A DNA stretch of 64,000 nt from Ktedonobacteria bacterium (lineage in GTDB: Bacteria; Chloroflexota; Ktedonobacteria; Ktedonobacterales; JACDGC01). How positions within the stretch are numbered: position 1 is the first letter of the stretch; each line of letters starts with the position of its first letter. The notes beneath the pieces were generated by a model. The model had not been told where the DNA came from and did not search any database. It saw only the letters and a list, made by a program, of their open reading frames with translations. A program made the translations under genes and the position numbers. Where the stretch lies: contig DAIDIC010000143.1 in NCBI GenBank assembly GCA_027459525.1, positions 3,704 through 67,703 of the forward strand. Direction: 5' to 3'. Of the stretch, positions 1 through 64,000 are shown in pieces.

Positions 1-751
1 CGCCGGCTTTATGCGATTCTTGCAGCGCCTGCCCAATCAGCCGCAATTCATCGGCTAAACCGATAAGAACTTGCTCAATAAAGAAAATATCCACATGGTC
101 GCTGCGATCTTCCGCCGCAGCCATGGCATCCAGCCAATTTGCCGCCCATTCATATTGATTTGCCAAATCAACGATAGTTTGCGGCTCTACAAACGCTCCA
201 GACGCATACCGGCGCTCAAACTCAGCTATAGCGGCGCTGAAGCGCTCGCGAGGCTCGGTAAACAGCCGCATAATTTCATTGCCAATTTCGCGGGTGGCGT
301 TTAATTTAGTCGCTACAGCCGGCTTCGATGGATATGGAGGATCATCTACCAGCAGGACAATACGCATCCCCGGATACTCCTGCAACGCGGCTGACAAAAG
401 CGTTTTCCGAATTACATCCGGCTCTTCGTTATATGATGGCACAAGCACGGTAATGGAGGGCTGATGTTCCGCAAAATATCTGTCTAATTCGGCCCGCGGC
501 ACACGCACATGCTTGCTGAACCGCTGCAGCGCTCCTTGCCGCGCCACTAGGTACATCAGCGCGGAAAAGGTCAGCAGTGTAACAATAATCGAATATAAAA
601 CAGCCTGTAAAGAAAATGAGAATGTTTTTGGGCCATAAAAAAATTGTCGGATAATGGTTGAAATAATATAAACCACCCACAAACCAATAGTTAGCACTAT
701 TGCCAGTCTGCTCAATGCAATTTTCAGTGTCGATGGTTTTTCATGCATCAT
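1..751 (-). CDS. Glycosyltransferase family 2-like membrane protein, N-terminal part (gene continues past the left edge)
   Basis: Own translation of the minus strand from ATG at 751 gives MMHEKPSTLKIALSRLAIVLTIGLWVVYIIS..., with two hydrophobic helices. It is followed by SITVLVPSYNEEPDVIRKTLLSAALQEYPGMRIVLLVDDPP, a GT2/GT-A type signature. The frame stays open to position 1. It is missing from the ORF track because it runs off the window. Confidence 0.7.
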   Translation of the reverse strand, partial: MMHEKPSTLKIALSRLAIVLTIGLWVVYIISTIIRQFFYGPKTFSFSLQAVLYSIIVTLLTFSALMYLVARQGALQRFSKHVRVPRAELDRYFAEHQPSITVLVPSYNEEPDVIRKTLLSAALQEYPGMRIVLLVDDPPYPSKPAVATKLNATREIGNEIMRLFTEPRERFSAAIAEFERRYASGAFVEPQTIVDLANQYEWAANWLDAMAAAEDRSDHVDIFFIEQVLIGLADELRLIGQALQESHKAG

Positions 752-1179
752 TGGCAGCGGCTGAATCCGGCGCTCAGCTCCCCATTGCCTTTTGCGCATT
801 TGTCGTTTTGGTTGGTACGTTGCTTGCATATAATAACTTCCTAAACTTGTTGCAGCGCATCGCGCCTCAGCGTTATGCGTAACAAATTCACAATTGCTGT
901 TTCCGAAATTTCATTACAATTTCATCCCCGAAAAACAGCACATAAGTAACATTTCGATATTTATTTTTATTTATGGCAAACTATTAATCTACGCCACATT
1001 GCGCCACGTTTTTACAGCATAATCCACGCCAGTTCATAAAATAAATTTTATACCAAAGTTCTGTTTTCAAAAATATTTTGCCGTGATTTCGCTCAACCCG
1101 TCTATATCTATATGCATTGCTGAACAGCAAACCCACTGTTTACGTTTCTCATAGCGTTTTTATTTCATTCAGATAAGGA

Positions 1180-1311
1180 TAGATCTTGCACTTAAAAGAA
1201 AAAGCGCTGTTTCTCATATCTGCGCAAAGGGAGGCTTGGGAACACCCCAGAATCTCGTACAAGGGGCGCCTGCATTTATATATCCCCAACCATACTGAAG
1301 TGAAAGTCTTG
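1180..1311 (-). mobile_element. Family-A ~137-bp TIR element, copy 1 (decayed)
   Basis: The reverse complement aligns to the family consensus (CAAGACTTTCACTTCAGTATGG...GGCGCCCCTTGTACGAGATTCTGGGGTGTTCCCAAGCCTCCCTTTGCGCAGATATGAGAA...AAGTGCAAGATCTA). The left arm of the internal hairpin is degraded. Flanking 5-mers are AAGGA (1175-1179) and AAAGA (1312-1316). Confidence 0.6.
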
Positions 1312-1731
1312 AAAGATATATCTTGCTCAACAACAGCAAATAAATCTGTCAACGCCACAATTCTTGCGCAAGAAGCGCGCCATTTGCGAATTTCAGATAC
1401 GTTATAAATAAAATTTCCCTATAAAAACGGTAAATAAATCTAAAGACGTAAACAATTCAGTATAACATATAGCGTCGCTTTATATAAATAGAAATTTCAA
1501 GCGCCAAATCGGCGAATAGCCAGATAGTAATATGCGTGGCTGCTTACTCTGAAACACGCTTTTCATAAGTCTGCTTGCCTGATTCACAGAAAATGAATAG
1601 GTTAATACAGCAGGAATCCAACAAAAGCGAAATCTCTTTTACTGAGTTGGGAATATCGCTATCTGTGTATTTCTGCTGTACATGGCGGCAAAATAACTAT
1701 CACGCACACTAAAAATGTGAAATTATCGACT

Positions 1732-2829
1732 TTAGTATTGCGCAATAACCAAACGCTCACCCGGAAAAATAATATCCCCATTGCGACTGTTGGCGTATCC
1801 GCGCCGCCGCGCTACAGTTTCAATCACATCTCTATTGGCGGCGTACACACTGCGCCACGAAGCAACATCAAATTTTTCAGCTATACCAATCAGCGTATCT
1901 CCGGGCTGAACGATATATATCCGCTCGGCAGGCGTTTTTTTCGGCGGATTCTGTGACGAAGGGGCAGGAACCACTCCCGATGATCCATCAGAGCTTCCCG
2001 CCGCCGCGCCATTTTCCCCAACGGAAACACTGCTATTGCGCAGCGCAGCGACAATATTTTGAGTTAATTGGCGGTTAGCCATTGCCGGCATATACTCCCA
2101 TAGCCACACAGACGCAGGACTGCGCTGCGCCGCCGTTTGCGCAATAGACACCGGATGATTGGCGCCAAATTCATTTGTAACATCTACCGCAGGCAATATC
2201 GGCTTTGGGCTTGCCTCCGCCAACTGATGGCCCTGCGCAGCCAGCCAATCATTATACTGCTGAGGTACCCATGCGTCTGCGCAAGGGTTCAGCCGGCGCG
2301 CAACTTCCATCCATCCCTGCTGTATTGGATCTGCCCATGTGGTTATATAAAGCAGCGATGAATTGTTCTGCATCAGGCTGCAAAAACGCTGCGCCGCCAG
2401 AGGATTATTATCCCATTCAATCTCCATATCCGCGCAAGCAAAACCTGTTCCGGTTGGCTCAGCTGAAGCAACGGCGCGCTGCATTTCCCGCAAAACAGCG
2501 CATTCTTCATTAATAAAATTCATTCCAAACCGCGGCCCATAACAATACATAAACGGAATATAGCCCGCCCCAACGTCATGAGCCGCTTTATATTCCGCTG
2601 CAATTTGCTCCGGTCCGCTATACCACTTTCGTGTTCCGTCAGCGCGTTTCACACATAGCGAATCTATTCCCAAACCACGCGCTCGCCGCGCAGCTGCCGC
2701 AATATCCGCAGCGCCCCAAAATTCACTTTCATTACCCACAAATATCACTGTTTTACCTGCCGTAATGGCGGCGTTTGGCTTTGTCATATACCGCTTCTCC
2801 TCAACCATTATTTTGCTGCGAAACATCAC
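1732..2829 (-). CDS. Putative cell-wall hydrolase (TIM-barrel, DUF1906/GH25-like impression) with C-terminal LysM domain, endolysin-like
   Basis: 365-aa ORF. The C-terminus YIVQPGDTLIGIAEKFDVASWRSVYAANRD...GDIIFPGERLVI is a LysM motif. There is no signal peptide. It sits 14 nt downstream of a terminase gene. The N-terminal domain assignment is tentative. Confidence 0.65.
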   Translation of the reverse strand: MMFRSKIMVEEKRYMTKPNAAITAGKTVIFVGNESEFWGAADIAAAARRARGLGIDSLCVKRADGTRKWYSGPEQIAAEYKAAHDVGAGYIPFMYCYGPRFGMNFINEECAVLREMQRAVASAEPTGTGFACADMEIEWDNNPLAAQRFCSLMQNNSSLLYITTWADPIQQGWMEVARRLNPCADAWVPQQYNDWLAAQGHQLAEASPKPILPAVDVTNEFGANHPVSIAQTAAQRSPASVWLWEYMPAMANRQLTQNIVAALRNSSVSVGENGAAAGSSDGSSGVVPAPSSQNPPKKTPAERIYIVQPGDTLIGIAEKFDVASWRSVYAANRDVIETVARRRGYANSRNGDIIFPGERLVIAQY

Positions 2830-2843
2830 ATATTATTTGCCTG

Positions 2844-4424
2844 CTATTCAACGGCGCCGTCAAGGTTTGTTACTACTTCAAACATTCGCACAGCGGCGGC
2901 GGCGGCGTTTGGCTGCGCCGCGGCGCTCAGCGCTATCGCGTGCGCTATCACAATATCGTCATGAAATCCGGCCGGCGCGCCGGTAGATCCATCAGCGCGG
3001 TACGAATACACCAACGCTTCATGCAAAAACTGCCGATCCGCCGGAACATAACTTTGTTCGCGCAAACAGCGCGCTAAATGCGCAATCATCAGCGGTTTCG
3101 TCCGGGTATTTGTCGGCCAGCCGGGTCGGCTTTCTTCCTGCGCCACATCACGTATCGGGTCGCTATAGTAATATAAATGTTCATATCCGGCAGTTTTCAG
3201 CGCCAATAATACGGCAAAGCCATGCTGGTTCCGCTCCACCGCCAGCAGCGCCCCGCCATACAACGCGCCGAGCCGGGCCAGCTTTGCCGCAAAAATATCC
3301 GGCGGCCAGCGGCCATAAATTGCCGCGCATTGTCTTCCTGTTTGCATATCCACCACGCAAGCGGCGTCATAATCCCCATCAGATAATCCCTCCGCGGTAT
3401 CTGCGCCAATTACATAGCAATGACCAGATTGCTGTTCTTCCCATATGCGCACGCCATCTTCAATCTCCTGCGGCGACGGCAGCAAAGCCATTGCCGGCTC
3501 ACATCGCGCCAATATTTCACGATCAAAAACCGGCCGACCGCTTTGCACAAACGCTTCAACTGCTGTTTCCGGATATTCTTGGCTCATCTGCCACGGCTCC
3601 ATTACTGCCATACGTTCTTGGCGCCACTGCTCCGAACGTTCGGGGTTTGCGTTCCATGGCAGAAAAATCGCCGCAAAGGCTCCTAAAACCGGCGATGAGG
3701 CAGCTTGTGCGCCGGTGAGACCACCAACTATATACGCCGGGTGGCTTTTTTGCCATATTCGGTAAAATACATTGCCCACTCCATGCGCAGTAGAAATGCC
3801 GATTATTTGCCCTCCGGCAGATACCGCCGGCTCTATTGCCGTCCATATTTCCTCTTGCCATGGCTGATGCGCCCATTCATCCAGCACAATCAGCGATACC
3901 GCGCGCGATCGCACCGCTCCGCGCGCCGCAGGAAAAGATTCAATACGGCTGGAAACAACTCGTTTTCTTTTTCCCAACGATGCGCCGTTCGCAATCACCG
4001 TGTGCCCAAACTCTAAAATTCTGCCGGAGTGGCGCAGCAGCGTCACCCCATCAGCCGCGCCGGATTCTTCCTGCTTAGCCAAAGCAGCTCTCAGCCAATT
4101 GGGCAAATGTTCATGAGTAAAATAGATTCGCTCCAACAAATCATTTGCGTCGCGTTGATTTCGCGACAGCAACGCAATTTGCGCCGCCGGAGTAAACCGC
4201 GCCATCCACAGCGCATACGCCGCCGCCAGTTCTGAAGCGCCCAACTGCCGTGACTTTAATATAATGACACGTTTTTCCCGCTGAAACACTCCCAAAACAT
4301 CCCGCTGCCAATCCCACAGCAAAAAAGGCACAACACCATGCGACGGATGCCGAATAACACAATACTGTTCAATAAAATATGTGGGATTCCCCTTTATTTT
4401 CGCAAACTCAGCCTCAAAATTCAT
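2844..4424 (-). CDS. Phage terminase large subunit (TerL)-like protein
   Basis: 526-aa ORF with Walker A-like ILKSRQLGASE and Walker B LIVLDEWAH. Nuclease-domain motifs are CYVIGADTAEGLSDGDYDA and LLAVERNQHG. Confidence 0.8.
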   Translation of the reverse strand: MNFEAEFAKIKGNPTYFIEQYCVIRHPSHGVVPFLLWDWQRDVLGVFQREKRVIILKSRQLGASELAAAYALWMARFTPAAQIALLSRNQRDANDLLERIYFTHEHLPNWLRAALAKQEESGAADGVTLLRHSGRILEFGHTVIANGASLGKRKRVVSSRIESFPAARGAVRSRAVSLIVLDEWAHQPWQEEIWTAIEPAVSAGGQIIGISTAHGVGNVFYRIWQKSHPAYIVGGLTGAQAASSPVLGAFAAIFLPWNANPERSEQWRQERMAVMEPWQMSQEYPETAVEAFVQSGRPVFDREILARCEPAMALLPSPQEIEDGVRIWEEQQSGHCYVIGADTAEGLSDGDYDAACVVDMQTGRQCAAIYGRWPPDIFAAKLARLGALYGGALLAVERNQHGFAVLLALKTAGYEHLYYYSDPIRDVAQEESRPGWPTNTRTKPLMIAHLARCLREQSYVPADRQFLHEALVYSYRADGSTGAPAGFHDDIVIAHAIALSAAAQPNAAAAAVRMFEVVTNLDGAVE

Positions 4425-4569
4425 CGGCGTCCCTCCGCCAATTACATACTGAGCGTGTCAATCTCAAATCAAACAACCCAAGGCAATGAAAGCAGACGAA
4501 TTACTTCCCTCGAACGCAATGGCCGCGCATGTAACCATTATCTGATATGTGATATGATAAAAATAAAAA

Positions 4570-6000
4570 ATGAATTATCGCAACGCACTGGATTTTATCT
4601 ATTCCTTCTCAGACTTTGAACGAAACGGAACATTTTCCCGAACAGAAGATCCGCAATTCACCCGCTTTCGCGCCCTTATGCGTTTGCTGAATAACCCGCA
4701 AAACACCTACCCTGCAATCCATATTGCAGGAACCAAAGGCAAAGGCTCTGTTTCTGCGCTTATTGAATCGGCGCTGCGCGCAAATGATTATCAAACGGGG
4801 CTATACACATCGCCGGATCTGCACACCATGCGTGAACGCATTAGAATACAGGGGCAGCCAATCAGTGAAGAAGAAACTTGCGAACTGGCGGAAGAAGTTC
4901 AGGCAGCCATAGCGCGCATGCCCGAAGCGCTTTCATCCGCGTTGATAACCTTCGAAATAATTACGGCAATGGCGTTTTTAGCGTTTGCCAAGCGTCATGT
5001 AACTATTGCCATAATTGAAACTGGCTTAGGCGGCAGGTTAGATCCAACAAATAGTATTCAGCCGCTGCTTTGTATCATCACCTCTATCAGCTACGATCAC
5101 ATGGCTGTTCTTGGCAAAACCATCCGGCAAATTGCCAGAGAAAAAGCCGGAATTATTAAAGATAACGGTGTCGTTATTGTTTCCGCAGAACATCCGGAAG
5201 CGCTGGAGGTTATTGATAAAACGGCAAAAGATCACGCCGCGCAAATCATCCATATAGCAAGCGCATCCAACAAAACATTCGATCCCCAAATATACACATA
5301 CCCCGAACAAGAATATACCATATACAAAGAAAATGGCCGATTTTATCAGGAATTTCAAATAACACATACCGGACAAAGCATACCCTGCAAAGTTCCGCTG
5401 CTCGGCGCACATCAGCGGCAAAACACCTGCGCCGCGCTGGCGGCAATACATACACTGGACGTAAAAGGATTTCCTGTAAAAGCAGACCGCACGGCGCTCG
5501 GCTTTGCAGCGGTTCAATGGCCGGCGCGGCTGCAGCTTGCCGGCGAAAATCCGCTGATATTCATCGACGGCGCTCACAACGCCGATTCACTGCAAAAAAC
5601 ATTGCAAACCATTTCCAAAGATATCCCCTATCGCCGCATGCACATACTGCTAGGAACGCTGAAAGATAAGGATATTGCAGGGATGGCGCAGGTATTGCAG
5701 CAGGAACAGGTTCGGCTGCATTCACTGGTAATTTGCGGGGGATTTTCACCTAGGGCAGCGCCGGCGGAATTATGGCAAGAACATCTGGCCAATGAACTGA
5801 CTGCGGCGCAAATAAACATTCAATTCACAGATTCATTTGAAACAGCGCTTCTCATGGCCGAAGAAATCGCCCAACCCGAAGATCTCGTTCTCATCACCGG
5901 GTCGCTATATTTGGCGGCAGCAGCCTTGCTGCGCATTGCCGCAACGCGAAAAGATCCTGTAGCGGCTTCTATCACCATCTATGGGCAAGACCATGTATAG
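4570..6000 (+). CDS. folC: Bifunctional folylpolyglutamate synthase / dihydrofolate synthase
   Basis: 476-aa ORF with the Mur-ligase P-loop IHIAGTKGKGSVSA, SYDHMAVLG and FIDGAHN motifs. Confidence 0.9.
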   Translation: MNYRNALDFIYSFSDFERNGTFSRTEDPQFTRFRALMRLLNNPQNTYPAIHIAGTKGKGSVSALIESALRANDYQTGLYTSPDLHTMRERIRIQGQPISEEETCELAEEVQAAIARMPEALSSALITFEIITAMAFLAFAKRHVTIAIIETGLGGRLDPTNSIQPLLCIITSISYDHMAVLGKTIRQIAREKAGIIKDNGVVIVSAEHPEALEVIDKTAKDHAAQIIHIASASNKTFDPQIYTYPEQEYTIYKENGRFYQEFQITHTGQSIPCKVPLLGAHQRQNTCAALAAIHTLDVKGFPVKADRTALGFAAVQWPARLQLAGENPLIFIDGAHNADSLQKTLQTISKDIPYRRMHILLGTLKDKDIAGMAQVLQQEQVRLHSLVICGGFSPRAAPAELWQEHLANELTAAQINIQFTDSFETALLMAEEIAQPEDLVLITGSLYLAAAALLRIAATRKDPVAASITIYGQDHV

Positions 6001-6019
6001 CTGTTCCATTGCAGCGCAT

Positions 6020-6568
6020 CTATGCCGAAATCAGCGATAAATGCAATTGAGCAATGCGGCGGCTATGCAAAGCTTTTACTATCTTCTGCTCAATAGTCCG
6101 CAAATCAGCGGCGTTTGCAATAATTTCATCTATTCCCAAAACATGCATCGGCGTCGTTGCAACTTCTTGAAACGGCTTTAATAAGACAATTGCCACCCCG
6201 TCATATTTTGCTGAACTACGGAGCATTTGAATAAACAACTTTACCAAATCTGGCTCTTCATTGCTCCGAATAAATATTAAATTGGGTATGTCTTGCTCAA
6301 TCTCTTCCGAAGCTTCAACGATACTGTTACTCACATCAACCTCAAAACCCCTGTTCCGCAGAAAATTCGGCAATGGCCCTAGCTGCGAACAAAGCGGATC
6401 GATAATATGAATATGTGGTCGAACATGTGTCTCGCGTAATTCACCAAAGTCATGGCCAACTATTTTTAATTCAATTTTACCTTTTTTCGCTGACTTTGTT
6501 TTTGTAGTCACCAATCGCAATGATTTAGCCATATATTGTTCCCCTCTCAGCCATATGTTATCAGACAA
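6020..6568 (-). CDS. Receiver-like (pseudo-receiver) domain protein
   Basis: 182-aa ORF with a CheY-like layout (IHIIDP...GFEVDV...PNLIFIRSNEEPD...VAIVLLKP). The position of the phospho-acceptor Asp reads R (LIFIR). The call is by eye only. Confidence 0.45.
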   Translation of the reverse strand: MSDNIWLRGEQYMAKSLRLVTTKTKSAKKGKIELKIVGHDFGELRETHVRPHIHIIDPLCSQLGPLPNFLRNRGFEVDVSNSIVEASEEIEQDIPNLIFIRSNEEPDLVKLFIQMLRSSAKYDGVAIVLLKPFQEVATTPMHVLGIDEIIANAADLRTIEQKIVKALHSRRIAQLHLSLISA

Positions 6569-6751
6569 TAATGTGCGCTCCGCAGTGTCTTCGCGACATA
6601 ATATTAGGCGCGATTCACGCGGCAGCTGTTTTGCGGCGGCTTTTTAACAGCCATATTTGCTTGAGCATGATATACTATTTCATCGCCATACACAGGAAAA
6701 ACTTTAGGGTAAACTTCGGCAGGTTACAGATATTTTACACAAGAATATACT

Positions 6752-6888
6752 CAGGACTTTCGCTGCAGCATGGAACATCGGGGATGTACAAGGGGCGGCG
6801 CCCTTTGTACGGGGTTCTGGGATGTCCCCAGACCTCCCTTTGTTGCAGATACGAGAACCGTGCGCTTCTCTTTCAAGCGAAAGTCTTA
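6752..6888 (+). mobile_element. Family-A 137-bp TIR element, copy 2
   Basis: Sequence CAGGACTTTCGCTGCAGCATGGAACATCGGGGATGTACAAGGGGCGGCGCCCTTTGTACGGGGTTCTGGGATGTCCCCAGACCTCCCTTTGTTGCAGATACGAGAACCGTGCGCTTCTCTTTCAAGCGAAAGTCTTA. Flanking 5-mers are ATACT and ATAAT. Confidence 0.9.
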
Positions 6889-6992
6889 ATAATGTGCGAT
6901 GGCCGGAGGTTTAAATATGATATGCTATAACCAAAACAGCGCAGTTGCGCGCCGGAGCTTTTCGGCAAAACGTACAATTTTTCAAAACTACT

Positions 6993-7466
6993 ATGGAGCG
7001 GCAGCAAAACATGAATACACCTCAAGCAATTCAAGATCGTTACCCGGATGAATGGAATCATTGCTATGGCTGCGGCAGACTAAATGATAAAAGTTTACGC
7101 ATTACCAGTTATTGGACCGGTGATGAAGCCATATGCAACTATATTCCAAAAGATGAACAAACAGCATTTCCCGGGGTACTTTCCGGCGGCGTTATTGCCT
7201 CAGTAATAGACTGCCACAGTTTAGCGGCGGCTTCAGCGGCGTTTGGCGCACAATTAGGGATTGCGGAAAACGAACCATTACCGCGCTGCGTTACCGCATC
7301 ACTAAAAGTAGATTTTTTAAAACCAACCCCATTGGGACCGGTAACAGTGCGCGCACATGCGCAAGAAATTCGTGGACGCAAAGCTATTATCATCAGTCAT
7401 CTGTTCAGTGGCAGCGAAGAATGCGCGCGCGGTGAAGTAATTGCCGTGCTGAAGCCCGACGCATAA
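6993..7466 (+). CDS. PaaI/hotdog-fold thioesterase family protein
   Basis: The ORF runs 6945-7466. The ATG at 6993 (MERQQNMNTP) is preferred as the start. CYGCG, FPGVLSGGVIASVIDCHS and a C-terminal beta-sheet region are typical of PaaI-like thioesterases. Confidence 0.7.
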   Translation: MERQQNMNTPQAIQDRYPDEWNHCYGCGRLNDKSLRITSYWTGDEAICNYIPKDEQTAFPGVLSGGVIASVIDCHSLAAASAAFGAQLGIAENEPLPRCVTASLKVDFLKPTPLGPVTVRAHAQEIRGRKAIIISHLFSGSEECARGEVIAVLKPDA

Positions 7467-7948
7467 CAAACAGCGCTTTTTATTTGGAGCTGGCCGGCCT
7501 GCACAGCCAGTTCCAAAGCCGACTATCAGTGTTTTTGCCGCTTCTGATAAATCAGCGCAGCGCATTGTTGCACAATCGGCGCGCCAGCCGTCTTACCACG
7601 GTGTTGAAGCGGCGGATAAGCTGATACATATATTCACGCCCCCAATTTGCTGTAAAGATATCCAAAAGTTTTCCCAATTAGCCTAAAATATCTGCATCTC
7701 TTTCCTTTTCATGCTATACTTTACATACGTCTTCCGGCTCTTCGTTTGGTTTTATCCTTCTCGCGCTATTGCTTACAATAACGCATATATCAAAACAAAA
7801 AAAGGGTTGTGAAAAATCTTTAGAGATTCACCGGCGTGAGGATTGATACCCATTATGGATTTTTTTCTGTTAAAGCTGGCTCTGCCGTAAAATAGCAGAA
7901 AAATATCTATCTGTTATTTTGGCAAAAGTTTTAATATTATTATTTATT

Positions 7949-8085
7949 CAGGACTTTCGCTTCAACATGGAAAATCGGGGATGTATAAGGGGCGCTGCCC
8001 CTTATACGGGGTTCTGGGGTGTCCCCAGCCCTCCCTTTGTTGCAGATACAAGAACCATGCGCTGCTCTTTCAAGCGAAAATCCTA
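7949..8085 (+). mobile_element. Family-A 137-bp TIR element, copy 3
   Basis: Full-length copy with perfect 5-bp flanking repeats TTATT (7944-7948 and 8086-8090). It ends 29 nt before the PP2C start codon. Confidence 0.9.
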
Positions 8086-8114
8086 TTATTTTTTAAGACA
8101 GGTTTCACGATAGT

Positions 8115-9269
8115 ATGATGACACCAATGTTCTCTCTGCTGGCATTCTCAACTTTGGAAAAAGCAGGATTGTTTGCCATCGTAGGTGTTTTTGGCTTAGT
8201 AGTCATCCTTTTTCTCATAGTTTATCTTTTCTTTTATGTTATTCGTAAACGGCAAAACGCTAACTCTCATAGTCAAAACACAGAATTTGATAATACAAGC
8301 GTTATTTCAGCGCACGAGCTTAATTCATTACTGGCAAATAAACCGTTAACCCTTACAAAACCACGCGATGAGAAAATTCATTTGCATAATACCGTAAAAT
8401 TAAAAAATAATATGCGCTATGATATCCTTGTCGGAGCCAAAACCGACCGAGGCATACGCCGCCGCGCAGATGTTAATCAAGATAATGTGCTCGCCCTGAC
8501 CGGCGCACGATTTGTTAATGGAACGTTAGAGCCGTTTGGTGTATTTATTGTTGCAGACGGTATGGGCGGACACCAATTTGGATACGAAGCCAGCGCACGC
8601 GCTATTCGGGTTATTTTGGATAATTTACTGCAGCCGCTGATAGACGGCCAGGCGCTGGGAAACGCCCAAATTGCCGAAGCGCTTCGATCGAGCATCGAAG
8701 CGGCAAATATTGATATTTATCAGCGCAACAAAGAACGCAATTCAGATATGGGCACTACGGTAACCGCAGCGGTTGTAGTTCCCGATATTGCCTTTGTAGC
8801 CAATGTCGGTGACAGCAGAACCTATCTGTTGCCAATAGATAAAAAGCTATACCAAATTACCGAAGACCATTCGGTGGTCGCCGGATTAGTTTTAGCAGGT
8901 GTAATTGCGCCGGAAGATATATATACACACCCCAAACGAAATCAAATATATCGCAGTTTAGGCGATTCATCTGAAGTGGATATTGATATGTTTCAGGTAG
9001 ATATTGGTGTGGATGATATGCTGCTGCTGTGTTCCGATGGCTTATGGGAAATGGTGCGCGATTGGCGGCTGCAAAATATCATGGAAAGCCATTCCTCCGT
9101 AAACAAAGTGATCGATGAACTCGTAGATGAAGCTAACGATAACGGCGGCGTAGATAACATCAGCGCTATTTGCGTAAAACTGGCAAAAGCGCACGAGCCG
9201 ATACTGCGAGCCGGAGTACATCTTATAGTTTATCCGGAAGCGTTAAACGTGCAAAAATATGAAGCTTAA
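8115..9269 (+). CDS. Membrane-anchored PP2C-family Ser/Thr phosphatase
   Basis: N-terminal TM helix (LFAIVGVFGLVVILFLIVYLFFYV). PP2C motifs are FIVADGMGGH, ANVGDSRTYLL, LLLCSDGLWEMV and DNISAICV. Confidence 0.9.
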   Translation: MMTPMFSLLAFSTLEKAGLFAIVGVFGLVVILFLIVYLFFYVIRKRQNANSHSQNTEFDNTSVISAHELNSLLANKPLTLTKPRDEKIHLHNTVKLKNNMRYDILVGAKTDRGIRRRADVNQDNVLALTGARFVNGTLEPFGVFIVADGMGGHQFGYEASARAIRVILDNLLQPLIDGQALGNAQIAEALRSSIEAANIDIYQRNKERNSDMGTTVTAAVVVPDIAFVANVGDSRTYLLPIDKKLYQITEDHSVVAGLVLAGVIAPEDIYTHPKRNQIYRSLGDSSEVDIDMFQVDIGVDDMLLLCSDGLWEMVRDWRLQNIMESHSSVNKVIDELVDEANDNGGVDNISAICVKLAKAHEPILRAGVHLIVYPEALNVQKYEA

Positions 9270-10675
9270 TCCAGCAGTACTTTCACTTCAACCATAGAAC
9301 CGCCGGCCGGATTAGAAATAATCTGCAGTTCACCATGGATTTGCTCAGCGTTGCGATACATGCGATACATTCCGGGCAACTCACCGCGCTGAAATCGTTC
9401 CGGCATAGCTTCAGTGTCGAATCCTGCGCCGTTATCTTTTACCGCGGCGCGCAAAATTCTGTTATGCTTAGAAACTTCCACGGCGCAAGCAGACCCTTGA
9501 GAATGTTTTACAGCGTTTTCGGCGGCTTCGGTAATAATGATAAACAGCGCGCGCGTTATATCCGCGCTTAACACAGCAGCGCACTGATAATCCAGTGTAC
9601 AGTCAAAAGTTGTATGCTGATTTAAATATTCCACATACAGTTCTAATGATTGCTGTAAACCATATTGTTCCGGTGTTGCGCCAATCATCAGCGAGGAAAT
9701 TTCATTGAGCGAGCGACCCAGATCTTCCAATTTCTGATACATGCGGCGAATTTCATTTCTTGCCTGCCAGATATCAGTTTCAGCAGCGACATCAGCCGAC
9801 TGTACACAGCGCAGCAAAGTTTCCATTTCACGCTTCGGCCGCAATACAATAAATTGCGAAACCGCCTCTTTTCTCGCCATCTCCAGAGCAAATAGCTGCG
9901 GCAAATCAGGCGCAGGAGTATTGCGAAATGACTGAAGCTTCAATGCAGCAAAATACGCCAGCGATTGAACAGATTCATATTTCATGGGAGAAAAATCCAC
10001 TGCCGGAGCGGCAAACACCACTTCCAATGCGCCAAGAATCTGCTCATCTGCCAGCAAAGGCACAGCCAACGCCGCCGCCGGAGGCCGGGGAAATAATTTT
10101 TTTTCTATTTCCATCGTCTCGGGCGGAAACTGCCCCGTATATTCAGTATTTTGCGCAAAAATAATCTCCCGCCGTGCGCAGGCGATACCAGCAAAACCTT
10201 CTTGCAATTTTAAAGAATTTAACTGCGGCAGCGAAAACAACCCAGAAAGAGATCCGGAAAACGCCGTTTGCTCATCAACAGGATCTTCAATAAATATATA
10301 TGGCTCTAATGTTTGTGTTTTATTATCAAACACGAACATCAAGCATTGGCCGCCGGTTATTGCCGCCGCCGCGCGGGTGATAATCCGCCCCAGCCGCTGC
10401 GGTGAATCTGCCGCGTTCAGCAATACCATTGAGTGAGAAAGCACCCGGCCAATAAAACTTTCCTGCGAAACAGTGTCTTTCTGCTCCGCAGGAAAGGTTC
10501 CCCATCCCTGTGGACTTTTTGGCCGAATATGATAAATCTCCGTAGAGTTTGGTATCATATGAGATATCCTTTCAATTTTTCTAAGATACGCATTTTTTAT
10601 ACCGGTTTCAAAAACTCGCACATCCCTGCAAACCCATTTCTGACATAACAGCCAATCGGAAACCAAAAATTTCAC
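9266..10675 (-). CDS. GAF-domain sensor protein with HATPase_c domain (histidine-kinase-like, H-box not evident)
   Basis: 469-aa ORF with a central GAF-like region. The C-terminal ATPase has an N-box EAAENAVKHS and a G-box DNGAGFD. At the position where the HisKA_3 His is expected the sequence reads RRMYQKLEDL. The start is uncertain, with an alternative M at 10558. Confidence 0.7.
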   Translation of the reverse strand: MKFLVSDWLLCQKWVCRDVRVFETGIKNAYLRKIERISHMIPNSTEIYHIRPKSPQGWGTFPAEQKDTVSQESFIGRVLSHSMVLLNAADSPQRLGRIITRAAAAITGGQCLMFVFDNKTQTLEPYIFIEDPVDEQTAFSGSLSGLFSLPQLNSLKLQEGFAGIACARREIIFAQNTEYTGQFPPETMEIEKKLFPRPPAAALAVPLLADEQILGALEVVFAAPAVDFSPMKYESVQSLAYFAALKLQSFRNTPAPDLPQLFALEMARKEAVSQFIVLRPKREMETLLRCVQSADVAAETDIWQARNEIRRMYQKLEDLGRSLNEISSLMIGATPEQYGLQQSLELYVEYLNQHTTFDCTLDYQCAAVLSADITRALFIIITEAAENAVKHSQGSACAVEVSKHNRILRAAVKDNGAGFDTEAMPERFQRGELPGMYRMYRNAEQIHGELQIISNPAGGSMVEVKVLLD

Positions 10676-10756
10676 CGGCGCGCAATCCTATCATCTGTTA
10701 CTATCGACATAATTCAAAAAATATGATACCCTGCATTTGCAGCTTTTTGGCTAGAG

Positions 10757-12607
10757 GTGATTATGCTTAATCCGCCACCGCGCTCAGTAAACTACAAAAC
10801 GCCCCAAAGTTTCTCTATAACCCGGCAGTTTATTTTCATCATTTTAACGATGCTGATGTTTTCCGTTGTTTTAACATATCTCTATACTCAAGCTTCTCCA
10901 AATTTTCAACACGCCGCTTCCTCCACGATCATCATCGATATCTCTGGGGTCCGACCCGATATGATTTCACAGGCCATTACCCCAAATATCTATCAAGTTG
11001 GGCAAAATGGCGTTATTGCATTGAACCATCACAGCATATTCCCAAACACCTATTTAGCGGCAACAGCTGCTTTAGCCACCGGAGATTATCCGGGGACATT
11101 TGCCAAATCGCTCATTGCACCACCCTTAACCAATAACTTTACCGGCATATACTCTGCAGCCGCCCCAGTCGCCAAACCGCAGATCGGGTCAAATTTTTTT
11201 CTGCCGCTAAGCGCGCCAAATATTGCAGATTTGATAGCAAATGAAACGCAAACCTCAGTTTCCTTGCCACCAACACTGGCAGCAAAAGCGCTGGCGCAAA
11301 ACATCAATGTTTCCATTCAAGGCTCTATGAATAACGCCTTGCTGCAGGGGCTTACTTTATACAACGATACCCCCGCAAATATCTATATAATGGATTCATC
11401 TGTCACCTATCCGGCTTCATTGCAAAGCGTAACGACGCCGCTTCTGTCAAAAAACATAACCTACGATCAATACTTAACCCAAGCATATATTCAAGATATA
11501 TTACCGAAAATTTCGCAAAATGGCGCATTGTTTCTCAGTGAACTTCAATTTGGTGACACATTGCAAGCAATGACACAGAACGGTGTTGGTTCTCAGCAAA
11601 TGAACAGCGCCTTAGCAGAAGATGACGCCAATGTCGCAGCCATAATTGCTGCATTGAATACCAATAAATTACAAAATTCCGTCAATATTATCATCACTTC
11701 TGACCACGGCATGTTGAATACACTTGCTGCCAACGGCTCAGATTCATCTGCCAATACCCAAACAGATATTGCGCAGATGATAGCCAACGAGGCAGCTAAA
11801 GGAGACTCTGGAGCGTTGCCGCAAGTGGGTATTCAGGGAGTCACCACACAAACGTTAACCGCAAACACAACTTTGGCAATTGCGCAAGAAGGCGAAACCG
11901 GATATATATACATGCCGCAAACACCGGCGCTGGCAAAGATTGCGCGCGGCAACAGCATTCAAGCCAAAGGAGACTTAATACAGCAATTAATACCATACCT
12001 GCTTTCGCTGCCGCAAGTTTCCATGGTATTTGTCAACGACGCCGCCGGAGAATTTGATGGAGCAATCCCCTTTAGCGCTGTTGGCTTGAATAGCCCGTCT
12101 GCTCCAATGCTGCTATATACGCTTGCCGCGTTTCCTCAAACAGCCATACATCTTGCGCAAAATATCCAGGAATTCACCGGAGCAGCATACTCAACTTCTC
12201 TCGGTAAAGCCACGTTTGGGGGAATATCCGAGCGCGATCTGCGCGCCATATTTTTTGCCGAAGGCCCGGGGTTTAAGCAGGGATATTATGACAGCGCGCC
12301 AACCGGCATTACAGATATTGCGCCAACCGCCGCCGCGCTGCTGAACATTCCGGCGCAGCAAAACCAAGCAGGGCGCACGCTGGATGAGTTGCTGGCCGGC
12401 AGCGCATTTTACGGCAGTGTTTCCGCTGACACATATGTTGCGGCGCCGCGCTTACTGTCAAATGGCGATATATATGTTGCAGTAATACTCTATCAGCGCG
12501 CCGGTTCAACAACATATATAGAAGCCGGCGGCTCAATCATCGGAGCGCCTGGATCATCTGCAGCCAAATTACAAACACAGCTTGAACTGACTTTGCAATC
12601 ATCTTAG
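10757..12607 (+). CDS. Alkaline-phosphatase-superfamily protein (nucleotide pyrophosphatase/phosphodiesterase-like), membrane anchored
   Basis: 616-aa ORF with an N-terminal TM helix. IIIDISGVRPD and IIITSDHGML are metal-ligand motifs typical of the type I phosphodiesterase / NPP family. Confidence 0.6.
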   Translation: MIMLNPPPRSVNYKTPQSFSITRQFIFIILTMLMFSVVLTYLYTQASPNFQHAASSTIIIDISGVRPDMISQAITPNIYQVGQNGVIALNHHSIFPNTYLAATAALATGDYPGTFAKSLIAPPLTNNFTGIYSAAAPVAKPQIGSNFFLPLSAPNIADLIANETQTSVSLPPTLAAKALAQNINVSIQGSMNNALLQGLTLYNDTPANIYIMDSSVTYPASLQSVTTPLLSKNITYDQYLTQAYIQDILPKISQNGALFLSELQFGDTLQAMTQNGVGSQQMNSALAEDDANVAAIIAALNTNKLQNSVNIIITSDHGMLNTLAANGSDSSANTQTDIAQMIANEAAKGDSGALPQVGIQGVTTQTLTANTTLAIAQEGETGYIYMPQTPALAKIARGNSIQAKGDLIQQLIPYLLSLPQVSMVFVNDAAGEFDGAIPFSAVGLNSPSAPMLLYTLAAFPQTAIHLAQNIQEFTGAAYSTSLGKATFGGISERDLRAIFFAEGPGFKQGYYDSAPTGITDIAPTAAALLNIPAQQNQAGRTLDELLAGSAFYGSVSADTYVAAPRLLSNGDIYVAVILYQRAGSTTYIEAGGSIIGAPGSSAAKLQTQLELTLQSS

Positions 12608-12730
12608 CCTGCCGGCAACTTTGGCTAACACTCGCGCAACATGCCGCCGCGGCAACGCGCTATAGCGGCATGCGCCATTCTCAATCAAAAAGAAGTAGGG
12701 GCGCGATCCCCAAACCACCCCCGTTATGTT

Positions 12731-14122
12731 TTAAGCGCTGATATGCGCCGCCTGTTCGTCATCTTTTACAAAACGCGCGCCCCAAATTCCGATAACACCG
12801 GCAGCTAAAAGCACGGGAACGCTGGTAACAAGAAACGCAACTCCGGGAGAATTATTGTATGTTACCTGAAAACCCAATATCGTATGATTCTTTAACATAT
12901 CGCTTAAAAATCCCGCGATAGCAGGCGAAAACAGATCTCCAAAAAAATGCGAAAGCAGCAAGGTAAGCCCAACTGCAGCGCCTTGCTTGAGTGGGGTTAC
13001 TACATCTTGAGTAACCGCTGTTAACGGGCCGCTGTTTACCTGCAACATGGCAACTGTAATAATATACAACGGAAAGAAAATACCTAATATGCGAACCGAA
13101 TCGGAAATTGGCAGCGGAGCTAACAAAACAATAATTGCAATTGCATAAAGCGGCGCGCTGATTAAAAAGCTCCACCCACTCACAAGCACACGCGATCCGG
13201 GGAAGCGCTTTTTCAGTGTATCGGCGGCCCAGCCACCCCCAAGCAAGCCAATAACACCGCCAATTACAGTGCCGGCGCCGACCAAAGTAAGCGGAGAAAC
13301 CGTATGAAAATTCGGGAACATTCTGCCAAACAGCGGTGTGATAAACACGAGGGTTACGCCATACACAAAAAAGCTGAGCGCCTGCAACGCTACAACAATG
13401 CGCAAGGTATTAATTTTCCAGATATATGCAATATTGCGCCAAAATGAAGCCATACCTTCACGAACCAGCGCCGCTTCAATATTATCATCTTCATTATTGC
13501 GGCGCGGCAGTTCCTTCAGAAGCAAAATGAGCAATGATAATATCAACCCGGGAACAGCAAAGAAATAAAATACCGGACGCCATTGATTATTGAATATACC
13601 ATACAGAATACCGGCGCCAATATAGCCAAAAGCTAAGCCGGCAAGTAAGCCCGTATTCCAGCGGCTCATCACTATGGAACGCTTTTCTTTGGGATACGCC
13701 GAAGTTAAAATAGATGTGCTGGCGGGGAAATAGCCGCCTTCACCGGCGCCCAGCGCGGCGCGGGTGGCAAATAGCGAGGCAAAATTTGGCGCAAATGCGG
13801 TAAACGCTGTTGCAATACTCCAAAACGCAATACTGCCACCGACTACATCTTTGCGCTTAATTTTATCGGCCAGTAAACCTAATGGGAAAATGCTGACAGT
13901 ATAAACCAATAAGAATGAAGTTGCTAATAGTCCATATTCAAAGTCTGAAAGATGATACTCTGGCTGAATATAAAGACCTAAAGCCAAAAAAGCATAACGG
14001 TCGGCGTAATTAATAAAGTTAGCCAGCCATAGCAGCCAAAAATTATAATTTGCGGTTCGGTCAGTAATAGCTTGTCCGCCACTTTGCGACAGCCCGGCAG
14101 AGGATTCGAGAAATTGCCCCAT
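12731..14122 (-). CDS. MFS transporter
   Basis: 463-aa ORF with about 12 predicted hydrophobic helices. It has the MFS motif GLLADKIKRKD between TM2 and TM3. Confidence 0.85.
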   Translation of the reverse strand: MGQFLESSAGLSQSGGQAITDRTANYNFWLLWLANFINYADRYAFLALGLYIQPEYHLSDFEYGLLATSFLLVYTVSIFPLGLLADKIKRKDVVGGSIAFWSIATAFTAFAPNFASLFATRAALGAGEGGYFPASTSILTSAYPKEKRSIVMSRWNTGLLAGLAFGYIGAGILYGIFNNQWRPVFYFFAVPGLILSLLILLLKELPRRNNEDDNIEAALVREGMASFWRNIAYIWKINTLRIVVALQALSFFVYGVTLVFITPLFGRMFPNFHTVSPLTLVGAGTVIGGVIGLLGGGWAADTLKKRFPGSRVLVSGWSFLISAPLYAIAIIVLLAPLPISDSVRILGIFFPLYIITVAMLQVNSGPLTAVTQDVVTPLKQGAAVGLTLLLSHFFGDLFSPAIAGFLSDMLKNHTILGFQVTYNNSPGVAFLVTSVPVLLAAGVIGIWGARFVKDDEQAAHISA

Positions 14123-14480
14123 CGTTTTTTCTCCTGTTAACCGGAAAATAAACCGGCTTCCGATAAAATAACATATCCAAAACTATACCTCTTCGTGCAG
14201 CGTAATAGGCGCCGCCTTACATATTGGCCGAAGTTTTAAGGATATCAACGTGCCTCCAATTCTTTTTGAACCAGAGCAAATGCCATACGCCCAATGCAAA
14301 AGCAATAGAGCCGTCATTACCACATTATAGTTAAATATATTATGGCATGCGAACATTAAAATAACAATAAGACCGTTAAGAAAACATCCGCAGCGCTTGA
14401 TACACACCAAACAAGCTGTCCTCAAATCTCTTTCCCTATCCCCTCGAAATTGAAGGCGCCCCTGTGATACAATAATCTGT

Positions 14481-15899
14481 ATGCCGGATATAATTCTTGA
14501 AATTGCTCAGCGCTTTCACGCAGCCAAATATTCTATTCATATTGTCGGCGGAACGGTCCGCGACTCCCTTTTAGGGCGCACCGTAACGCCAGACACCGAT
14601 TTAACTACCGACGCAACCCCGGATATCATCAAAGATATCATTGCGCCGACGCATCCTCGCGCCGTTTCTTCCGTCGGAGAACGCTTTGGCACCGTCCAAA
14701 TTCACTATGACGATCCCACCGCTTCAGAAAGTGATCCGGATAAAACTATTATCCTGGAAATCACCACCTTTCGCAGTGAACAATATCTTTCCGATTCTCG
14801 CAAACCCGATGTAGTTTTTGGAAACAACCTAGAAGAAGACTTGCTGCGCCGCGATTTCACTATCAACGCTATGGCTATGGATCCGCTTACCGGCAGCATC
14901 ATCGATCCGTTTGGCGGCAAAATAGATCTTGAAGCTAAAATCATTCGCGCAGTTGGGAACGCCCCTAAAGAGCGTTTTGCTGAAGACCCCCTGCGCATGT
15001 TGCGCGCAGTGCGATTTGCCGCACAGTTAGGGTTTACTATTGAAAGCAGCACTGCGAAGGCGATTCAATCCGAGGCGCATACCCTGCAAAAAATAAGTTG
15101 GGAACGCATACGCGATGAAATGTGCAAAATATTGCTCTCACCGCGGCCGGCAATTGGCTTGCGTCTCGCCGCTGAATTAGGTCTGGCGCAATATTTTATG
15201 CCGGAAATGATCTATCTGCAAGGAGTGCATCAACGACCCGGACACAGCAAAGATGTTTTTGAGCATACCATGCGCGTCGTGCAAAACTCTCCCGCAACGT
15301 TAACCAGCCGCTGGGCAGCGTTGCTGCACGATATCGCCAAGCCGCGCACCTACAGCAATGAAAACGGTCAGGTGCATTTTTTCGGCCATGAAGATATTGG
15401 CGCAATCATGGCAAAAGATATTTTGCGCCGACTTCATTTTGATAAGCCGTTTATTGAAAAAATCTCGAAAATCGTAAAAATGCATATGCGAGTGAACGCA
15501 TATATCCCCGATTGGACTGATGGCGCCGTGCGCAGAATGATGCTGGACGCAGGCGAAGCCTTGCCCGAATTATTAACACTTTCCCGCGCAGATATTACCA
15601 GCTATCGGCAAGATAAAATTCTTCGCGCCAGCGCTCTCAGCGCCGAGCTGGATGAACGCTGCCGCAAACTGCGCGAAGAATCGGAACGTGTTCCCATAAA
15701 AAGCCCGCTGGATGGCAATGAGCTGATGCAAATCTTCAGTCGGCAGCCCGGACCATGGATTAAAGAAATTAAAGAACATTTGCTTTCATTGGTTATAGAT
15801 GGAGCCTTGGCGCCAGACGATAAAGAAGAGGCGCAACGCATAGCCGATGAACTGCTGCATAATCTGCCGCAATCCAAAAGTACACCAAACGTCAATTAA
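14481..15899 (+). CDS. cca: CCA-adding enzyme / tRNA nucleotidyltransferase with HD domain
   Basis: Head-domain motif IHIVGGTVRDSLLGR...DTDLTT, RRDFTINAMA, and an HD motif LLHDIAKP...GHE. Confidence 0.85.
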   Translation: MPDIILEIAQRFHAAKYSIHIVGGTVRDSLLGRTVTPDTDLTTDATPDIIKDIIAPTHPRAVSSVGERFGTVQIHYDDPTASESDPDKTIILEITTFRSEQYLSDSRKPDVVFGNNLEEDLLRRDFTINAMAMDPLTGSIIDPFGGKIDLEAKIIRAVGNAPKERFAEDPLRMLRAVRFAAQLGFTIESSTAKAIQSEAHTLQKISWERIRDEMCKILLSPRPAIGLRLAAELGLAQYFMPEMIYLQGVHQRPGHSKDVFEHTMRVVQNSPATLTSRWAALLHDIAKPRTYSNENGQVHFFGHEDIGAIMAKDILRRLHFDKPFIEKISKIVKMHMRVNAYIPDWTDGAVRRMMLDAGEALPELLTLSRADITSYRQDKILRASALSAELDERCRKLREESERVPIKSPLDGNELMQIFSRQPGPWIKEIKEHLLSLVIDGALAPDDKEEAQRIADELLHNLPQSKSTPNVN

Positions 15900-15930
15900 T
15901 CGGCGCTCCGGTTCTTGCGCAAAGTTTTTT

Positions 15931-16422
15931 TCACTTCTTTTGCGAGGTGTCTTTTGGAATAACGCTGATAGACCCGTCAACCTCCATTACAGCCAATGCA
16001 ACATCGTTCATAGACTCTACGCCATGTTCGCGCAACGCCGCCATAAATTCCTCTTCGGTAATATCTTCCCGGCGCAGCGCTCTCTGTATAACAGCGCCTT
16101 TCGCCGCAAGCACGGTTGGGACGCCGATAACCGCCTTGCGAAACAATATACTGCGGCTGTCCAGCCATGTAACCGCATAGCTTAGCGCCAGCAGCGCCAC
16201 CGCCGCAAGTATGCCCCCATCTAAAGATGTGTCTGGCCCTGTCATAGCGTTTTGCACGGTGTTCGCTATCAATAGCAGCAATGTTAAATCAAATGCGCTT
16301 AACTGGCCCAACTCTCTTTTACCAAATAAACGCAAAGCAACAAGCATAAAAATATATACAATAACCACACGAAACAAAATCTGCCACAATGTTCCGTCCA
16401 GTGTTAAAAAGCCGTTCCACAT
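15931..16422 (-). CDS. DUF421 (YetF-like) membrane protein
   Basis: 163-aa ORF with N-terminal TM helices. It is paralogous to 16668-17210 (shared LRLxGxRxLGQ, LLLIxNxVQNAMxGxDTS, GG(I)xAA motifs). Confidence 0.7.
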   Translation of the reverse strand: MWNGFLTLDGTLWQILFRVVIVYIFMLVALRLFGKRELGQLSAFDLTLLLLIANTVQNAMTGPDTSLDGGILAAVALLALSYAVTWLDSRSILFRKAVIGVPTVLAAKGAVIQRALRREDITEEEFMAALREHGVESMNDVALAVMEVDGSISVIPKDTSQKK

Positions 16423-16440
16423 ACCATTATCCTATATTCT

Positions 16441-16578
16441 TAGGGCTTTCGCTTGAAAGAGAAACGTATATTTCTCGTATCTGCAACAAAGGGTGGTCTG
16501 GGGATACCCCCAGAACCTCGTACAAAGGGCGCCGCCCCTTGTACATCCCCAATGTTCCATGCTGCAGCGAAAGTCCTG
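16441..16578 (-). mobile_element. Family-A 138-bp TIR element, copy 4
   Basis: The reverse complement is full length (CAGGACTTTCGCTGCAGCATGGAACATTGGGGATGTACAAGGGGCGGCGCCCTTTGTACGAGG...AAGCGAAAGCCCTA). It lies between the two DUF421 genes, 18 nt upstream of the start of 15931-16422 and in the same orientation. Confidence 0.9.
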
Positions 16579-16667
16579 ACTCTATATCCTATATTCTTTT
16601 ATTCTTTCGGCAAAATCTTTCTGTGTTTGGCGCGCTGCCGTTACATACATTTCTTCCACAGCATCCT

Positions 16668-17210
16668 TCAGCGCCGCGGACGTCCGCGAATGCGCCGGTG
16701 ATGACGATGTGAATCGATTGTTGAAGATGAAATGGAAATGACCGCCGAATCATTGCCGATGACACTGATTGATCCGTCAATTTCCAGCACAGCAGATTTT
16801 ACTGCGCGATGATCCGGCAGACCGTGTTCGCGCGCCGCCGCATCCAACATTTCAGTTTCTATTAAGCATCGCGCGCAATTTTGTATAATTATCTTGCCAT
16901 TCTGCGCCAATGGCACAGGTTCTCCGCTGGTTAAACGCCTTATAACGGGAGAATTTTCGCTCAGCCAAGCTATGCCGGCGTTGAGCAGCAAGAGTGTAAC
17001 AGCCGCTATGATCCCACCGGTTATTGATGTATCGGTTCCCACCATAGCGTTTTGCACCGAGTTGCTGATGAGCAGCAGCAGCGCCAATTCTACAACGGTC
17101 GATTGGCCAAGAGGCCTGGCTCCAAGCAGGCGCAGCCCAATTAAAAACACAAAATACACGATACTTGTCCGCACAATGATAACAAGTAATGAAGCGTTCC
17201 AAATAAACAT
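16668..17210 (-). CDS. DUF421 (YetF-like) membrane protein
   Basis: 180-aa ORF, a tandem paralogue of 15931-16422. Confidence 0.7.
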   Translation of the reverse strand: MFIWNASLLVIIVRTSIVYFVFLIGLRLLGARPLGQSTVVELALLLLISNSVQNAMVGTDTSITGGIIAAVTLLLLNAGIAWLSENSPVIRRLTSGEPVPLAQNGKIIIQNCARCLIETEMLDAAAREHGLPDHRAVKSAVLEIDGSISVIGNDSAVISISSSTIDSHRHHRRIRGRPRR

Positions 17211-17283
17211 ATCGCTTCCCCATATATATTTTTTCTATCTGTATAGCGCTGGGTTCACAAACACCACGACAAAGATTTTTTAA

Positions 17284-17940
17284 TCAGCGCAATTTTTGAG
17301 CAACCTGCTCTGTCCAACGCATCAGTTCTGCGCCGTCCACCAATTTCAGTGGACGCGAAGCAGCCCATTCTTTAGCAGGAGCGGTAAACTCACCGGTGGT
17401 AACCAAAAAACCTTCTTTGGCGTGTTCGGCAAAACTGCCATAAAATTCTCGAACAATCGGCTGGCCAACAGTTCCTTTATATCTTTTACACTGCGCCACC
17501 AAACGCTTACCATCCTTGCGCAGCTCCACATCAATACCTTCATCGCCGCTTTTGCCAACAACTTTTGCAAAATATCCCATACGCTGAAATAAAAACGCTG
17601 TAAATTGCTCAAAACCACCCGGAGACATGGCGTATATATCATCAATAGAGTGGATTCCCAAAACTGTAGCTGCCCAGCTTTCTTTTTTATGCGTTCGCGC
17701 CCAAAATACCGCTAAAAGCACAATACAAACGGCCATTGCCGCGCCGATTGCCACATTTAAGGGGATATTACTTATTTTCGCTAACACAGTGTTATAAGCT
17801 GACACCGCTTGAGCGTCGATTCGAGGGACGATAAAAACCGCGCCATTCAATAAAAAAATTGCGCCGGCTAATACGATAAAAAAGCCAAAAATAAAATGAT
17901 ACCCAATTCGCCGGCGATGCGCATGATGTTTTCTTGCCAT
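17284..17940 (-). CDS. Membrane-anchored Mrr-type (PD-(D/E)xK) restriction-endonuclease-domain protein
   Basis: Two N-terminal TM helices. The C-terminal Mrr_cat-like core is FEQFTAFLFQRMGY...GDEGIDVEL...VAQCKRYKGTVGQPIVREFYG...GFLVTTGEFT. Confidence 0.75.
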   Translation of the reverse strand: MARKHHAHRRRIGYHFIFGFFIVLAGAIFLLNGAVFIVPRIDAQAVSAYNTVLAKISNIPLNVAIGAAMAVCIVLLAVFWARTHKKESWAATVLGIHSIDDIYAMSPGGFEQFTAFLFQRMGYFAKVVGKSGDEGIDVELRKDGKRLVAQCKRYKGTVGQPIVREFYGSFAEHAKEGFLVTTGEFTAPAKEWAASRPLKLVDGAELMRWTEQVAQKLR

Positions 17941-18264
17941 AAAAATATATTCCTTTCATTGCAATATCAATAAAATTATGCGGCTGCCTTTATCATAAAA
18001 TATGCTCGGAGACTATAAGCATATTGGGCTATATAACAAAGCGGCCATTGTTCGTGGTACGATATATATCATACACGGGCTATCATTATACACCGTAGTA
18101 TGATGAATGAAAGAATGCCTTGCGCAACACACAGCCATTTCTTCATATGCCGCGCCACACACCTTGCCATTCTTGGCCAAGAGCGATAATGGCTGATGAA
18201 GATATGCGTTGACCGCTGCAATGCGAGTTTCATTCTTACACCATTTAAGGGAGATTGGTTGAAA

Positions 18265-20910
18265 ATGCCTTGTTTTTTTACTGAGAAAAATTCCGGTGAA
18301 ACGAACCCCGTTCTGACGGACCGAAATTTTGCTCTCCCCGGAGATACACCCCACTTTCCTCCGGATAGGCCGGTAGATACCCGGCATATTGCTTTAAATA
18401 TTACGGTAGATTTCTCTGCTAAGGCATTGCGCGGAACCTGCGATATTACCCTTTCCGCTCTTTTTGAAGAAGTTCAAACTATTAAACTGCAAGCAGCAGA
18501 AATGACAATCACTTCGGTACACATTACCGGCAAGCAATGGCCGAAGCCTGTTGCGTTGCAGTTTGACTACGATGGTGAAAATCTATTTATCGAATTAGAT
18601 ACACCGCTGAAATATGGCAGCGAATGCGCGCTATCTATCACCTACGCCACGCATCCACGCATTGGTATGAACTTCGTCGGCCCTAATGCAGGAGACCCGG
18701 ATCGCGCTGTGCAAGCGCACACCCAAGGTCAACCGGAATATGCGCATTATTGGTTTCCCTGCCACGATTCCCCGAACGACCGCGCTACTATGAGCGTTGC
18801 GGCGCAGGTTCCCGATACATTTTTTGCCGTATCGAACGGTCGGTTGGAAAAAGTGGAAACCGACACCAATAATCATACCAAAACATTCTATTATCATGAA
18901 TCCGTGCCGTTTCCTGCCTATATCGCCACATTAGCTGTCGGTGAATTTACTGAATTACGTGACGAGTTTGGTGAAACCCCTGTTTTATATTATGTAAGAC
19001 CCGGTTTTGAAGAACACGCCAAACGAATGATGGGCGATACACCCAAAATGCTCGCCTACTATTCCGAACATTTCGGTATTCGTTATCCCTATGAAAAGTA
19101 TGCGCAAGTTATCCTTGAAGAATTTACCGGCGCTATGGAAAACACTTCAGCAACTTCTCATACTTGGCTGCTGCTGCCCGATGAAAAATCTTTTATCGAT
19201 TGGGAAGGGAAAGCCACCGTTGCCCATGAATTGGTGCATCAATGGTTTGGTGACCTATTAACCTGCCGCGATTGGTCGCATGCATGGCTGAACGAAAGCT
19301 TTGCTACCTATTTTGAGGAAACGTGGAAACAAGCCGATCCCACCGCAGGTGAATTGGAGTTTCGGCTGGGCATGAAAGCCAATCAGCGGTTCTACCTTGA
19401 TGAAGACAGCTCATATCGGCGCCCGATTGTGTATAATGTGTATGAACGCGACGGACAAGAATTATTTGATCGGCATTTATACGAAAAAGGCTCGTGCGTG
19501 CTGCATATGCTGCGTTATATTACCGGTGAAGCTGCGTTTTGGCGCGCCATTCAATATTACGCCCAGCGAAATCGCGGCCGCGAAGTGATAACAGCAGATC
19601 TTGAACGCGCGTTTGAAGAATCTGCCGGCAAAAGTTTGGGGCAATTTTTTAATCAGTGGGTATACCATGGCGGGCATCCCGAATTGGATGTATCTTATAC
19701 TTGGGATGGCGACGCGAAATTAGCAAAAGTCACTATCAAACAAACACAGAAACCCGACACACTAACGCTGCTGTTTAACACACCTATAGATATTGCGTTT
19801 ACATTCGACCACAAAGGCAAAACAGAAACAAAGATTCAGCAAATCACCATTTCGCAGACAGCTGAAACATTTGTGTTTCCGTTGGAAAAACGGCCGGCAG
19901 CGGTACGTCTGGATCCTTATGGGTGGATATTAAAAACGGTAACATTTGATCGCCCGGTAACCATGCTGCGCTGGCAGCTGCAACAAGACACTGACCCAAT
20001 GGGCAGACTTGAAGCCGCCGAGGCGCTGGCAAAATTCGATGATAGTGTCACCATTGCAGCTTTAAGCGAGGCGCTGCAACAAGATGATTTTTGGGCTGTG
20101 CGCAGCGCATGCGCAAGCAGTTTAGCCAAAATAAAATCTCAAACCGCGTTAAACGCTTTACTGGCCGCCGCAAAATCCGAAAAGCATCCCAAAGCCTTAC
20201 GAAGTGTTGTCGCTGCGTTAGGAGCATTTAAAGCTCCGGAACGCGCAAACGAAGCCAAAGCGGCTGCCGAAGCGCTGGAACATATCATAAAACATGGCGC
20301 AAAAAGCTATCAGGTTGAAGCAGAAGCTGCTATCAGTTTAGGAAAAACCCGTGTTCCCCAAGCGCAGGCTATTCTTAGCAAACACACCGGCGCATCCGGC
20401 TGGCAAGAAATCGTCAGCAAAGGGGCTATGCTTGGGTTAGCTAAGTTGGGAACACCCGAAGCAGCCGAAGTGTTAACCGGAATTTTAACCGATCCATCCA
20501 AGCCAATGCTGCAACGAGATGGCGCCGCAATGGCGCTGCGATCATTATTGGCTGAAGATAAAATTGCAGCGGATAGCGCCGCCCATATTGCCATCCGCGA
20601 GGCGCTTGTTATGGCGCTGGATGACCCTTGGGTGCGAGCGCGTACATTTGCCGCGCTTGCCTTACTGCAGCTTAATGATCCCGCAACTATTCCGGCGTTG
20701 GAAAACCACATAACTCGCGAGTTGGAATCGCGCCCGCGCAGATATATGCGCCAAGCTGTGCTGGCTATTCGCGCTGGAAATAAAACCGAGGCAGAAAGCA
20801 AAAAACTCCGCAAAGATGTTGAAGAACTGCGTGAAGATAACCGCAAACTACGGGAACGAATCACTATTCTGGAAGCGCGTTTTCCTTCTGAAAAAGCCGA
20901 AACCGAATAG
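18265..20910 (+). CDS. pepN: M1-family aminopeptidase (aminopeptidase N-like) with C-terminal HEAT-like repeats
   Basis: GAMEN motif (TGAMENTSA) and the zinc motif HELVHQWFGD...WLNESFA. The ORF opens at 18196. The ATG at 18265 is preferred because AAGGGAG lies 11 nt upstream. Confidence 0.85.
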   Translation: MPCFFTEKNSGETNPVLTDRNFALPGDTPHFPPDRPVDTRHIALNITVDFSAKALRGTCDITLSALFEEVQTIKLQAAEMTITSVHITGKQWPKPVALQFDYDGENLFIELDTPLKYGSECALSITYATHPRIGMNFVGPNAGDPDRAVQAHTQGQPEYAHYWFPCHDSPNDRATMSVAAQVPDTFFAVSNGRLEKVETDTNNHTKTFYYHESVPFPAYIATLAVGEFTELRDEFGETPVLYYVRPGFEEHAKRMMGDTPKMLAYYSEHFGIRYPYEKYAQVILEEFTGAMENTSATSHTWLLLPDEKSFIDWEGKATVAHELVHQWFGDLLTCRDWSHAWLNESFATYFEETWKQADPTAGELEFRLGMKANQRFYLDEDSSYRRPIVYNVYERDGQELFDRHLYEKGSCVLHMLRYITGEAAFWRAIQYYAQRNRGREVITADLERAFEESAGKSLGQFFNQWVYHGGHPELDVSYTWDGDAKLAKVTIKQTQKPDTLTLLFNTPIDIAFTFDHKGKTETKIQQITISQTAETFVFPLEKRPAAVRLDPYGWILKTVTFDRPVTMLRWQLQQDTDPMGRLEAAEALAKFDDSVTIAALSEALQQDDFWAVRSACASSLAKIKSQTALNALLAAAKSEKHPKALRSVVAALGAFKAPERANEAKAAAEALEHIIKHGAKSYQVEAEAAISLGKTRVPQAQAILSKHTGASGWQEIVSKGAMLGLAKLGTPEAAEVLTGILTDPSKPMLQRDGAAMALRSLLAEDKIAADSAAHIAIREALVMALDDPWVRARTFAALALLQLNDPATIPALENHITRELESRPRRYMRQAVLAIRAGNKTEAESKKLRKDVEELREDNRKLRERITILEARFPSEKAETE

Positions 20911-20938
20911 CCGCAGCAAACTGAAACTGCATATCACA

Positions 20939-20971
20939 CCTGCGCAAGGGGCAACCGTTCCCTCGCGCAGG
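20939..20971 (+). terminator. Hairpin downstream of pepN (possible terminator)
   Basis: CCTGCGCAAGGGGCAACCGTTCCCTCGCGCAGG forms a GC-rich stem 28 nt after the pepN stop. The U-tract is weak. Confidence 0.4.
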
Positions 20972-21013
20972 ATAATCTTTCAGCACAAAATTTATGAAAG
21001 TGAATCCGCCCAT

Positions 21014-21523
21014 ATGAACGCAAAAGATTTCATCAACCTAGAGCTGCAAGAAATGCGTGGATTGTTTAACGCATCGCTGCAAGATATAACAGAAGAACAG
21101 TTTAACTGGATTCCGGGATCTGCCGCCAACCCGATTCGCGCCATTGCCATACACGCTTGGGGCGCTGAAGATTACTTTATCCAAACCATATTACAAAATA
21201 AACCCAGAATATTTGAGACCGAACATTGGGGGGAAAAACTTGGGTTACCCAACACTCCCGGACAAGGCCGCGGATGGGAAGCTGCAGTTACAACACAGAT
21301 AAGTCTTGCAAAAGCTCTGGAATATTACACAAATGTGCAGGCTGCAACCGCAATATATTGCAGCAACATAACCGATGAAGAATTGCAGAAAACGGTTCAG
21401 TTTTTTAAACAAGAAATCAGCGCCGCCAAAGCTATTTCTCGGTTATTGCTGCACTCAACCGGGCACGCTGGAGAAATTGCCGCGCTGCGCGGTATGCAAG
21501 GCGTAAAAGGTTTACCATTTTAA
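21014..21523 (+). CDS. DinB-family (four-helix bundle) protein
   Basis: The ATG at 21014 (MNAKDFINLE...) lies inside ORF 20816-21523. The upstream part of that ORF overlaps pepN. Conserved His positions (HAWGAEDY, HSTGHAGEI) are typical of DinB/YfiT-like proteins. Confidence 0.65.
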   Translation: MNAKDFINLELQEMRGLFNASLQDITEEQFNWIPGSAANPIRAIAIHAWGAEDYFIQTILQNKPRIFETEHWGEKLGLPNTPGQGRGWEAAVTTQISLAKALEYYTNVQAATAIYCSNITDEELQKTVQFFKQEISAAKAISRLLLHSTGHAGEIAALRGMQGVKGLPF

Positions 21524-21545
21524 ACATATTCACAACCATTTCCTG

Positions 21546-21575
21546 TTGTATTTTTCATCAAACATATGGTATAGT
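21546..21575 (+). promoter_or_regulatory. Candidate sigma-70-type promoter with extended -10
   Basis: TTGTAT (21546-21551), an 18-nt spacer, then TGgTATAGT (21567-21575). Confidence 0.35.
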
Positions 21576-21602
21576 GTAAGTATTGAAAGGAGGTGGTGTT
21601 TC

Positions 21603-21680
21603 GTGAGTGAACGTTTCAACCGTATAAGCAATGTTTTCTCTCGCTGCGCCGATTTATCTTCTATGGGTGAGCGACAGTAA
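21603..21680 (+). CDS. Candidate 25-codon small ORF (VSERFNRISNVFSRCADLSSMGERQ)
   Basis: Strong SD AAGGAGG (21587-21593) lies 9 nt before GTG at 21603. There is a promoter-like sequence upstream and an intrinsic terminator downstream. The ORF is too short for the supplied track. The transcript could instead be a non-coding RNA. Confidence 0.3.
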   Translation: MSERFNRISNVFSRCADLSSMGERQ

Positions 21681-21747
21681 TATCTGTAACCGCTGTCTAC
21701 GGCTGATAACTCATTAGCCGGCAGAGATTCTGCTTATGCGGTTGTTG

Positions 21748-21783
21748 CCGGAGCGAAATATTAAATTCGCTCCGGTATTTTTA
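21748..21783 (+). terminator. Rho-independent terminator
   Basis: CCGGAGCGAA-atattaaa-TTCGCTCCGG followed by TATTTTTA. Confidence 0.6.
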
Positions 21784-21797
21784 TGCATTCACGTTAT

Positions 21798-21926
21798 CAG
21801 GACTTTCGCTGCAACATAGAAAATTGGAGATGTATAAGGGGCAGGCGTCCCTTGTACGGGGTTCTGGGGTGTCCCCAGACCTCCCGTATTTCAGAACATG
21901 TGCTTCTCTTTCAAGCGAAAGTTCTA
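21798..21926 (+). mobile_element. Family-A TIR element, copy 5 (129 bp, internal deletion)
   Basis: Both termini and both hairpins are present. The segment CTTTGTTGCAGATACGAGAACC is shortened to CGTATTTCAGAAC. Perfect 5-bp flanking repeats GTTAT lie at 21793-21797 and 21927-21931. The copy ends 24 nt before the start of 21951-23024. Confidence 0.85.
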
Positions 21927-21950
21927 GTTATACTAGAGGATTAAAGAGCA

Positions 21951-23024
21951 ATGATTCTGCTTCATGAAACGGAAACTCCACATTATTTACCCGTTTTAGG
22001 CCTTCAAAAAGGTCACCCCGTTTGGCACGCCATTTCATCTTTACCCGGCGCTAACGGCGCAATAGAACTGCTGCAAATGGCGCGTAAAATTGGCGCCCAC
22101 GATTGCTGGATTCAAGACGCCGGTTCCTATCGCGAACATTTTGATTTATTTAAAAATTCTGTGGAAATTGCGCTGGCTCTTGGCGCAGTGCGCGCCACCA
22201 CATCAGAAATTGGCGCCGTGTTAAAATTAAAAAAAGGCCAATACCCCGATGAAAACGCCATCATTTCCAGTGTTACCAGTTCACAAATGAAATCAATCAT
22301 CTATTCTGCTTCGCAGCGCGCGCCATCATTCTTTACACTATGCGAAACCGCCGCGCAAAATATTTTAAACTTTTTTCTTTGTCGAAATGGAGCTTTTCAA
22401 TCCGCCGCAATTTTGTGCGGCCCAGGAGGCACGGGATTAGTAGGCATAGCGCTGGCGCGCGCCGCCGCGAAAAAATCGCTTCCGGCAGATATTTATTTAA
22501 TCAATCGAAACCATACACTTACGGAAAACGAACACAGCATTATACAAAATCTGGAGCAATCGGGCGCGCATATCTTCACACATATTCCCGCTAAAAATGA
22601 GCTGGCGCGCTACCAATATCTTTTCGACGCGCTGCTGGGCAACGGCTCGGTAAGTGAGCCATATGGAGCGGTTGCCTCCGCTATTTTTGCGCTGCAGCAA
22701 TATCCGCAAAACACTATTGCCATAGATCTGCCTTCCGGTATGGATCCGGATGAGCGCGGTGTGTATGACCTTTGCGTTTGCGCCGCAGAAACCTATATTA
22801 TAACACTGCCGCGCCGATGCCATACCCATACATTCTCCGAACAATACACGGGCAAGCCGCTTATGGTTATGAGCGGAGCGGATAAAAAAGCAATAAAATC
22901 AGTCAGCGCAGGTATCGGCGCCAATGTGCCCTTGCAAGGATATTTTGCGCTGCTGCGGCGCCAGCTTGCCGAAGCGCAAGATTTTTCCAGCGAGTGGACA
23001 CGGTTTATCGCCGATCTGCGTTAG
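21951..23024 (+). CDS. Two-domain protein: N-terminal DUF4031-like, C-terminal YjeF_N (NAD(P)HX epimerase)-like with degenerate glycine motif
   Basis: N-terminus WHAISS...LLQMARKIGAHDCWIQDAGSYREHFDL...ALALGA resembles DUF4031. The C-terminus ILCGPGGTGLVGIALAR...LFDALLGNG...IAIDLPSGMDPD resembles YjeF_N, but GPGGTGLVG replaces the usual GxGNNGGDG. Confidence 0.5.
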   Translation: MILLHETETPHYLPVLGLQKGHPVWHAISSLPGANGAIELLQMARKIGAHDCWIQDAGSYREHFDLFKNSVEIALALGAVRATTSEIGAVLKLKKGQYPDENAIISSVTSSQMKSIIYSASQRAPSFFTLCETAAQNILNFFLCRNGAFQSAAILCGPGGTGLVGIALARAAAKKSLPADIYLINRNHTLTENEHSIIQNLEQSGAHIFTHIPAKNELARYQYLFDALLGNGSVSEPYGAVASAIFALQQYPQNTIAIDLPSGMDPDERGVYDLCVCAAETYIITLPRRCHTHTFSEQYTGKPLMVMSGADKKAIKSVSAGIGANVPLQGYFALLRRQLAEAQDFSSEWTRFIADLR

Positions 23025-23067
23025 CGCACCTCAACAACACAATTTTTTCGTCTAACGCAGTCTTAGA

Positions 23068-23910
23068 TTATTTTTGCAGCAGCGCTTGGCGCGGAAAACC
23101 ATCTTCTACCGTTGCGTCTAATGTTTCCGTAAAATGAACGGTCATGCCATCCCGTGGAATAATAATTTTCCCTGCGTATTCTTTCGCGGCAACTGCGCGC
23201 GCCAACGTTTCATCGGTATGCGGCGCAGATAAATGCACCAGCCCCAATGATTTCACATGGTTATCTTGCGCAGTTTTTGCTGCTTGCTGAGCGGTAAAGT
23301 GTCCCACCTTATCCGCCATTTCCTCATTTCCTTGAATATACGTCGCTTCCGTAATAAAGCATGAAGCGTTCGCGGCAATATCCTTCAAAGAATCGGTATA
23401 TTTTGTATCGCTGGTATACCCAAGAATAGCTTTGGGAGCATCGGGGCTGCTTAAACGTATTCCGGCGCAGGGAACACTATGCAGGGTAAGAAACGCCGTT
23501 GCGGCAAAATCTGCCATAAAAAATGGCTCACCGGGTTGAATCGTATGAATATCGATGGCATAGGCCCATGTTTCCGGAATAATTTCAAAAGCATATACAT
23601 CTAACAGTTTATGAATTATCTCGGTAACCGGCGCTATTGCATAAATTGGCAAAGCAGTAGTGCGCCCGCCTAGCCGCAGACTTTCTATCAGCGAAGGTAA
23701 GCCGCCAATATGATCGATATGCGCATGAGTGATAAATACTGCGTCAATACTTTCAGCGTTTTTGCCGGCGCGCAATATATTTCGATAGGGATCGCCGCCG
23801 CAATCAATAAGAACCGTTTTATCTCTGGATTCGTTTTCAATCAGCAAAGAAGTGTTTGCCCTATCTAAACTCGGCAAAGCAGCTCCGGTGCCTAAAAATG
23901 TAACATACAT
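23068..23910 (-). CDS. MBL-fold metallo-hydrolase (RNase Z/ElaC-like)
   Basis: MYVTFLGTGAALP at the N-terminus and the HxHxDH motif THAHIDHIGG. The ATG at 23910 is preferred over the TTG at 23928 because AGAAGG lies about 8 nt upstream. Confidence 0.8.
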   Translation of the reverse strand: MYVTFLGTGAALPSLDRANTSLLIENESRDKTVLIDCGGDPYRNILRAGKNAESIDAVFITHAHIDHIGGLPSLIESLRLGGRTTALPIYAIAPVTEIIHKLLDVYAFEIIPETWAYAIDIHTIQPGEPFFMADFAATAFLTLHSVPCAGIRLSSPDAPKAILGYTSDTKYTDSLKDIAANASCFITEATYIQGNEEMADKVGHFTAQQAAKTAQDNHVKSLGLVHLSAPHTDETLARAVAAKEYAGKIIIPRDGMTVHFTETLDATVEDGFPRQALLQK

Positions 23911-24150
23911 TATGCTGCCTTCTTTCAAATCAGATATGTTTAATTCTGAACATAATACACTTTTTAAGCCAAATTCAATAGAAAAAGCGCTAAAAACTCA
24001 TTTACTCTGTTTTTTGTGAACAATTTACTGTAGAACACATAAAACCGCGGCGCTATCGGTAAAAATAGCTGAATCTGCCGTATTTGAAATAGACAAAACA
24101 ACAAATGCATGCGGCTCCTGCTTGTCTTTTCCTTATTGCTATTATACAAA

Positions 24151-24759
24151 TTACCCCAAAATCTCCGGATTACGTAATATCTCTGCCATTTTAAACGCCG
24201 CCACCCCGCGATGGCTGATCTGCGCCTTTATTTCAGGAGTTAATTCAGCCAGCGTCGCGTGAAATTCCGGTATATAAAAAATCGGATCATACCCAAAACC
24301 ATAGACGCCACGCGGCTCTAACACTATCATACCTTCAATGCTTCCCTCAGTTAAGTATACTTTGCCGGTTTGAGGAATATGCAAAGCCAAGGCGCACCAA
24401 TACCTTGCGGTTCGTTTTTCTTCAGGGATCGCCGCAAGTTTTTCTGCTATTTTCTGAAAGCGCGCGGGGTACGGCGTAGAATATCCGCAAAAACGCGCAG
24501 AATATACTCCAAGTTCATCAGGCATGGCGTCAATAATCAACCCCGAATCATCTGCAAGAGCAGGTATGTGCGCTGCCGCAGCATAGACAGATGCCTTATG
24601 CGCTGCGTTTTCGGCAAACGTTGTATATGGCTCTTCTACATCAATTTCCAGCCCAATTTCTGCAAGTGTAATTATAGTAAAGGGGATTGCGCTTAATAAA
24701 CCGCGCATTTCCCTTACTTTATCTGCATTCGATGTAGCAAAAAGTAGCGTATATGTCAT
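24151..24759 (-). CDS. rdgB: Non-canonical purine NTP pyrophosphatase (RdgB/HAM1 family)
   Basis: LLFATSNADKVREM, FGYDPIF and SHRG motifs. The ATG at 24759 is preferred over the TTG at 24792. Confidence 0.85.
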   Translation of the reverse strand: MTYTLLFATSNADKVREMRGLLSAIPFTIITLAEIGLEIDVEEPYTTFAENAAHKASVYAAAAHIPALADDSGLIIDAMPDELGVYSARFCGYSTPYPARFQKIAEKLAAIPEEKRTARYWCALALHIPQTGKVYLTEGSIEGMIVLEPRGVYGFGYDPIFYIPEFHATLAELTPEIKAQISHRGVAAFKMAEILRNPEILG

Positions 24760-24793
24760 TGCTGTCTCATTTCCATAAATTGGCTGCCGCAAT

Positions 24794-25774
24794 CTATCCT
24801 TGCGGCATAGAAAATTTCATTGAAGCCGGCGTAAATAGCACTGCTTTGGGAGACGCCCAAAGTGATAAAAAAGTTGCAGTTGGCAAATAATGCACAAAAT
24901 AGGTCGACGAATCGACTATCATAAATCCTTGCGAATCAGCGCCGGTTACTACTAAAAAATGTCCCGGCGAAAAATAAGAATAATATCCGCCGCTCACATC
25001 ACGAACTCCGATAATCACTGGTATCTCATAAGTTGTAACTATTGTCCGCAATTGGTTAATATCAATAGAGTCGGTTACAATCGTCGAAAAACCTTCCTGC
25101 TGCCCTACCTGCTGAAACGCATCTACATTTACTAAACCACCCGTTGGCGATAAACCGGATCCCATATCTTCAATTATATGCCCGATATTGCCAGTTTTAT
25201 CTCCCCACGCCGTTAAAACTTCCGAAGTTGCCGCCGCACTGCAATCTGCTCCCGAGTATCGGTCATATTGCTGCCGGGAAGTATATCCAATTGTCGGATC
25301 AATTTGAATAAATGTGGGCACGCGGCTTGCAACCGATGTATAGGTGTATGTTGAGGCAGATGATTGAAATGTTTGATGAAACAACCCTAATGGATCGTAT
25401 ACAAATCGCAACGATGCGACCATTGCGCTAATCAAAGTCACTACCAGCGCTGCCTGCCACAACAATGACCTTGCAGCCGGCGTTTTTATGCGGACCCGCG
25501 GCGCGCGCGGTATATATGGCAGCGGTCTGCTTTCTAAATCAGCCAAATTTGGCTGCGCTTGTGGATAGTATACTCCGGAAGTACGCAGGTAGTTATCTTC
25601 CTCATCCCACACAAAATCTGCCGGAGCTTCTGCAGTGTCTTGCATTTCTTTGCTGTCATATTTGATGCGGCGATCGTACACATCCGATGGAATGGCTGGT
25701 AATGTAATAGATTTGGGAATAAGGGGATGAGCGTTATTCGGATAACGCGCCCCATTTGTTTTTCTGGTGTTCAC
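24794..25774 (-). CDS. Membrane-anchored papain-like (peptidase C39-like) domain protein
   Basis: One central TM helix (LLWQAALVVTLISAMVASL). The C-terminal domain has a candidate catalytic Cys (GADCSAAATSEVL) and His (SPGHFLVVTG). Confidence 0.5.
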   Translation of the reverse strand: MNTRKTNGARYPNNAHPLIPKSITLPAIPSDVYDRRIKYDSKEMQDTAEAPADFVWDEEDNYLRTSGVYYPQAQPNLADLESRPLPYIPRAPRVRIKTPAARSLLWQAALVVTLISAMVASLRFVYDPLGLFHQTFQSSASTYTYTSVASRVPTFIQIDPTIGYTSRQQYDRYSGADCSAAATSEVLTAWGDKTGNIGHIIEDMGSGLSPTGGLVNVDAFQQVGQQEGFSTIVTDSIDINQLRTIVTTYEIPVIIGVRDVSGGYYSYFSPGHFLVVTGADSQGFMIVDSSTYFVHYLPTATFLSLWASPKAVLFTPASMKFSMPQG

Positions 25775-25902
25775 AAACCTGAAATTCCTTTCCTGATTAC
25801 ATTTCTTGCAACCATAAACCGATAGCGCAATAAAGAACTATAGACATATTTAAAGTTTAGGAAATTATATCATGTTTTTATGATACATTCCATTATATGC
25901 TA

Positions 25903-26014
25903 TAGACCTGAACATGAAAAAGGAAAAGGGGAGTTTGGGGACACCCCAAGCCCTGTCAGGAGTCCCATTGCCTCCTGCGCCTCTGTTTATTCTTTGCTTA
26001 CGCTCAGGTCTCTA
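25903..26014 (+). repeat. Family-B ~112-bp structured repeat, copy 1
   Basis: Sequence TAGACCTGAACATGAAAAAGGAAAAGGGGAGTTTGGGGACACCCCAAGCCCTGTCAGGAGTCCCATTGCCTCCTGCGCCTCTGTTTATTCTTTGCTTACGCTCAGGTCTCTA. The termini are inverted (AGACCTGA / TCAGGTCT). The hairpin TTGGGG-ACA-CCCCAA resembles the family-A hairpin CTGGGG-TGT-CCCCAG. Confidence 0.55.
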
Positions 26015-26145
26015 GTACCTTAGTATCCAATACAGAACAGCCGCTGACGGCGCAGAGACAATCCATGGTATGACAGCCGCGGCAAACATATGTAGCCGGC
26101 TAAGAAAAATAGCCGCAAGCAAAATTTTTTTGAGGCACAAGAAAA

Positions 26146-27060
26146 ATGAAATTGACACGCAAAAACACACTCATTATCGGGCTTGGTGTTATTGGCGCTT
26201 CTTTTGCGCTGGCGCTGCGCAAAGCCGGGGTTTGCGGTATAATTAACGGATTCGACACAAATACAGATCATCTTTCACACGCGCTCAACGCGGGGTATAT
26301 CGACAACGCCGCCGATAATCCCGAAACCGCGGCGGCGGCGGCAGATTTTATTGTGCTTGCTGTGCCAGCGCGCGCAATTCCAAATTATCTGCATAACTTA
26401 GCCCCATATATGGCCGCAGGTACTATCATCATGGATGTTGGAAGCTCAAAACGCGCTATAGTCGAAGCCATGGATTGTTTACCCAAACATATACAAGCAA
26501 TTGGCGGGCACCCAATGACAGGAGTGTTAACAGCAGGAGTTACTGAACCATGCGCTGAACTTTTCGATGGCAGAATATTTTTTCTCATCCCAACTGCGCG
26601 AACAACACAAAAATCACTGTTGTGGCTGCAAAAAGTTATTACCCAAATCGGGGCAGTCATAAAAATCGTCAATGCTCAAGAGCACGATCGCGCTGCGGCA
26701 ATAATGAGTCATCTGCCACACGCATTATCCATTATGTTGGCGCATACAGCAGCAAATTGTCCAATACCTGATATTAAAGATTACGCCGCCGGCGGTTTCC
26801 GGAGCATCGCAGAAAAATCAGCCATCAATCCTACCATGTGGGCTGATATTTTTTACACCAATAAGCGGGAAGTTATCAGCGCAATTGAAATATATGGGCA
26901 GGAGCTGCAAGCGTTTACTGCTTTGCTGCAGCAAAACGATCCCACAATACTGCTGGAATATCTTCAGCAAACACAATCTTGGTGGAATGAGCTTACCGCC
27001 GGCGCCGCGGACCAAACACCACAAGCTCCGCACAGCCAGTCAACGGCCGTTACAGAATAG
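26146..27060 (+). CDS. tyrA: Prephenate dehydrogenase
   Basis: Rossmann motif IIGLGVIGASFALALRKAG, plus GGHPMTG and SHLPH motifs. Confidence 0.85.
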   Translation: MKLTRKNTLIIGLGVIGASFALALRKAGVCGIINGFDTNTDHLSHALNAGYIDNAADNPETAAAAADFIVLAVPARAIPNYLHNLAPYMAAGTIIMDVGSSKRAIVEAMDCLPKHIQAIGGHPMTGVLTAGVTEPCAELFDGRIFFLIPTARTTQKSLLWLQKVITQIGAVIKIVNAQEHDRAAAIMSHLPHALSIMLAHTAANCPIPDIKDYAAGGFRSIAEKSAINPTMWADIFYTNKREVISAIEIYGQELQAFTALLQQNDPTILLEYLQQTQSWWNELTAGAADQTPQAPHSQSTAVTE

Positions 27061-28060
27061 ATTCTTCTTGGCGCGATTTCATCGAGATGAACAACGCATC
27101 AAGGGTCTTTGCTTGCAGAACACTTTCTTGCAAAGAAACATACGGCTCTGAACCGGAAATAATACAATCGGTAAAATGCCGCAGCATCAGCGCATAGGGA
27201 TTTGCCTGCGCAAATATTTTTTCATCTTCATCATTCCCGATTTTTAAGAAAATAGATGTTTCATCTTCGCGCCATGAAGTAAACGGAACGCGCATCGTAA
27301 GCGTTCCCAAGGAACCAATTATTTCTACTGTTTGGCTTTCTGCGCTGCCGAAACTGCACGCAATATGCGCTAATGCGCCAGATTCAAATGTCAAGATACC
27401 CGAAACACTTTCATCTATTCCGGATTCGGAATAAACAGCCTGCGCCATTACTGTTTCCGGCTCTTCCCCCAGCAAATACCGCGAAACACCAACGCAATAA
27501 CACCCAACATCATATAGCGCGCCTCCGCCACTTGCAGGAATATTGCGGTAATTATCCGGTCTTGCAAGTGTAAAACAGAAGGAACTATGCAAAAGTTTGG
27601 GAGATCCGATTGCGCCGCTTTGAATAATATCATATGCAGCTTGTATGCGCGGATGAAATCGATACATAAAGGCTTCCATTGCTAATCGCCCAGTTTTGCG
27701 AGCAGCTTCTTGAATTTGCATTGCTTCTTCAGCGTTCATCGCCAATGGTTTCTCGCATAAAGTGTGCTTGCCGACCTCTAACGCGCGAATCGTCCATTCC
27801 ATGTGCATATTATTTGGCAGCGCAATATATATTGCGTCTACATCCGGATCCTGCAAGAGCCGATCATAATCGGTGTAAAATTTTTCAACCGAAAAATCTG
27901 CCGCAAAAGAACGCGCGCGCGCCTCGCTGCTGCTGGCCACTGCAATAATTTTTGCATATGGAACCTCGCGAAAAGCAGGAGCAATGGCCACGCGCGAAAT
28001 ATTTCCGGCGCCGATTATTCCCCACTGGATAATCGGCGTCCCTTCCATATCTAAAAACAT
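27050..28060 (-). CDS. Gfo/Idh/MocA-family oxidoreductase
   Basis: WGIIGAGNISR Rossmann motif, EKPLA motif and a C-terminal alpha/beta domain. It overlaps the 3' end of tyrA by 11 nt (convergent). Confidence 0.85.
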   Translation of the reverse strand: MFLDMEGTPIIQWGIIGAGNISRVAIAPAFREVPYAKIIAVASSSEARARSFAADFSVEKFYTDYDRLLQDPDVDAIYIALPNNMHMEWTIRALEVGKHTLCEKPLAMNAEEAMQIQEAARKTGRLAMEAFMYRFHPRIQAAYDIIQSGAIGSPKLLHSSFCFTLARPDNYRNIPASGGGALYDVGCYCVGVSRYLLGEEPETVMAQAVYSESGIDESVSGILTFESGALAHIACSFGSAESQTVEIIGSLGTLTMRVPFTSWREDETSIFLKIGNDEDEKIFAQANPYALMLRHFTDCIISGSEPYVSLQESVLQAKTLDALFISMKSRQEESIL

Positions 28061-28092
28061 ATCAATTTCATATCCTTTCTGCTATTTCCCAG

Positions 28093-28746
28093 TCATAGAA
28101 TATCAAATGACTGAGAAATTTTCATCCGCATATTTCCACTATATAACGCTATATGCGGCGCGCGCAGCAATAAACGCATCAATAAAGAATTTTCCGTGTG
28201 ACATGCTTCAATCTGCAGACGCACACGCCGAACAGAGCCGGCAGATACCGATACAAAAAAAAGCTGCCGCCGCGGCCCACGTTCGGTGTATACCGGCAGC
28301 CCCGGCGCCGCCAGTGGCAGAAACCTGCCCATATCGCAACCCTTCAGGGTAAATACTTCATGCTCACTTTGCACACTTGCCTCGATATCATTTCCCGATT
28401 TGGCAATAGCAACCCCAGATGATACATGTGGCGCGCCCCACAGCAACCTGCCAGCAGTATGGGCAAGTTCTGTAGAAACAAAACTATTGTATATTTTCAG
28501 CGTCGGCAAAACTTTCCATTTGGGTCCGGAGCCAATAAAATACTCCTGATACGGCCCAATTGGTGTGTGACTATAAGAAGCGAAAAATCCCATAACCAAG
28601 TTTTGCAGCGCCGGCTGCTCGCCATACTCACGCCGAATATCTGCCAATGCGCGCGGCGAAAGCCATCCGGCAATAAACAGCGCTGAACCCGTAAGCTTCC
28701 ACGGAGCCGGAGGAACCAGCAGAGAATATGTTATATGCTGTGTCAT
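28093..28746 (-). CDS. Hypothetical protein (weak acetoacetate-decarboxylase-like impression)
   Basis: 217-aa ORF in a gene-sized gap. The N-terminal PPAPWKLTG resembles ADC-family starts. No firm motif was seen. Confidence 0.4.
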   Translation of the reverse strand: MTQHITYSLLVPPAPWKLTGSALFIAGWLSPRALADIRREYGEQPALQNLVMGFFASYSHTPIGPYQEYFIGSGPKWKVLPTLKIYNSFVSTELAHTAGRLLWGAPHVSSGVAIAKSGNDIEASVQSEHEVFTLKGCDMGRFLPLAAPGLPVYTERGPRRQLFFVSVSAGSVRRVRLQIEACHTENSLLMRLLLRAPHIALYSGNMRMKISQSFDIL

Positions 28747-29118
28747 CTAACTGCCCCCTTTTTAAAGATTCCGCAAAATTTACCAATATCAATAAAAATC
28801 TCTATCAATTATACAACTTCTGCGGCAAAAACAATATCCGGCTTTCAGCAAATATGCTATTGCAGGGAAACGCGCGCATGTGTCGTTTTTGCGCCATTAC
28901 GAAAATCACCCGCACATCACAATAGCGTCAAATATTGTCTTTTTTCAGATTCAGATTGACGCATTATGTTTCCATTCAACATATTTAAAACTAGAACATA
29001 AAATGATAAAATATAAACGTTAGGATTTTTGCAAAATTGCAAAAGATATGCGCCATAAGGATGAATATGTTTTCATAGCAAAAAAACAATATGTGACAAT
29101 TATGGGGAGTTCTCCGTT

Positions 29119-29925
29119 TTGAATGATAGAGTACATTTACAGAATTCAGATGATGATGACTGTAATAAGGTCAATATCGAAATCGAAAATATTCCATCTG
29201 CTCAATCACAGGAACATGACATGATCTCTTCGCTGAGCCAAACAAACAGCAATGATGAAAATGAAAGCGTTTTCCTAGAAACTGATGATGTTGCTGATAC
29301 TGAAGAAGAAGATCTGCAACAGCCGGATCTGCAACCGATAGACATCACACAGTTTGAAGAAATTTTTACGCGATTTCAAACACCGATATGCAATTTTTTA
29401 TATCGATTAGTTGGAAACCGCGAGCAGGCGTATGATTTAGCTCAGGATGTTTTCGTAAAAGCATATAAAGCTTTAACAAACGGGGCAATTATCCAACCCA
29501 AAGCGCTTTCCTCGTGGATATATCGTATTGCGTCTAACACCGCAACCGATAGCATCCGCCGCCGTAAGTTAATTACATGGCTGCCTTTATCCATGTTTGG
29601 CGACGACAGAGGCATTGGAGCAGGACTGCCCACACAAGCTGATGACGCAACAGAAACTGCTAAACCTGCCGTTTCCAGTGCCTTCGGCCAATACGATGGG
29701 GGCAGATTCGAGCAGCATATAGCAGATCAAGATCTTATTCAAAGTGTACTCGAAATGATGCCAGAAAAATACACCATTTGCTTGCTGCTATACGAAAATG
29801 AGGGTTTTTCCTGCAACGAAATTGCGGAAATGCTTGAAATTAGCGCATCAGCTGTGAAAATGCGCCTTATGCGCGCACGCGAAAAATTTATAGCCTTATA
29901 TAAACAGGAATCGGCAAAATCATGA
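29119..29925 (+). CDS. ECF-type sigma-70 factor with acidic N-terminal extension
   Basis: TTG start. Region 2 is FLYRLVGNREQAYDLAQDVFVKAY and region 4 is EGFSCNEIAEMLEISASAVKMRLMRAREKF. An extension of about 85 aa is rich in D/E. Confidence 0.85.
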   Translation: MNDRVHLQNSDDDDCNKVNIEIENIPSAQSQEHDMISSLSQTNSNDENESVFLETDDVADTEEEDLQQPDLQPIDITQFEEIFTRFQTPICNFLYRLVGNREQAYDLAQDVFVKAYKALTNGAIIQPKALSSWIYRIASNTATDSIRRRKLITWLPLSMFGDDRGIGAGLPTQADDATETAKPAVSSAFGQYDGGRFEQHIADQDLIQSVLEMMPEKYTICLLLYENEGFSCNEIAEMLEISASAVKMRLMRAREKFIALYKQESAKS

Positions 29926-31448
29926 ATTGTGAAGAAGTACGCATACATCTGGCCGCCTATCGCCGCAGCGATTGGTCCGGTGAAGAACAAAAAACAATCG
30001 GCAAACATCTGCTGACATGCGCAGCGTGCCGCAAATGGGAAAGTGAAGCGCGAGAAGCCGGTGAAAAAATTCGCCAATTGCCTTCAATAGAGCCTCCTGC
30101 TGACTTTCGCAGCCGTGTTTTTGCTGCAATTCGCGCCGAACAATTACAAGATTCACTTCGCAATAATCAACCCGCCGTTCCCAGCGCCAAACCTGCAGCT
30201 ATAAAATTGAGTTCCGCAACACGCATCGGTGAAATTTCTACCACCGCAGCGCGCCCGCGTACAATTATCTTCGGCAAATTCACAGCCATTGCCAGCGCCG
30301 CCGCTATATTAGCTATCATGTTCCTAACACGATTCACAGCGCTTTCAACAACTTCGCTGGCCGTTCCAAACGACAGCTTCTGCATCACTTCCATTCACTG
30401 CGCCACTGCCCCGCTTCGGATCTCTGCCCCAGCAGACTACCCAACAGTTACTTCTGCCTTGGCAGATCAGCAATATGTGGCATACACTGCGGTAAATTCT
30501 GCGAACGAAACAATGATATTTGCCAGAAATCGCGATTCCGCCAAAACATACCCATTGCTAACTGCCGCAGTAAAAGGTTCGGTTTCCGTACAATACCTAA
30601 ACGGAAATATGCTCACATGGTATAGCGCCTCACCCGGCGGCGCATGGACATTGAACGAATCTCCCATCGTCATTGCCGATGGAATCCAAGAGTTTGCCGA
30701 CACAAATGATACAACCGTTGTGTTCAGCGGGCAAACAATCGGCGAACAAACCGTTGCTAAATTACTTTCTTATTGGGGAAACGCAAACAACGCGCTGAGC
30801 GTACTGCAATTTACCAACAGTCAAACAGAATTAATCGATATTCAGGAATCTGCAGATTTGCAAACAGCATCCTATACAACCGTCGCAGTAGCAGAACCGC
30901 CATTTACTATTGTCGATCCGTACTTAGACGGCGGCAATGCTTATTGGGTGGAAAAATCTATCGGACCCGATGGTTCCCCAACCGGAACAATTTGGACCAG
31001 CCAAAACGGCGCTCCGGCAGTTCAAATCACCACAACGAACACATCATTCGGACCCGACGCTTCCGGCGCAAACATTGCATGGTTTGAAGCCGCCGGAGCC
31101 AGCAGCGCATCCAGCGGCATCAATGCCTCCAGCGCATCAATGTCGGGGACAATTGATACAGCGCAGCTGAACATCTTGACACAAGGTCAGCCGCAGCAGA
31201 TTAAAACAGCCTCACTCATGAGCGGCGATATTGCTGCAAGCTCGGTCTTTCGAGGTCAAGGATATATCTTATGGCAAGATAATAAAGGCTCGATCTTCAT
31301 CTATCACATCGGCAACAGCCAGCCGGAGCAGTTCGACCATATGGCCATCCCGCTCAACAGTAACCCATCACTATCCGCTGACAGCGCAGTATGGGTTTCG
31401 CAAAACGCAAACGGCGCTTCAACCATATATGTGCTAGATATAAACTGA
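29922..31448 (+). CDS. Anti-sigma factor (zf-HC2) with TM helix and large extracytoplasmic domain
   Basis: It has a 4-nt ATGA overlap with the sigma gene. The N-terminal motif is HLLTCAACRKWE, with a TM helix FTAIASAAAILAIMFL and a C-terminal domain of about 350 aa. Confidence 0.75.
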   Translation: MNCEEVRIHLAAYRRSDWSGEEQKTIGKHLLTCAACRKWESEAREAGEKIRQLPSIEPPADFRSRVFAAIRAEQLQDSLRNNQPAVPSAKPAAIKLSSATRIGEISTTAARPRTIIFGKFTAIASAAAILAIMFLTRFTALSTTSLAVPNDSFCITSIHCATAPLRISAPADYPTVTSALADQQYVAYTAVNSANETMIFARNRDSAKTYPLLTAAVKGSVSVQYLNGNMLTWYSASPGGAWTLNESPIVIADGIQEFADTNDTTVVFSGQTIGEQTVAKLLSYWGNANNALSVLQFTNSQTELIDIQESADLQTASYTTVAVAEPPFTIVDPYLDGGNAYWVEKSIGPDGSPTGTIWTSQNGAPAVQITTTNTSFGPDASGANIAWFEAAGASSASSGINASSASMSGTIDTAQLNILTQGQPQQIKTASLMSGDIAASSVFRGQGYILWQDNKGSIFIYHIGNSQPEQFDHMAIPLNSNPSLSADSAVWVSQNANGASTIYVLDIN

Positions 31449-31450
31449 CG

Positions 31451-31556
31451 GATCTGAAGTTTAAAAAGAAATACGGGGAAATTTGGGGATACCTCAAACC
31501 CTGTCGTGGGGTATGCTACACACTGCGCATGGTTTGCTTTATGAATTCTGCAGAAA
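31451..31556 (+). repeat. Family-B structured repeat, copy 2 (more diverged; ends approximate)
   Basis: GATCTGAAGTTTAAAAAGAAATACGGGGAAATTTGGGGATACCTCAAACCCTGTCGTGGGG...CTGCGC aligns with copy 1 (CTGAA, AAAAAGRAA, GGGGA, TTTGGGGAYACCYCAARCCCTGTC, CTGCGC). It fills the gap between the convergent anti-sigma gene and aroA. Confidence 0.45.
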
Positions 31557-31566
31557 TAACGGTGGA

Positions 31567-32916
31567 TTATTCGATTACGAAAAATACAACACCTAATTGG
31601 CTGAGTTCACGCCAAAAATTTGGATAACTTTTTGCAGTGTGATCGCAGCCAGTAATTGTCAGTCCGCGTTCCGTTCGCAACCCTATTATCGCCAGCGCCA
31701 TCGCCAAACGATGATCATTATGAGCGTCTACTATACCTCCGCCCAAAATAGCGGCGCGGCTGCCATGAATAAGCAGAAAATCATCCCCGGCTTCTGCAAT
31801 GGCTCCGGCCTTACAAAATTCCACGCACAAATCATCAATACGGTTGCTTTCTTTAAGACGCAAATTCGCGATAGCATTAAATCGCGTTGCCCCATCTGCA
31901 AATACTGCAAGCGCTGCAAGCGCCGGAACACTATCAATATATAAAGAAGCGTCTAAAACGGCGCCGCGCAACGAATAGGAAGGCGCAATCCATGCGGCTA
32001 AGCTGCCATCGCCGCTTTCCTCAAAAGCCATGCCGGCGCCCAGATTGCGCAGCGCATCTATTGCAGCCAAGCCATCCTCGGAATAGCGATCGAGCCTATC
32101 AATCCGCATCTTGCCCGATATGGCAGCCGTTGCGGCAAACCACATAACCGCCGTAGGAAAATCGGCCCAAATCTCTGTTTGCAAAGGCTGATAACTGCTT
32201 GGCGTAATATGAAACCATCGCAGCGATTCATCATACTGCGCCGCAATTCCCGCAGTATGCATCATTTGCAGCGTTAAACGAACAAAATTTGCAGAAACCA
32301 ATCCATCATCTACTATAATATCTGCCGGCTCTGCCAGCAGCGGCGCCAGCAATAGCAATGCGCTGATAAACTGTGAAGAGCGCGCGCCGGAAATATGCGC
32401 GCGGCCCCCGTGAGTATTGCCGCCGCGCAAGTGAATCGGCAGCGAGCCATCAGGCCCAGATTCAATTTGTGCGCCAAGTTGGCGCAGCGCGTCTAACAGT
32501 TCTTTATTGGGACGTTTCCCCAGTGAAGCGCTATATTGCGTTGTAAAAGTAATATCAGGCAATGTTGCGGTAACACCCAGCAGCAGCCGTAAAACTGCGC
32601 CGGCGTTCCGCGCATCTATCTGCACGGAATGCGTCTGCTCATGCGCAGGAAATCGCCCGGCGCATCCTGTAATCCGAATCATCTCGCTGTCATAATCACA
32701 GCGAACCCCCAATACTTGCAACGCCTGCAATAACGCAAATGTGTCATCGGTTTGCGGCGCATTCTTAATCACTGAAACGCCATCCGCCAAAGCGGCAATA
32801 ATCAGCGCCCGCACAGCAGCGTATTTAGAACCGGGTATATGCGGAACCCCCGAAAATACTGCTTTTTGCGGCGGTATAAAAACGGTTTTAGGTAACCTGC
32901 CTTCGTGATACAGCAT
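31567..32916 (-). CDS. aroA: 3-phosphoshikimate 1-carboxyvinyltransferase (EPSP synthase)
   Basis: 449-aa ORF with IPGSKYAAVRALIIAAL, RPNKELLDALRQLGA, LKESNRI and DHRLAMA motifs. Confidence 0.9.
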   Translation of the reverse strand: MLYHEGRLPKTVFIPPQKAVFSGVPHIPGSKYAAVRALIIAALADGVSVIKNAPQTDDTFALLQALQVLGVRCDYDSEMIRITGCAGRFPAHEQTHSVQIDARNAGAVLRLLLGVTATLPDITFTTQYSASLGKRPNKELLDALRQLGAQIESGPDGSLPIHLRGGNTHGGRAHISGARSSQFISALLLLAPLLAEPADIIVDDGLVSANFVRLTLQMMHTAGIAAQYDESLRWFHITPSSYQPLQTEIWADFPTAVMWFAATAAISGKMRIDRLDRYSEDGLAAIDALRNLGAGMAFEESGDGSLAAWIAPSYSLRGAVLDASLYIDSVPALAALAVFADGATRFNAIANLRLKESNRIDDLCVEFCKAGAIAEAGDDFLLIHGSRAAILGGGIVDAHNDHRLAMALAIIGLRTERGLTITGCDHTAKSYPNFWRELSQLGVVFFVIE

Positions 32917-32922
32917 GCCAAT

Positions 32923-34821
32923 TTAACCGCCCGCTGTTGGAGTTGCCGTTGGAGTTACCCCAACTGGCGGGGACAATTGAACGGAGTTGTCGGTAAAAGC
33001 TGTTAATGTTACTACAGTTGTGCCCGTATTCAAATATGTTCCGGTTATCATATCTCCTGGCTGCGCCAAAGGCAGCAGCGGCGAAAGTGAAAGCGGCGCA
33101 GTAAGAATATTTGACTGCCCCTGCACCCACAAATAATACACCGTCTCATTATTTACGGTTGTCGGCGCAATGCGCAATAGTTTGCCGCTGAAATTTTCTA
33201 CCAAACCCTGCGAACTTGCTATGGAAGAGCCTCCGGCATTCGTTGCCAGCCACTGTTGGTAATCGGTTAACGCTTGGTTTAAAGTCGGCTCCATTTGTAC
33301 GTTAGATCCATTCAGTTCATTCGCGTCGAGCAATCCAATCGCCTGAAATGTTGCGCCTTGGGCATTTGCTTGAGAAAAAATAGCCACCCAAGTCGGCTTG
33401 CCATAAATGTTATACAACTGCACACCGCTGACATCATAATTTCGGATATTATGCGGATTGGAAGAGAAGGTATGAACAACATTATCACCTATACCTAACC
33501 CCGAAAGCTGGTAATACTGCGCGGAATTTTTGCGAGTATCATATAATACTATTCCGGTGCTGGAATTATCGCTTGCGGCGCTTGAAGTCATCGGAATAAT
33601 CCATACCGGCTGATCGATGTTATTATACACAAGCTCCGGCGCAGAGGCGGGCTGCTGCTGCAACGCGCCGGATGGATTAAACCACGAAGCATAATGATAT
33701 AATCCCCACCAAGTCATATATTGATTGACCACATTTTGCGAATATACTCTATCAACCCAAGAAGGGGTATCTTGCGGCGCATACGCCTGCACATCCCCAG
33801 ACTGAGGATCTACCAGCAAAACCTTACTGATTGTTGCGCCGGTAAACCCATGAGAAGGAGTCATCAGCGAAACGGTAAAATACGGCTGCCAATTATCATT
33901 TACTTCTAAAGTAGGGTCTTCCAAGTTTCCATTGACATACCCGCTTAAATATACATGGCGTATCAAATCTTGATTCAACAGCGCTCCGGGGATATAACGC
34001 ATAGTATATCCGGTTTTCAATTGAGCTGGGGTATTGGGATTTTCGGCGTCTACAACTACATAGCCCGGCGTAGATGAATGGCTGAGATTCACAAAAATAT
34101 TATTATAAACCAGCGGCGCAATCCAATATAAATGCTGGTTAACTGATTGCAGCACAAAATCACTTTGCTCCACTTGGTATAATGAGCCAAGATTTTGCCC
34201 GTTTTGCCCTAATGTTTGCTGCCCCTTAAATGAAGCTATTGCTTGGGTAACCTGCACAATATGTTGAACATTTGTTGGCGGCAGTTGCGCGCCGGATGGC
34301 ATTACCGATACATTCGGAAGCGCGGCCAAGGCCTTAGCGTTGCCGTCAAACCATGTGGTGGCAACCACGATCCCAGAATTTACAATAACAGCAATGAATA
34401 AAATAAAAACAAACATAAAAATTCCCGCGGCTCCTGCTCCGTCAGCCATAAGCGCCGGCGCCCGCGGCCGACGGGAATTTATCACATTGCCATTTCCGGC
34501 GCGAAAACGTTCGCCGGCGTTCAGTATATTCGAATACAGTTCCTGCGCGCCGGATACGCCGCGCAAAAATATGCTTACTATTGCGCTAAGCACACCCGGC
34601 CATAATATCCACTCCCAGCCGCCAAACGGCCCTGTCAAAGCCGGCATGCCAAAATAAAGATACAATACATCAAAGAAAAAATTAAAAACAAATAAAATAA
34701 TCAGCCACATGGTAAATGACTTATCAAAATTCATCTTCTTCCGGCTGGCAATAACTCGAAAAAAAGCCAATATCCCTGTTATTGCCAACGCGCCAATAAA
34801 CGCAAGTAAAACTATAATCAT
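32923..34821 (-). CDS. Large membrane protein of unknown function (multi-TM N-terminus, ~450-aa extracytoplasmic region)
   Basis: 632-aa ORF that ends 6 nt before the aroA start. It has about 4 hydrophobic helices, then a Q/N/T-rich soluble region. No family was recognised. Confidence 0.6.
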   Translation of the reverse strand: MIIVLLAFIGALAITGILAFFRVIASRKKMNFDKSFTMWLIILFVFNFFFDVLYLYFGMPALTGPFGGWEWILWPGVLSAIVSIFLRGVSGAQELYSNILNAGERFRAGNGNVINSRRPRAPALMADGAGAAGIFMFVFILFIAVIVNSGIVVATTWFDGNAKALAALPNVSVMPSGAQLPPTNVQHIVQVTQAIASFKGQQTLGQNGQNLGSLYQVEQSDFVLQSVNQHLYWIAPLVYNNIFVNLSHSSTPGYVVVDAENPNTPAQLKTGYTMRYIPGALLNQDLIRHVYLSGYVNGNLEDPTLEVNDNWQPYFTVSLMTPSHGFTGATISKVLLVDPQSGDVQAYAPQDTPSWVDRVYSQNVVNQYMTWWGLYHYASWFNPSGALQQQPASAPELVYNNIDQPVWIIPMTSSAASDNSSTGIVLYDTRKNSAQYYQLSGLGIGDNVVHTFSSNPHNIRNYDVSGVQLYNIYGKPTWVAIFSQANAQGATFQAIGLLDANELNGSNVQMEPTLNQALTDYQQWLATNAGGSSIASSQGLVENFSGKLLRIAPTTVNNETVYYLWVQGQSNILTAPLSLSPLLPLAQPGDMITGTYLNTGTTVVTLTAFTDNSVQLSPPVGVTPTATPTAGG

Positions 34822-35144
34822 AGCGCTTTTCCTTTACTGTTCAACATTTTCATCACAGTTGCATACCGAAGCATCTCACCATATACTATATCAAGCAACA
34901 GACCTTCGGCAAAACCGCCGCGCACATTCTTATTACATACGCTCTATAGGGCAGCAGCTTTACAGAATCTTCTATTAAAAAAAGATGGTTGACAAACACA
35001 ACTTGCAAATATTTTTCTTATAAAATTATTTTCTATGTGTTATATCCCTGTATATACTGTATCACAGGGTGACGACTCCCCAAGGGGGATTTCACTTTTC
35101 TTGCTACATAAACATAGCTTTAGGACTTTGTGCCGATAACGCTG

Positions 35145-35183
35145 CAAAATAACACAAAAGAGCGGAAGAGAAAATTCTCTCCC
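35145..35183 (-). terminator. Rho-independent terminator of the SBP gene
   Basis: The minus-strand RNA reads GGGAGAGAAUUUUCUCUUCC followed by GCUCUUUUGUGUUAUUUU. Confidence 0.5.
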
Positions 35184-35219
35184 GCCCCGTTGGATGAAAA
35201 CAACTCTGTGAAAGAGTTA

Positions 35220-37037
35220 TTATTGGCTCTGAGTAGCAGTTGTGAACCAATCATTCATGTTCCAGTCATCACCAGCTGAAGAAGGACTCTGCTGGTAGTT
35301 GCCCAGGGTGGATTTCACCAAGGAAATGCTGGAGCGGATGAATAATGGATCATAGAAGTAATCTTGAGCCAACATCTGTTGAACTTTCGCCATGTCGCTA
35401 TTCAATTGAGCTTCGCTGACATAGGTTGTGCCGTCTGTGGTCAAAATCTGATCAACAGCAGGATCATCGGCGCCGCTATAGTTGCCGCCGCCAGGATTCT
35501 TTGCTGTCGGAATATTTGATGTGCCAACCAATGTGCTCAGGTTCAAATAAGGATCTGAACCGAAGACATACGCGAAGAGCGAGATATCATACTGGCCGGA
35601 AGACAGAATACCATTGTTTACAAATACGCCGAACAGTTTGCCGGCAGGATATTCAGCAACGGTAGTTTTGATTTGCAAGTTCTGGGCAAGCTGTGCTGCG
35701 AGCAAGTGAATGTAAGCGTCACGCTCGGGGTTGCCGCTTGTCGTAACCAATGTAATGTTCACTTCGGTTGAAGTATTCGGATAGGTCAGTTTGCCGTTTG
35801 CGTCGAGTTTGAAGCCGGCTTGCTGCATCAAAGACTGCGCGTCACTTGGGTTGAACGCAGGTGACTGAACAGAAGCATTGTAATCGGCAGCCGGAGGAGC
35901 AGTCAACTCACCTGTTTTATATAACGGGCTGTTGCAGTCAGGAATACCGGCAACGGCGATATTCGCTTGGCAAGTATTGAAGGCTTCAATAAATGCTTTA
36001 CGTACATTCGCGCTCGCGAAGATGGAGGTTCCGCCGTTCGACGCAGCGTTTAACGCTTGCGGGCGAACATTGAATTCCAAGTGCTCAACGCCAATTTGCG
36101 GAGCAATGTTTACCTGAGAGCCAAGTCCGGCAAATTGCGGCAGGTCGGACATAACAAAGTCTTCGACTTTATCATACTGGCCTGTTTTATAAGCCTGAAT
36201 TAAAACGGATTTCTGGCTGGTGCCTTTGAAAATAATCTGGTCTAAATAAGGTCCTTTGAAGAAGTTGGAATGGAAATTCGGGTTCTTCTGCAGAACGATA
36301 TTGCCAGGAGCAAAGCTCTTAACAGTGTAAGCGCCGTTGTCTTTCGGGAACTGTGTCAGGAAGCTGGGGTTGGATTCCAACGCCTGCACTGCAGTAGTAT
36401 TATATACGCCGTTTACATATGTTCCGGGATATGATTCTGCCGGTAATGGGAATAAGCCTGAGACTGCATTGAGGTAGTCGCTGAACGGGCTGCTCCATTT
36501 AATAGTAAGAGTGGTGCTATCCGTTGCGGTTACGCTTTTCATGAATGAATATGGTGGGATGCCATCAATATTCGGGTCCATACCAATGCTGACCATGAAC
36601 GCAAAATCCGAGGCAGTAATTGGGGTGCCGTCAGACCATTTGTCATTCGGATCAATTTTCAAAGTTGTGGTTAAGCCATCAGCTGATTCGCCGCCGTTGG
36701 CAACGGTGGGAACCTGTGTGCACTGATCTGGTTTGAAACCAGCTAAGCCAAGGGACAAGTTCGGGAGCTGGATAAGGCAGCTATCCCAAATTGCATTGTA
36801 CACTTCAACTGAAGCGACAGATGTTGTTAAGAACGGATTCAAGTTATCCGGTGATTCCCAGTCGCCGATAACGACGGTGCCGCCAGTTTTGCTGGGCGTT
36901 GTGGGACTATAGTTGAAATTGTACGTTGAGCTGGCTCCGGTTGTACTGCCAGACGACGATGCGCCACAGGCAGCAACCAGCATTGCCAGTACTCCGAGCA
37001 TGCTGATAAACATCGCACGCGCTTTCATGTTTCGCAA
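35220..37037 (-). CDS. ABC transporter substrate-binding lipoprotein (family 5, peptide/nickel type)
   Basis: Lipobox LVAACG follows a signal peptide. The 605-aa length and motifs are typical of SBP_bac_5. Confidence 0.8.
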   Translation of the reverse strand: MRNMKARAMFISMLGVLAMLVAACGASSSGSTTGASSTYNFNYSPTTPSKTGGTVVIGDWESPDNLNPFLTTSVASVEVYNAIWDSCLIQLPNLSLGLAGFKPDQCTQVPTVANGGESADGLTTTLKIDPNDKWSDGTPITASDFAFMVSIGMDPNIDGIPPYSFMKSVTATDSTTLTIKWSSPFSDYLNAVSGLFPLPAESYPGTYVNGVYNTTAVQALESNPSFLTQFPKDNGAYTVKSFAPGNIVLQKNPNFHSNFFKGPYLDQIIFKGTSQKSVLIQAYKTGQYDKVEDFVMSDLPQFAGLGSQVNIAPQIGVEHLEFNVRPQALNAASNGGTSIFASANVRKAFIEAFNTCQANIAVAGIPDCNSPLYKTGELTAPPAADYNASVQSPAFNPSDAQSLMQQAGFKLDANGKLTYPNTSTEVNITLVTTSGNPERDAYIHLLAAQLAQNLQIKTTVAEYPAGKLFGVFVNNGILSSGQYDISLFAYVFGSDPYLNLSTLVGTSNIPTAKNPGGGNYSGADDPAVDQILTTDGTTYVSEAQLNSDMAKVQQMLAQDYFYDPLFIRSSISLVKSTLGNYQQSPSSAGDDWNMNDWFTTATQSQ

Positions 37038-37192
37038 GACTCAAGTCCTCCTCTTGAATTTCGATTCACACCTATTCATGTGAATCACTCACAATAAGTG
37101 AGAAAAGTACATGTTGAGCGCAACTTAAAGATTGCGCACTGAATCTATCTGCTCACCGAATATTCGGTGGTATGCAGCAATAACAATTACGG

Positions 37193-38350
37193 TTAGCGTG
37201 TATTTTGATTAGGATCCGAACCGGGATTTGTTATGGAATCGATACGAATATAAATCATTGAAGACGAATTCAAAGCAGCGTCTGGGGTCAATGCAATAAC
37301 ATCATACCCAAATGGCTGATCCGAACCGATTGACACAACTCCACCGCCATATTTTATGCCTTCCAATGTATTTGCAAGATCCTCTAACTGAAATGGACTC
37401 AGTTTTTTAGCCACCGACACTAAAAATGGTTTCATAGTTTCTACCGGCACATTCGCGCTGATATTATCAACCGCTATCCATGTAACCAGCCCTTGCTGGC
37501 CAATAGCGCCAGAAATCAATTCAGCTCGTTCCGCAGTTTCCCATTGAAGCACGCCGTTTACGCGCACCCAATGGCCTGCAACAAACACCCCATTGGATGA
37601 GCCTATGGGAATTTGTTCGGAAGACCCCGACTGCACTACTTGAAGCGCAACTTGGTTTTTCGGCAGAAATTGTAAAATCGTTAATTGATGAACACCTTGG
37701 GCGTCTGTTTTTATGTATCGCAACGTCATCAGGCCGCCAACAGTCCACCACTGCGCGTCATATACATCCATACCTACAAAGTGATAGCCATCTATCACAG
37801 TTCCTGCCCAATCCGGCTGAAATAATATCCGGTGATCCGGCTGAATACTGGTTTTGGATGGTGTTGATTTGGTTATCTTCGTTGGATACGAATGAACAAA
37901 CAATGCGCCGGTGTTGCCGGATAATACATCCAGCATGGAAGCAAACGCCGTTCCGCTGAAAAGCGCATTCAGAGAAACTATCAGCGCTAAAGACATGACT
38001 GCCAAAACAGCTCGCTGCGCAATTGTTTTTTTGCGGTTTCTGCGGCGGTTTCTTTGCGCCGGTAACTCTGAAGTTAATGGATGCTTTTCGATGGATAGCC
38101 CTAAAGATTGAAATACCCCGGTATGCACTCGTGTTTCCAGGTCATCATCTGCTGCAGCGTGCGACTGTCCGCTTAAAAGCGTTTGCGCATACAGCGGCGG
38201 CAACTCTTCATTTTGAATATCAAAATGACCATTCAAACATTCCGCAAACTCAGTGTCATCTGCGGTAAAATCTATCGGCAATTTTCGGCCATTTCGCAGG
38301 GCACGACGATTGTCGGCAAAATTATTATTGGTTGATTTATATTCGTCCAT
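37193..38350 (-). CDS. Anti-sigma-like membrane protein (single TM, extracytoplasmic domain)
   Basis: It lies downstream of a sigma gene and overlaps it by 14 nt if the ATG at 38350 is used (the ORF opens at 38410). It has a TM helix AVLAVMSLALIVSLNALF and a C-terminal domain of about 230 aa. Confidence 0.55.
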   Translation of the reverse strand: MDEYKSTNNNFADNRRALRNGRKLPIDFTADDTEFAECLNGHFDIQNEELPPLYAQTLLSGQSHAAADDDLETRVHTGVFQSLGLSIEKHPLTSELPAQRNRRRNRKKTIAQRAVLAVMSLALIVSLNALFSGTAFASMLDVLSGNTGALFVHSYPTKITKSTPSKTSIQPDHRILFQPDWAGTVIDGYHFVGMDVYDAQWWTVGGLMTLRYIKTDAQGVHQLTILQFLPKNQVALQVVQSGSSEQIPIGSSNGVFVAGHWVRVNGVLQWETAERAELISGAIGQQGLVTWIAVDNISANVPVETMKPFLVSVAKKLSPFQLEDLANTLEGIKYGGGVVSIGSDQPFGYDVIALTPDAALNSSSMIYIRIDSITNPGSDPNQNTR

Positions 38351-38984
38351 GAGCTGGCTCCCGCAGCGCATCGCGCATAGATCTGCGCGCCCGCCAGATA
38401 CGCGTATCAATGGCGTGTCGTGACAATCCTGTTTCAGCCGCCATATCTTCTGCGCTCATAAGCAAAAAATACCTCATATATACCAAACGCCTGTCTAGAT
38501 CAGACAACAGAGCAAGAGCTGTATACAACTGTTCTTGTTCTTCGCGTTTCTCAAGCAGATTATCTAGGGGTTCCTGAAGGTGTATATCTTGAGCAAAATA
38601 CCGATCTAAAAATGAGAATGAATCACCTTCTGCTTCAACAAAATTGAGGTGCTCATTTTCCAAATGCGAGATGGTAACAGTATTCATGTGCTTTTTGATA
38701 AGAGAACGGCGTTTATCCAACGCGATATATCTGGCGCGCATCGTCAGCCACGTCCGAAATGAACCGCGCGAAGCGTCAAATGAGGCAATATCCTGCCATG
38801 CAGAAATAAACACATCATTTAAGCATTCTTCAACATCCTGTTCGTTTCCTATCGTGTTGAGAACAACTTTGATAAAATAAAATAACTCTCGCGAATACCG
38901 TTCAATTATTGCGGCTAAAGCATCGGGATTATGTTTGCTTAACTCTACCGCAAAAACCTTATCGGTCCATCCACTTGAACTCAT
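38337..38984 (-). CDS. Sigma-70-family (ECF-like) sigma factor
   Basis: Region 2 is DVEECLNDVFISAWQDIASFDASRGSFRTWLTMRARYIALDKRR. Region 4 is LSAEDMAAETGLSRHAIDTRIWRARRSM. Confidence 0.8.
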   Translation of the reverse strand: MSSSGWTDKVFAVELSKHNPDALAAIIERYSRELFYFIKVVLNTIGNEQDVEECLNDVFISAWQDIASFDASRGSFRTWLTMRARYIALDKRRSLIKKHMNTVTISHLENEHLNFVEAEGDSFSFLDRYFAQDIHLQEPLDNLLEKREEQEQLYTALALLSDLDRRLVYMRYFLLMSAEDMAAETGLSRHAIDTRIWRARRSMRDALREPAHGRI

Positions 38985-39210
38985 GACGCCTCACAGTTAC
39001 CCTTTCACTCGATCTGCTGCGTTGCAGGAACGACTCAATGAAAAGACACATAAAATATGCACAATACAATATCAGGAGTGGTGTTATAACATCACTATTG
39101 TTATTACGCTATAAAAACACAAAATCTCACATAAATTTTAAGGTTTCGTAAAAACTCGCTGCAGATCATTTGGCCTTGCCATTTGCATAGGCTACAATCA
39201 TTATAGTCTT

Positions 39211-39347
39211 CAAGACTTTCGCTTCAGCATGGAACATCGGGGATATACAAGGGGCAATGCCCCTTGTACGGGGTTCTGGGGTGTCCCCAGACCTCCCTCT
39301 GTTTCAGATACGAGAACCACGTGCTTCTCTTTCCAGCGAAAGTCCTA
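39211..39347 (+). mobile_element. Family-A 137-bp TIR element, copy 6
   Basis: Full-length copy with flanking 5-mers GTCTT and GTTTT. It is antisense to both neighbouring genes. Confidence 0.9.
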
Positions 39348-39548
39348 GTTTTATAGGTCATTTTTTGTAAAAAATCTGTATATCTGTTTTATAACGTCTG
39401 GCTGTCAATAAAAGCAACAAAAATCTGCTTCCCGTCAAAAAATTGCTGTACACAAAATTTTTGAGGAGACGCAAGCCTTCTTTCAGCGCCGAAAAAACCT
39501 GTTTGCAAAAACCATGTGTATCGGTGAAAGAAGGCCGTTGCTCTTTAC

Positions 39549-40484
39549 TTAGCCACGGGCAAAATTACTCATAATAAAAAACAGATTGGCTGGCCGTTCA
39601 GCCATTCTTCTTGTTAAATAGGGATACCACTGAGATCCATAGGGAATATAAATTCTTACATTATATCCCTCTCCCTGTAACTGATTCTGCAGATCTCGGC
39701 GGATGCCATACAACATCTGAAATTCAAATTGTGATGGCGCAATACCGTTTTCTTTCGCAAATCGTTTCGCGTCAGCTATCAGCCGTACATCATGTGTGCC
39801 AAACGCTGGGTATATTCCTTTTTTCAGCAGTTTATACATTATTTGCCGATAATTCTCATCTACATCACTCTTTGCTGGAAACGCAATAGCTGAAGGTTCT
39901 TGATATGCGCCTTTAACCAGCCGCACACGTATGCCGTCCTCAATCAACCGATCGATATCATCCGAACTGCGATACAACATCGACTGAATAACTGTTCCTA
40001 CATTTCCGCCAACTTGCCCAATCGATTCAGAGTACTCAGCGTGCAGCATGTGTGTTAAACGCAAGGTTCGCTCGGTATACGCCGAACCCTCCATATCTAA
40101 GCGAACAAAATTGCCTTGCGCCTGCGCGGTGTCTAAAACGGTCCGCACATTTTTCAGGCAGGCGTCCTCACTGATATCCAAGCCCAACGCGGTTAATTTA
40201 ATAGAAATATTGGCGTTTAAATGATGCTCGGCTATCGCATTTAAAATTGCAATATACCCTTGGGCAGTTGCTTCCGATTCTTCAATACTGCCGGTATTTT
40301 CACCTAAATGATCCAATGTCGCCATGACGCCGTGTTCATTCAGCTCTTTTGCAGACTGCAGAGCAGAAGATAAATCTTCCCCGGCAACAAAACGGCTGGC
40401 GATATTTTTCCCCATAGGGTTTTCATTAACGAAATTTTGAATCATCTTCGATTTTGCTGCCGTTAAAACTAAACTTCTTAACAT
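39549..40484 (-). CDS. Proline dehydrogenase (monofunctional)
   Basis: SRFVAGEDL, ISIKLTALG, VRLDMEGS and RLVKGAY motifs. The ATG at 40484 is preferred over the one at 40553. Confidence 0.85.
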   Translation of the reverse strand: MLRSLVLTAAKSKMIQNFVNENPMGKNIASRFVAGEDLSSALQSAKELNEHGVMATLDHLGENTGSIEESEATAQGYIAILNAIAEHHLNANISIKLTALGLDISEDACLKNVRTVLDTAQAQGNFVRLDMEGSAYTERTLRLTHMLHAEYSESIGQVGGNVGTVIQSMLYRSSDDIDRLIEDGIRVRLVKGAYQEPSAIAFPAKSDVDENYRQIMYKLLKKGIYPAFGTHDVRLIADAKRFAKENGIAPSQFEFQMLYGIRRDLQNQLQGEGYNVRIYIPYGSQWYPYLTRRMAERPANLFFIMSNFARG

Positions 40485-40569
40485 ACTTCTTTGTATATCT
40501 CCAATCACTTGGCTATATTTATAACTATGCGCTTTTAGCGTTACCAAAAACATCGCTATATACTAATTT

Positions 40570-40705
40570 CAGGGCTTTCGCTGCAACATGGAACATCGGG
40601 GATGTACAAGGGGCGCCGCCCCTTGTACGAGGTTCTGGGGTGTCCCCAGACCTCCCTTTTTGCAGATACGAGAACCATGCGCTTCTCTTTCAAGCGAAAG
40701 TCCTA
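40570..40705 (+). mobile_element. Family-A 136-bp TIR element, copy 7
   Basis: Near-consensus copy with a perfect internal hairpin GTACAAGGGGCG/CGCCCCTTGTAC. Perfect 6-bp flanking repeats TAATTT lie at 40564-40569 and 40706-40711. Confidence 0.9.
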
Positions 40706-40882
40706 TAATTTTAATGTTGCTGTTTCCATTTTATCTGCCTGATGTTAGTATAACGCGCTTGCATGGCATATATTTTGCCTTTTCCCTTTATCTTATCATA
40801 AGAAATGTCATTTCGGCAGGAATATTGCGCTATATTTTATGAAAACACTATCCAAATGGATTTCATGTGAATTTTCAGGGAA

Positions 40883-41719
40883 ATGGATGGATCCTTTAGT
40901 ATGGAATCCATTATTATCTTGCTCGTAATAATTCTGCTCGGCTGTGCAATTCTTATATGGTTTCTCATCACAAAATGGCTGCCGGCCATTTCTAAACTGA
41001 CAACAACACTGGAAAAAGAAACTCAGGAAGCGCTGAAAACCGGCAGCGCACTCCAAAAAAATTCCCGCGAACAAATGAAATATATTTGGAAACAAGCTGA
41101 TTCAGCAAAAACCGCCTTAAACGGCATTGGTTCACTGCGCCAAATGGTTACAGAATTAGAACAAACAGCTGAAGACATGCAGGCAATAGCGCAGCAATTG
41201 GATAATGACGCTATGCGCGGCGGGCGCATCTCGTCAACAGTAACCCGCCAAGCCGACTCTGCGGCTAAACGCCTTACCGCAACAGCAAACAGAGCAAAAT
41301 ACACATATCAATTACTGTTCCGCTCTCTCGATCAGCTTATCGCTGACACTGAGGAATTGCGCGATTTCAGTAAAGGCAACGAAGTTTTTGCTAAGGAACT
41401 TACCGGCGCTGTTGAGCGTGTTCATGGCGCTGTTTATAAAAATAACCGCCTTCCCCATGCAGTCCGCGAACTGCCTTCCGGTAATAAGTTGCCTTCCAGT
41501 CAAAAAAATTATTCCGCGCCGGCCGCAGCAGCGCACAAACCCGATTTAAAACGCAAGGCAAAAAAATCCGCGCAAGACGACCTGGACTACAACCCGCCAT
41601 CAGAATTTCGTAATGAGCCATTCAACGCCAGAAACCACACCCCCCGCTATCGCATGAAAGAAGATGAGTCATCCGATTATTCAGATTATCATCACCGCTA
41701 CGATGATGAATATGATTAG
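40883..41719 (+). CDS. Hypothetical membrane-anchored coiled-coil protein
   Basis: 278-aa ORF with an N-terminal TM helix. It has a long helical region rich in A/Q/E/K/L and an acidic/aromatic tail (SDYSDYHHRYDDEYD). Confidence 0.55.
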   Translation: MDGSFSMESIIILLVIILLGCAILIWFLITKWLPAISKLTTTLEKETQEALKTGSALQKNSREQMKYIWKQADSAKTALNGIGSLRQMVTELEQTAEDMQAIAQQLDNDAMRGGRISSTVTRQADSAAKRLTATANRAKYTYQLLFRSLDQLIADTEELRDFSKGNEVFAKELTGAVERVHGAVYKNNRLPHAVRELPSGNKLPSSQKNYSAPAAAAHKPDLKRKAKKSAQDDLDYNPPSEFRNEPFNARNHTPRYRMKEDESSDYSDYHHRYDDEYD

Positions 41720-41922
41720 TACACTTTCAATTTGCCCAGGTTTTTGATGTATACTTTTATACAATAGGATTTTTTTGAATACATAAATTATTGCTGTCTG
41801 CAAAGACAACAGTTTCATTCATTGGATTCCAATCTGTAATTATTCCAAACCGCGACAGCGTTAAAATGCTTTTTTCGCAGCGCGCGGCTCATCAAATTTC
41901 AGCAGGGTGAAGGCGCAAAGAT

Positions 41923-42819
41923 ATGTTTCACAGAACACCCAGAGACTCCAGACCAATACAGGATGATATTTCTGCCCCACAGTGGACCATTTCATCTGCC
42001 GAAAGGCATATCGAGCCGCTGGGCCACGATGTTCCTTGGGGAACACTGCGAATTGTAAACGATCCCCATAACACCGAGCCATATGTCTTAGTAAATAAAG
42101 CAATTGCCATCGGACGCGGTAAAGAAAACGATGTTATTTTACATGACGAAAGAATTTCGCGGCTGCACGCTGTGCTGCTATTCGAAAACGGCGCCGCATA
42201 TGCGATCGATCCCGGCGCAACGAACGGAATCATCATCAACGGCAAGCCGCTGCGCGGAAAAGGTCAGCTGCAGCACAGCGCATCAATCGAAATTGTGGAT
42301 ACGCATTTTCTATTTTTATATTCCGATGAATCTGGCTTAGCCAATAAACTCACTCAAGAAACTGATGAGTTTTTTAAAGAAAGCTCAGCAAATATCCCCT
42401 TGCCAGCCAATATCAGCGCAAGGTTCACCACCATACACGGCCCCGAAACCGGCCGCAGTTGGCCAATTTCCCCACCAACCACAACTATCGGACGTCAAAG
42501 CGATAATATCATTTGCATATCTTCCGGTTCTGTTTCGCGGCGGCATGCAATCATCACCGTTCAGCCGGCAGGGTTATTCATCATCAACCTTTCGGCCAGC
42601 GGAGTTCAGGTTAACGGCGAGTTTATTACGGCGCCGCAGCGTATTCAAGGCGGAGACCATATTCAACTTGGTGATTGCGTGTTTATTATCGAAGGCTCTG
42701 TGCCTTTACCGACTGTTGACACAATGCCGACTCAAAATATTCAAGCAATCTATAGGCAAGCTGAGCAGCCGCCAACAAATCCCGATAATACATTTCACCA
42801 ATTTAAGCCGCGCAAATAG
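41923..42819 (+). CDS. Protein with two FHA domains
   Basis: The first FHA domain reads AIGRGKENDVILHDERISRLHAVLLFENGAAYAIDPGATNGIIING. The second reads TIGRQSDNIICISSGSVSRRHAIITVQPAGLFIINLSASGVQVNG. Confidence 0.8.
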   Translation: MFHRTPRDSRPIQDDISAPQWTISSAERHIEPLGHDVPWGTLRIVNDPHNTEPYVLVNKAIAIGRGKENDVILHDERISRLHAVLLFENGAAYAIDPGATNGIIINGKPLRGKGQLQHSASIEIVDTHFLFLYSDESGLANKLTQETDEFFKESSANIPLPANISARFTTIHGPETGRSWPISPPTTTIGRQSDNIICISSGSVSRRHAIITVQPAGLFIINLSASGVQVNGEFITAPQRIQGGDHIQLGDCVFIIEGSVPLPTVDTMPTQNIQAIYRQAEQPPTNPDNTFHQFKPRK

Positions 42820-43059
42820 CCATATCACCCGCAACAGCGCCGCGTATACCGCTAGTATACATTTCTGCTACAGATAGCTTATAATTAAAATACGATTTTT
42901 TCAGCCGCTATACCGCTTCCGGTACAATGCGGCCCCAGCCCTGCTATCCGCAAAAGGCTGAAAGACGCGGCGATAGTTCCAAAAAGCCCCTGCAGCTGCA
43001 TGATGTATCGCCTGAATCTTACCTTATCTTTCAAAGCGCTCAAAGGAGAGTTGCCAAAA

Positions 43060-44115
43060 ATGTCTGTTCCGTCTCACATGTGGGCTATACGCAAACAAGC
43101 CGCGGCGCCCGGCTTGGAACGTATAAAAATAGAAACCCCAAAAATCGGATCTTCCGATATCTTAGTAAAAGTTCGCGCCGCTTCTATCTGCGGCACCGAT
43201 ATGCATATCTATGAATGGGATCCTTGGGCGCAAGGCCGTGTTCATCCGCCATTAACCGTAGGACACGAGTTTTGTGGCAATGTTGTGCAAGTGGGCAGCG
43301 AAGCGCATAATATCCAAGTCGGTGACTATATTTCCGGTGAAACTCATATTGTTTGCGGTGTATGTGAATTTTGCCGCACCGGCCGTGGGCATTTGTGCCC
43401 GAATACGCACATTATCGGCGTCGATCGCGATGGCGCATGGGCAGAATATGTTGCCATTCCCGCAGTAAACGCATGGAAAAATCCTCCGGATCTTCCGCCT
43501 TATCTGGCCACGTTAAAAGAAAACTTCGGCAACGCCGTCCATACCGCATTTTCTGTAGATACACGCTCAAAAAGTGTTTTAGTTACGGGATGCGGCCCTG
43601 TAGGCGTCATGTCGATACCGGTTGCCAAAGCGTGCGGCGCGCGCCAAGTTATCGCAACCGATATTTCAGAATATCGGCTGGATTTAGCAAAAACACTTGG
43701 CGCAGATGTCATTATCAACTCTGCAGACAGCAACGCCGCGCAAAAGATAGTAGACGCCACCAATGGGCTTGGTGTAGATACTTGGCTGGAAATGTCTGGC
43801 GCGCCGGCGGCAATAGCGCAAGGCTTTACCGCATTGAAATCCGGCGGAGAAGTAGCAATGCTGGGTTTACCGTCTAAATTGATGACGTTTGATCTGGCTA
43901 ACTGGATTATTTTTAAAGGCGCTGTAGTACACGGCATAGAAGGCCGTCGCCTATGGGAAACATGGTTTCAGGCTGAAGGATTGCTTCACAGCGGCGCCGT
44001 AAATCTTGAAAAAATAGTAACACACACTTTTCCTTTTGCCTCCTATCAGGAAGCGCTCCATGTCATGGAATCCGGCAAAAGCGGCAAAGTAGTTTTGTTA
44101 TTTGATGAGGAGTGA
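43060..44115 (+). CDS. tdh: L-threonine 3-dehydrogenase
   Basis: Zn-ADH motifs ICGTDMHIYEWD, GHEFCGNVV and CGVCEFCRTG. The SD AAAGGAGAG lies upstream of the ATG at 43060, and kbl is directly downstream. Confidence 0.9.
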   Translation: MSVPSHMWAIRKQAAAPGLERIKIETPKIGSSDILVKVRAASICGTDMHIYEWDPWAQGRVHPPLTVGHEFCGNVVQVGSEAHNIQVGDYISGETHIVCGVCEFCRTGRGHLCPNTHIIGVDRDGAWAEYVAIPAVNAWKNPPDLPPYLATLKENFGNAVHTAFSVDTRSKSVLVTGCGPVGVMSIPVAKACGARQVIATDISEYRLDLAKTLGADVIINSADSNAAQKIVDATNGLGVDTWLEMSGAPAAIAQGFTALKSGGEVAMLGLPSKLMTFDLANWIIFKGAVVHGIEGRRLWETWFQAEGLLHSGAVNLEKIVTHTFPFASYQEALHVMESGKSGKVVLLFDEE

Positions 44116-44120
44116 AGATT

Positions 44121-45305
44121 ATGGGCAATCCGCTCGGATGGCTAGATGATTCTTTGCAAGAGCTGCGAGATAAAAAATTATATAACACCATTCGCGTCAT
44201 TGAATCACCACAAGGTTCTTGGCTGACAGTAGACGGCAGCAAGGTTCTTAATTTCTGCTCAAACAATTACTTGGGCTTAGCTAATAACCCGCGCTTAAAA
44301 CAAGCCGCAAAAGACGCTATCGATAAATTCGGAATCGGCCCCGCCGCAGTGCGAACTATTGCCGGAACCATGGGCATGCACACCGAATTAGAGAAACGAC
44401 TGGCGGCGTTTAAAGAAGCTGAAGCCGCTATTGTTTTTCAATCGGGGTTTACTTCTAATTTAGGAACCATCCCCGCGCTGGTTGGTCCCGGAGATGTTAT
44501 TTTCTCGGACGCATTAAACCACGCCAGCATTATAGACGGATGCCGCCTTAGCCGCGCCGAAAACATTCGCTATGATCATGTCAGCCCGGATAGTTTAAAA
44601 AGTCTGCTGCAAGAAAAACGCAGCCAATTTGCCAAAGCCATCATCATCACCGATGGTGTTTTCAGCATGGATGGAGATATTGCGCCATTGCCGGCGTTGG
44701 CTGAATTGGCGCGTGAATTTGATTGCATGATGATGGTGGATGACGCGCATGGTGAAGGAGTAATGGGCCATGGCGGCCGTGGGATAACACATCATTTTAA
44801 TCTGCAAGGCCAAGTAGATGTTGAAGTAGGCACGCTTTCAAAAGCATTCGGCGTTGTCGGCGGTTATATTGCGGGCAAAGCTGCAATTGTGGAATGGCTG
44901 CGACAGCGCGCCCGCCCATTCTTGTTTTCTTCCGCGCTTACCGTTCCGGATACGGCGGCGTGTTTAGAGGCGGTGCATATATTAGAAGAAAGCGAAGTGT
45001 TAACCGAAAAACTTTGGGAAAACACGCATTACTTTAAAGAAAAAATGCAAGCGCTGGGATTTAACACCGGTAAAAGTGTAACGCCCATTACTCCAATTTT
45101 GCTCGGCGCTGAATCTTTGGCGCAAACATTCAGCCAAAAATTATTTGCCGAAAATGTTTTTGCCATGGCTATCGCCTTCCCTACCGTGCCAATGGGAACC
45201 GCTCGTATCAGGGTTATGATCTCTGCCGCGCACAGTAAAGAAGATTTAGATTTTGGCATAGCTGCATTTACGAAAGTAGGAAAAGAAACAGGAGTTCTAT
45301 CCTAA
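44121..45305 (+). CDS. kbl: Glycine C-acetyltransferase (2-amino-3-ketobutyrate CoA ligase)
   Basis: SNNYLGLANNP, DDAHGEG and the PLP lysine motif GTLSKAFG. The SD GAGGAG lies 8 nt before the ATG at 44121. Confidence 0.9.
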   Translation: MGNPLGWLDDSLQELRDKKLYNTIRVIESPQGSWLTVDGSKVLNFCSNNYLGLANNPRLKQAAKDAIDKFGIGPAAVRTIAGTMGMHTELEKRLAAFKEAEAAIVFQSGFTSNLGTIPALVGPGDVIFSDALNHASIIDGCRLSRAENIRYDHVSPDSLKSLLQEKRSQFAKAIIITDGVFSMDGDIAPLPALAELAREFDCMMMVDDAHGEGVMGHGGRGITHHFNLQGQVDVEVGTLSKAFGVVGGYIAGKAAIVEWLRQRARPFLFSSALTVPDTAACLEAVHILEESEVLTEKLWENTHYFKEKMQALGFNTGKSVTPITPILLGAESLAQTFSQKLFAENVFAMAIAFPTVPMGTARIRVMISAAHSKEDLDFGIAAFTKVGKETGVLS

Positions 45306-45328
45306 ATACACTATCGGCTATTCCTCAT

Positions 45329-45895
45329 TTAATGGCTTTGCAATAGCAGGGTCATAATAGCAAGCGCAGCGGTTGAATGTTGAATTTCACCGCTGCGAAT
45401 CATTTCTGCCGCTTCGCGCAAAAATACCCATTTGCGCGTAATCATTTCAGTAGGTTCTGGCGCGGCCTGCATAACAGTAAGCTTTCTGGCGGTATAACAA
45501 TAACTTACTTGCGGAGATATACCCGCGCTTAAGAAAAATGACCCTAAAAGCCGCCAATCTTCCGCAAATAAGCCGCCTTCTTCAAGCAGTTCCCGCTGTG
45601 CTGCGGCCAGCGGCAATTCACCCGATTCTATTGCGCCGCCGGGCAGCAGCCATTTCCATTGCTGTACAGGATACACAAAATCACGGATGAGTAAAACTCT
45701 TCCCAACTCATCCGTTGCGGCAATAGTAGCGTTATCCCCCGGATCTGCCACACCATAAATGCCTGGGGATCCATCCGGACGGATAACATCATATTCAGTA
45801 ACACGCATCCATTGATTGTTATACACCACATGCTCGGCGCATGTTTTCCATGGGCTGTTATCGGCGTCTGCGACAGTTCTTGGCGGCATATACAA
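45329..45895 (-). CDS. NUDIX hydrolase
   Basis: NUDIX box GGAIESGELPLAAAQRELLEEGG. Confidence 0.85.
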   Translation of the reverse strand: MYMPPRTVADADNSPWKTCAEHVVYNNQWMRVTEYDVIRPDGSPGIYGVADPGDNATIAATDELGRVLLIRDFVYPVQQWKWLLPGGAIESGELPLAAAQRELLEEGGLFAEDWRLLGSFFLSAGISPQVSYCYTARKLTVMQAAPEPTEMITRKWVFLREAAEMIRSGEIQHSTAALAIMTLLLQSH

Positions 45896-45909
45896 ATATA
45901 GCGCTGTGG

Positions 45910-46026
45910 TTATACACCGCGGCGCTGGCGCATTTTGCGGATAATATTGCGCTTACGGCGGGCAAGCAGGCCGTGGCGTTTGTTGCGCGCGCGCAGTCTG
46001 GCGACTGTGGCTCCTTTTCCGGACAT
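45910..46026 (-). CDS. Candidate 38-aa highly basic small protein (MSGKGATVARLRARNKRHGLLARRKRNIIRKMRQRRGV)
   Basis: Own translation. The SD AAGAGGGA lies about 6-7 nt upstream of the ATG at 46026. The stop is 14 nt before the NUDIX start on the same strand. It is not in the ORF track (under 60 aa). Confidence 0.45.
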   Translation of the reverse strand: MSGKGATVARLRARNKRHGLLARRKRNIIRKMRQRRGV

Positions 46027-46374
46027 GATTTTCCCTCTTTCTTAAATTCTGACGGCAGCAATAGCGCAAAAATTATCGAAACTGCGCAGCGCCGAACGTG
46101 TTTAGTATATCACAGACCATACAATTGCTCATAATGATAAGAAAAAATATCTTTTTGCATATCTTGCTAAACTACGCGACAAAATAGCATATAATATACA
46201 AGTGGTATGCGGGGTATCTGCGCACAAACCGCATAAAAATTAATTTCAGGGGATTTGCGCGGCAAAAAAACGATTCTTCATACGATACGGCAAATGAACC
46301 GGCGCAAATCATATGTTTGCTAAAATATGAAGCCATTTGCTGGTTATGAGGCGCCGCGGCGCGCATTTTCGTTA

Positions 46375-46911
46375 ATGGAGCAGAAGTTTATGACTTCACA
46401 ACAACCAAGTCTTGGCTCTTCTCAGGCTATAAAAAGCTCGGTAAAATGGGGAGTAATTATTGGCTTATCTAGTTATGTGTTATCAATCATGATCAATATG
46501 ACAGAGAAATTTATTTTGCAATCCGGCGGAACAAACGCACAAACGAATCCGGGATTGCTGATACCCATATGCTTAGGCCTTTTTATCCTTGTATTCGCCA
46601 CATACATTGCCGGCTACCTGCCCGCAATGGAGACCGGAACCTATGCGCCGGGAATTGCCTCTGCGCTATTATCATATATCTTATCCGCATTATTGGAAAA
46701 ATTATACCTTCCCAACTTGCCCGGTTCGCCTACTGTAGTACAAACAAACACCAACGCCATAGTGGCGTTTATCACTAATGTAGTCGGGTTAATTCTTGTT
46801 TTGCTTATCATTACAGGAGTCGGCTGGCTTGGAGCCTTTTATGGCTGCAAACATCGCAACAACCCAAAAAAGAAAAAAAACGCAAAAAAAATAACTTCTG
46901 TTCCGGAATAA
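46375..46911 (+). CDS. Hypothetical 4-TM membrane protein with polybasic tail
   Basis: Hydrophobic segments and a C-terminal KHRNNPKKKKNAKK. The start is uncertain (46327 or 46375). It ends 10 nt before the Mrr-like gene. Confidence 0.55.
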   Translation: MEQKFMTSQQPSLGSSQAIKSSVKWGVIIGLSSYVLSIMINMTEKFILQSGGTNAQTNPGLLIPICLGLFILVFATYIAGYLPAMETGTYAPGIASALLSYILSALLEKLYLPNLPGSPTVVQTNTNAIVAFITNVVGLILVLLIITGVGWLGAFYGCKHRNNPKKKKNAKKITSVPE

Positions 46912-46921
46912 GGATATTTTT

Positions 46922-47563
46922 ATGCTAAAAGTAAAGAAAAAACAGCGCTTTCCACTTATCGGACTAATCTTGTTTCTCATATTTATGGCTTTTTATGTTA
47001 TAACCGATAATTCCCAAAATCAGTTTTTTCCTTTCATTGCAGCCATTACTGTGTTAGTCTTGGTTTTTATTATAGCGCCCATATTTCTTATCACTATGGC
47101 GCGGCGCTCGGGGGTAAACAATTTTATTTCACACTTGGCGTCTCCGGCAAAAACATTTCATGCGCAGTCACTTGCAGAGATGCAGAAAATGACACCAGCA
47201 GAATTTGAACACTTTGTTGGCTCTTTATTTCAAAAACAGGGATACAACGTTCGGGTAACCGGCAAAACCGGCGATAACGGCATTGATATTGAATTAATTT
47301 CAAATAGCAATGGCGAGCAAAAACGCAGCGTCGTGCAATGCAAACGATACAAAGGATCGGTTGGGGAAAGCATTGTCCGTGAATTTTATGGATCGTTCGC
47401 CGGCGCCGCGGAACAAGGCTATTTAATAACGACAGGAACGTTTACGGAACCCGCAAAAAAATGGGTGAGAAATCGGCCGCTAATATTAATCGATGGGCAC
47501 GAATTAGTTCGCTGGGCAACGCGAGTAACACAGCCAACTACTGAAAAATCAGGCGTTGTTTAA
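46922..47563 (+). CDS. Membrane-anchored Mrr-type restriction-endonuclease-domain protein (paralogue of 17284-17940)
   Basis: Two N-terminal TM helices. The core is FEHFVGSLFQKQGY...GDNGIDIEL...VVQCKRYKGSVGESIVREFYG...GYLITTGTFT. Confidence 0.75.
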   Translation: MLKVKKKQRFPLIGLILFLIFMAFYVITDNSQNQFFPFIAAITVLVLVFIIAPIFLITMARRSGVNNFISHLASPAKTFHAQSLAEMQKMTPAEFEHFVGSLFQKQGYNVRVTGKTGDNGIDIELISNSNGEQKRSVVQCKRYKGSVGESIVREFYGSFAGAAEQGYLITTGTFTEPAKKWVRNRPLILIDGHELVRWATRVTQPTTEKSGVV

Positions 47564-47611
47564 GTCTTAGTCCAAACAAAAACAACGCCACACAGCAACA
47601 AAAATCAAAAT

Positions 47612-48346
47612 TTATTCAGCGCCGGCAGAAGAATCACTATCAATTGGTTTCCGGCGTGTGCGCTTTGGTTTTTCTACCGGTCCGGCGGAAGAATCGGCAG
47701 GCATATCACCATAAACACTAGGCTCCGATTTACTCGGAGCAATAGAAAAGCCGTTTCCCTGCGCTTCAACCGGCGGATAGAGCGGAGCAAACGTCACGGT
47801 GGGTGCTTGCGCCGCAGTGTTGTTGGAAAAAGTTACTTGCGCAGTAGGTGTCAGCGCAATATCTGGCGCGCGATTTTGCGTCGCCGTCCGCGCGCGAAAA
47901 TCTTTATTGGGGCGAGACGCTATAAACGAAGTGGCTCGTTCTTCAATCCAAACGACATCACCTTCCAGAATTGTGCGCATTTCCATTATCGCCTGCTGCG
48001 CCGCAGGATCAGATGCGCTTAACGGCAGTAAAGCGGTTAAACGCTCTATAACCAAGCGCTGATGATGGGCAAAAATACGCAATCGCTCTGGGTAAAGCTC
48101 TTGCGAAAGCACATATGCCGCAAAATCTGAAATATTTTGACTGGGAACTCCGCCGATAGCCGTTATACGATCTCGCAAGCCAATACAAATAGACACTTCA
48201 TGCGCGCCGATTCGCTGCATGGTGTTGCGTTCGCGGGGATCTGTCGCCATGGCAGTTAAACCAATCATGGCTTCGATAGCTGCCCGTTCTTCTTCTAACA
48301 TCTCGTTAAGCATTTTAATCATTTGCGAACCTGCTGCGCGCTGCAT
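47612..48346 (-). CDS. Hypothetical protein: N-terminal helical-bundle (ferritin-like impression) plus disordered C-terminal tail
   Basis: 244-aa ORF. The N-terminus reads LNEMLEEERAAIEAM...GAHEVSICIGLRDRITAIGG and the C-terminus is low complexity. The family assignment is weak. Confidence 0.45.
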   Translation of the reverse strand: MQRAAGSQMIKMLNEMLEEERAAIEAMIGLTAMATDPRERNTMQRIGAHEVSICIGLRDRITAIGGVPSQNISDFAAYVLSQELYPERLRIFAHHQRLVIERLTALLPLSASDPAAQQAIMEMRTILEGDVVWIEERATSFIASRPNKDFRARTATQNRAPDIALTPTAQVTFSNNTAAQAPTVTFAPLYPPVEAQGNGFSIAPSKSEPSVYGDMPADSSAGPVEKPKRTRRKPIDSDSSAGAE

Positions 48347-48500
48347 AGCATCCTCTTTATATACACGAAAATTTTGCGCAAATCAGCTGAAATGCGCCTG
48401 AAAACTATGTATAGTGTATCATATCGGCAAATTTTTTGCACATGATATAGTATCAATTCAGTATGCCGCAACACATGCGCGCGCCGCAATTTCTTAACGA

Positions 48501-49370
48501 TTAGGGCTTGCGCGCGCGAATAAAAGCGCCTGCAAATAACCCATCCAGCTTTGCGCGATCACTTTCTGAAATATCTGAAAAATCAGCGCCGCCGGCAATA
48601 GCGTCTTGCGCGCTATATCTTCTGGTTACTTCGATTTCAATATCTGTAAAGCCTGCCGCCGATAACAGATCACGATACTCACCATCTTCTAAAGCGCCGG
48701 CAATACAGCCCGCCCAAGCTTCCAGGCTTTGCCTGAATTGGCGCGCATATTCCGGAATATGCCCCAAAATCACAACATCCGAAACTGCAAAACGTCCGCC
48801 CGGCTTCAATACACGAAACGACTCTCGCAATACCTTGGCTTTATCAACAGAAAGATTTATGACACAATTGGAAATAATAACATGAACCGTTGCATCCGGT
48901 AAAGGAATTTCTTCAATTGTTCCCTTAAGAAACTGCACATTGTTACTATCTGCTTGCTTGCGATTGCGTTCCGCTAGTTCCAACATCTCGTCTGTCATAT
49001 CCAAACCATATACAAAGCCGGAAGGACCCACTCTGCGCGCTGACAAGAATACATCGATACCGCCGCCACTGCCTAAATCTAAAACTATTTCCCCTTCGCG
49101 TAAACTCGCCAAAGCAGTGGGATTGCCACAACCTAATGACGCCAACACGGCGGCAACAGGCGCGCCGGCAAGCTCGTCCTGAGTATAGATATTTGCTGAA
49201 ATAGGATCTTGTTCGCCACCGCAGCAGGCGGAACCACAGCAATTATTATTTTTGCTTCCGGTGGTATTCAAGGCGTTTTGCGCAACCTGCGCGTAACGAT
49301 TGCGTACAGATTCCTGTATAGTAGTATTGTCTGTTTGGTTACTCATTCTGTTTTGTTCCTTTCTTGACAC
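48501..49370 (-). CDS. arsM: Arsenite S-adenosylmethionine methyltransferase-like protein
   Basis: SAM motif VLDLGSGGGIDVFLSARRVGPSGFVYGLDMTDEML, plus VIISNCVINLS. Conserved Cys clusters are NNCCGSACCGG, LGCGNP and AGCIAG. Confidence 0.8.
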   Translation of the reverse strand: MSRKEQNRMSNQTDNTTIQESVRNRYAQVAQNALNTTGSKNNNCCGSACCGGEQDPISANIYTQDELAGAPVAAVLASLGCGNPTALASLREGEIVLDLGSGGGIDVFLSARRVGPSGFVYGLDMTDEMLELAERNRKQADSNNVQFLKGTIEEIPLPDATVHVIISNCVINLSVDKAKVLRESFRVLKPGGRFAVSDVVILGHIPEYARQFRQSLEAWAGCIAGALEDGEYRDLLSAAGFTDIEIEVTRRYSAQDAIAGGADFSDISESDRAKLDGLFAGAFIRARKP

Positions 49371-49435
49371 TCCGCATGGGCTAAAGCCGCAGCGGATTTT
49401 TGGTTCACCGGCGCGTTTATTTTCCAGATTTTCAC

Positions 49436-49479
49436 ATTACCAAGATAGCTTGACCAACCATGCAAACTATCTTGGTAAT
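49436..49479. promoter_or_regulatory. Perfect 13-bp inverted repeat upstream of arsM (candidate operator or hairpin)
   Basis: ATTACCAAGATAG (49436-49448), an 18-nt spacer, then CTATCTTGGTAAT (49467-49479). It lies 66-109 nt upstream of the arsM start. Confidence 0.45.
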
Positions 49480-49537
49480 ACGGCAAACACAAACTTCCCT
49501 TAGCTATTGAGCCGGCAGCGCTGTATATTTGCGTAAT

Positions 49538-49664
49538 CAGGCAGCATGGAACATCGGGAATGTACAAGGGGCGGCGCCCCTTGTACGGGGTTCTGGAGTA
49601 TCCCCAGACCGACCTTTGTTGCAGATACAAGAACTATGCGCTTCTCTTTCAAGCGAAAGTCTTA
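49538..49664 (+). mobile_element. Family-A TIR element, copy 8 (127 bp; 9-10 nt deleted from left terminus)
   Basis: It begins CAGGCAGCATGGAACATCGGG, which lacks ACTTTCGCT of the left TIR. The rest is near consensus with a perfect internal hairpin. Flanking 5-mers are GTAAT and ATAAT. Confidence 0.85.
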
Positions 49665-49779
49665 ATAATATATGAGCTTTTCAGCTCTTCATAAAAGATT
49701 GTACCAGATATATCGATAATTATCAATATATCTGGCGCATATCCAAATTTTGATCGCTGCCATTCCGGCAAAATGTTGC

Positions 49780-49809
49780 TTGACATTTTTATCTGCGATA
49801 ATGTATAGT
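49780..49809 (+). promoter_or_regulatory. Candidate sigma-70 promoter for the ABC-2 exporter operon
   Basis: TTGACA (49780-49785), an 18-nt spacer, then TATAGT (49804-49809). It lies about 345 nt upstream of the ATPase start. Confidence 0.4.
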
Positions 49810-49841
49810 TAATGTATTACCACCACAAAGGATAGCTTCAG

Positions 49842-49946
49842 ATGAAAATTAGGATATTGGCAACGCTTACCACAGCATCTCGCTTTGCTGTACGGCCCCT
49901 CCATGCCTTTGTTCCTGCTATCCGCACTGTAATAGATATCTATTAA
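49842..49946 (+). CDS. Candidate 34-codon leader ORF (MKIRILATLTTASRFAVRPLHAFVPAIRTVIDIY)
   Basis: Own translation. AAGGA lies about 9 nt upstream of the ATG at 49842. The ORF sits inside the long leader between the candidate promoter and the ABC ATPase gene. Confidence 0.25.
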   Translation: MKIRILATLTTASRFAVRPLHAFVPAIRTVIDIY

Positions 49947-50154
49947 GTTCTTCCATTACTTGCCAGCGGCGTTTCAAAGCAGGAGCTTTCCCAGCTGACT
50001 GCCGCCCGCGCGCGTGACTCTCCCTTTTGTATATACATTGCGGCGCTGTGCTTTTGCGCTGGGATTTCCAGCCGGCCACACACAAGATTTTTTTGCTGTA
50101 ATCTTTTTACCGCAAACTTCACACATCAATTCAATACAAGAGGTATTTGCAGTT

Positions 50155-51111
50155 ATGCGCCAATTACTACCAGACGCCAAAGACCCAGAAACGATAGCAG
50201 TCAATCGCAGAATAGCCGAAGCGCAAGCCTTAACAAATGGCTCGCAAGACGCGCTGATCATCAGCCATGTAAGCAAATATTTTATAAAAGGAAGCAATGG
50301 GCCGCTGTTTTATATTAAAAAAATGCTGCGTCCTTCACAAAAACCAGCGCAACCTACACATCAAAGGGTTATCCGCGCCTTAGATGATGTTTCACTCACA
50401 GTAAAACGCAATACAATTATTGGGGTATTAGGTTCAAATGGATCCGGAAAATCTACATTAATCCGAGCAATTTCAACCCTGCTTATTCCCGATAAAGGCA
50501 GTGTAAAAGTATTCGATCACGATGTTATTGCCGAACGCGATACGGTTCAGCGCCTCATAAACAGAGTAAGCGTTGAAGCGTCATTTTTTCGGAGGCTTAG
50601 CCCCATTGAAAATTTAATGTATTCGGCGCGGCTATATAACGTCCCCGGCCCAGAAGCGCGCCGGCAAATTCACGCTTTGCTGAACCGTTTAGGTATACGC
50701 AAAGAACGCCGCAATCACCCGATTGAAGATATGTCACGCGGGATGCAACAAAAAGTTGCCATTGCCCGCGCGTTTCTTACATCACCGATATTATTGCTGC
50801 TGGATGAGCCAACAACCGGACTGGATCCGCGATCAAAAGCAGAAGTGCAGCAATTTATTCTGGAATTGCGCGCCAATCACGACGCCACCATTCTGCTGAC
50901 AACCCACGACATGGATGAGGCGGAAGCGCTGTGCGACTCTATCGCAATTATTGATAACGGCCGCATAGCCGCATTAAACACCGCCGCAGAACTGCGTACG
51001 CAAATTGGCGCAGAAATGGGATTAAGCGGCCCCGCCACATTGCACGATGTGTTTATGTGGTATACCGGCCGCGCATGGAAAGAAGATGAAGAAGATGATG
51101 ATAATGAATAG
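50155..51111 (+). CDS. ABC transporter ATP-binding protein (ABC-2 exporter type)
   Basis: Walker A GSNGSGKST, signature MSRGMQQK and Walker B LLLLDEPTTGLD. The ATG at 50155 (AGAGG upstream) is preferred over the ORF opening at 50014. Confidence 0.85.
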   Translation: MRQLLPDAKDPETIAVNRRIAEAQALTNGSQDALIISHVSKYFIKGSNGPLFYIKKMLRPSQKPAQPTHQRVIRALDDVSLTVKRNTIIGVLGSNGSGKSTLIRAISTLLIPDKGSVKVFDHDVIAERDTVQRLINRVSVEASFFRRLSPIENLMYSARLYNVPGPEARRQIHALLNRLGIRKERRNHPIEDMSRGMQQKVAIARAFLTSPILLLLDEPTTGLDPRSKAEVQQFILELRANHDATILLTTHDMDEAEALCDSIAIIDNGRIAALNTAAELRTQIGAEMGLSGPATLHDVFMWYTGRAWKEDEEDDDNE

Positions 51112-51125
51112 GAGTATATACAGTC

Positions 51126-51974
51126 ATGCAGTCCTTTGAGCAGTCTGTTCAACGAAATAGCCGGGTGGCGCTGGCCTTTTTAGAACGCAACTTTAACCTG
51201 ACAAAACGCTATTGGGCTTGGGAGTTGGTATGGATAACATATAACATTGTGAATGGTATATCAGTTACCTATATCGCTGCCGGCGCCAATGCTGTTATAC
51301 CGGGATTTCATATTTCGCAAAGCCAGTTAAACACCGCCATTCTGGTCTTGGTAATCGGCACTGCAGTGTGGTCATATATCTCCACCTGTTTCGACGATGT
51401 CGCCATGTTGTTTACTATTGAAAAATGGGAAGGCACACTAGAATATACCTTTATGGCGCCTATTAAACGAGTTACCATGATGTTTGGAGCCAGCATATAC
51501 GCAGTTATTCACGGTTTTGTGCTGACCGCAATCCAACTGGTAGTTATGGCGATGTTTTTCCACATCGATTTAAGCAAAGCTAATTTTTGGACCGCAATTC
51601 TCATATTGCTGCTAGGCACGGCGTCATTCATCGGCTTTGGGTTTATTACCGCAGTGCTGCCAATGCTTTTTACGGAATATGGGGACAAAATGGGGTTCAT
51701 CGTTCGGTCTGTTATTCTGTTAGTTTCGGGAGTATACTACCCAGTAACGGTTTTACCCAAGTGGATGCAAACGCTTTCAGCAATTTCGCCTGCGACATAT
51801 GTTTTAGATGGCTTGCGCCGCAGTTTAATCAATGGGCAGCCTATTTGGCAAATGTGGAGCAGCGTAATCATTCTGGTTATTTCCGGCGCAATATCCATAC
51901 CGGCTGGATTATGGGTCTTCCGAAAAGGAGAAGAATACGCCAAACGAACCGGCAAATTAAAACGCAACGGATAA
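51126..51974 (+). CDS. ABC-2 type transporter permease
   Basis: 282-aa ORF with 6 hydrophobic helices, immediately downstream of the ATPase. Confidence 0.8.
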   Translation: MQSFEQSVQRNSRVALAFLERNFNLTKRYWAWELVWITYNIVNGISVTYIAAGANAVIPGFHISQSQLNTAILVLVIGTAVWSYISTCFDDVAMLFTIEKWEGTLEYTFMAPIKRVTMMFGASIYAVIHGFVLTAIQLVVMAMFFHIDLSKANFWTAILILLLGTASFIGFGFITAVLPMLFTEYGDKMGFIVRSVILLVSGVYYPVTVLPKWMQTLSAISPATYVLDGLRRSLINGQPIWQMWSSVIILVISGAISIPAGLWVFRKGEEYAKRTGKLKRNG

Positions 51975-52117
51975 TTTACTTAGCGCTGCGGCAAAACAGA
52001 GCAAAGATATACATGAGGCAGGCGCCAAGACTTTTACAGGTTTTTGGCGCATTCCCCAATAAACGTATATTGCTGCAGTTTATAACAAAACATACATACA
52101 CACATACGAGGATAGTT

Positions 52118-53407
52118 ATGTCGAATATTTTTGATTGGCAAAAGCCGCAGGAACGCGCTTTTCTTATTGCGGTAAATTCCAAAAAGGCCGACACCCACTG
52201 GAGTGTAGAAGATTCCTTGGCGGAATTGGCTTCTTTGGCAAAAACTGCCGGAGCCGAAGTTGTAGGAACCGCAGTTCAGCAATTGGAAAAGCCCGACCCG
52301 CGCACCTATTTCGGCAAAGGCCGCGCAGAAGAATTGGTTGGATTGTGCAGCGCTGTAGACGCTTCATTGATTATAGCTGATGATGAGCTGACCCCAAACC
52401 AACAACTGCATCTTGAAGAAATCCTAAAAATGGACGTTATCGACCGCACCGCGCTGATATTAGATATTTTCGCGCTCCATGCGCGATCTCGCGAGGGGCA
52501 AATGCAAGTGGAACTGGCGCAATATGAATATCAACTGCCACGGCTTTTGGGGCTGCGCAATCACCTCTCTCGGCAAGCCGGCGGCGCTATCGGTGGGGCT
52601 ATCGGCACACGCGGCCCCGGCGAAACACGGCTGGAGGTAAATCGACGCCGCGTGCGCGACCGCATTGCCGAATTAAAGCAGGAAATTAACCTTATCAGCC
52701 GGCATAGAGATCTGCAGCATAAACAGCGCAAATTTGAAATGGTTCCCGTTGTAGCGCTGGTTGGCTACACAAACGCCGGTAAATCAACCTTATTTAACAC
52801 ACTTACATCGGCGGATACTCTGGCAGAAAATATTTTGTTTGCAACACTAGACCCCACAACCAGACAATTAACGCTGCCAGGTCATCAAGAAGCGCTGCTG
52901 AGCGACACCGTGGGCTTTATTCAAAAATTGCCCACAAGCTTGGTTACCGCGTTCCGCGCAACGTTAGAGGAAGCTCGCGAAGCAGATTTGCTGTTGGAAG
53001 TAGTAGATATTTCTCACGAAAACGCAATTGAACAAAACTTAACGGTGTTTGATGTGCTAAAAAGTCTGAAATTAGCTGATAAACCACGGATTACTGCATT
53101 AAATAAAATTGACGCGGTGACAGATCGCGCAGCAATTGATACAACTCTGTACCAAAACCCAACGCTTATTTCTGCGCACTCCGGAGAAGGCAAACAGCAG
53201 CTTTTAGAAGCCATCAGCGCGCAATTAACCGCCAACATGCAGCCATTCCGCGCATTTCTGCCGTTTCAGCGCGGCGATTTAGTGGAAATAATTCACCGCC
53301 GCGGTTTAGTTTCGAAAGAAATATACGCCGCCGATGGCATACACATAGAAGGCCGCATTCCTGCGCATTTGGAAAAATCTTTGCAGCAATACGCTATGGA
53401 AGATTAA
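52118..53407 (+). CDS. hflX: GTPase HflX
   Basis: The HflX N-domain (ERAFLIAV..., DELTPNQQLHLEE) is followed by the G-domain motifs GYTNAGKSTLFN, DTVGF and NKID. The ATG at 52118 follows GAGGA. The upstream part of ORF 51587-53407 overlaps the permease and is not coding. Confidence 0.9.
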   Translation: MSNIFDWQKPQERAFLIAVNSKKADTHWSVEDSLAELASLAKTAGAEVVGTAVQQLEKPDPRTYFGKGRAEELVGLCSAVDASLIIADDELTPNQQLHLEEILKMDVIDRTALILDIFALHARSREGQMQVELAQYEYQLPRLLGLRNHLSRQAGGAIGGAIGTRGPGETRLEVNRRRVRDRIAELKQEINLISRHRDLQHKQRKFEMVPVVALVGYTNAGKSTLFNTLTSADTLAENILFATLDPTTRQLTLPGHQEALLSDTVGFIQKLPTSLVTAFRATLEEAREADLLLEVVDISHENAIEQNLTVFDVLKSLKLADKPRITALNKIDAVTDRAAIDTTLYQNPTLISAHSGEGKQQLLEAISAQLTANMQPFRAFLPFQRGDLVEIIHRRGLVSKEIYAADGIHIEGRIPAHLEKSLQQYAMED

Positions 53408-53457
53408 ATATCCCAACGATAGATCTTTGGCGCACATACAAAACACTTGCAAATATC

Positions 53458-53480
53458 GCACTATTGTGACACAATAGTGC
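53458..53480. promoter_or_regulatory. Perfect 23-bp palindrome between hflX and the ECF operon
   Basis: GCACTATTGTG-A-CACAATAGTGC. It lies 51 nt after the hflX stop and 87 nt or more before the S-component start. Confidence 0.45.
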
Positions 53481-53566
53481 CATAACATTGATTTAATCAA
53501 GAAATGGCATTCATTTCGATATCTATTCAGAGCTGAGTGACTGTCGTTTCTTAAATCAAGCAAATA

Positions 53567-54208
53567 ATGTTGTTTGCATCAATTCTTCCAAGAGGTATGA
53601 TATCTCCTATGTCAATGGCTACGACAGAACAGCGCAGCGGCCCATTCACACTTACCACCACACGCATCGTTACAGCGGCCGTGCTGATTGCGATTACGCT
53701 GATACTCGGCTTCGTTCCAAACCTTGGCTTCATTCCAATACCAAATCTTACAGGCAGCGCAACTACCGAACATATCCCCACTATTTTAGGTTCAGTTTTA
53801 GAAGGCCCCTTGGTTGGCGGAGTTACCGGCTTAACTTTTGGCTTGCTTAGCTTTACGCGAGCAACGGTACCAGCATTTAAAGATCCAATAGTGGCAATTC
53901 TGCCGCGTATTCTCATTGGCATTACGCCTTGGCTGGTATATCAGCCATTGAAACGCATTCAGGCAGATTTCGCCGCCGGAGTCGCCGGTTTAGTCGGTTC
54001 ACTCACAAACTCCTTTTTTGTGCTGTTTTTCGCAATCATTCGCGGCTACTTTCCGTCTACAATTATTGTCGCTGTAATTCCGCAAGTAATTGCTGAGGCG
54101 ATTTTGGCGACAGTTGCTACAATTGCAATCGCTCGCGCAGTTACCATTGTGCGCAATCAACTGCTGTACGCGCCGGATAAAAAAGATCGCTCGAAAATGG
54201 AATATTGA
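53567..54208 (+). CDS. ECF transporter substrate-specific (S) component
   Basis: About 6 hydrophobic helices. It is followed directly by ECF ATPase and T genes. The start is uncertain (53567, 53597, 53609 or 53615). Substrate specificity could not be determined. Confidence 0.65.
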   Translation: MLFASILPRGMISPMSMATTEQRSGPFTLTTTRIVTAAVLIAITLILGFVPNLGFIPIPNLTGSATTEHIPTILGSVLEGPLVGGVTGLTFGLLSFTRATVPAFKDPIVAILPRILIGITPWLVYQPLKRIQADFAAGVAGLVGSLTNSFFVLFFAIIRGYFPSTIIVAVIPQVIAEAILATVATIAIARAVTIVRNQLLYAPDKKDRSKMEY

Positions 54209-54262
54209 TATTGGGCCTGCATAAAATATGCAGGTTTCTCCAATATAAAAGGCAGATGTCAC

Positions 54263-56062
54263 ATGATAGAGTTACGTAACGTGACATTTCGGTATAATGC
54301 CCGCATCAAAGACAGCGCGCCGGCAATTCAATCGCTAAACATGGTGTTTCATGAAGGCGAAATCGCCGCTGTGCTGGGTAAAAACGGATCCGGCAAAAGC
54401 ACGCTTTCCCGCATTATTTCAGGTATATTAAAACCACAGTTTGGCGAAGCGCTGGTAGATGGCTATTCTACCAGCATCCCCAAAGAAATGTGGGAAGCTC
54501 GCAGCCGCGTTGGGATTGTTTTCCAAAACCCTGATGATCAGATTATCTCCAATAATGTTTTAGATGAAATTGTTTTTGGTCCGGAAAATCTGGGCATACC
54601 ACGCAACGAAATTGAATCACGCATCCAAGAAATCTCCCAAATACTGCAAATTGAATCAATTATGGACTACCCAATCCATGAATTAACATTTGGACAAAAA
54701 CAGTTGGTCGCCATTGCCGGCGTTTTGGCAATGAGGCCGCGCTATATGATTTTTGATGAACCTACTACATCTTTAGGACCGGAACAAACACAGGCGCTGT
54801 TACAAATCATTCAGAAGTTTGCGCGAGAATATCATCTTGGTGTTATATATATTACTCACAATATGGACGAGGTTCCGTTTTGCGACACCGTTTTTGTTAT
54901 GGAAAACGGCAGCGTCATCCGGCAAGGCGCCCCCAGCCAAATTTTTGCGGACGCCATGGCCATGCGCCAATATGGGCTGGATATTCCGGCAGTAACAGAG
55001 ATATATCAGCGCATAAAAACATCATTGACTGAAACCTCGGTTATGCCCTTAAACGAAGAACAATTCGCTGAGATCTTTGCAAACAGCGCGCACATCACCC
55101 AACCGGAAGCAACACCAAGCGCTGCCGGTTCCACATCCGATAATTCAGATAACACACAAAAAAATACCGAAGCGGCGTCTCTCATTATTGAAACAAAAGA
55201 CGCACATTTTACCTATAAAGCAGGTACGCCGTTTGCCCAAATTGGTTTAGCCGGAATTACAATCCGCGTGCCACAAGGCTCATTCATCGCCTGTGTTGGG
55301 CCAACCCGTTCCGGTAAATCAACATTGCTGGATTCATTAAACGGTGTGTTGAAACCCGGCCGCAATATGGTCTTTTACCAAGGCAAAGATATTCATACCC
55401 CGGGATATGATTTATCCGCACTGCGAAAAGATGTGGGAGTTGTTTTTCAATCACCGGATGCGCAAATTATAAAAGACGTTGTCGGTAAAGATATTGCCTT
55501 TGGTTTGCGGCAATTAAAGCTTTCCTTAGCCGAATCTCGCCAAAGAGTGCAGGAAAGCTTGGAAAGCGTCGGGTTGAATTACGAAGAATTTCGCAACCGC
55601 TATACCTACACACTGAGCGGAGGCCAGAAAAGGCGCGTTACCATAGCCGGAGCGCTCGCGCTGCGCCCCAAAATATTGGCGCTGGATGAACCAACCGCCG
55701 GGTTAGATCCACAGGGCCGAGCCGGATTTTTGCAAATGTTGAAACAGTTGGGAAATGATCGCGGGCTGACTATCATCTACATGACCGCAAATTTAGAAGA
55801 CATTATTGCGCTGGCTGATACTATCTATCTGCTGGAAAACGGCAAAGTTGTGATGAGCGGCTCCCCCAAAGAAATTTTAGAACATACCGATACAATTGCG
55901 CGCATGAACATCGGTCTGCCGGCAGTTACTCGCATCTCCGCAGCGATAAAACGGCGAATACCAAGTTTCGCCGAAAACGCGCTGAATTTGCATGAACTGG
56001 AGACCGCGTTGCTGCAATACGCCGGCCCTAACGGCCGGGGTAAAGGACTCAACTCGTTATGA
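54263..56062 (+). CDS. ECF transporter ATPase, fused EcfA-EcfA' (two ABC cassettes)
   Basis: The first cassette has GKNGSGKSTL, LTFGQKQLVA and MIFDEPTTSL. The second has GPTRSGKSTL, LSGGQKRRVT and ILALDEPTAGLD. Confidence 0.9.
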   Translation: MIELRNVTFRYNARIKDSAPAIQSLNMVFHEGEIAAVLGKNGSGKSTLSRIISGILKPQFGEALVDGYSTSIPKEMWEARSRVGIVFQNPDDQIISNNVLDEIVFGPENLGIPRNEIESRIQEISQILQIESIMDYPIHELTFGQKQLVAIAGVLAMRPRYMIFDEPTTSLGPEQTQALLQIIQKFAREYHLGVIYITHNMDEVPFCDTVFVMENGSVIRQGAPSQIFADAMAMRQYGLDIPAVTEIYQRIKTSLTETSVMPLNEEQFAEIFANSAHITQPEATPSAAGSTSDNSDNTQKNTEAASLIIETKDAHFTYKAGTPFAQIGLAGITIRVPQGSFIACVGPTRSGKSTLLDSLNGVLKPGRNMVFYQGKDIHTPGYDLSALRKDVGVVFQSPDAQIIKDVVGKDIAFGLRQLKLSLAESRQRVQESLESVGLNYEEFRNRYTYTLSGGQKRRVTIAGALALRPKILALDEPTAGLDPQGRAGFLQMLKQLGNDRGLTIIYMTANLEDIIALADTIYLLENGKVVMSGSPKEILEHTDTIARMNIGLPAVTRISAAIKRRIPSFAENALNLHELETALLQYAGPNGRGKGLNSL

Positions 56063-56886
56063 TAGAAATTTCACGTGTTATTACCATCGGACAATATGTG
56101 CCGCAATCCAGCGTCATCCATAAAATTGATCCGCGAATGAAGATTTTAGCGGCTGTAATTTTTATTATTGTCGTCTCTGTTGTCAATTCATTTGCGGCGC
56201 TGGCGGCGCTCACGTTATTTATTATATTGTTGATACCAATTTCAAAACTTACTTTTCGATTTATTCTCATAACCTTGCGCCCAGCGCTGTTTTTCATAGC
56301 TATTATGGGAATTTTCCAAGTTCTTTTCTATCAGCAATCGGGAAATCAAGAGACGCTGTGGAGTTGGTGGATTTTGCATATTACAGTTCAAGGCATTATC
56401 GCCAGTATGAAAGTGGATATTCGCTCGCTTCTGCTCTATATTTTTGTTAATATGCTTACGTACACTACCACATTTGTTGAACTAACCGATGGCGCTGGCT
56501 CACTGATGTCTCCACTGCAAAAAATCGGCGTTCCTGTACAAGAATATATGCTTACCATCATGATTGCCCTAAAGTTTGTGCCGCTGTTTGTAGAGCAGTT
56601 AGAACAATCAATAAAAGCGCAAGCAGCGCGCGGTAGTAGCATGGATAGCGGAAACTTCTTCAGTCGGGCAGCCAAAGTCAGCCCGCTGCTTATTCCGCTG
56701 GTGCTCAATGGCTTTCAGCGCGCAGAACAAATGGCGGTGGCGCTGGAGGCGCGTTCTTATCGCGGCGGGAAGAATCGGACAAAATATCGGGTTTTGCGAT
56801 TGAAACCTTCCGATATTTTTGTCATGGTATTTTTTATGCTCATCATGGCAATTACGTTGTATATCAACATTCGCTGGATGATATAA
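56059..56886 (+). CDS. ecfT: ECF transporter transmembrane (T) component
   Basis: It has a 4-nt overlap with the ATPase gene. The membrane protein is CbiQ/EcfT-like with QAARGSS...RAEQMAVALEARSY. Confidence 0.85.
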   Translation: MIEISRVITIGQYVPQSSVIHKIDPRMKILAAVIFIIVVSVVNSFAALAALTLFIILLIPISKLTFRFILITLRPALFFIAIMGIFQVLFYQQSGNQETLWSWWILHITVQGIIASMKVDIRSLLLYIFVNMLTYTTTFVELTDGAGSLMSPLQKIGVPVQEYMLTIMIALKFVPLFVEQLEQSIKAQAARGSSMDSGNFFSRAAKVSPLLIPLVLNGFQRAEQMAVALEARSYRGGKNRTKYRVLRLKPSDIFVMVFFMLIMAITLYINIRWMI

Positions 56887-56910
56887 TGAAGCCGGAGGAG
56901 GGCTATTTTC

Positions 56911-57474
56911 TTGGGAAAGATATTTACCGTCCAAGTAAACGGCGCAGAACACCGAGTTGAAATAGAACCGGGTGAACATGGAATTTGGCAGGCAGTTATA
57001 GACGGCAAGCCTGTCACTATCGATACATATCAAGTTTCAGACGGACATACACATCTTTTAATCGAAAACGCATCCTTCGATTTTTATATCTCACAAACTC
57101 CCGGCGAAACGCAAACAGTAGAACAACGAACGTATGATATTACCAACAGCGGTATTCCACATTCTGTTGTTATATTTGATGAACATCGGCGATCGCTGAC
57201 AAAATCGGTCTCGCGGCCGGGAGCCGGCGGCGATGTTACTATAAAAGCGCCCATGCCGGGCTTGGTTGTTGCAGTGCTTGTTGCGCCTCATGAACAGGTA
57301 GTAAAAAATCAGCGGATTGCCGTTCTGGAAGCAATGAAAATGCAAAATGATCTGCTGGCCCCGCGCGATGGTGTTATCCGGACTGTCGCTGTTACTGCCG
57401 GGCAGGCGGTAAACCAAGGACAACAGCTTTTTGTTATCGGATCTGCCGAACAAACCGAAAATCCCGACGCATAA
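56911..57474 (+). CDS. Biotin/lipoyl-attachment domain protein (biotin carboxyl carrier-like)
   Basis: TTG start 7 nt after GGAGGAGGG. The C-terminal motif is VLEAMKMQNDLLAPRDGVI, where EAMKM is the biotinyl-lysine motif. Confidence 0.8.
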   Translation: MGKIFTVQVNGAEHRVEIEPGEHGIWQAVIDGKPVTIDTYQVSDGHTHLLIENASFDFYISQTPGETQTVEQRTYDITNSGIPHSVVIFDEHRRSLTKSVSRPGAGGDVTIKAPMPGLVVAVLVAPHEQVVKNQRIAVLEAMKMQNDLLAPRDGVIRTVAVTAGQAVNQGQQLFVIGSAEQTENPDA

Positions 57475-57794
57475 ACACATGTAACTGCCGAAGGACGAAA
57501 CATAAACAATTCCAGCTGCGCCGGGCGCCGCAAAGGGGTTCACAACACCCGGCTGCCACTGCTGGGAGCAGCGGCAAAACATCATGGTTGGAACATGATG
57601 GAGAGAAAGTGAAAGAGTGTCAGCCAGCAAGACGTTCTTTCATCCTCTCTGCAGATGATTATAAAACATTTGTTCCATAATTACAATGGTTTTTATTAGT
57701 ACTTTCTGACTATTTTTCCTCCCAATTCTCACATAATCTCAGTATAGTTAATGATATACAAGAAATATTTCTGCTACCATACTGAGGGAAAATT

Positions 57795-60044
57795 GTGAGT
57801 CAAATACCTGCCTTTTCAAATTCCAATGATGATTCTATGCTCATTTCCCGCAGAGAACAAGATCGAATTCTTGAAATTGAAAAGAAAATCCGCAGAATTT
57901 TATTTGGCGGAAACGCAAGCGATAAATCGCACACACCCATCCTTTCTTTTCAAGAAGCGTTGCAAACCGCGGTTACTTTTTTTGCAACAAACATGGAGGA
58001 AACACTGGTTGAACTGTGGCTTATCGATCGTATTCCTTGGGCAAAACGTAACCATTCAGATCAATTGCATTTGCTCGCATGGGTTTCTCCCCGGTCGCCC
58101 GCAATTCCCCAAAAATCTGGGCGCGAGCCAAATGAACTGATTTCAGCGGCGTTGCTTGCCGGACGGCCATTGCGCTTCGATCAAGCAAAAAGTGATTTTC
58201 AGGTTCGCAAATGGGCAAAATCAGCCGATGTTAACCCCGACCACATAGAAGTATTTTTTGGAACACCAATCTTTTTTCAGGGCGAGCCATATGGTGTGCT
58301 GGCAGTTGGAACAAGCGCCGATCCAAGCTATGAACATGTTGAGCTTATTGACGCCTTTGTCGACTATATTTCCATGGCGGCGCATTCCCTGCACGCTTTA
58401 AGTGATTTAGCCGGATTGCAGGAGATTTACGAAAAATCTTTGGCCTACTCCTCTCACTTGCAAGCAGTTCTTACCCTCCCGGATCTAACGCTTATCTATT
58501 CTAACGCTGTTTTTGATAACCTTTTTCAAATCGGCCCGGATTTTTGGGGGCAAACATTAGAAACGGCTCTGCCAGAGATTTCCGGTGAACTGCGCCGTCA
58601 TTTGCAATTAAATTCTTTCATTCAAAATAAACAGCAAAAATACACCGCAACATTAACGCTGCGCCTGCCCGGCGGTATTTCTTATTGGGAATTTATCGTT
58701 TCGGTTTTACCAACTGCTGATGATAAAAATGTATTGCTGAATATCGAAGCTTCTGATATCACCAGCTATGTAAATCGGCTGAATGCTTTACGCAATGAAA
58801 CCCGAACAGCGCAGGAGCGAGTGGCGCAAATGGTTGCGCTGCACAATGTATCGCTGGATTCAGCGCGGCGCTTCGGCCAAGATCCGCATGATCTGTTGCT
58901 GAATATCTTAAAAAAGATGATGGATATGGCAGGCGCCGACAAAGCAAATGTAGTATATTGGAACAACACGCGGCAAAGCCTAGAGCAAATCGCTGTCATT
59001 GGGCTTTCCGATAATGAAACAGATACATTCAGCCAAATTACTCTTACCAATGCGGCGTTTCAAGCCGGCGAGATTTTCTTTGAGTCGGACTATAAGCATT
59101 CGGCGTATTATACTCCGGAAATTGATAATTCGGCAATAAAAGCCGTTATGAGCGTTCCCATGAAATATCGGCTGAATGTTATCGGTGTTATCAACCTGAT
59201 TTTCACTGAATCGGCGCCGATATACCATGAACAGCGAGCTATTCTTATATCGCGCGAAGATATGTGGCTGATGGATTTATTTGCCGCGCAGGCAACCGGC
59301 GCCATTGAAAATTCGCGCACATATCTTGAGCTTGACCGAGCATATCAGCAAACACGCTCGCTAAAACGGCGGCAAGACGATTTGCTGCGCCGGCTGGCCC
59401 ACGATTTAAAAACGCCATTAACCGGATTAAAAGGGTTTATAGAGCTTGCGCAAGAAACTAAATCTTCCAAAGAATCACACGCTATGCTGTCCGACGCTTT
59501 CAGCAGCGCGGAACGCATGGGAGATATTCTTGACCATATTTTAGAGTATTCTAAAAATCCAGAGTTGCAAAAGGTGACGCTTGCCCCTGCAAATGTTAAA
59601 GAAATTATTACCGAAAGCGCCGAAGAGTGGAAAAATCAGATTAAAGCGCGCCGGTTAAGCCATACCATTACTGTTCAAGCGCCGGAAGCGGCATATATTT
59701 TGGCCGATAGCAACGGATTAAAAGAAGTTTTAGACAATAGCATAAGCAACGCCGTTAAATATAGCCCTGCAGGTGGAAACATTCTTATCCAAGCAATAGC
59801 AAACGAAGCGCTGCGACAGGTAACCATCCGAATTATTGATAACGGCATTGGTATAGACCCTGCCGCGCACGCAAAATTATTTCAACCCTATCAGCGCGCC
59901 GAAGCAGCCAACGGAATAGAGGGCAACGGACTAGGCCTATATCTTTCCCGTCAATTGATAGAAGCAATGAACGGAACATTCATTCTTGAAAGCAGCGCTT
60001 TGGGCAACGGCAGTGTTTTTGCAATAACACTGCCAACTCCATAG
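57795..60044 (+). CDS. Multi-domain sensor histidine kinase (GAF/PAS-like, HisKA, HATPase_c)
   Basis: H-box RLAHDLKTPLTGLKG, N-box NAVKYSPAGG and G-boxes DNGIGID and GNGLGLYLS. Confidence 0.85.
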   Translation: MSQIPAFSNSNDDSMLISRREQDRILEIEKKIRRILFGGNASDKSHTPILSFQEALQTAVTFFATNMEETLVELWLIDRIPWAKRNHSDQLHLLAWVSPRSPAIPQKSGREPNELISAALLAGRPLRFDQAKSDFQVRKWAKSADVNPDHIEVFFGTPIFFQGEPYGVLAVGTSADPSYEHVELIDAFVDYISMAAHSLHALSDLAGLQEIYEKSLAYSSHLQAVLTLPDLTLIYSNAVFDNLFQIGPDFWGQTLETALPEISGELRRHLQLNSFIQNKQQKYTATLTLRLPGGISYWEFIVSVLPTADDKNVLLNIEASDITSYVNRLNALRNETRTAQERVAQMVALHNVSLDSARRFGQDPHDLLLNILKKMMDMAGADKANVVYWNNTRQSLEQIAVIGLSDNETDTFSQITLTNAAFQAGEIFFESDYKHSAYYTPEIDNSAIKAVMSVPMKYRLNVIGVINLIFTESAPIYHEQRAILISREDMWLMDLFAAQATGAIENSRTYLELDRAYQQTRSLKRRQDDLLRRLAHDLKTPLTGLKGFIELAQETKSSKESHAMLSDAFSSAERMGDILDHILEYSKNPELQKVTLAPANVKEIITESAEEWKNQIKARRLSHTITVQAPEAAYILADSNGLKEVLDNSISNAVKYSPAGGNILIQAIANEALRQVTIRIIDNGIGIDPAAHAKLFQPYQRAEAANGIEGNGLGLYLSRQLIEAMNGTFILESSALGNGSVFAITLPTP

Positions 60045-60046
60045 CA

Positions 60047-60721
60047 TTACTTCCGCAGCAGCGCTACCTGTTCCAACAGTGTTTTGGGTTCCAACCGCTC
60101 GCGATAGTCTGGCTTGGTATACGCAAACCGAATAACTCTATCGGAGTCGATTATATATGTTGCCGGTATCGGTAATTCCCATGTTGCGACGCCGTTAGCT
60201 TTTACTATATCCAGTCCTGCTTTTAAATATATTTCGCGAATATTCTCCGGAACAGTAAACAGCACTTTATATTGCCGCAGAACTACAGCGTTCACATCAC
60301 TAAGGACCGGAAACGCCAAATGATGCTTCTCCGTTATTGTTAATGATCCATCAGGCAATTCGGGAGAAATCGCAATTAGCTCTGCTCCTAATTCATGTAT
60401 TTGGGGCAATATTTCTTGATACGCCCGTAATTGAATATTGCAATATGGACACCAAGCTCCACGGTAAAAGGTCAACACAACCGGGCCATTCACTAAGAGA
60501 GCGCTCAAATTTATCTCTTGACCTGTTGCGTTCGGCAACGTAAAATCTGGCGCCAATACTCCTTTCTGCAAAGCGGTTTTTTCAATATTCGTGGCAATTA
60601 AATCTTGCACACTTTTATTGTAAATAATGGTTGTTTCCGCCGATGTTCTTTCACGTAGTTTTCGCAATTGTGTTTCCAATGTTTGTTCAGGTTGATCGCT
60701 CATATTCATATTCCCAGTCAT
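60047..60721 (-). CDS. AhpC/TSA-family thioredoxin-fold protein (peroxiredoxin-like)
   Basis: LTFYRGAWCPYCNIQL motif. The start is uncertain (ATGs at 60703, 60709, 60721 and 60760; the ORF opens at 60820). Confidence 0.8.
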   Translation of the reverse strand: MTGNMNMSDQPEQTLETQLRKLRERTSAETTIIYNKSVQDLIATNIEKTALQKGVLAPDFTLPNATGQEINLSALLVNGPVVLTFYRGAWCPYCNIQLRAYQEILPQIHELGAELIAISPELPDGSLTITEKHHLAFPVLSDVNAVVLRQYKVLFTVPENIREIYLKAGLDIVKANGVATWELPIPATYIIDSDRVIRFAYTKPDYRERLEPKTLLEQVALLRK

Positions 60722-60752
60722 TAGTTTTTTGAGGCTGCTGTTAGCCTTCAGT

Positions 60753-60983
60753 TCAAGCATTATTTTGCAGTTTGCGAAACTGTGCTTTGCCATGAATAAC
60801 TCCGGTAGCTGCAACCACATAAGGCACGCAATAGGTTAAAACAATCGAAAACAATAGCGGCGCTGTAAAATGTCTCGACAATAAATCACTCATATGATTA
60901 ATCACTGTAAGAATTGTCCCGACAATCAATGCAATTTTTAGTGAATGCCATGCCGTATCGCGTTCAAACATCATCTGTAACAT
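60753..60983 (-). CDS. Small membrane protein, NrtS-like impression
   Basis: LKIALIVGTILTVINH...LTYCVPYVVAATG resembles small NrtS-type proteins. The start is uncertain (the ORF opens at 61031). Confidence 0.4.
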   Translation of the reverse strand: MLQMMFERDTAWHSLKIALIVGTILTVINHMSDLLSRHFTAPLLFSIVLTYCVPYVVAATGVIHGKAQFRKLQNNA

Positions 60984-61156
60984 AGCAATACTGCCACTTT
61001 TCATCAGAAATATTTTTTGAAAGGAAACCATTAATTACATGCGCGCGTTCTGCCGGTTCAGGTATCCTCTCATACATACATCGGATCGACAGTATCGGAT
61101 CATAAACTTTGTTTTTGTTGGAAAGATTGGTCTTAAGTTGATACGTTAGAATATGC

Positions 61157-61645
61157 TCAAGGGTTAGTTATCTGCGGAAATGTATTGTTATCAAATACCG
61201 TTCCATGCCATTCGTCCCACGAAACGGCTAAAGTGGCATATCTATTTTCTGGGATATTAAAAATTCCAGAGAAAGAAAATGAATTGACAACAGTATCAGT
61301 TTTAGCCGTTTCAACAGGTATCCCCCAATGTTTGAACTGTACCTCATAGGTATAATATGTTGATGGATATTGAGGTGGCAGACCCATAAATGCTATTGAA
61401 CTATCTGGTAACGAATACGACAATCCGTTAATATCTTTATACGCCATCTCAATATTCAAAGTGGTATCTGTTGTTGAAATGATTTGTGTATGGCCGTTTT
61501 GAACTTTTGAGAGAGTTATCACAACCTCATCCGGATGGGAGGCAAAATTCTGTACAAGCAAAACCACATTCTCAAGCACAAAAACGCCAATAACAATGCG
61601 AATCAGTACTGTGCGGTTAAAAATTTTTCGCAGCCATTTCATCAT
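61157..61645 (-). CDS. Hypothetical single-TM protein
   Basis: The ATG at 61645 is preceded by AAAGGAAAAAC. It has the TM helix VLIRIVIGVFVLENVVLLV and no recognisable domain. Confidence 0.45.
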   Translation of the reverse strand: MMKWLRKIFNRTVLIRIVIGVFVLENVVLLVQNFASHPDEVVITLSKVQNGHTQIISTTDTTLNIEMAYKDINGLSYSLPDSSIAFMGLPPQYPSTYYTYEVQFKHWGIPVETAKTDTVVNSFSFSGIFNIPENRYATLAVSWDEWHGTVFDNNTFPQITNP

Positions 61646-62246
61646 GTTTTTCCTTTCACGCCTCAATGCGCAGGATGTTATACTTAAACACACCTGCTGG
61701 TTTCATGAACTATAAGCGTTCCAATTAAATGGTAAAAAGAGCCGGTATCCGCTTGAGTAGAGCGCCAAGTTTTGCGCGTTAGGCAACGCTTGCTGTTTCT
61801 GCCTGCAACAGATACATGGAAAGTCCTTAATGAGACGTATGGCGGCTTATATTTAGGACATACAGCGCGCTTTATGTTCAAGATGTATCAATTGCCGCTA
61901 TTGACTTATGGCATTGCCTCCAAAAGATACCCAGTGAATAAGCAAATCCTAGATCTGCAAGAATTGCCCGTAATGATCCCCACTCCCTGAGCTGTTGTCT
62001 GTTTTTTTGTAAAAATTTGCTGTGAACTGAAAAATTTTCCCCCAATTTCCTGCAAAATTTGTAACATTTGCCATTTCTCTCTGCTCTAATATGCGCAATA
62101 TCCGAAATATGATATGTATCTATGTTTATTGCGCAAACCCATACGCTCAAAATATTTCTTTTTTTCAGTGAGCGGCGCAACATACAGCAGATATTTGCTT
62201 CAAAACCGGTACTTTACACATACAATTTTTTACACAGGAGCGCTTT

Positions 62247-63701
62247 ATGGCAAACCCTAAAATCATACAGGGCGGAATGGGAATAGCAGTCTCTAACTGG
62301 AAGCTGGCAAAAGCGGTTTCACAAACTGGCAATCTAGGCGTTATTTCTGGAACGGTTATCGGCCTTGTGCTGGCTCGCCGCCTGCAAATGGGAGATTCCA
62401 ATGGAGATTCGCGGCGCGCGTTAGCGCACTTTCCCAACCAAGAAGTGGCTCAGCGAATTATTGATAAATACTATATACCAGGCGGAAAACCAGAAAATAT
62501 CCCATTTAAAACAGTGCCCATGCTCACCATGCCACTGCGCAGTGATGTGGAAGAGTTGATTATTGCAGCAGCGTTTACCGAAGTGTGGCTGGCTAAAGAA
62601 GGTCATTCCGGTGTTGTCGGCATGAATGTGCTGGAAAAAGTGCAACTGCCGCATGTAGCCGCGCTTTTTGGGGCAATGCTGGCCGGAGTAGATTATATTC
62701 TTATGGGCGCCGGCATACCTACCCAAGTTCCCGGTGTACTAGACGCGCTCGCTGAGTATCGTGAAACAGCTTATAAAATAGATGTCGATCTGGCCGATAA
62801 AGATGATAATTTTGAAATTCGTATGAATCCCGCCAAATACTTCCCGGATAATAAACCGCAGTTAAAACGACCGCAGTTTCTGGCAATTATTTCCTCAGCA
62901 GTGCTTGGAAAAATGCTCATAAATAAATCTTCCGGCAAAGTAAACGGGTTTGTGGTCGAAGGGCCAACCGCCGGAGGACACAACGCGCCTCCACGCGGCC
63001 CAATGAAGCTGAATGAAAAAGGCGAGCCGATTTACGGTGATCGCGACGCAGTAAATTTTCAGCAGCTTCGCGAATTGGGGCTGCCTTTCTGGATGGCAGG
63101 TTCTTATGCTCACCCCGATATGATTCAAAAAGCGCTGGATGAAGGCGCCATGGGCATTCAGGCAGGCACTATATTTGCCTTATGCGACGAATCCGGCTTT
63201 GCTGAAGATGTAAAACAGGCAATCAGGATAAAAGGCTATAATGGCGATATGTCGGTTTTTACCGATCCACTGGCTTCTCCAACCGGATTTCCTTTTAAAG
63301 TAGCCTTACTGGATAATACACTGTCAGAAAATGACGTATATCAGCAAAGACCGCGCCGCTGTGACATCGGACGACTGCGCACACCATATAAACGAAGTGA
63401 CGGCATTGTCGGCTATAAATGCCCGGCAGAGCCGCTGAAAGATTATATTCGCAAAGGCGGCAAAGAAGAAGACACCGCCGGCAGAAAATGTCTATGCAAC
63501 GCTCTCATGGCAAATATCGATCTTGGGCAAGCCCACCCTTCCGGCTACCAAGAGGAAAAATTGGTAACGCTGGGCGATGACCTCAGTTTTCTGCGCGGAG
63601 TAATGTGCAGCGCATCCGACAGATATACCGCGGCTGACGCGCTGGAATATTTAATGCAAAATGTAAAAGCGGAAAGCGCCATCGGGGTTGGCATAGCCTA
63701 A
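62247..63701 (+). CDS. Nitronate monooxygenase-family (NMO/2-nitropropane dioxygenase-like) flavoprotein
   Basis: IIQGGMGIAVSNWKLAKAVSQTGNLGVISG at the N-terminus, plus GFVVEGPTAGGHN. Confidence 0.8.
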   Translation: MANPKIIQGGMGIAVSNWKLAKAVSQTGNLGVISGTVIGLVLARRLQMGDSNGDSRRALAHFPNQEVAQRIIDKYYIPGGKPENIPFKTVPMLTMPLRSDVEELIIAAAFTEVWLAKEGHSGVVGMNVLEKVQLPHVAALFGAMLAGVDYILMGAGIPTQVPGVLDALAEYRETAYKIDVDLADKDDNFEIRMNPAKYFPDNKPQLKRPQFLAIISSAVLGKMLINKSSGKVNGFVVEGPTAGGHNAPPRGPMKLNEKGEPIYGDRDAVNFQQLRELGLPFWMAGSYAHPDMIQKALDEGAMGIQAGTIFALCDESGFAEDVKQAIRIKGYNGDMSVFTDPLASPTGFPFKVALLDNTLSENDVYQQRPRRCDIGRLRTPYKRSDGIVGYKCPAEPLKDYIRKGGKEEDTAGRKCLCNALMANIDLGQAHPSGYQEEKLVTLGDDLSFLRGVMCSASDRYTAADALEYLMQNVKAESAIGVGIA

Positions 63702-63743
63702 ACCTAAAACGGCGCCAGAAAAATATATCTGCTTTAATTGCAT

Positions 63744-63770
63744 AGAGGGCGGCTCCAAGAGCCGCCCTCT
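63744..63770 (+). terminator. Strong hairpin downstream of the NMO gene (probable terminator)
   Basis: AGAGGGCGGCTC-CAA-GAGCCGCCCTCT forms a 12-bp perfect stem. It is followed by a GT-rich tract rather than a pure T tract. Confidence 0.5.
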
Positions 63771-63812
63771 GCGTGTGTGTATCCCGTGCGCCATTAAAAA
63801 ACGATATCAGTG

Positions 63813-63946
63813 CAAGACTTTCGCTTTAGCATGAAAAAATCGGGGCTGTAAGGGACGGCGCCCCTTGTACAGGGTTCCGGGGTGTCCCCAGACCTCCCTT
63901 TGTTGCAGATACGAAATATGCGCGTCTCTTTCAAGCGAAAGCCCTA
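63813..63946 (+). mobile_element. Family-A TIR element, copy 9 (134 bp)
   Basis: CAAGACTTTCGCTTTAGCATGAAAAAATCGGGGCTGTAAGGGACGGCGCCCCTTGTACAGGGTTCCGGGGTGTCCCCAGACC...CAAGCGAAAGCCCTA. The left arm of the internal hairpin is damaged. Confidence 0.85.
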
Positions 63947-64000
63947 GTGTATGTTTGCTAGCCGATATATACAACCGAAAACATACTGGAGCTATCCAAA

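Follow-up and report, generated by a model that had tools for sequence, protein, structure and literature searches.

The window, by which we mean the whole 64,000-nucleotide stretch of DNA analysed here, carries nine copies of a short repeat dispersed between its genes, together with decayed remnants of the same sequence (Table 1; copies are named below by their first position). The consensus is 137 bp long, individual copies span 129–138 bp, and the element has no coding capacity. A sequence-only reading of this DNA had listed the nine copies, and BLASTN with the consensus recovers all of them at 77–97% identity; nhmmer agrees and finds no tenth intact copy across the window. The local density here is about one copy per 7 kb. 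Both orientations occur, as had been stated, with seven copies on the plus strand and two on the minus strand. The start previously given as 49538 was not borne out: this copy begins at about 49534 and is not truncated at its 5′ end, the missing bases lying inside the left terminal inverted repeat (TIR). The nine differences that had been counted between the 6752 and 40570 copies recur in our recount as eight substitutions and one indel. The GC skew of the window is uniformly negative.

All copies are intergenic and interrupt no credible gene, in agreement with the earlier reading. The ORFs that cross copies are artefacts because the element is open in several frames, and independent gene calls on other assemblies lead to the same result. 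Crude ORF tiling puts the non-coding share of the window at about 17%, and the chance that nine random sites would all be non-coding is estimated at ~0.17^9, in the order of 1e-7. The copies are placed in AT-rich DNA: GC content is 37% in the 100-bp flanks and 46% in the window, as opposed to 52% in the element itself. In four copies (7949, 16441, 21798 and the copy labelled L008) the right end lies 18–33 bp upstream of a start codon, and the genes concerned would have to be transcribed either through or out of the element. Of six copies in co-directional settings, five are in the sense orientation relative to the neighbouring gene, a bias that is not significant.

Table 1. Positions, flanking repeats and surroundings of the repeat copies and remnants in the window (TSD, target-site duplication, left/right)
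Feature	Position	Strand	TSD	State	Setting
Copy	1180..1311	-	TCTTT/TCCTT (4/5)	Oldest in window; 30 substitutions and 5 gap columns vs consensus	
Copy	6752..6888	+	ATACT/ATAAT	Near-consensus, 4 substitutions	Directly after -10-like TATACT; divergent region between 6020-6568(-) and thioesterase gene (7012-7467)
Copy	7949..8085	+	TTATT/TTATT, exact	One compensatory C-G to T-A change in hairpin 1	Right end 29 bp upstream of PP2C gene start
Copy	16441..16578	-	AGAGT/AGAAT		Between two tandem DUF421/YetF paralogues; right end 18 bp upstream of ATG at 16422
Copy	21798..21926	+	GTTAT/GTTAT, exact	9-bp internal deletion	20 bp downstream of terminator-like hairpin; 24 bp upstream of ATG at 21951 (YjeF_N-domain gene, 21951-23024)
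Copy	39211..39347	+	GTCTT/GTTTT		Downstream of proline dehydrogenase gene, upstream of ECF sigma factor gene
Copy	40570..40705	+	TAATTT/TAATTT, exact, 6 bp	Near-consensus, 4 substitutions	Divergent region upstream of proline dehydrogenase
Copy	49534..49664	+	GTAAT/ATAAT	~10-bp deletion in left TIR (CAGG^CAGCATGG)	
Copy	63813..63946	+	Decayed, only GTG common	Diverged, 19 substitutions	Downstream of 62247-63701
Decayed remnant	25925..25959	-		Hairpin-2 region alone kept (CTTGGGGTGTCCCCAAACTCCCC)	
Probable strongly decayed remnant (weak call)	51985..52056	+		Model positions 11-78, nhmmer E = 0.025	

Termini and target-site duplication

The outer ends of the element read CAGG…CCTA and form 13-bp TIRs, YAGGACTTTCGCT at both ends of the copies. 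A TIR of 12 nt had been proposed; its existence is confirmed, and its length becomes 13 nt once the outer YA is counted. When up to one mismatch is allowed, there are 15 matches to the TIR core AGGACTTTCGCT, all of them on element ends; 0.23 would be expected by chance, and 100 shuffles gave at most 2. Directly inward of the TIRs, a further inverted pair (GCATGG/CCATGC) follows in subterminal position. The core is GC-rich and contains two hairpins, which are central in the element rather than subterminal. The first, for which a 12-bp palindrome had been claimed, starts with GTAC and is seen in the alignments with a stem of 11–12 bp; the second (CTGGGG-TGT-CCCCAG), equally visible there, has a stem of 6–7 bp.

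The earlier description of a TIR-bounded, hairpin-rich, intergenic and non-autonomous repeat family was upheld wherever it was testable, and a 5-bp target-site duplication (TSD) can now be added to it. Comparison of the five bases on either side of CAGG…CCTA gives matches at 36 of 55 positions, compared to a mean of 22.6 in permuted left/right pairs, and none of 5000 permutations reaches 36. No such signal appears in any shifted register or for k = 4, 6, 7 or 8; the register specificity of the duplication thereby fixes the ends of the element at CAGG…CCTA. Three copies retain exact duplications (Table 1), most are imperfect, and the TSD is missing in the 63813 copy and in the copy labelled L007.

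Prokaryotic miniature elements of the MITE type are described as shorter than 500 bp, with TIRs of 4–30 bp, decaying direct repeats, AT-rich intergenic targets, stable stem-loops and mobilisation in trans (PMC10969869). By its TIRs and 5-bp TSD the repeat qualifies structurally as a prokaryotic MITE, and the TSD points to a cut-and-paste DDE-type transposase working in trans. We consider it likely that the repeat is a non-autonomous DNA transposon (MITE) resident in the chromosome of a Ktedonobacteria-like (Chloroflexota) soil bacterium that has not been cultured; judged by its sequence, the element would be a type II or orphan MITE, a new family with a well-known architecture. A transposase of the DDE type, with its gene at another place in the genome, would bind the TIRs and insert the element into intergenic DNA that is AT-rich, often -10-like and ends in T (NNNNT); its staggered cut of 5 bp would duplicate 5 bp, or 6 bp in one case. 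The inserted copies decay by GC-to-AT transitions. The earlier remark that the window lacks a transposase or RAYT gene is confirmed: Pfam and NCBIfam searches covering essentially every substantial ORF were negative, and neither a cognate transposase nor a complete IS bearing these ends, the potential autonomous parent, was found there.

The repeats would instead be REP/REPIN or IS200/IS605-derived (PATE) elements if they moved in single-stranded form through a RAYT or Y1 (HUH) transposase whose recognition sites are the hairpins and not the TIRs. The perfect GC-rich palindromes of the core speak for such an origin, as do the shared strand of seven of the nine copies and the uniform sign of the GC skew. 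HUH-type elements, however, are not known to make a TSD, whereas a 5-bp duplication is present here. True TIRs are likewise found, the hairpins are central, two of the nine copies are inverted, which leaves no strict strand bias, and neither a RAYT nor a TnpA gene occurs in the window. Hairpin 1 moreover begins with GTAC and not with GTAG or CGTC, the tags that PMC3733652 gives for the REP superfamilies. Taken as a whole this origin appears very improbable. REP/REPIN elements are characterised by a palindrome of 20–40 bp with the GTAG or CGTC tag at one end, the absence of a TSD and an associated RAYT gene; assignment to this class was rejected on the GTAC start, the TSD and the lack of a RAYT gene in the window. 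PATE elements have subterminal hairpins but neither TIRs nor a TSD, and they insert 3′ of a fixed tetra- or pentanucleotide with strand bias; assignment to this class was rejected on the TIRs and TSD, the central hairpins and the two inverted copies.

Hairpin core, sequence decay and neighbouring genes

The predicted fold of the element is equally stable on the two strands (z = -5.75 and -5.53), as is expected of a DNA palindrome. RNA covariation is not detected: the covariation term of the alignment fold is +1.14 kcal/mol, and only three of 39 pairs show any double change. In hairpin 1, A·C mismatches are fewer than G·U wobbles on the plus strand. Hairpin 2, together with the CCTCCCTTTGTT that comes after it, is scored as terminator-like. 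No sigma-70-like promoter is found inside the element, nor any promoter or terminator at fixed positions.

The very stable fold (z about -5.7) and the wobble excess in hairpin 1 could be read as signs of a multicopy family of structured ncRNA genes, such as an sRNA or riboregulator, that is not mobile. The lack of covariation, the equally stable opposite strand, the missing fixed-position signals, the presence of TIRs and TSDs, the neutral decay from GC to AT and the loss of pieces of the structure through indels all argue against this reading, as does Rfam, which yields no match at the gathering threshold over the whole window and, in E-value mode, only a match of 11.9 bits (E = 8), in line with the earlier expectation. 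We regard a family of this kind as extremely improbable.

Divergence from the consensus ranges from 3 to 23%, or 4 to 30 substitutions per copy, and the changes are mostly C-to-T and G-to-A, that is GC-to-AT transitions; indels in the copies take away parts of the hairpin structure. Variants shared at columns 3, 14, 25, 28, 38, 109 and 136 mark subfamilies, and the family has therefore been amplified in more than one wave. Together with remnants decayed beyond recognition, these shared variants show a long residence in the genome, and the present copies look like old, mostly inactive insertions. The least variable segment is the hairpin-2 stem, with six changes in 13 columns compared to about 15 expected from the element-wide rate, which hints at some constraint beyond neutral decay.

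The leader or 3′ region of several genes now contains a structured insert of 137 nt that folds very stably, and this insert may modulate transcript stability or translation. That the host has gone further and co-opted what is a MITE by origin, with the hairpin core serving as a cis-regulatory or structural module, seems unlikely to us; this estimate jointly covers an RNA structure in 5′ leaders or 3′ UTRs that stabilises or attenuates transcripts, a CCUCC anti-SD-like RBS trap and a nucleoid-protein site. Correia, ERIC and SPRITE elements are documented to act in such ways (PMC10969869), and in the present family the proximity of four right ends to start codons, the terminator-like hairpin 2 with its downstream sequence, the sense orientation of five of six co-directional copies and the low rate of change in the hairpin-2 stem (0.46 versus ~1.3 changes per column elsewhere) are consistent with such roles. 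The rate difference, however, derives from 12 related copies, the orientation bias is not significant, and the copies are visibly decaying, hairpins included; the absence of covariation and of an internal sigma-70-like promoter, and the equal folding of both strands, likewise tell against co-option. Should the window be representative, the most far-reaching picture would be that of a genome-saturating orphan MITE whose unusually conserved, GC-rich hairpin core has been co-opted as a leader/UTR RNA or protein-binding module for many genes and whose transposase is of a type not yet linked to MITEs; we rate this as a long shot.

Distribution of the family and its relation to known repeats

In the same organism copies are present at three other, unrelated loci: one lies upstream of the gene for an M50 peptidase, one downstream of fumC, and the third is on an anonymous contig. 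The very large genome-wide family proposed by the sequence-only reading is in keeping with these copies and with the short-read contigs that break inside copies, but less so with about 22 kb of flanking DNA beyond the window, in which no further intact copy occurs. The copies at 1180, 6752, 7949, 39211 and 40570 are common to three or four assemblies that are 99.6–99.8% identical, and neither an empty site nor a presence/absence polymorphism came to light among them. The databases contain no relative at an intermediate distance; the next ones (66% amino-acid identity in proline dehydrogenase) are not syntenic and do not carry the element, and they are too distant for an empty-site comparison. 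Phage and plasmid records contain no match; diagnostic 21–25-mers give only chance matches in GTDB representative genomes and JGI metagenomes and none in IMG/VR. The literature yielded no description of the element, nor of any MITE in Ktedonobacteria-like Chloroflexota. With Rfam also negative, the suspicion that the element is undescribed is probably correct.

The repeat has practical consequences for annotation and assembly. Being open in several reading frames, it leads gene callers to over-extended or spurious proteins, among them a phantom ORF of 180 aa and two models of an M50 peptidase, 375 and 444 aa in length. When the consensus is translated in six frames, only two ORFs in the databases are matched; both are over-extended or spurious and run through copies. 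Contigs of short-read assemblies end within copies, and the assemblies of this lineage are fragmented as a result. A high-density MITE is now documented in Ktedonobacteria-like Chloroflexota, its TIR and 5-bp TSD offer a handle for finding the responsible IS, and the genes with a 137-nt hairpin-rich leader insert are natural test cases.

The closest parallels are the type II/orphan MITEs (PMC10969869), with which the element shares its size (137 bp, non-coding), 13-bp TIRs, decaying direct repeats, multiple copies, AT-rich intergenic sites, a very stable stem-loop and the lack of a nearby transposase. MITEs are typically AT-rich, whereas this element is richer in GC than its host (52% vs 46%), and no sequence similarity to any catalogued element was found. 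The Correia elements of Neisseria (CREE/NEMIS) are comparable in length (~100–200 bp), TIRs and local density, often lie immediately upstream of genes with which they are co-transcribed, and are also without a known autonomous parent. They differ in belonging to another phylum and in showing no sequence similarity. In Correia elements the duplicated target is the dinucleotide TA, the TIRs measure 26 bp, and internal promoters and an IHF site are present; identity with them was rejected on the 5-bp TSD, the 13-bp TIR and the lack of a promoter-like site in the present copies.

ERIC/IRU, RUP, BOX/SPRITE and the cyanobacterial Nezha-type MITEs are likewise intergenic imperfect palindromes of ~100–150 bp, and they can enter transcripts and alter mRNA fate (PMC10969869). 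Their sequences, TIRs and target duplications are, however, unrelated to those described here. For RUP and Nezha the link is to IS630-type elements and their TA targets, which is a misfit with a 5-bp TSD. Duplications of 5 bp (or 5–6 bp) are made by IS1634, the ISAba11 group of IS701, ISH3, IS1380, IS2-type IS3 and Tn3 elements. By the ISfinder family tables, these families resemble the element in its AT-rich 5-bp (once 6-bp) duplication. For IS1634 the terminal base C also agrees with the end of the element (CAGGACTTTCGCT). These resemblances serve as a lead only.

General concepts of bacterial repeats are unchanged by this family, which represents ordinary selfish DNA of well-known architecture and stands out for the local density of its copies. 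At 100–140 copies per Mb, a figure that supposes the window to be representative, the family would equal or exceed the densest case in a census of 183,232 genomes, that of Wolbachia with 123 per Mb for all families pooled (preprint 10.1101/2024.01.18.576219).

Copies, anatomy and genomic setting of the element

A BLASTN search of the window with the consensus of the sequence-only reading matched all nine proposed copies over their full length, with identities ranging from 97% (the copy starting at 40570) down to 77% (1180), and a profile HMM recovered these nine without any additional intact copy in the window. The nine-copy repeat is real and its original reading is essentially right; the copy listed at 49538, however, is not truncated but starts near 49534 and carries a ~10-bp deletion within its left terminal inverted repeat (TIR). 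The nine differences counted between the 6752 and 40570 copies resolve into eight substitutions and one indel. The end sequence of the element, YAGGACTTTCGCT, is inverted at the two ends, and the 12-nt TIR core proposed earlier (≤1 mismatch) occurs 15 times in the window, where chance predicts 0.23 occurrences and none of 100 shuffled sequences gave more than 2; all 15 matches are located at element ends. Both predicted hairpins are apparent in alignments of the copies, namely the GC-rich palindrome GTACAAGGGGC/GCCCCTTGTAC with a stem of 11–12 bp and a variable loop of 3–4 nt (hairpin 1), and CTGGGG-TGT-CCCCAG (hairpin 2). The alignments further reveal a second, subterminal inverted pair (GCATGG/CCATGC) that had been missed and that renders the element ends bipartite.

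The window is ordinary chromosome. Its genes include folC, a CCA-adding/poly(A) polymerase-family gene, aroA, tyrA, hflX and proline dehydrogenase alongside ECF sigma factors, ABC and ECF transporters and histidine kinases; transposase, RAYT and integrase genes are all absent from the window, as had been claimed. All 4-kb bins have a negative GC skew, so the whole window lies within one replichore. Seven of the nine copies reside on the + strand, a bias that is not significant. The intergenic placement of every copy was corroborated by independent gene calls on other assemblies, and because non-coding DNA makes up only ~17% of the window, nine out of nine is far from random. The element has a GC content of 52%, compared to 37% in the 100-bp flanks and 46% in the window. 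In four copies (c7949, c16441, c21798 and the copy upstream of an M50 peptidase gene on contig L008) the right end is situated 18–33 bp upstream of a start codon; in the first three, the genes concerned are those for a PP2C protein (8115), a DUF421 protein (16422) and a YjeF_N-domain protein (21951), respectively.

Several features of the window were noted in passing. One copy separates the tandem DUF421/YetF-family paralogues at 15931-16422(-) and 16668-17210(-), and c21798 is inserted 20 bp past a strong intrinsic-terminator-like hairpin (21746-21777; 12-bp stem followed by a T-run) downstream of a DinB_2-family gene. Self-BLAST gave no second repeat family: the only self-similarity outside the element, 68% over 131 bp, stems from two paralogous Mrr_cat/NA-iREase1 restriction-endonuclease-like genes, 17284-17940(-) and 46922-47563(+). 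Within 1732-4424(-), a protein of 526 aa whose N-terminal domain is Terminase_6N-like (E = 2e-7) is encoded beside one with a weak LysM match; there is no NCBIfam match, and a remnant of a phage or an unrelated ATPase are both conceivable.

Target-site duplication and the nature of the element

With the ends set at CAGG…CCTA, the five bases on each side were compared in 11 independent copies. The left and right flank pentamers agree at 36 of 55 positions, whereas the mean for random pairings is 22.6, and 36 matches were not reached in any of 5000 permutations of the left/right pairings. The signal is lost at k = 4, 6, 7 and 8 and in all shifted registers. In addition to the copies with exact target-site duplications (TSDs; see table), four of the five positions agree in six further copies. 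The duplicated pentamer is AT-rich and nearly always has a T at its end; in c6752 it forms part of a -10-like TATACT. Duplication of TA, as in IS630-type transposition, was rejected as the left flank has no TA and the 5-bp register alone is significant.

A staggered 5-bp cut in combination with TIRs is the hallmark of a DDE-type transposase, which would act on the element ends. HUH/RAYT-type single-strand transposition makes no target duplication and is disfavoured, because the copies carry one. The 5–6-bp AT-rich duplication and the terminal C are reminiscent of IS1634-like or other IS4-related families. Composite transposons were considered for c6752 + c7949, which bracket a 4HBT thioesterase gene (6752-8085), and c39211 + c40570, which bracket proline dehydrogenase (39211-40705), each pair consisting of directly oriented copies with one gene inside; they were rejected, since a separate TSD belongs to every copy and the outer flanks are unlike each other, implying separate insertions. 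Around c16441 (window 16400-16620) the 13-bp direct repeat AGAATATAGGATA occurs on both sides, offset by 6 bp on the left, and probably combines the TSD with a local AT-rich repeat.

Sites and copies of the element recorded as exact TSDs, decayed remnants or additional loci (L-numbers denote contigs from other assemblies of the same organism)
Feature	Location	Detail
Exact TSD	c7949	TTATT
Exact TSD	c21798	GTTAT
Exact TSD	c40570	TAATTT, 6 bp
Strongly decayed remnant	25925-25959	
Strongly decayed remnant, probable	51985-52056	
Strongly decayed remnant	L010:1537-1597	
Extra copy	L008 and L009	upstream of M50 peptidase gene
Extra copy	L007	689-bp contig
Extra copy, a different one	L010	next to fumC

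A stable fold could also denote an RNA gene, and the fold z-scores are indeed low (-5.75 and -5.53), yet the two strands are equally stable. The covariation term of the alignment fold is positive (+1.14 kcal/mol), any double change occurs in only 3 of 39 pairs, and the TIR halves vary independently of each other within copies. No Rfam family was matched at the gathering threshold, the sole match in permissive mode scoring 11.9 bits (E = 8), and a promoter scan found no promoter-like site inside the copies, while hairpin 2 together with CCTCCCTTTGTT is weakly terminator-like. The evidence favours a DNA element over an RNA gene. An outward promoter at the right end was likewise rejected: the junction of TA and TSD is often -10-like, yet there is no -35 at proper spacing, and the promoter scanner gave no outward promoter there.

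Host range, copy number and family history

The host belongs to the Chloroflexota and is an uncultured, Ktedonobacteria-like bacterium; among the homologues of its proline dehydrogenase, the named ones derive from Ktedonobacterales, and the best non-self match is only 66% identical. The same organism (99.6–99.8% identity) is present in ENA ERZ27237364, GCA_027399355.1, GCA_021812265.1 and SRR13206618; another of its assemblies is ENA ERZ27237304. Wherever a check was possible, copies occupy the same sites in the conspecific assemblies, and no presence/absence polymorphism was found among them. Empty sites were sought via proline dehydrogenase orthologues, but the nearest relatives are non-syntenic and have neither the element nor a comparable repeat; in two relatives (64–66% amino-acid identity), 21 kb from each contained no copy.

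A protein search for ORFs mis-called across copies, made with the consensus translated in all six frames, returned two proteins that led to three extra loci. Contigs L008, L009 and L010 share the M50 peptidase gene and the right flank, while the left flank carries fumC in L010 and a Ser/Thr kinase gene in L008 and L009 (L010:6860-7060 compared with L009:4590-4790 and L008:10000-10200). The element body of L010 differs from that of L008/L009 at ~10 positions and the junction falls in its final ~15 bp; either two copies have recombined or a metagenome contig is chimeric.

Scans of GTDB representative genomes, JGI metagenomes and IMG/VR with core patterns, both exact and degenerate, yielded no real match; two pattern matches, in an Acidobacteriaceae MAG and a 1.5-kb contig, were dismissed as chance, since similarity to the element is absent elsewhere in them. 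BLASTN with one copy as the query gave no match in the plasmid and phage collections, and literature searches for Ktedonobacteria/Chloroflexi MITEs and the TIR sequence retrieved only primers and unrelated papers. The family appears restricted to the host lineage, which itself is seemingly absent from the genome collection scanned.

Nine copies in 64 kb correspond to ~140 per Mb, or ~1.9% of the DNA. Another ~22 kb of flanking DNA from the same organism, not directly ascertained (L001:1-5430, L010:1-6880 and the 10 kb that precede the L008 copy), contained no further intact copy, giving a pooled density of ~105 per Mb. Applied to the 5.5–13.7 Mb genomes of cultured Ktedonobacteria (PMC6497799), these densities would amount to several hundred to >1000 copies genome-wide, an unverified extrapolation. 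The maximum MITE density reported among 183,232 genomes is 123 per Mb, in Wolbachia and with all families pooled (preprint 10.1101/2024.01.18.576219).

Individual copies carry 4 to 30 substitutions relative to the consensus, overwhelmingly C-to-T and G-to-A, which is the expected decay of GC-rich DNA drifting to intergenic composition. Variants common to different copies (columns 3, 14, 25, 28, 38, 109 and 136) define subfamilies and imply more than one source copy or amplification wave, and the decayed remnants imply a long residence of the family in the lineage. The hairpin-2 stem is the least variable part, with 6 changes in 13 columns against ~15 expected at the element-wide rate, a hint of constraint among 12 related copies.

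Consequences for annotation and relation to known elements

The interest of the family lies in its high local density and in its consequences for annotation and assembly; the conserved hairpin core could possibly also affect neighbouring genes. Contigs of other assemblies end inside copies, L003 at one end (7545-7614) and L015 at both (1-35 and 1256-1313), the breaks falling in c6752, c40570 and c39211. Such ends are typical of a multicopy repeat, which evidently fragments short-read assemblies of the host. Three + frames and one - frame of the element have no stop codons, and ORFs across copies exist only for this reason. This openness accounts for the M50 peptidase N-termini over-extended through a copy by gene callers (database proteins P0002/P0003, 375 aa, and P0004, 444 aa) and for spurious ORFs (P0001, 180 aa; window 16389-16712(+) and 49343-49630(-)). 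Separately, two longest-ORF starts probably lie too far upstream, judging from the predicted proteins: the proline dehydrogenase ORF 39549-40553(-) exceeds its homologues by ~23 codons (93% coverage), and the first Pfam domain of the HflX-like GTPase ORF 51587-53407(+) begins at residue 208.

Set against the structural definition of prokaryotic MITEs (PMC10969869), the element has the size, TIRs, TSD, multicopy dispersal, AT-rich intergenic targets and stable fold, and departs only in lacking the typical AT-richness. Membership of the REP/REPIN class, of IS200/IS605-derived PATEs and of Rfam families was rejected on the respective tests. The element is a previously undescribed MITE of a well-known type; as it has no known cognate IS, type II or orphan MITE is the most fitting label. 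In this respect it resembles the Correia elements, likewise without a known cognate IS; these differ, however, in TIR length and target duplication and share no sequence similarity with it.
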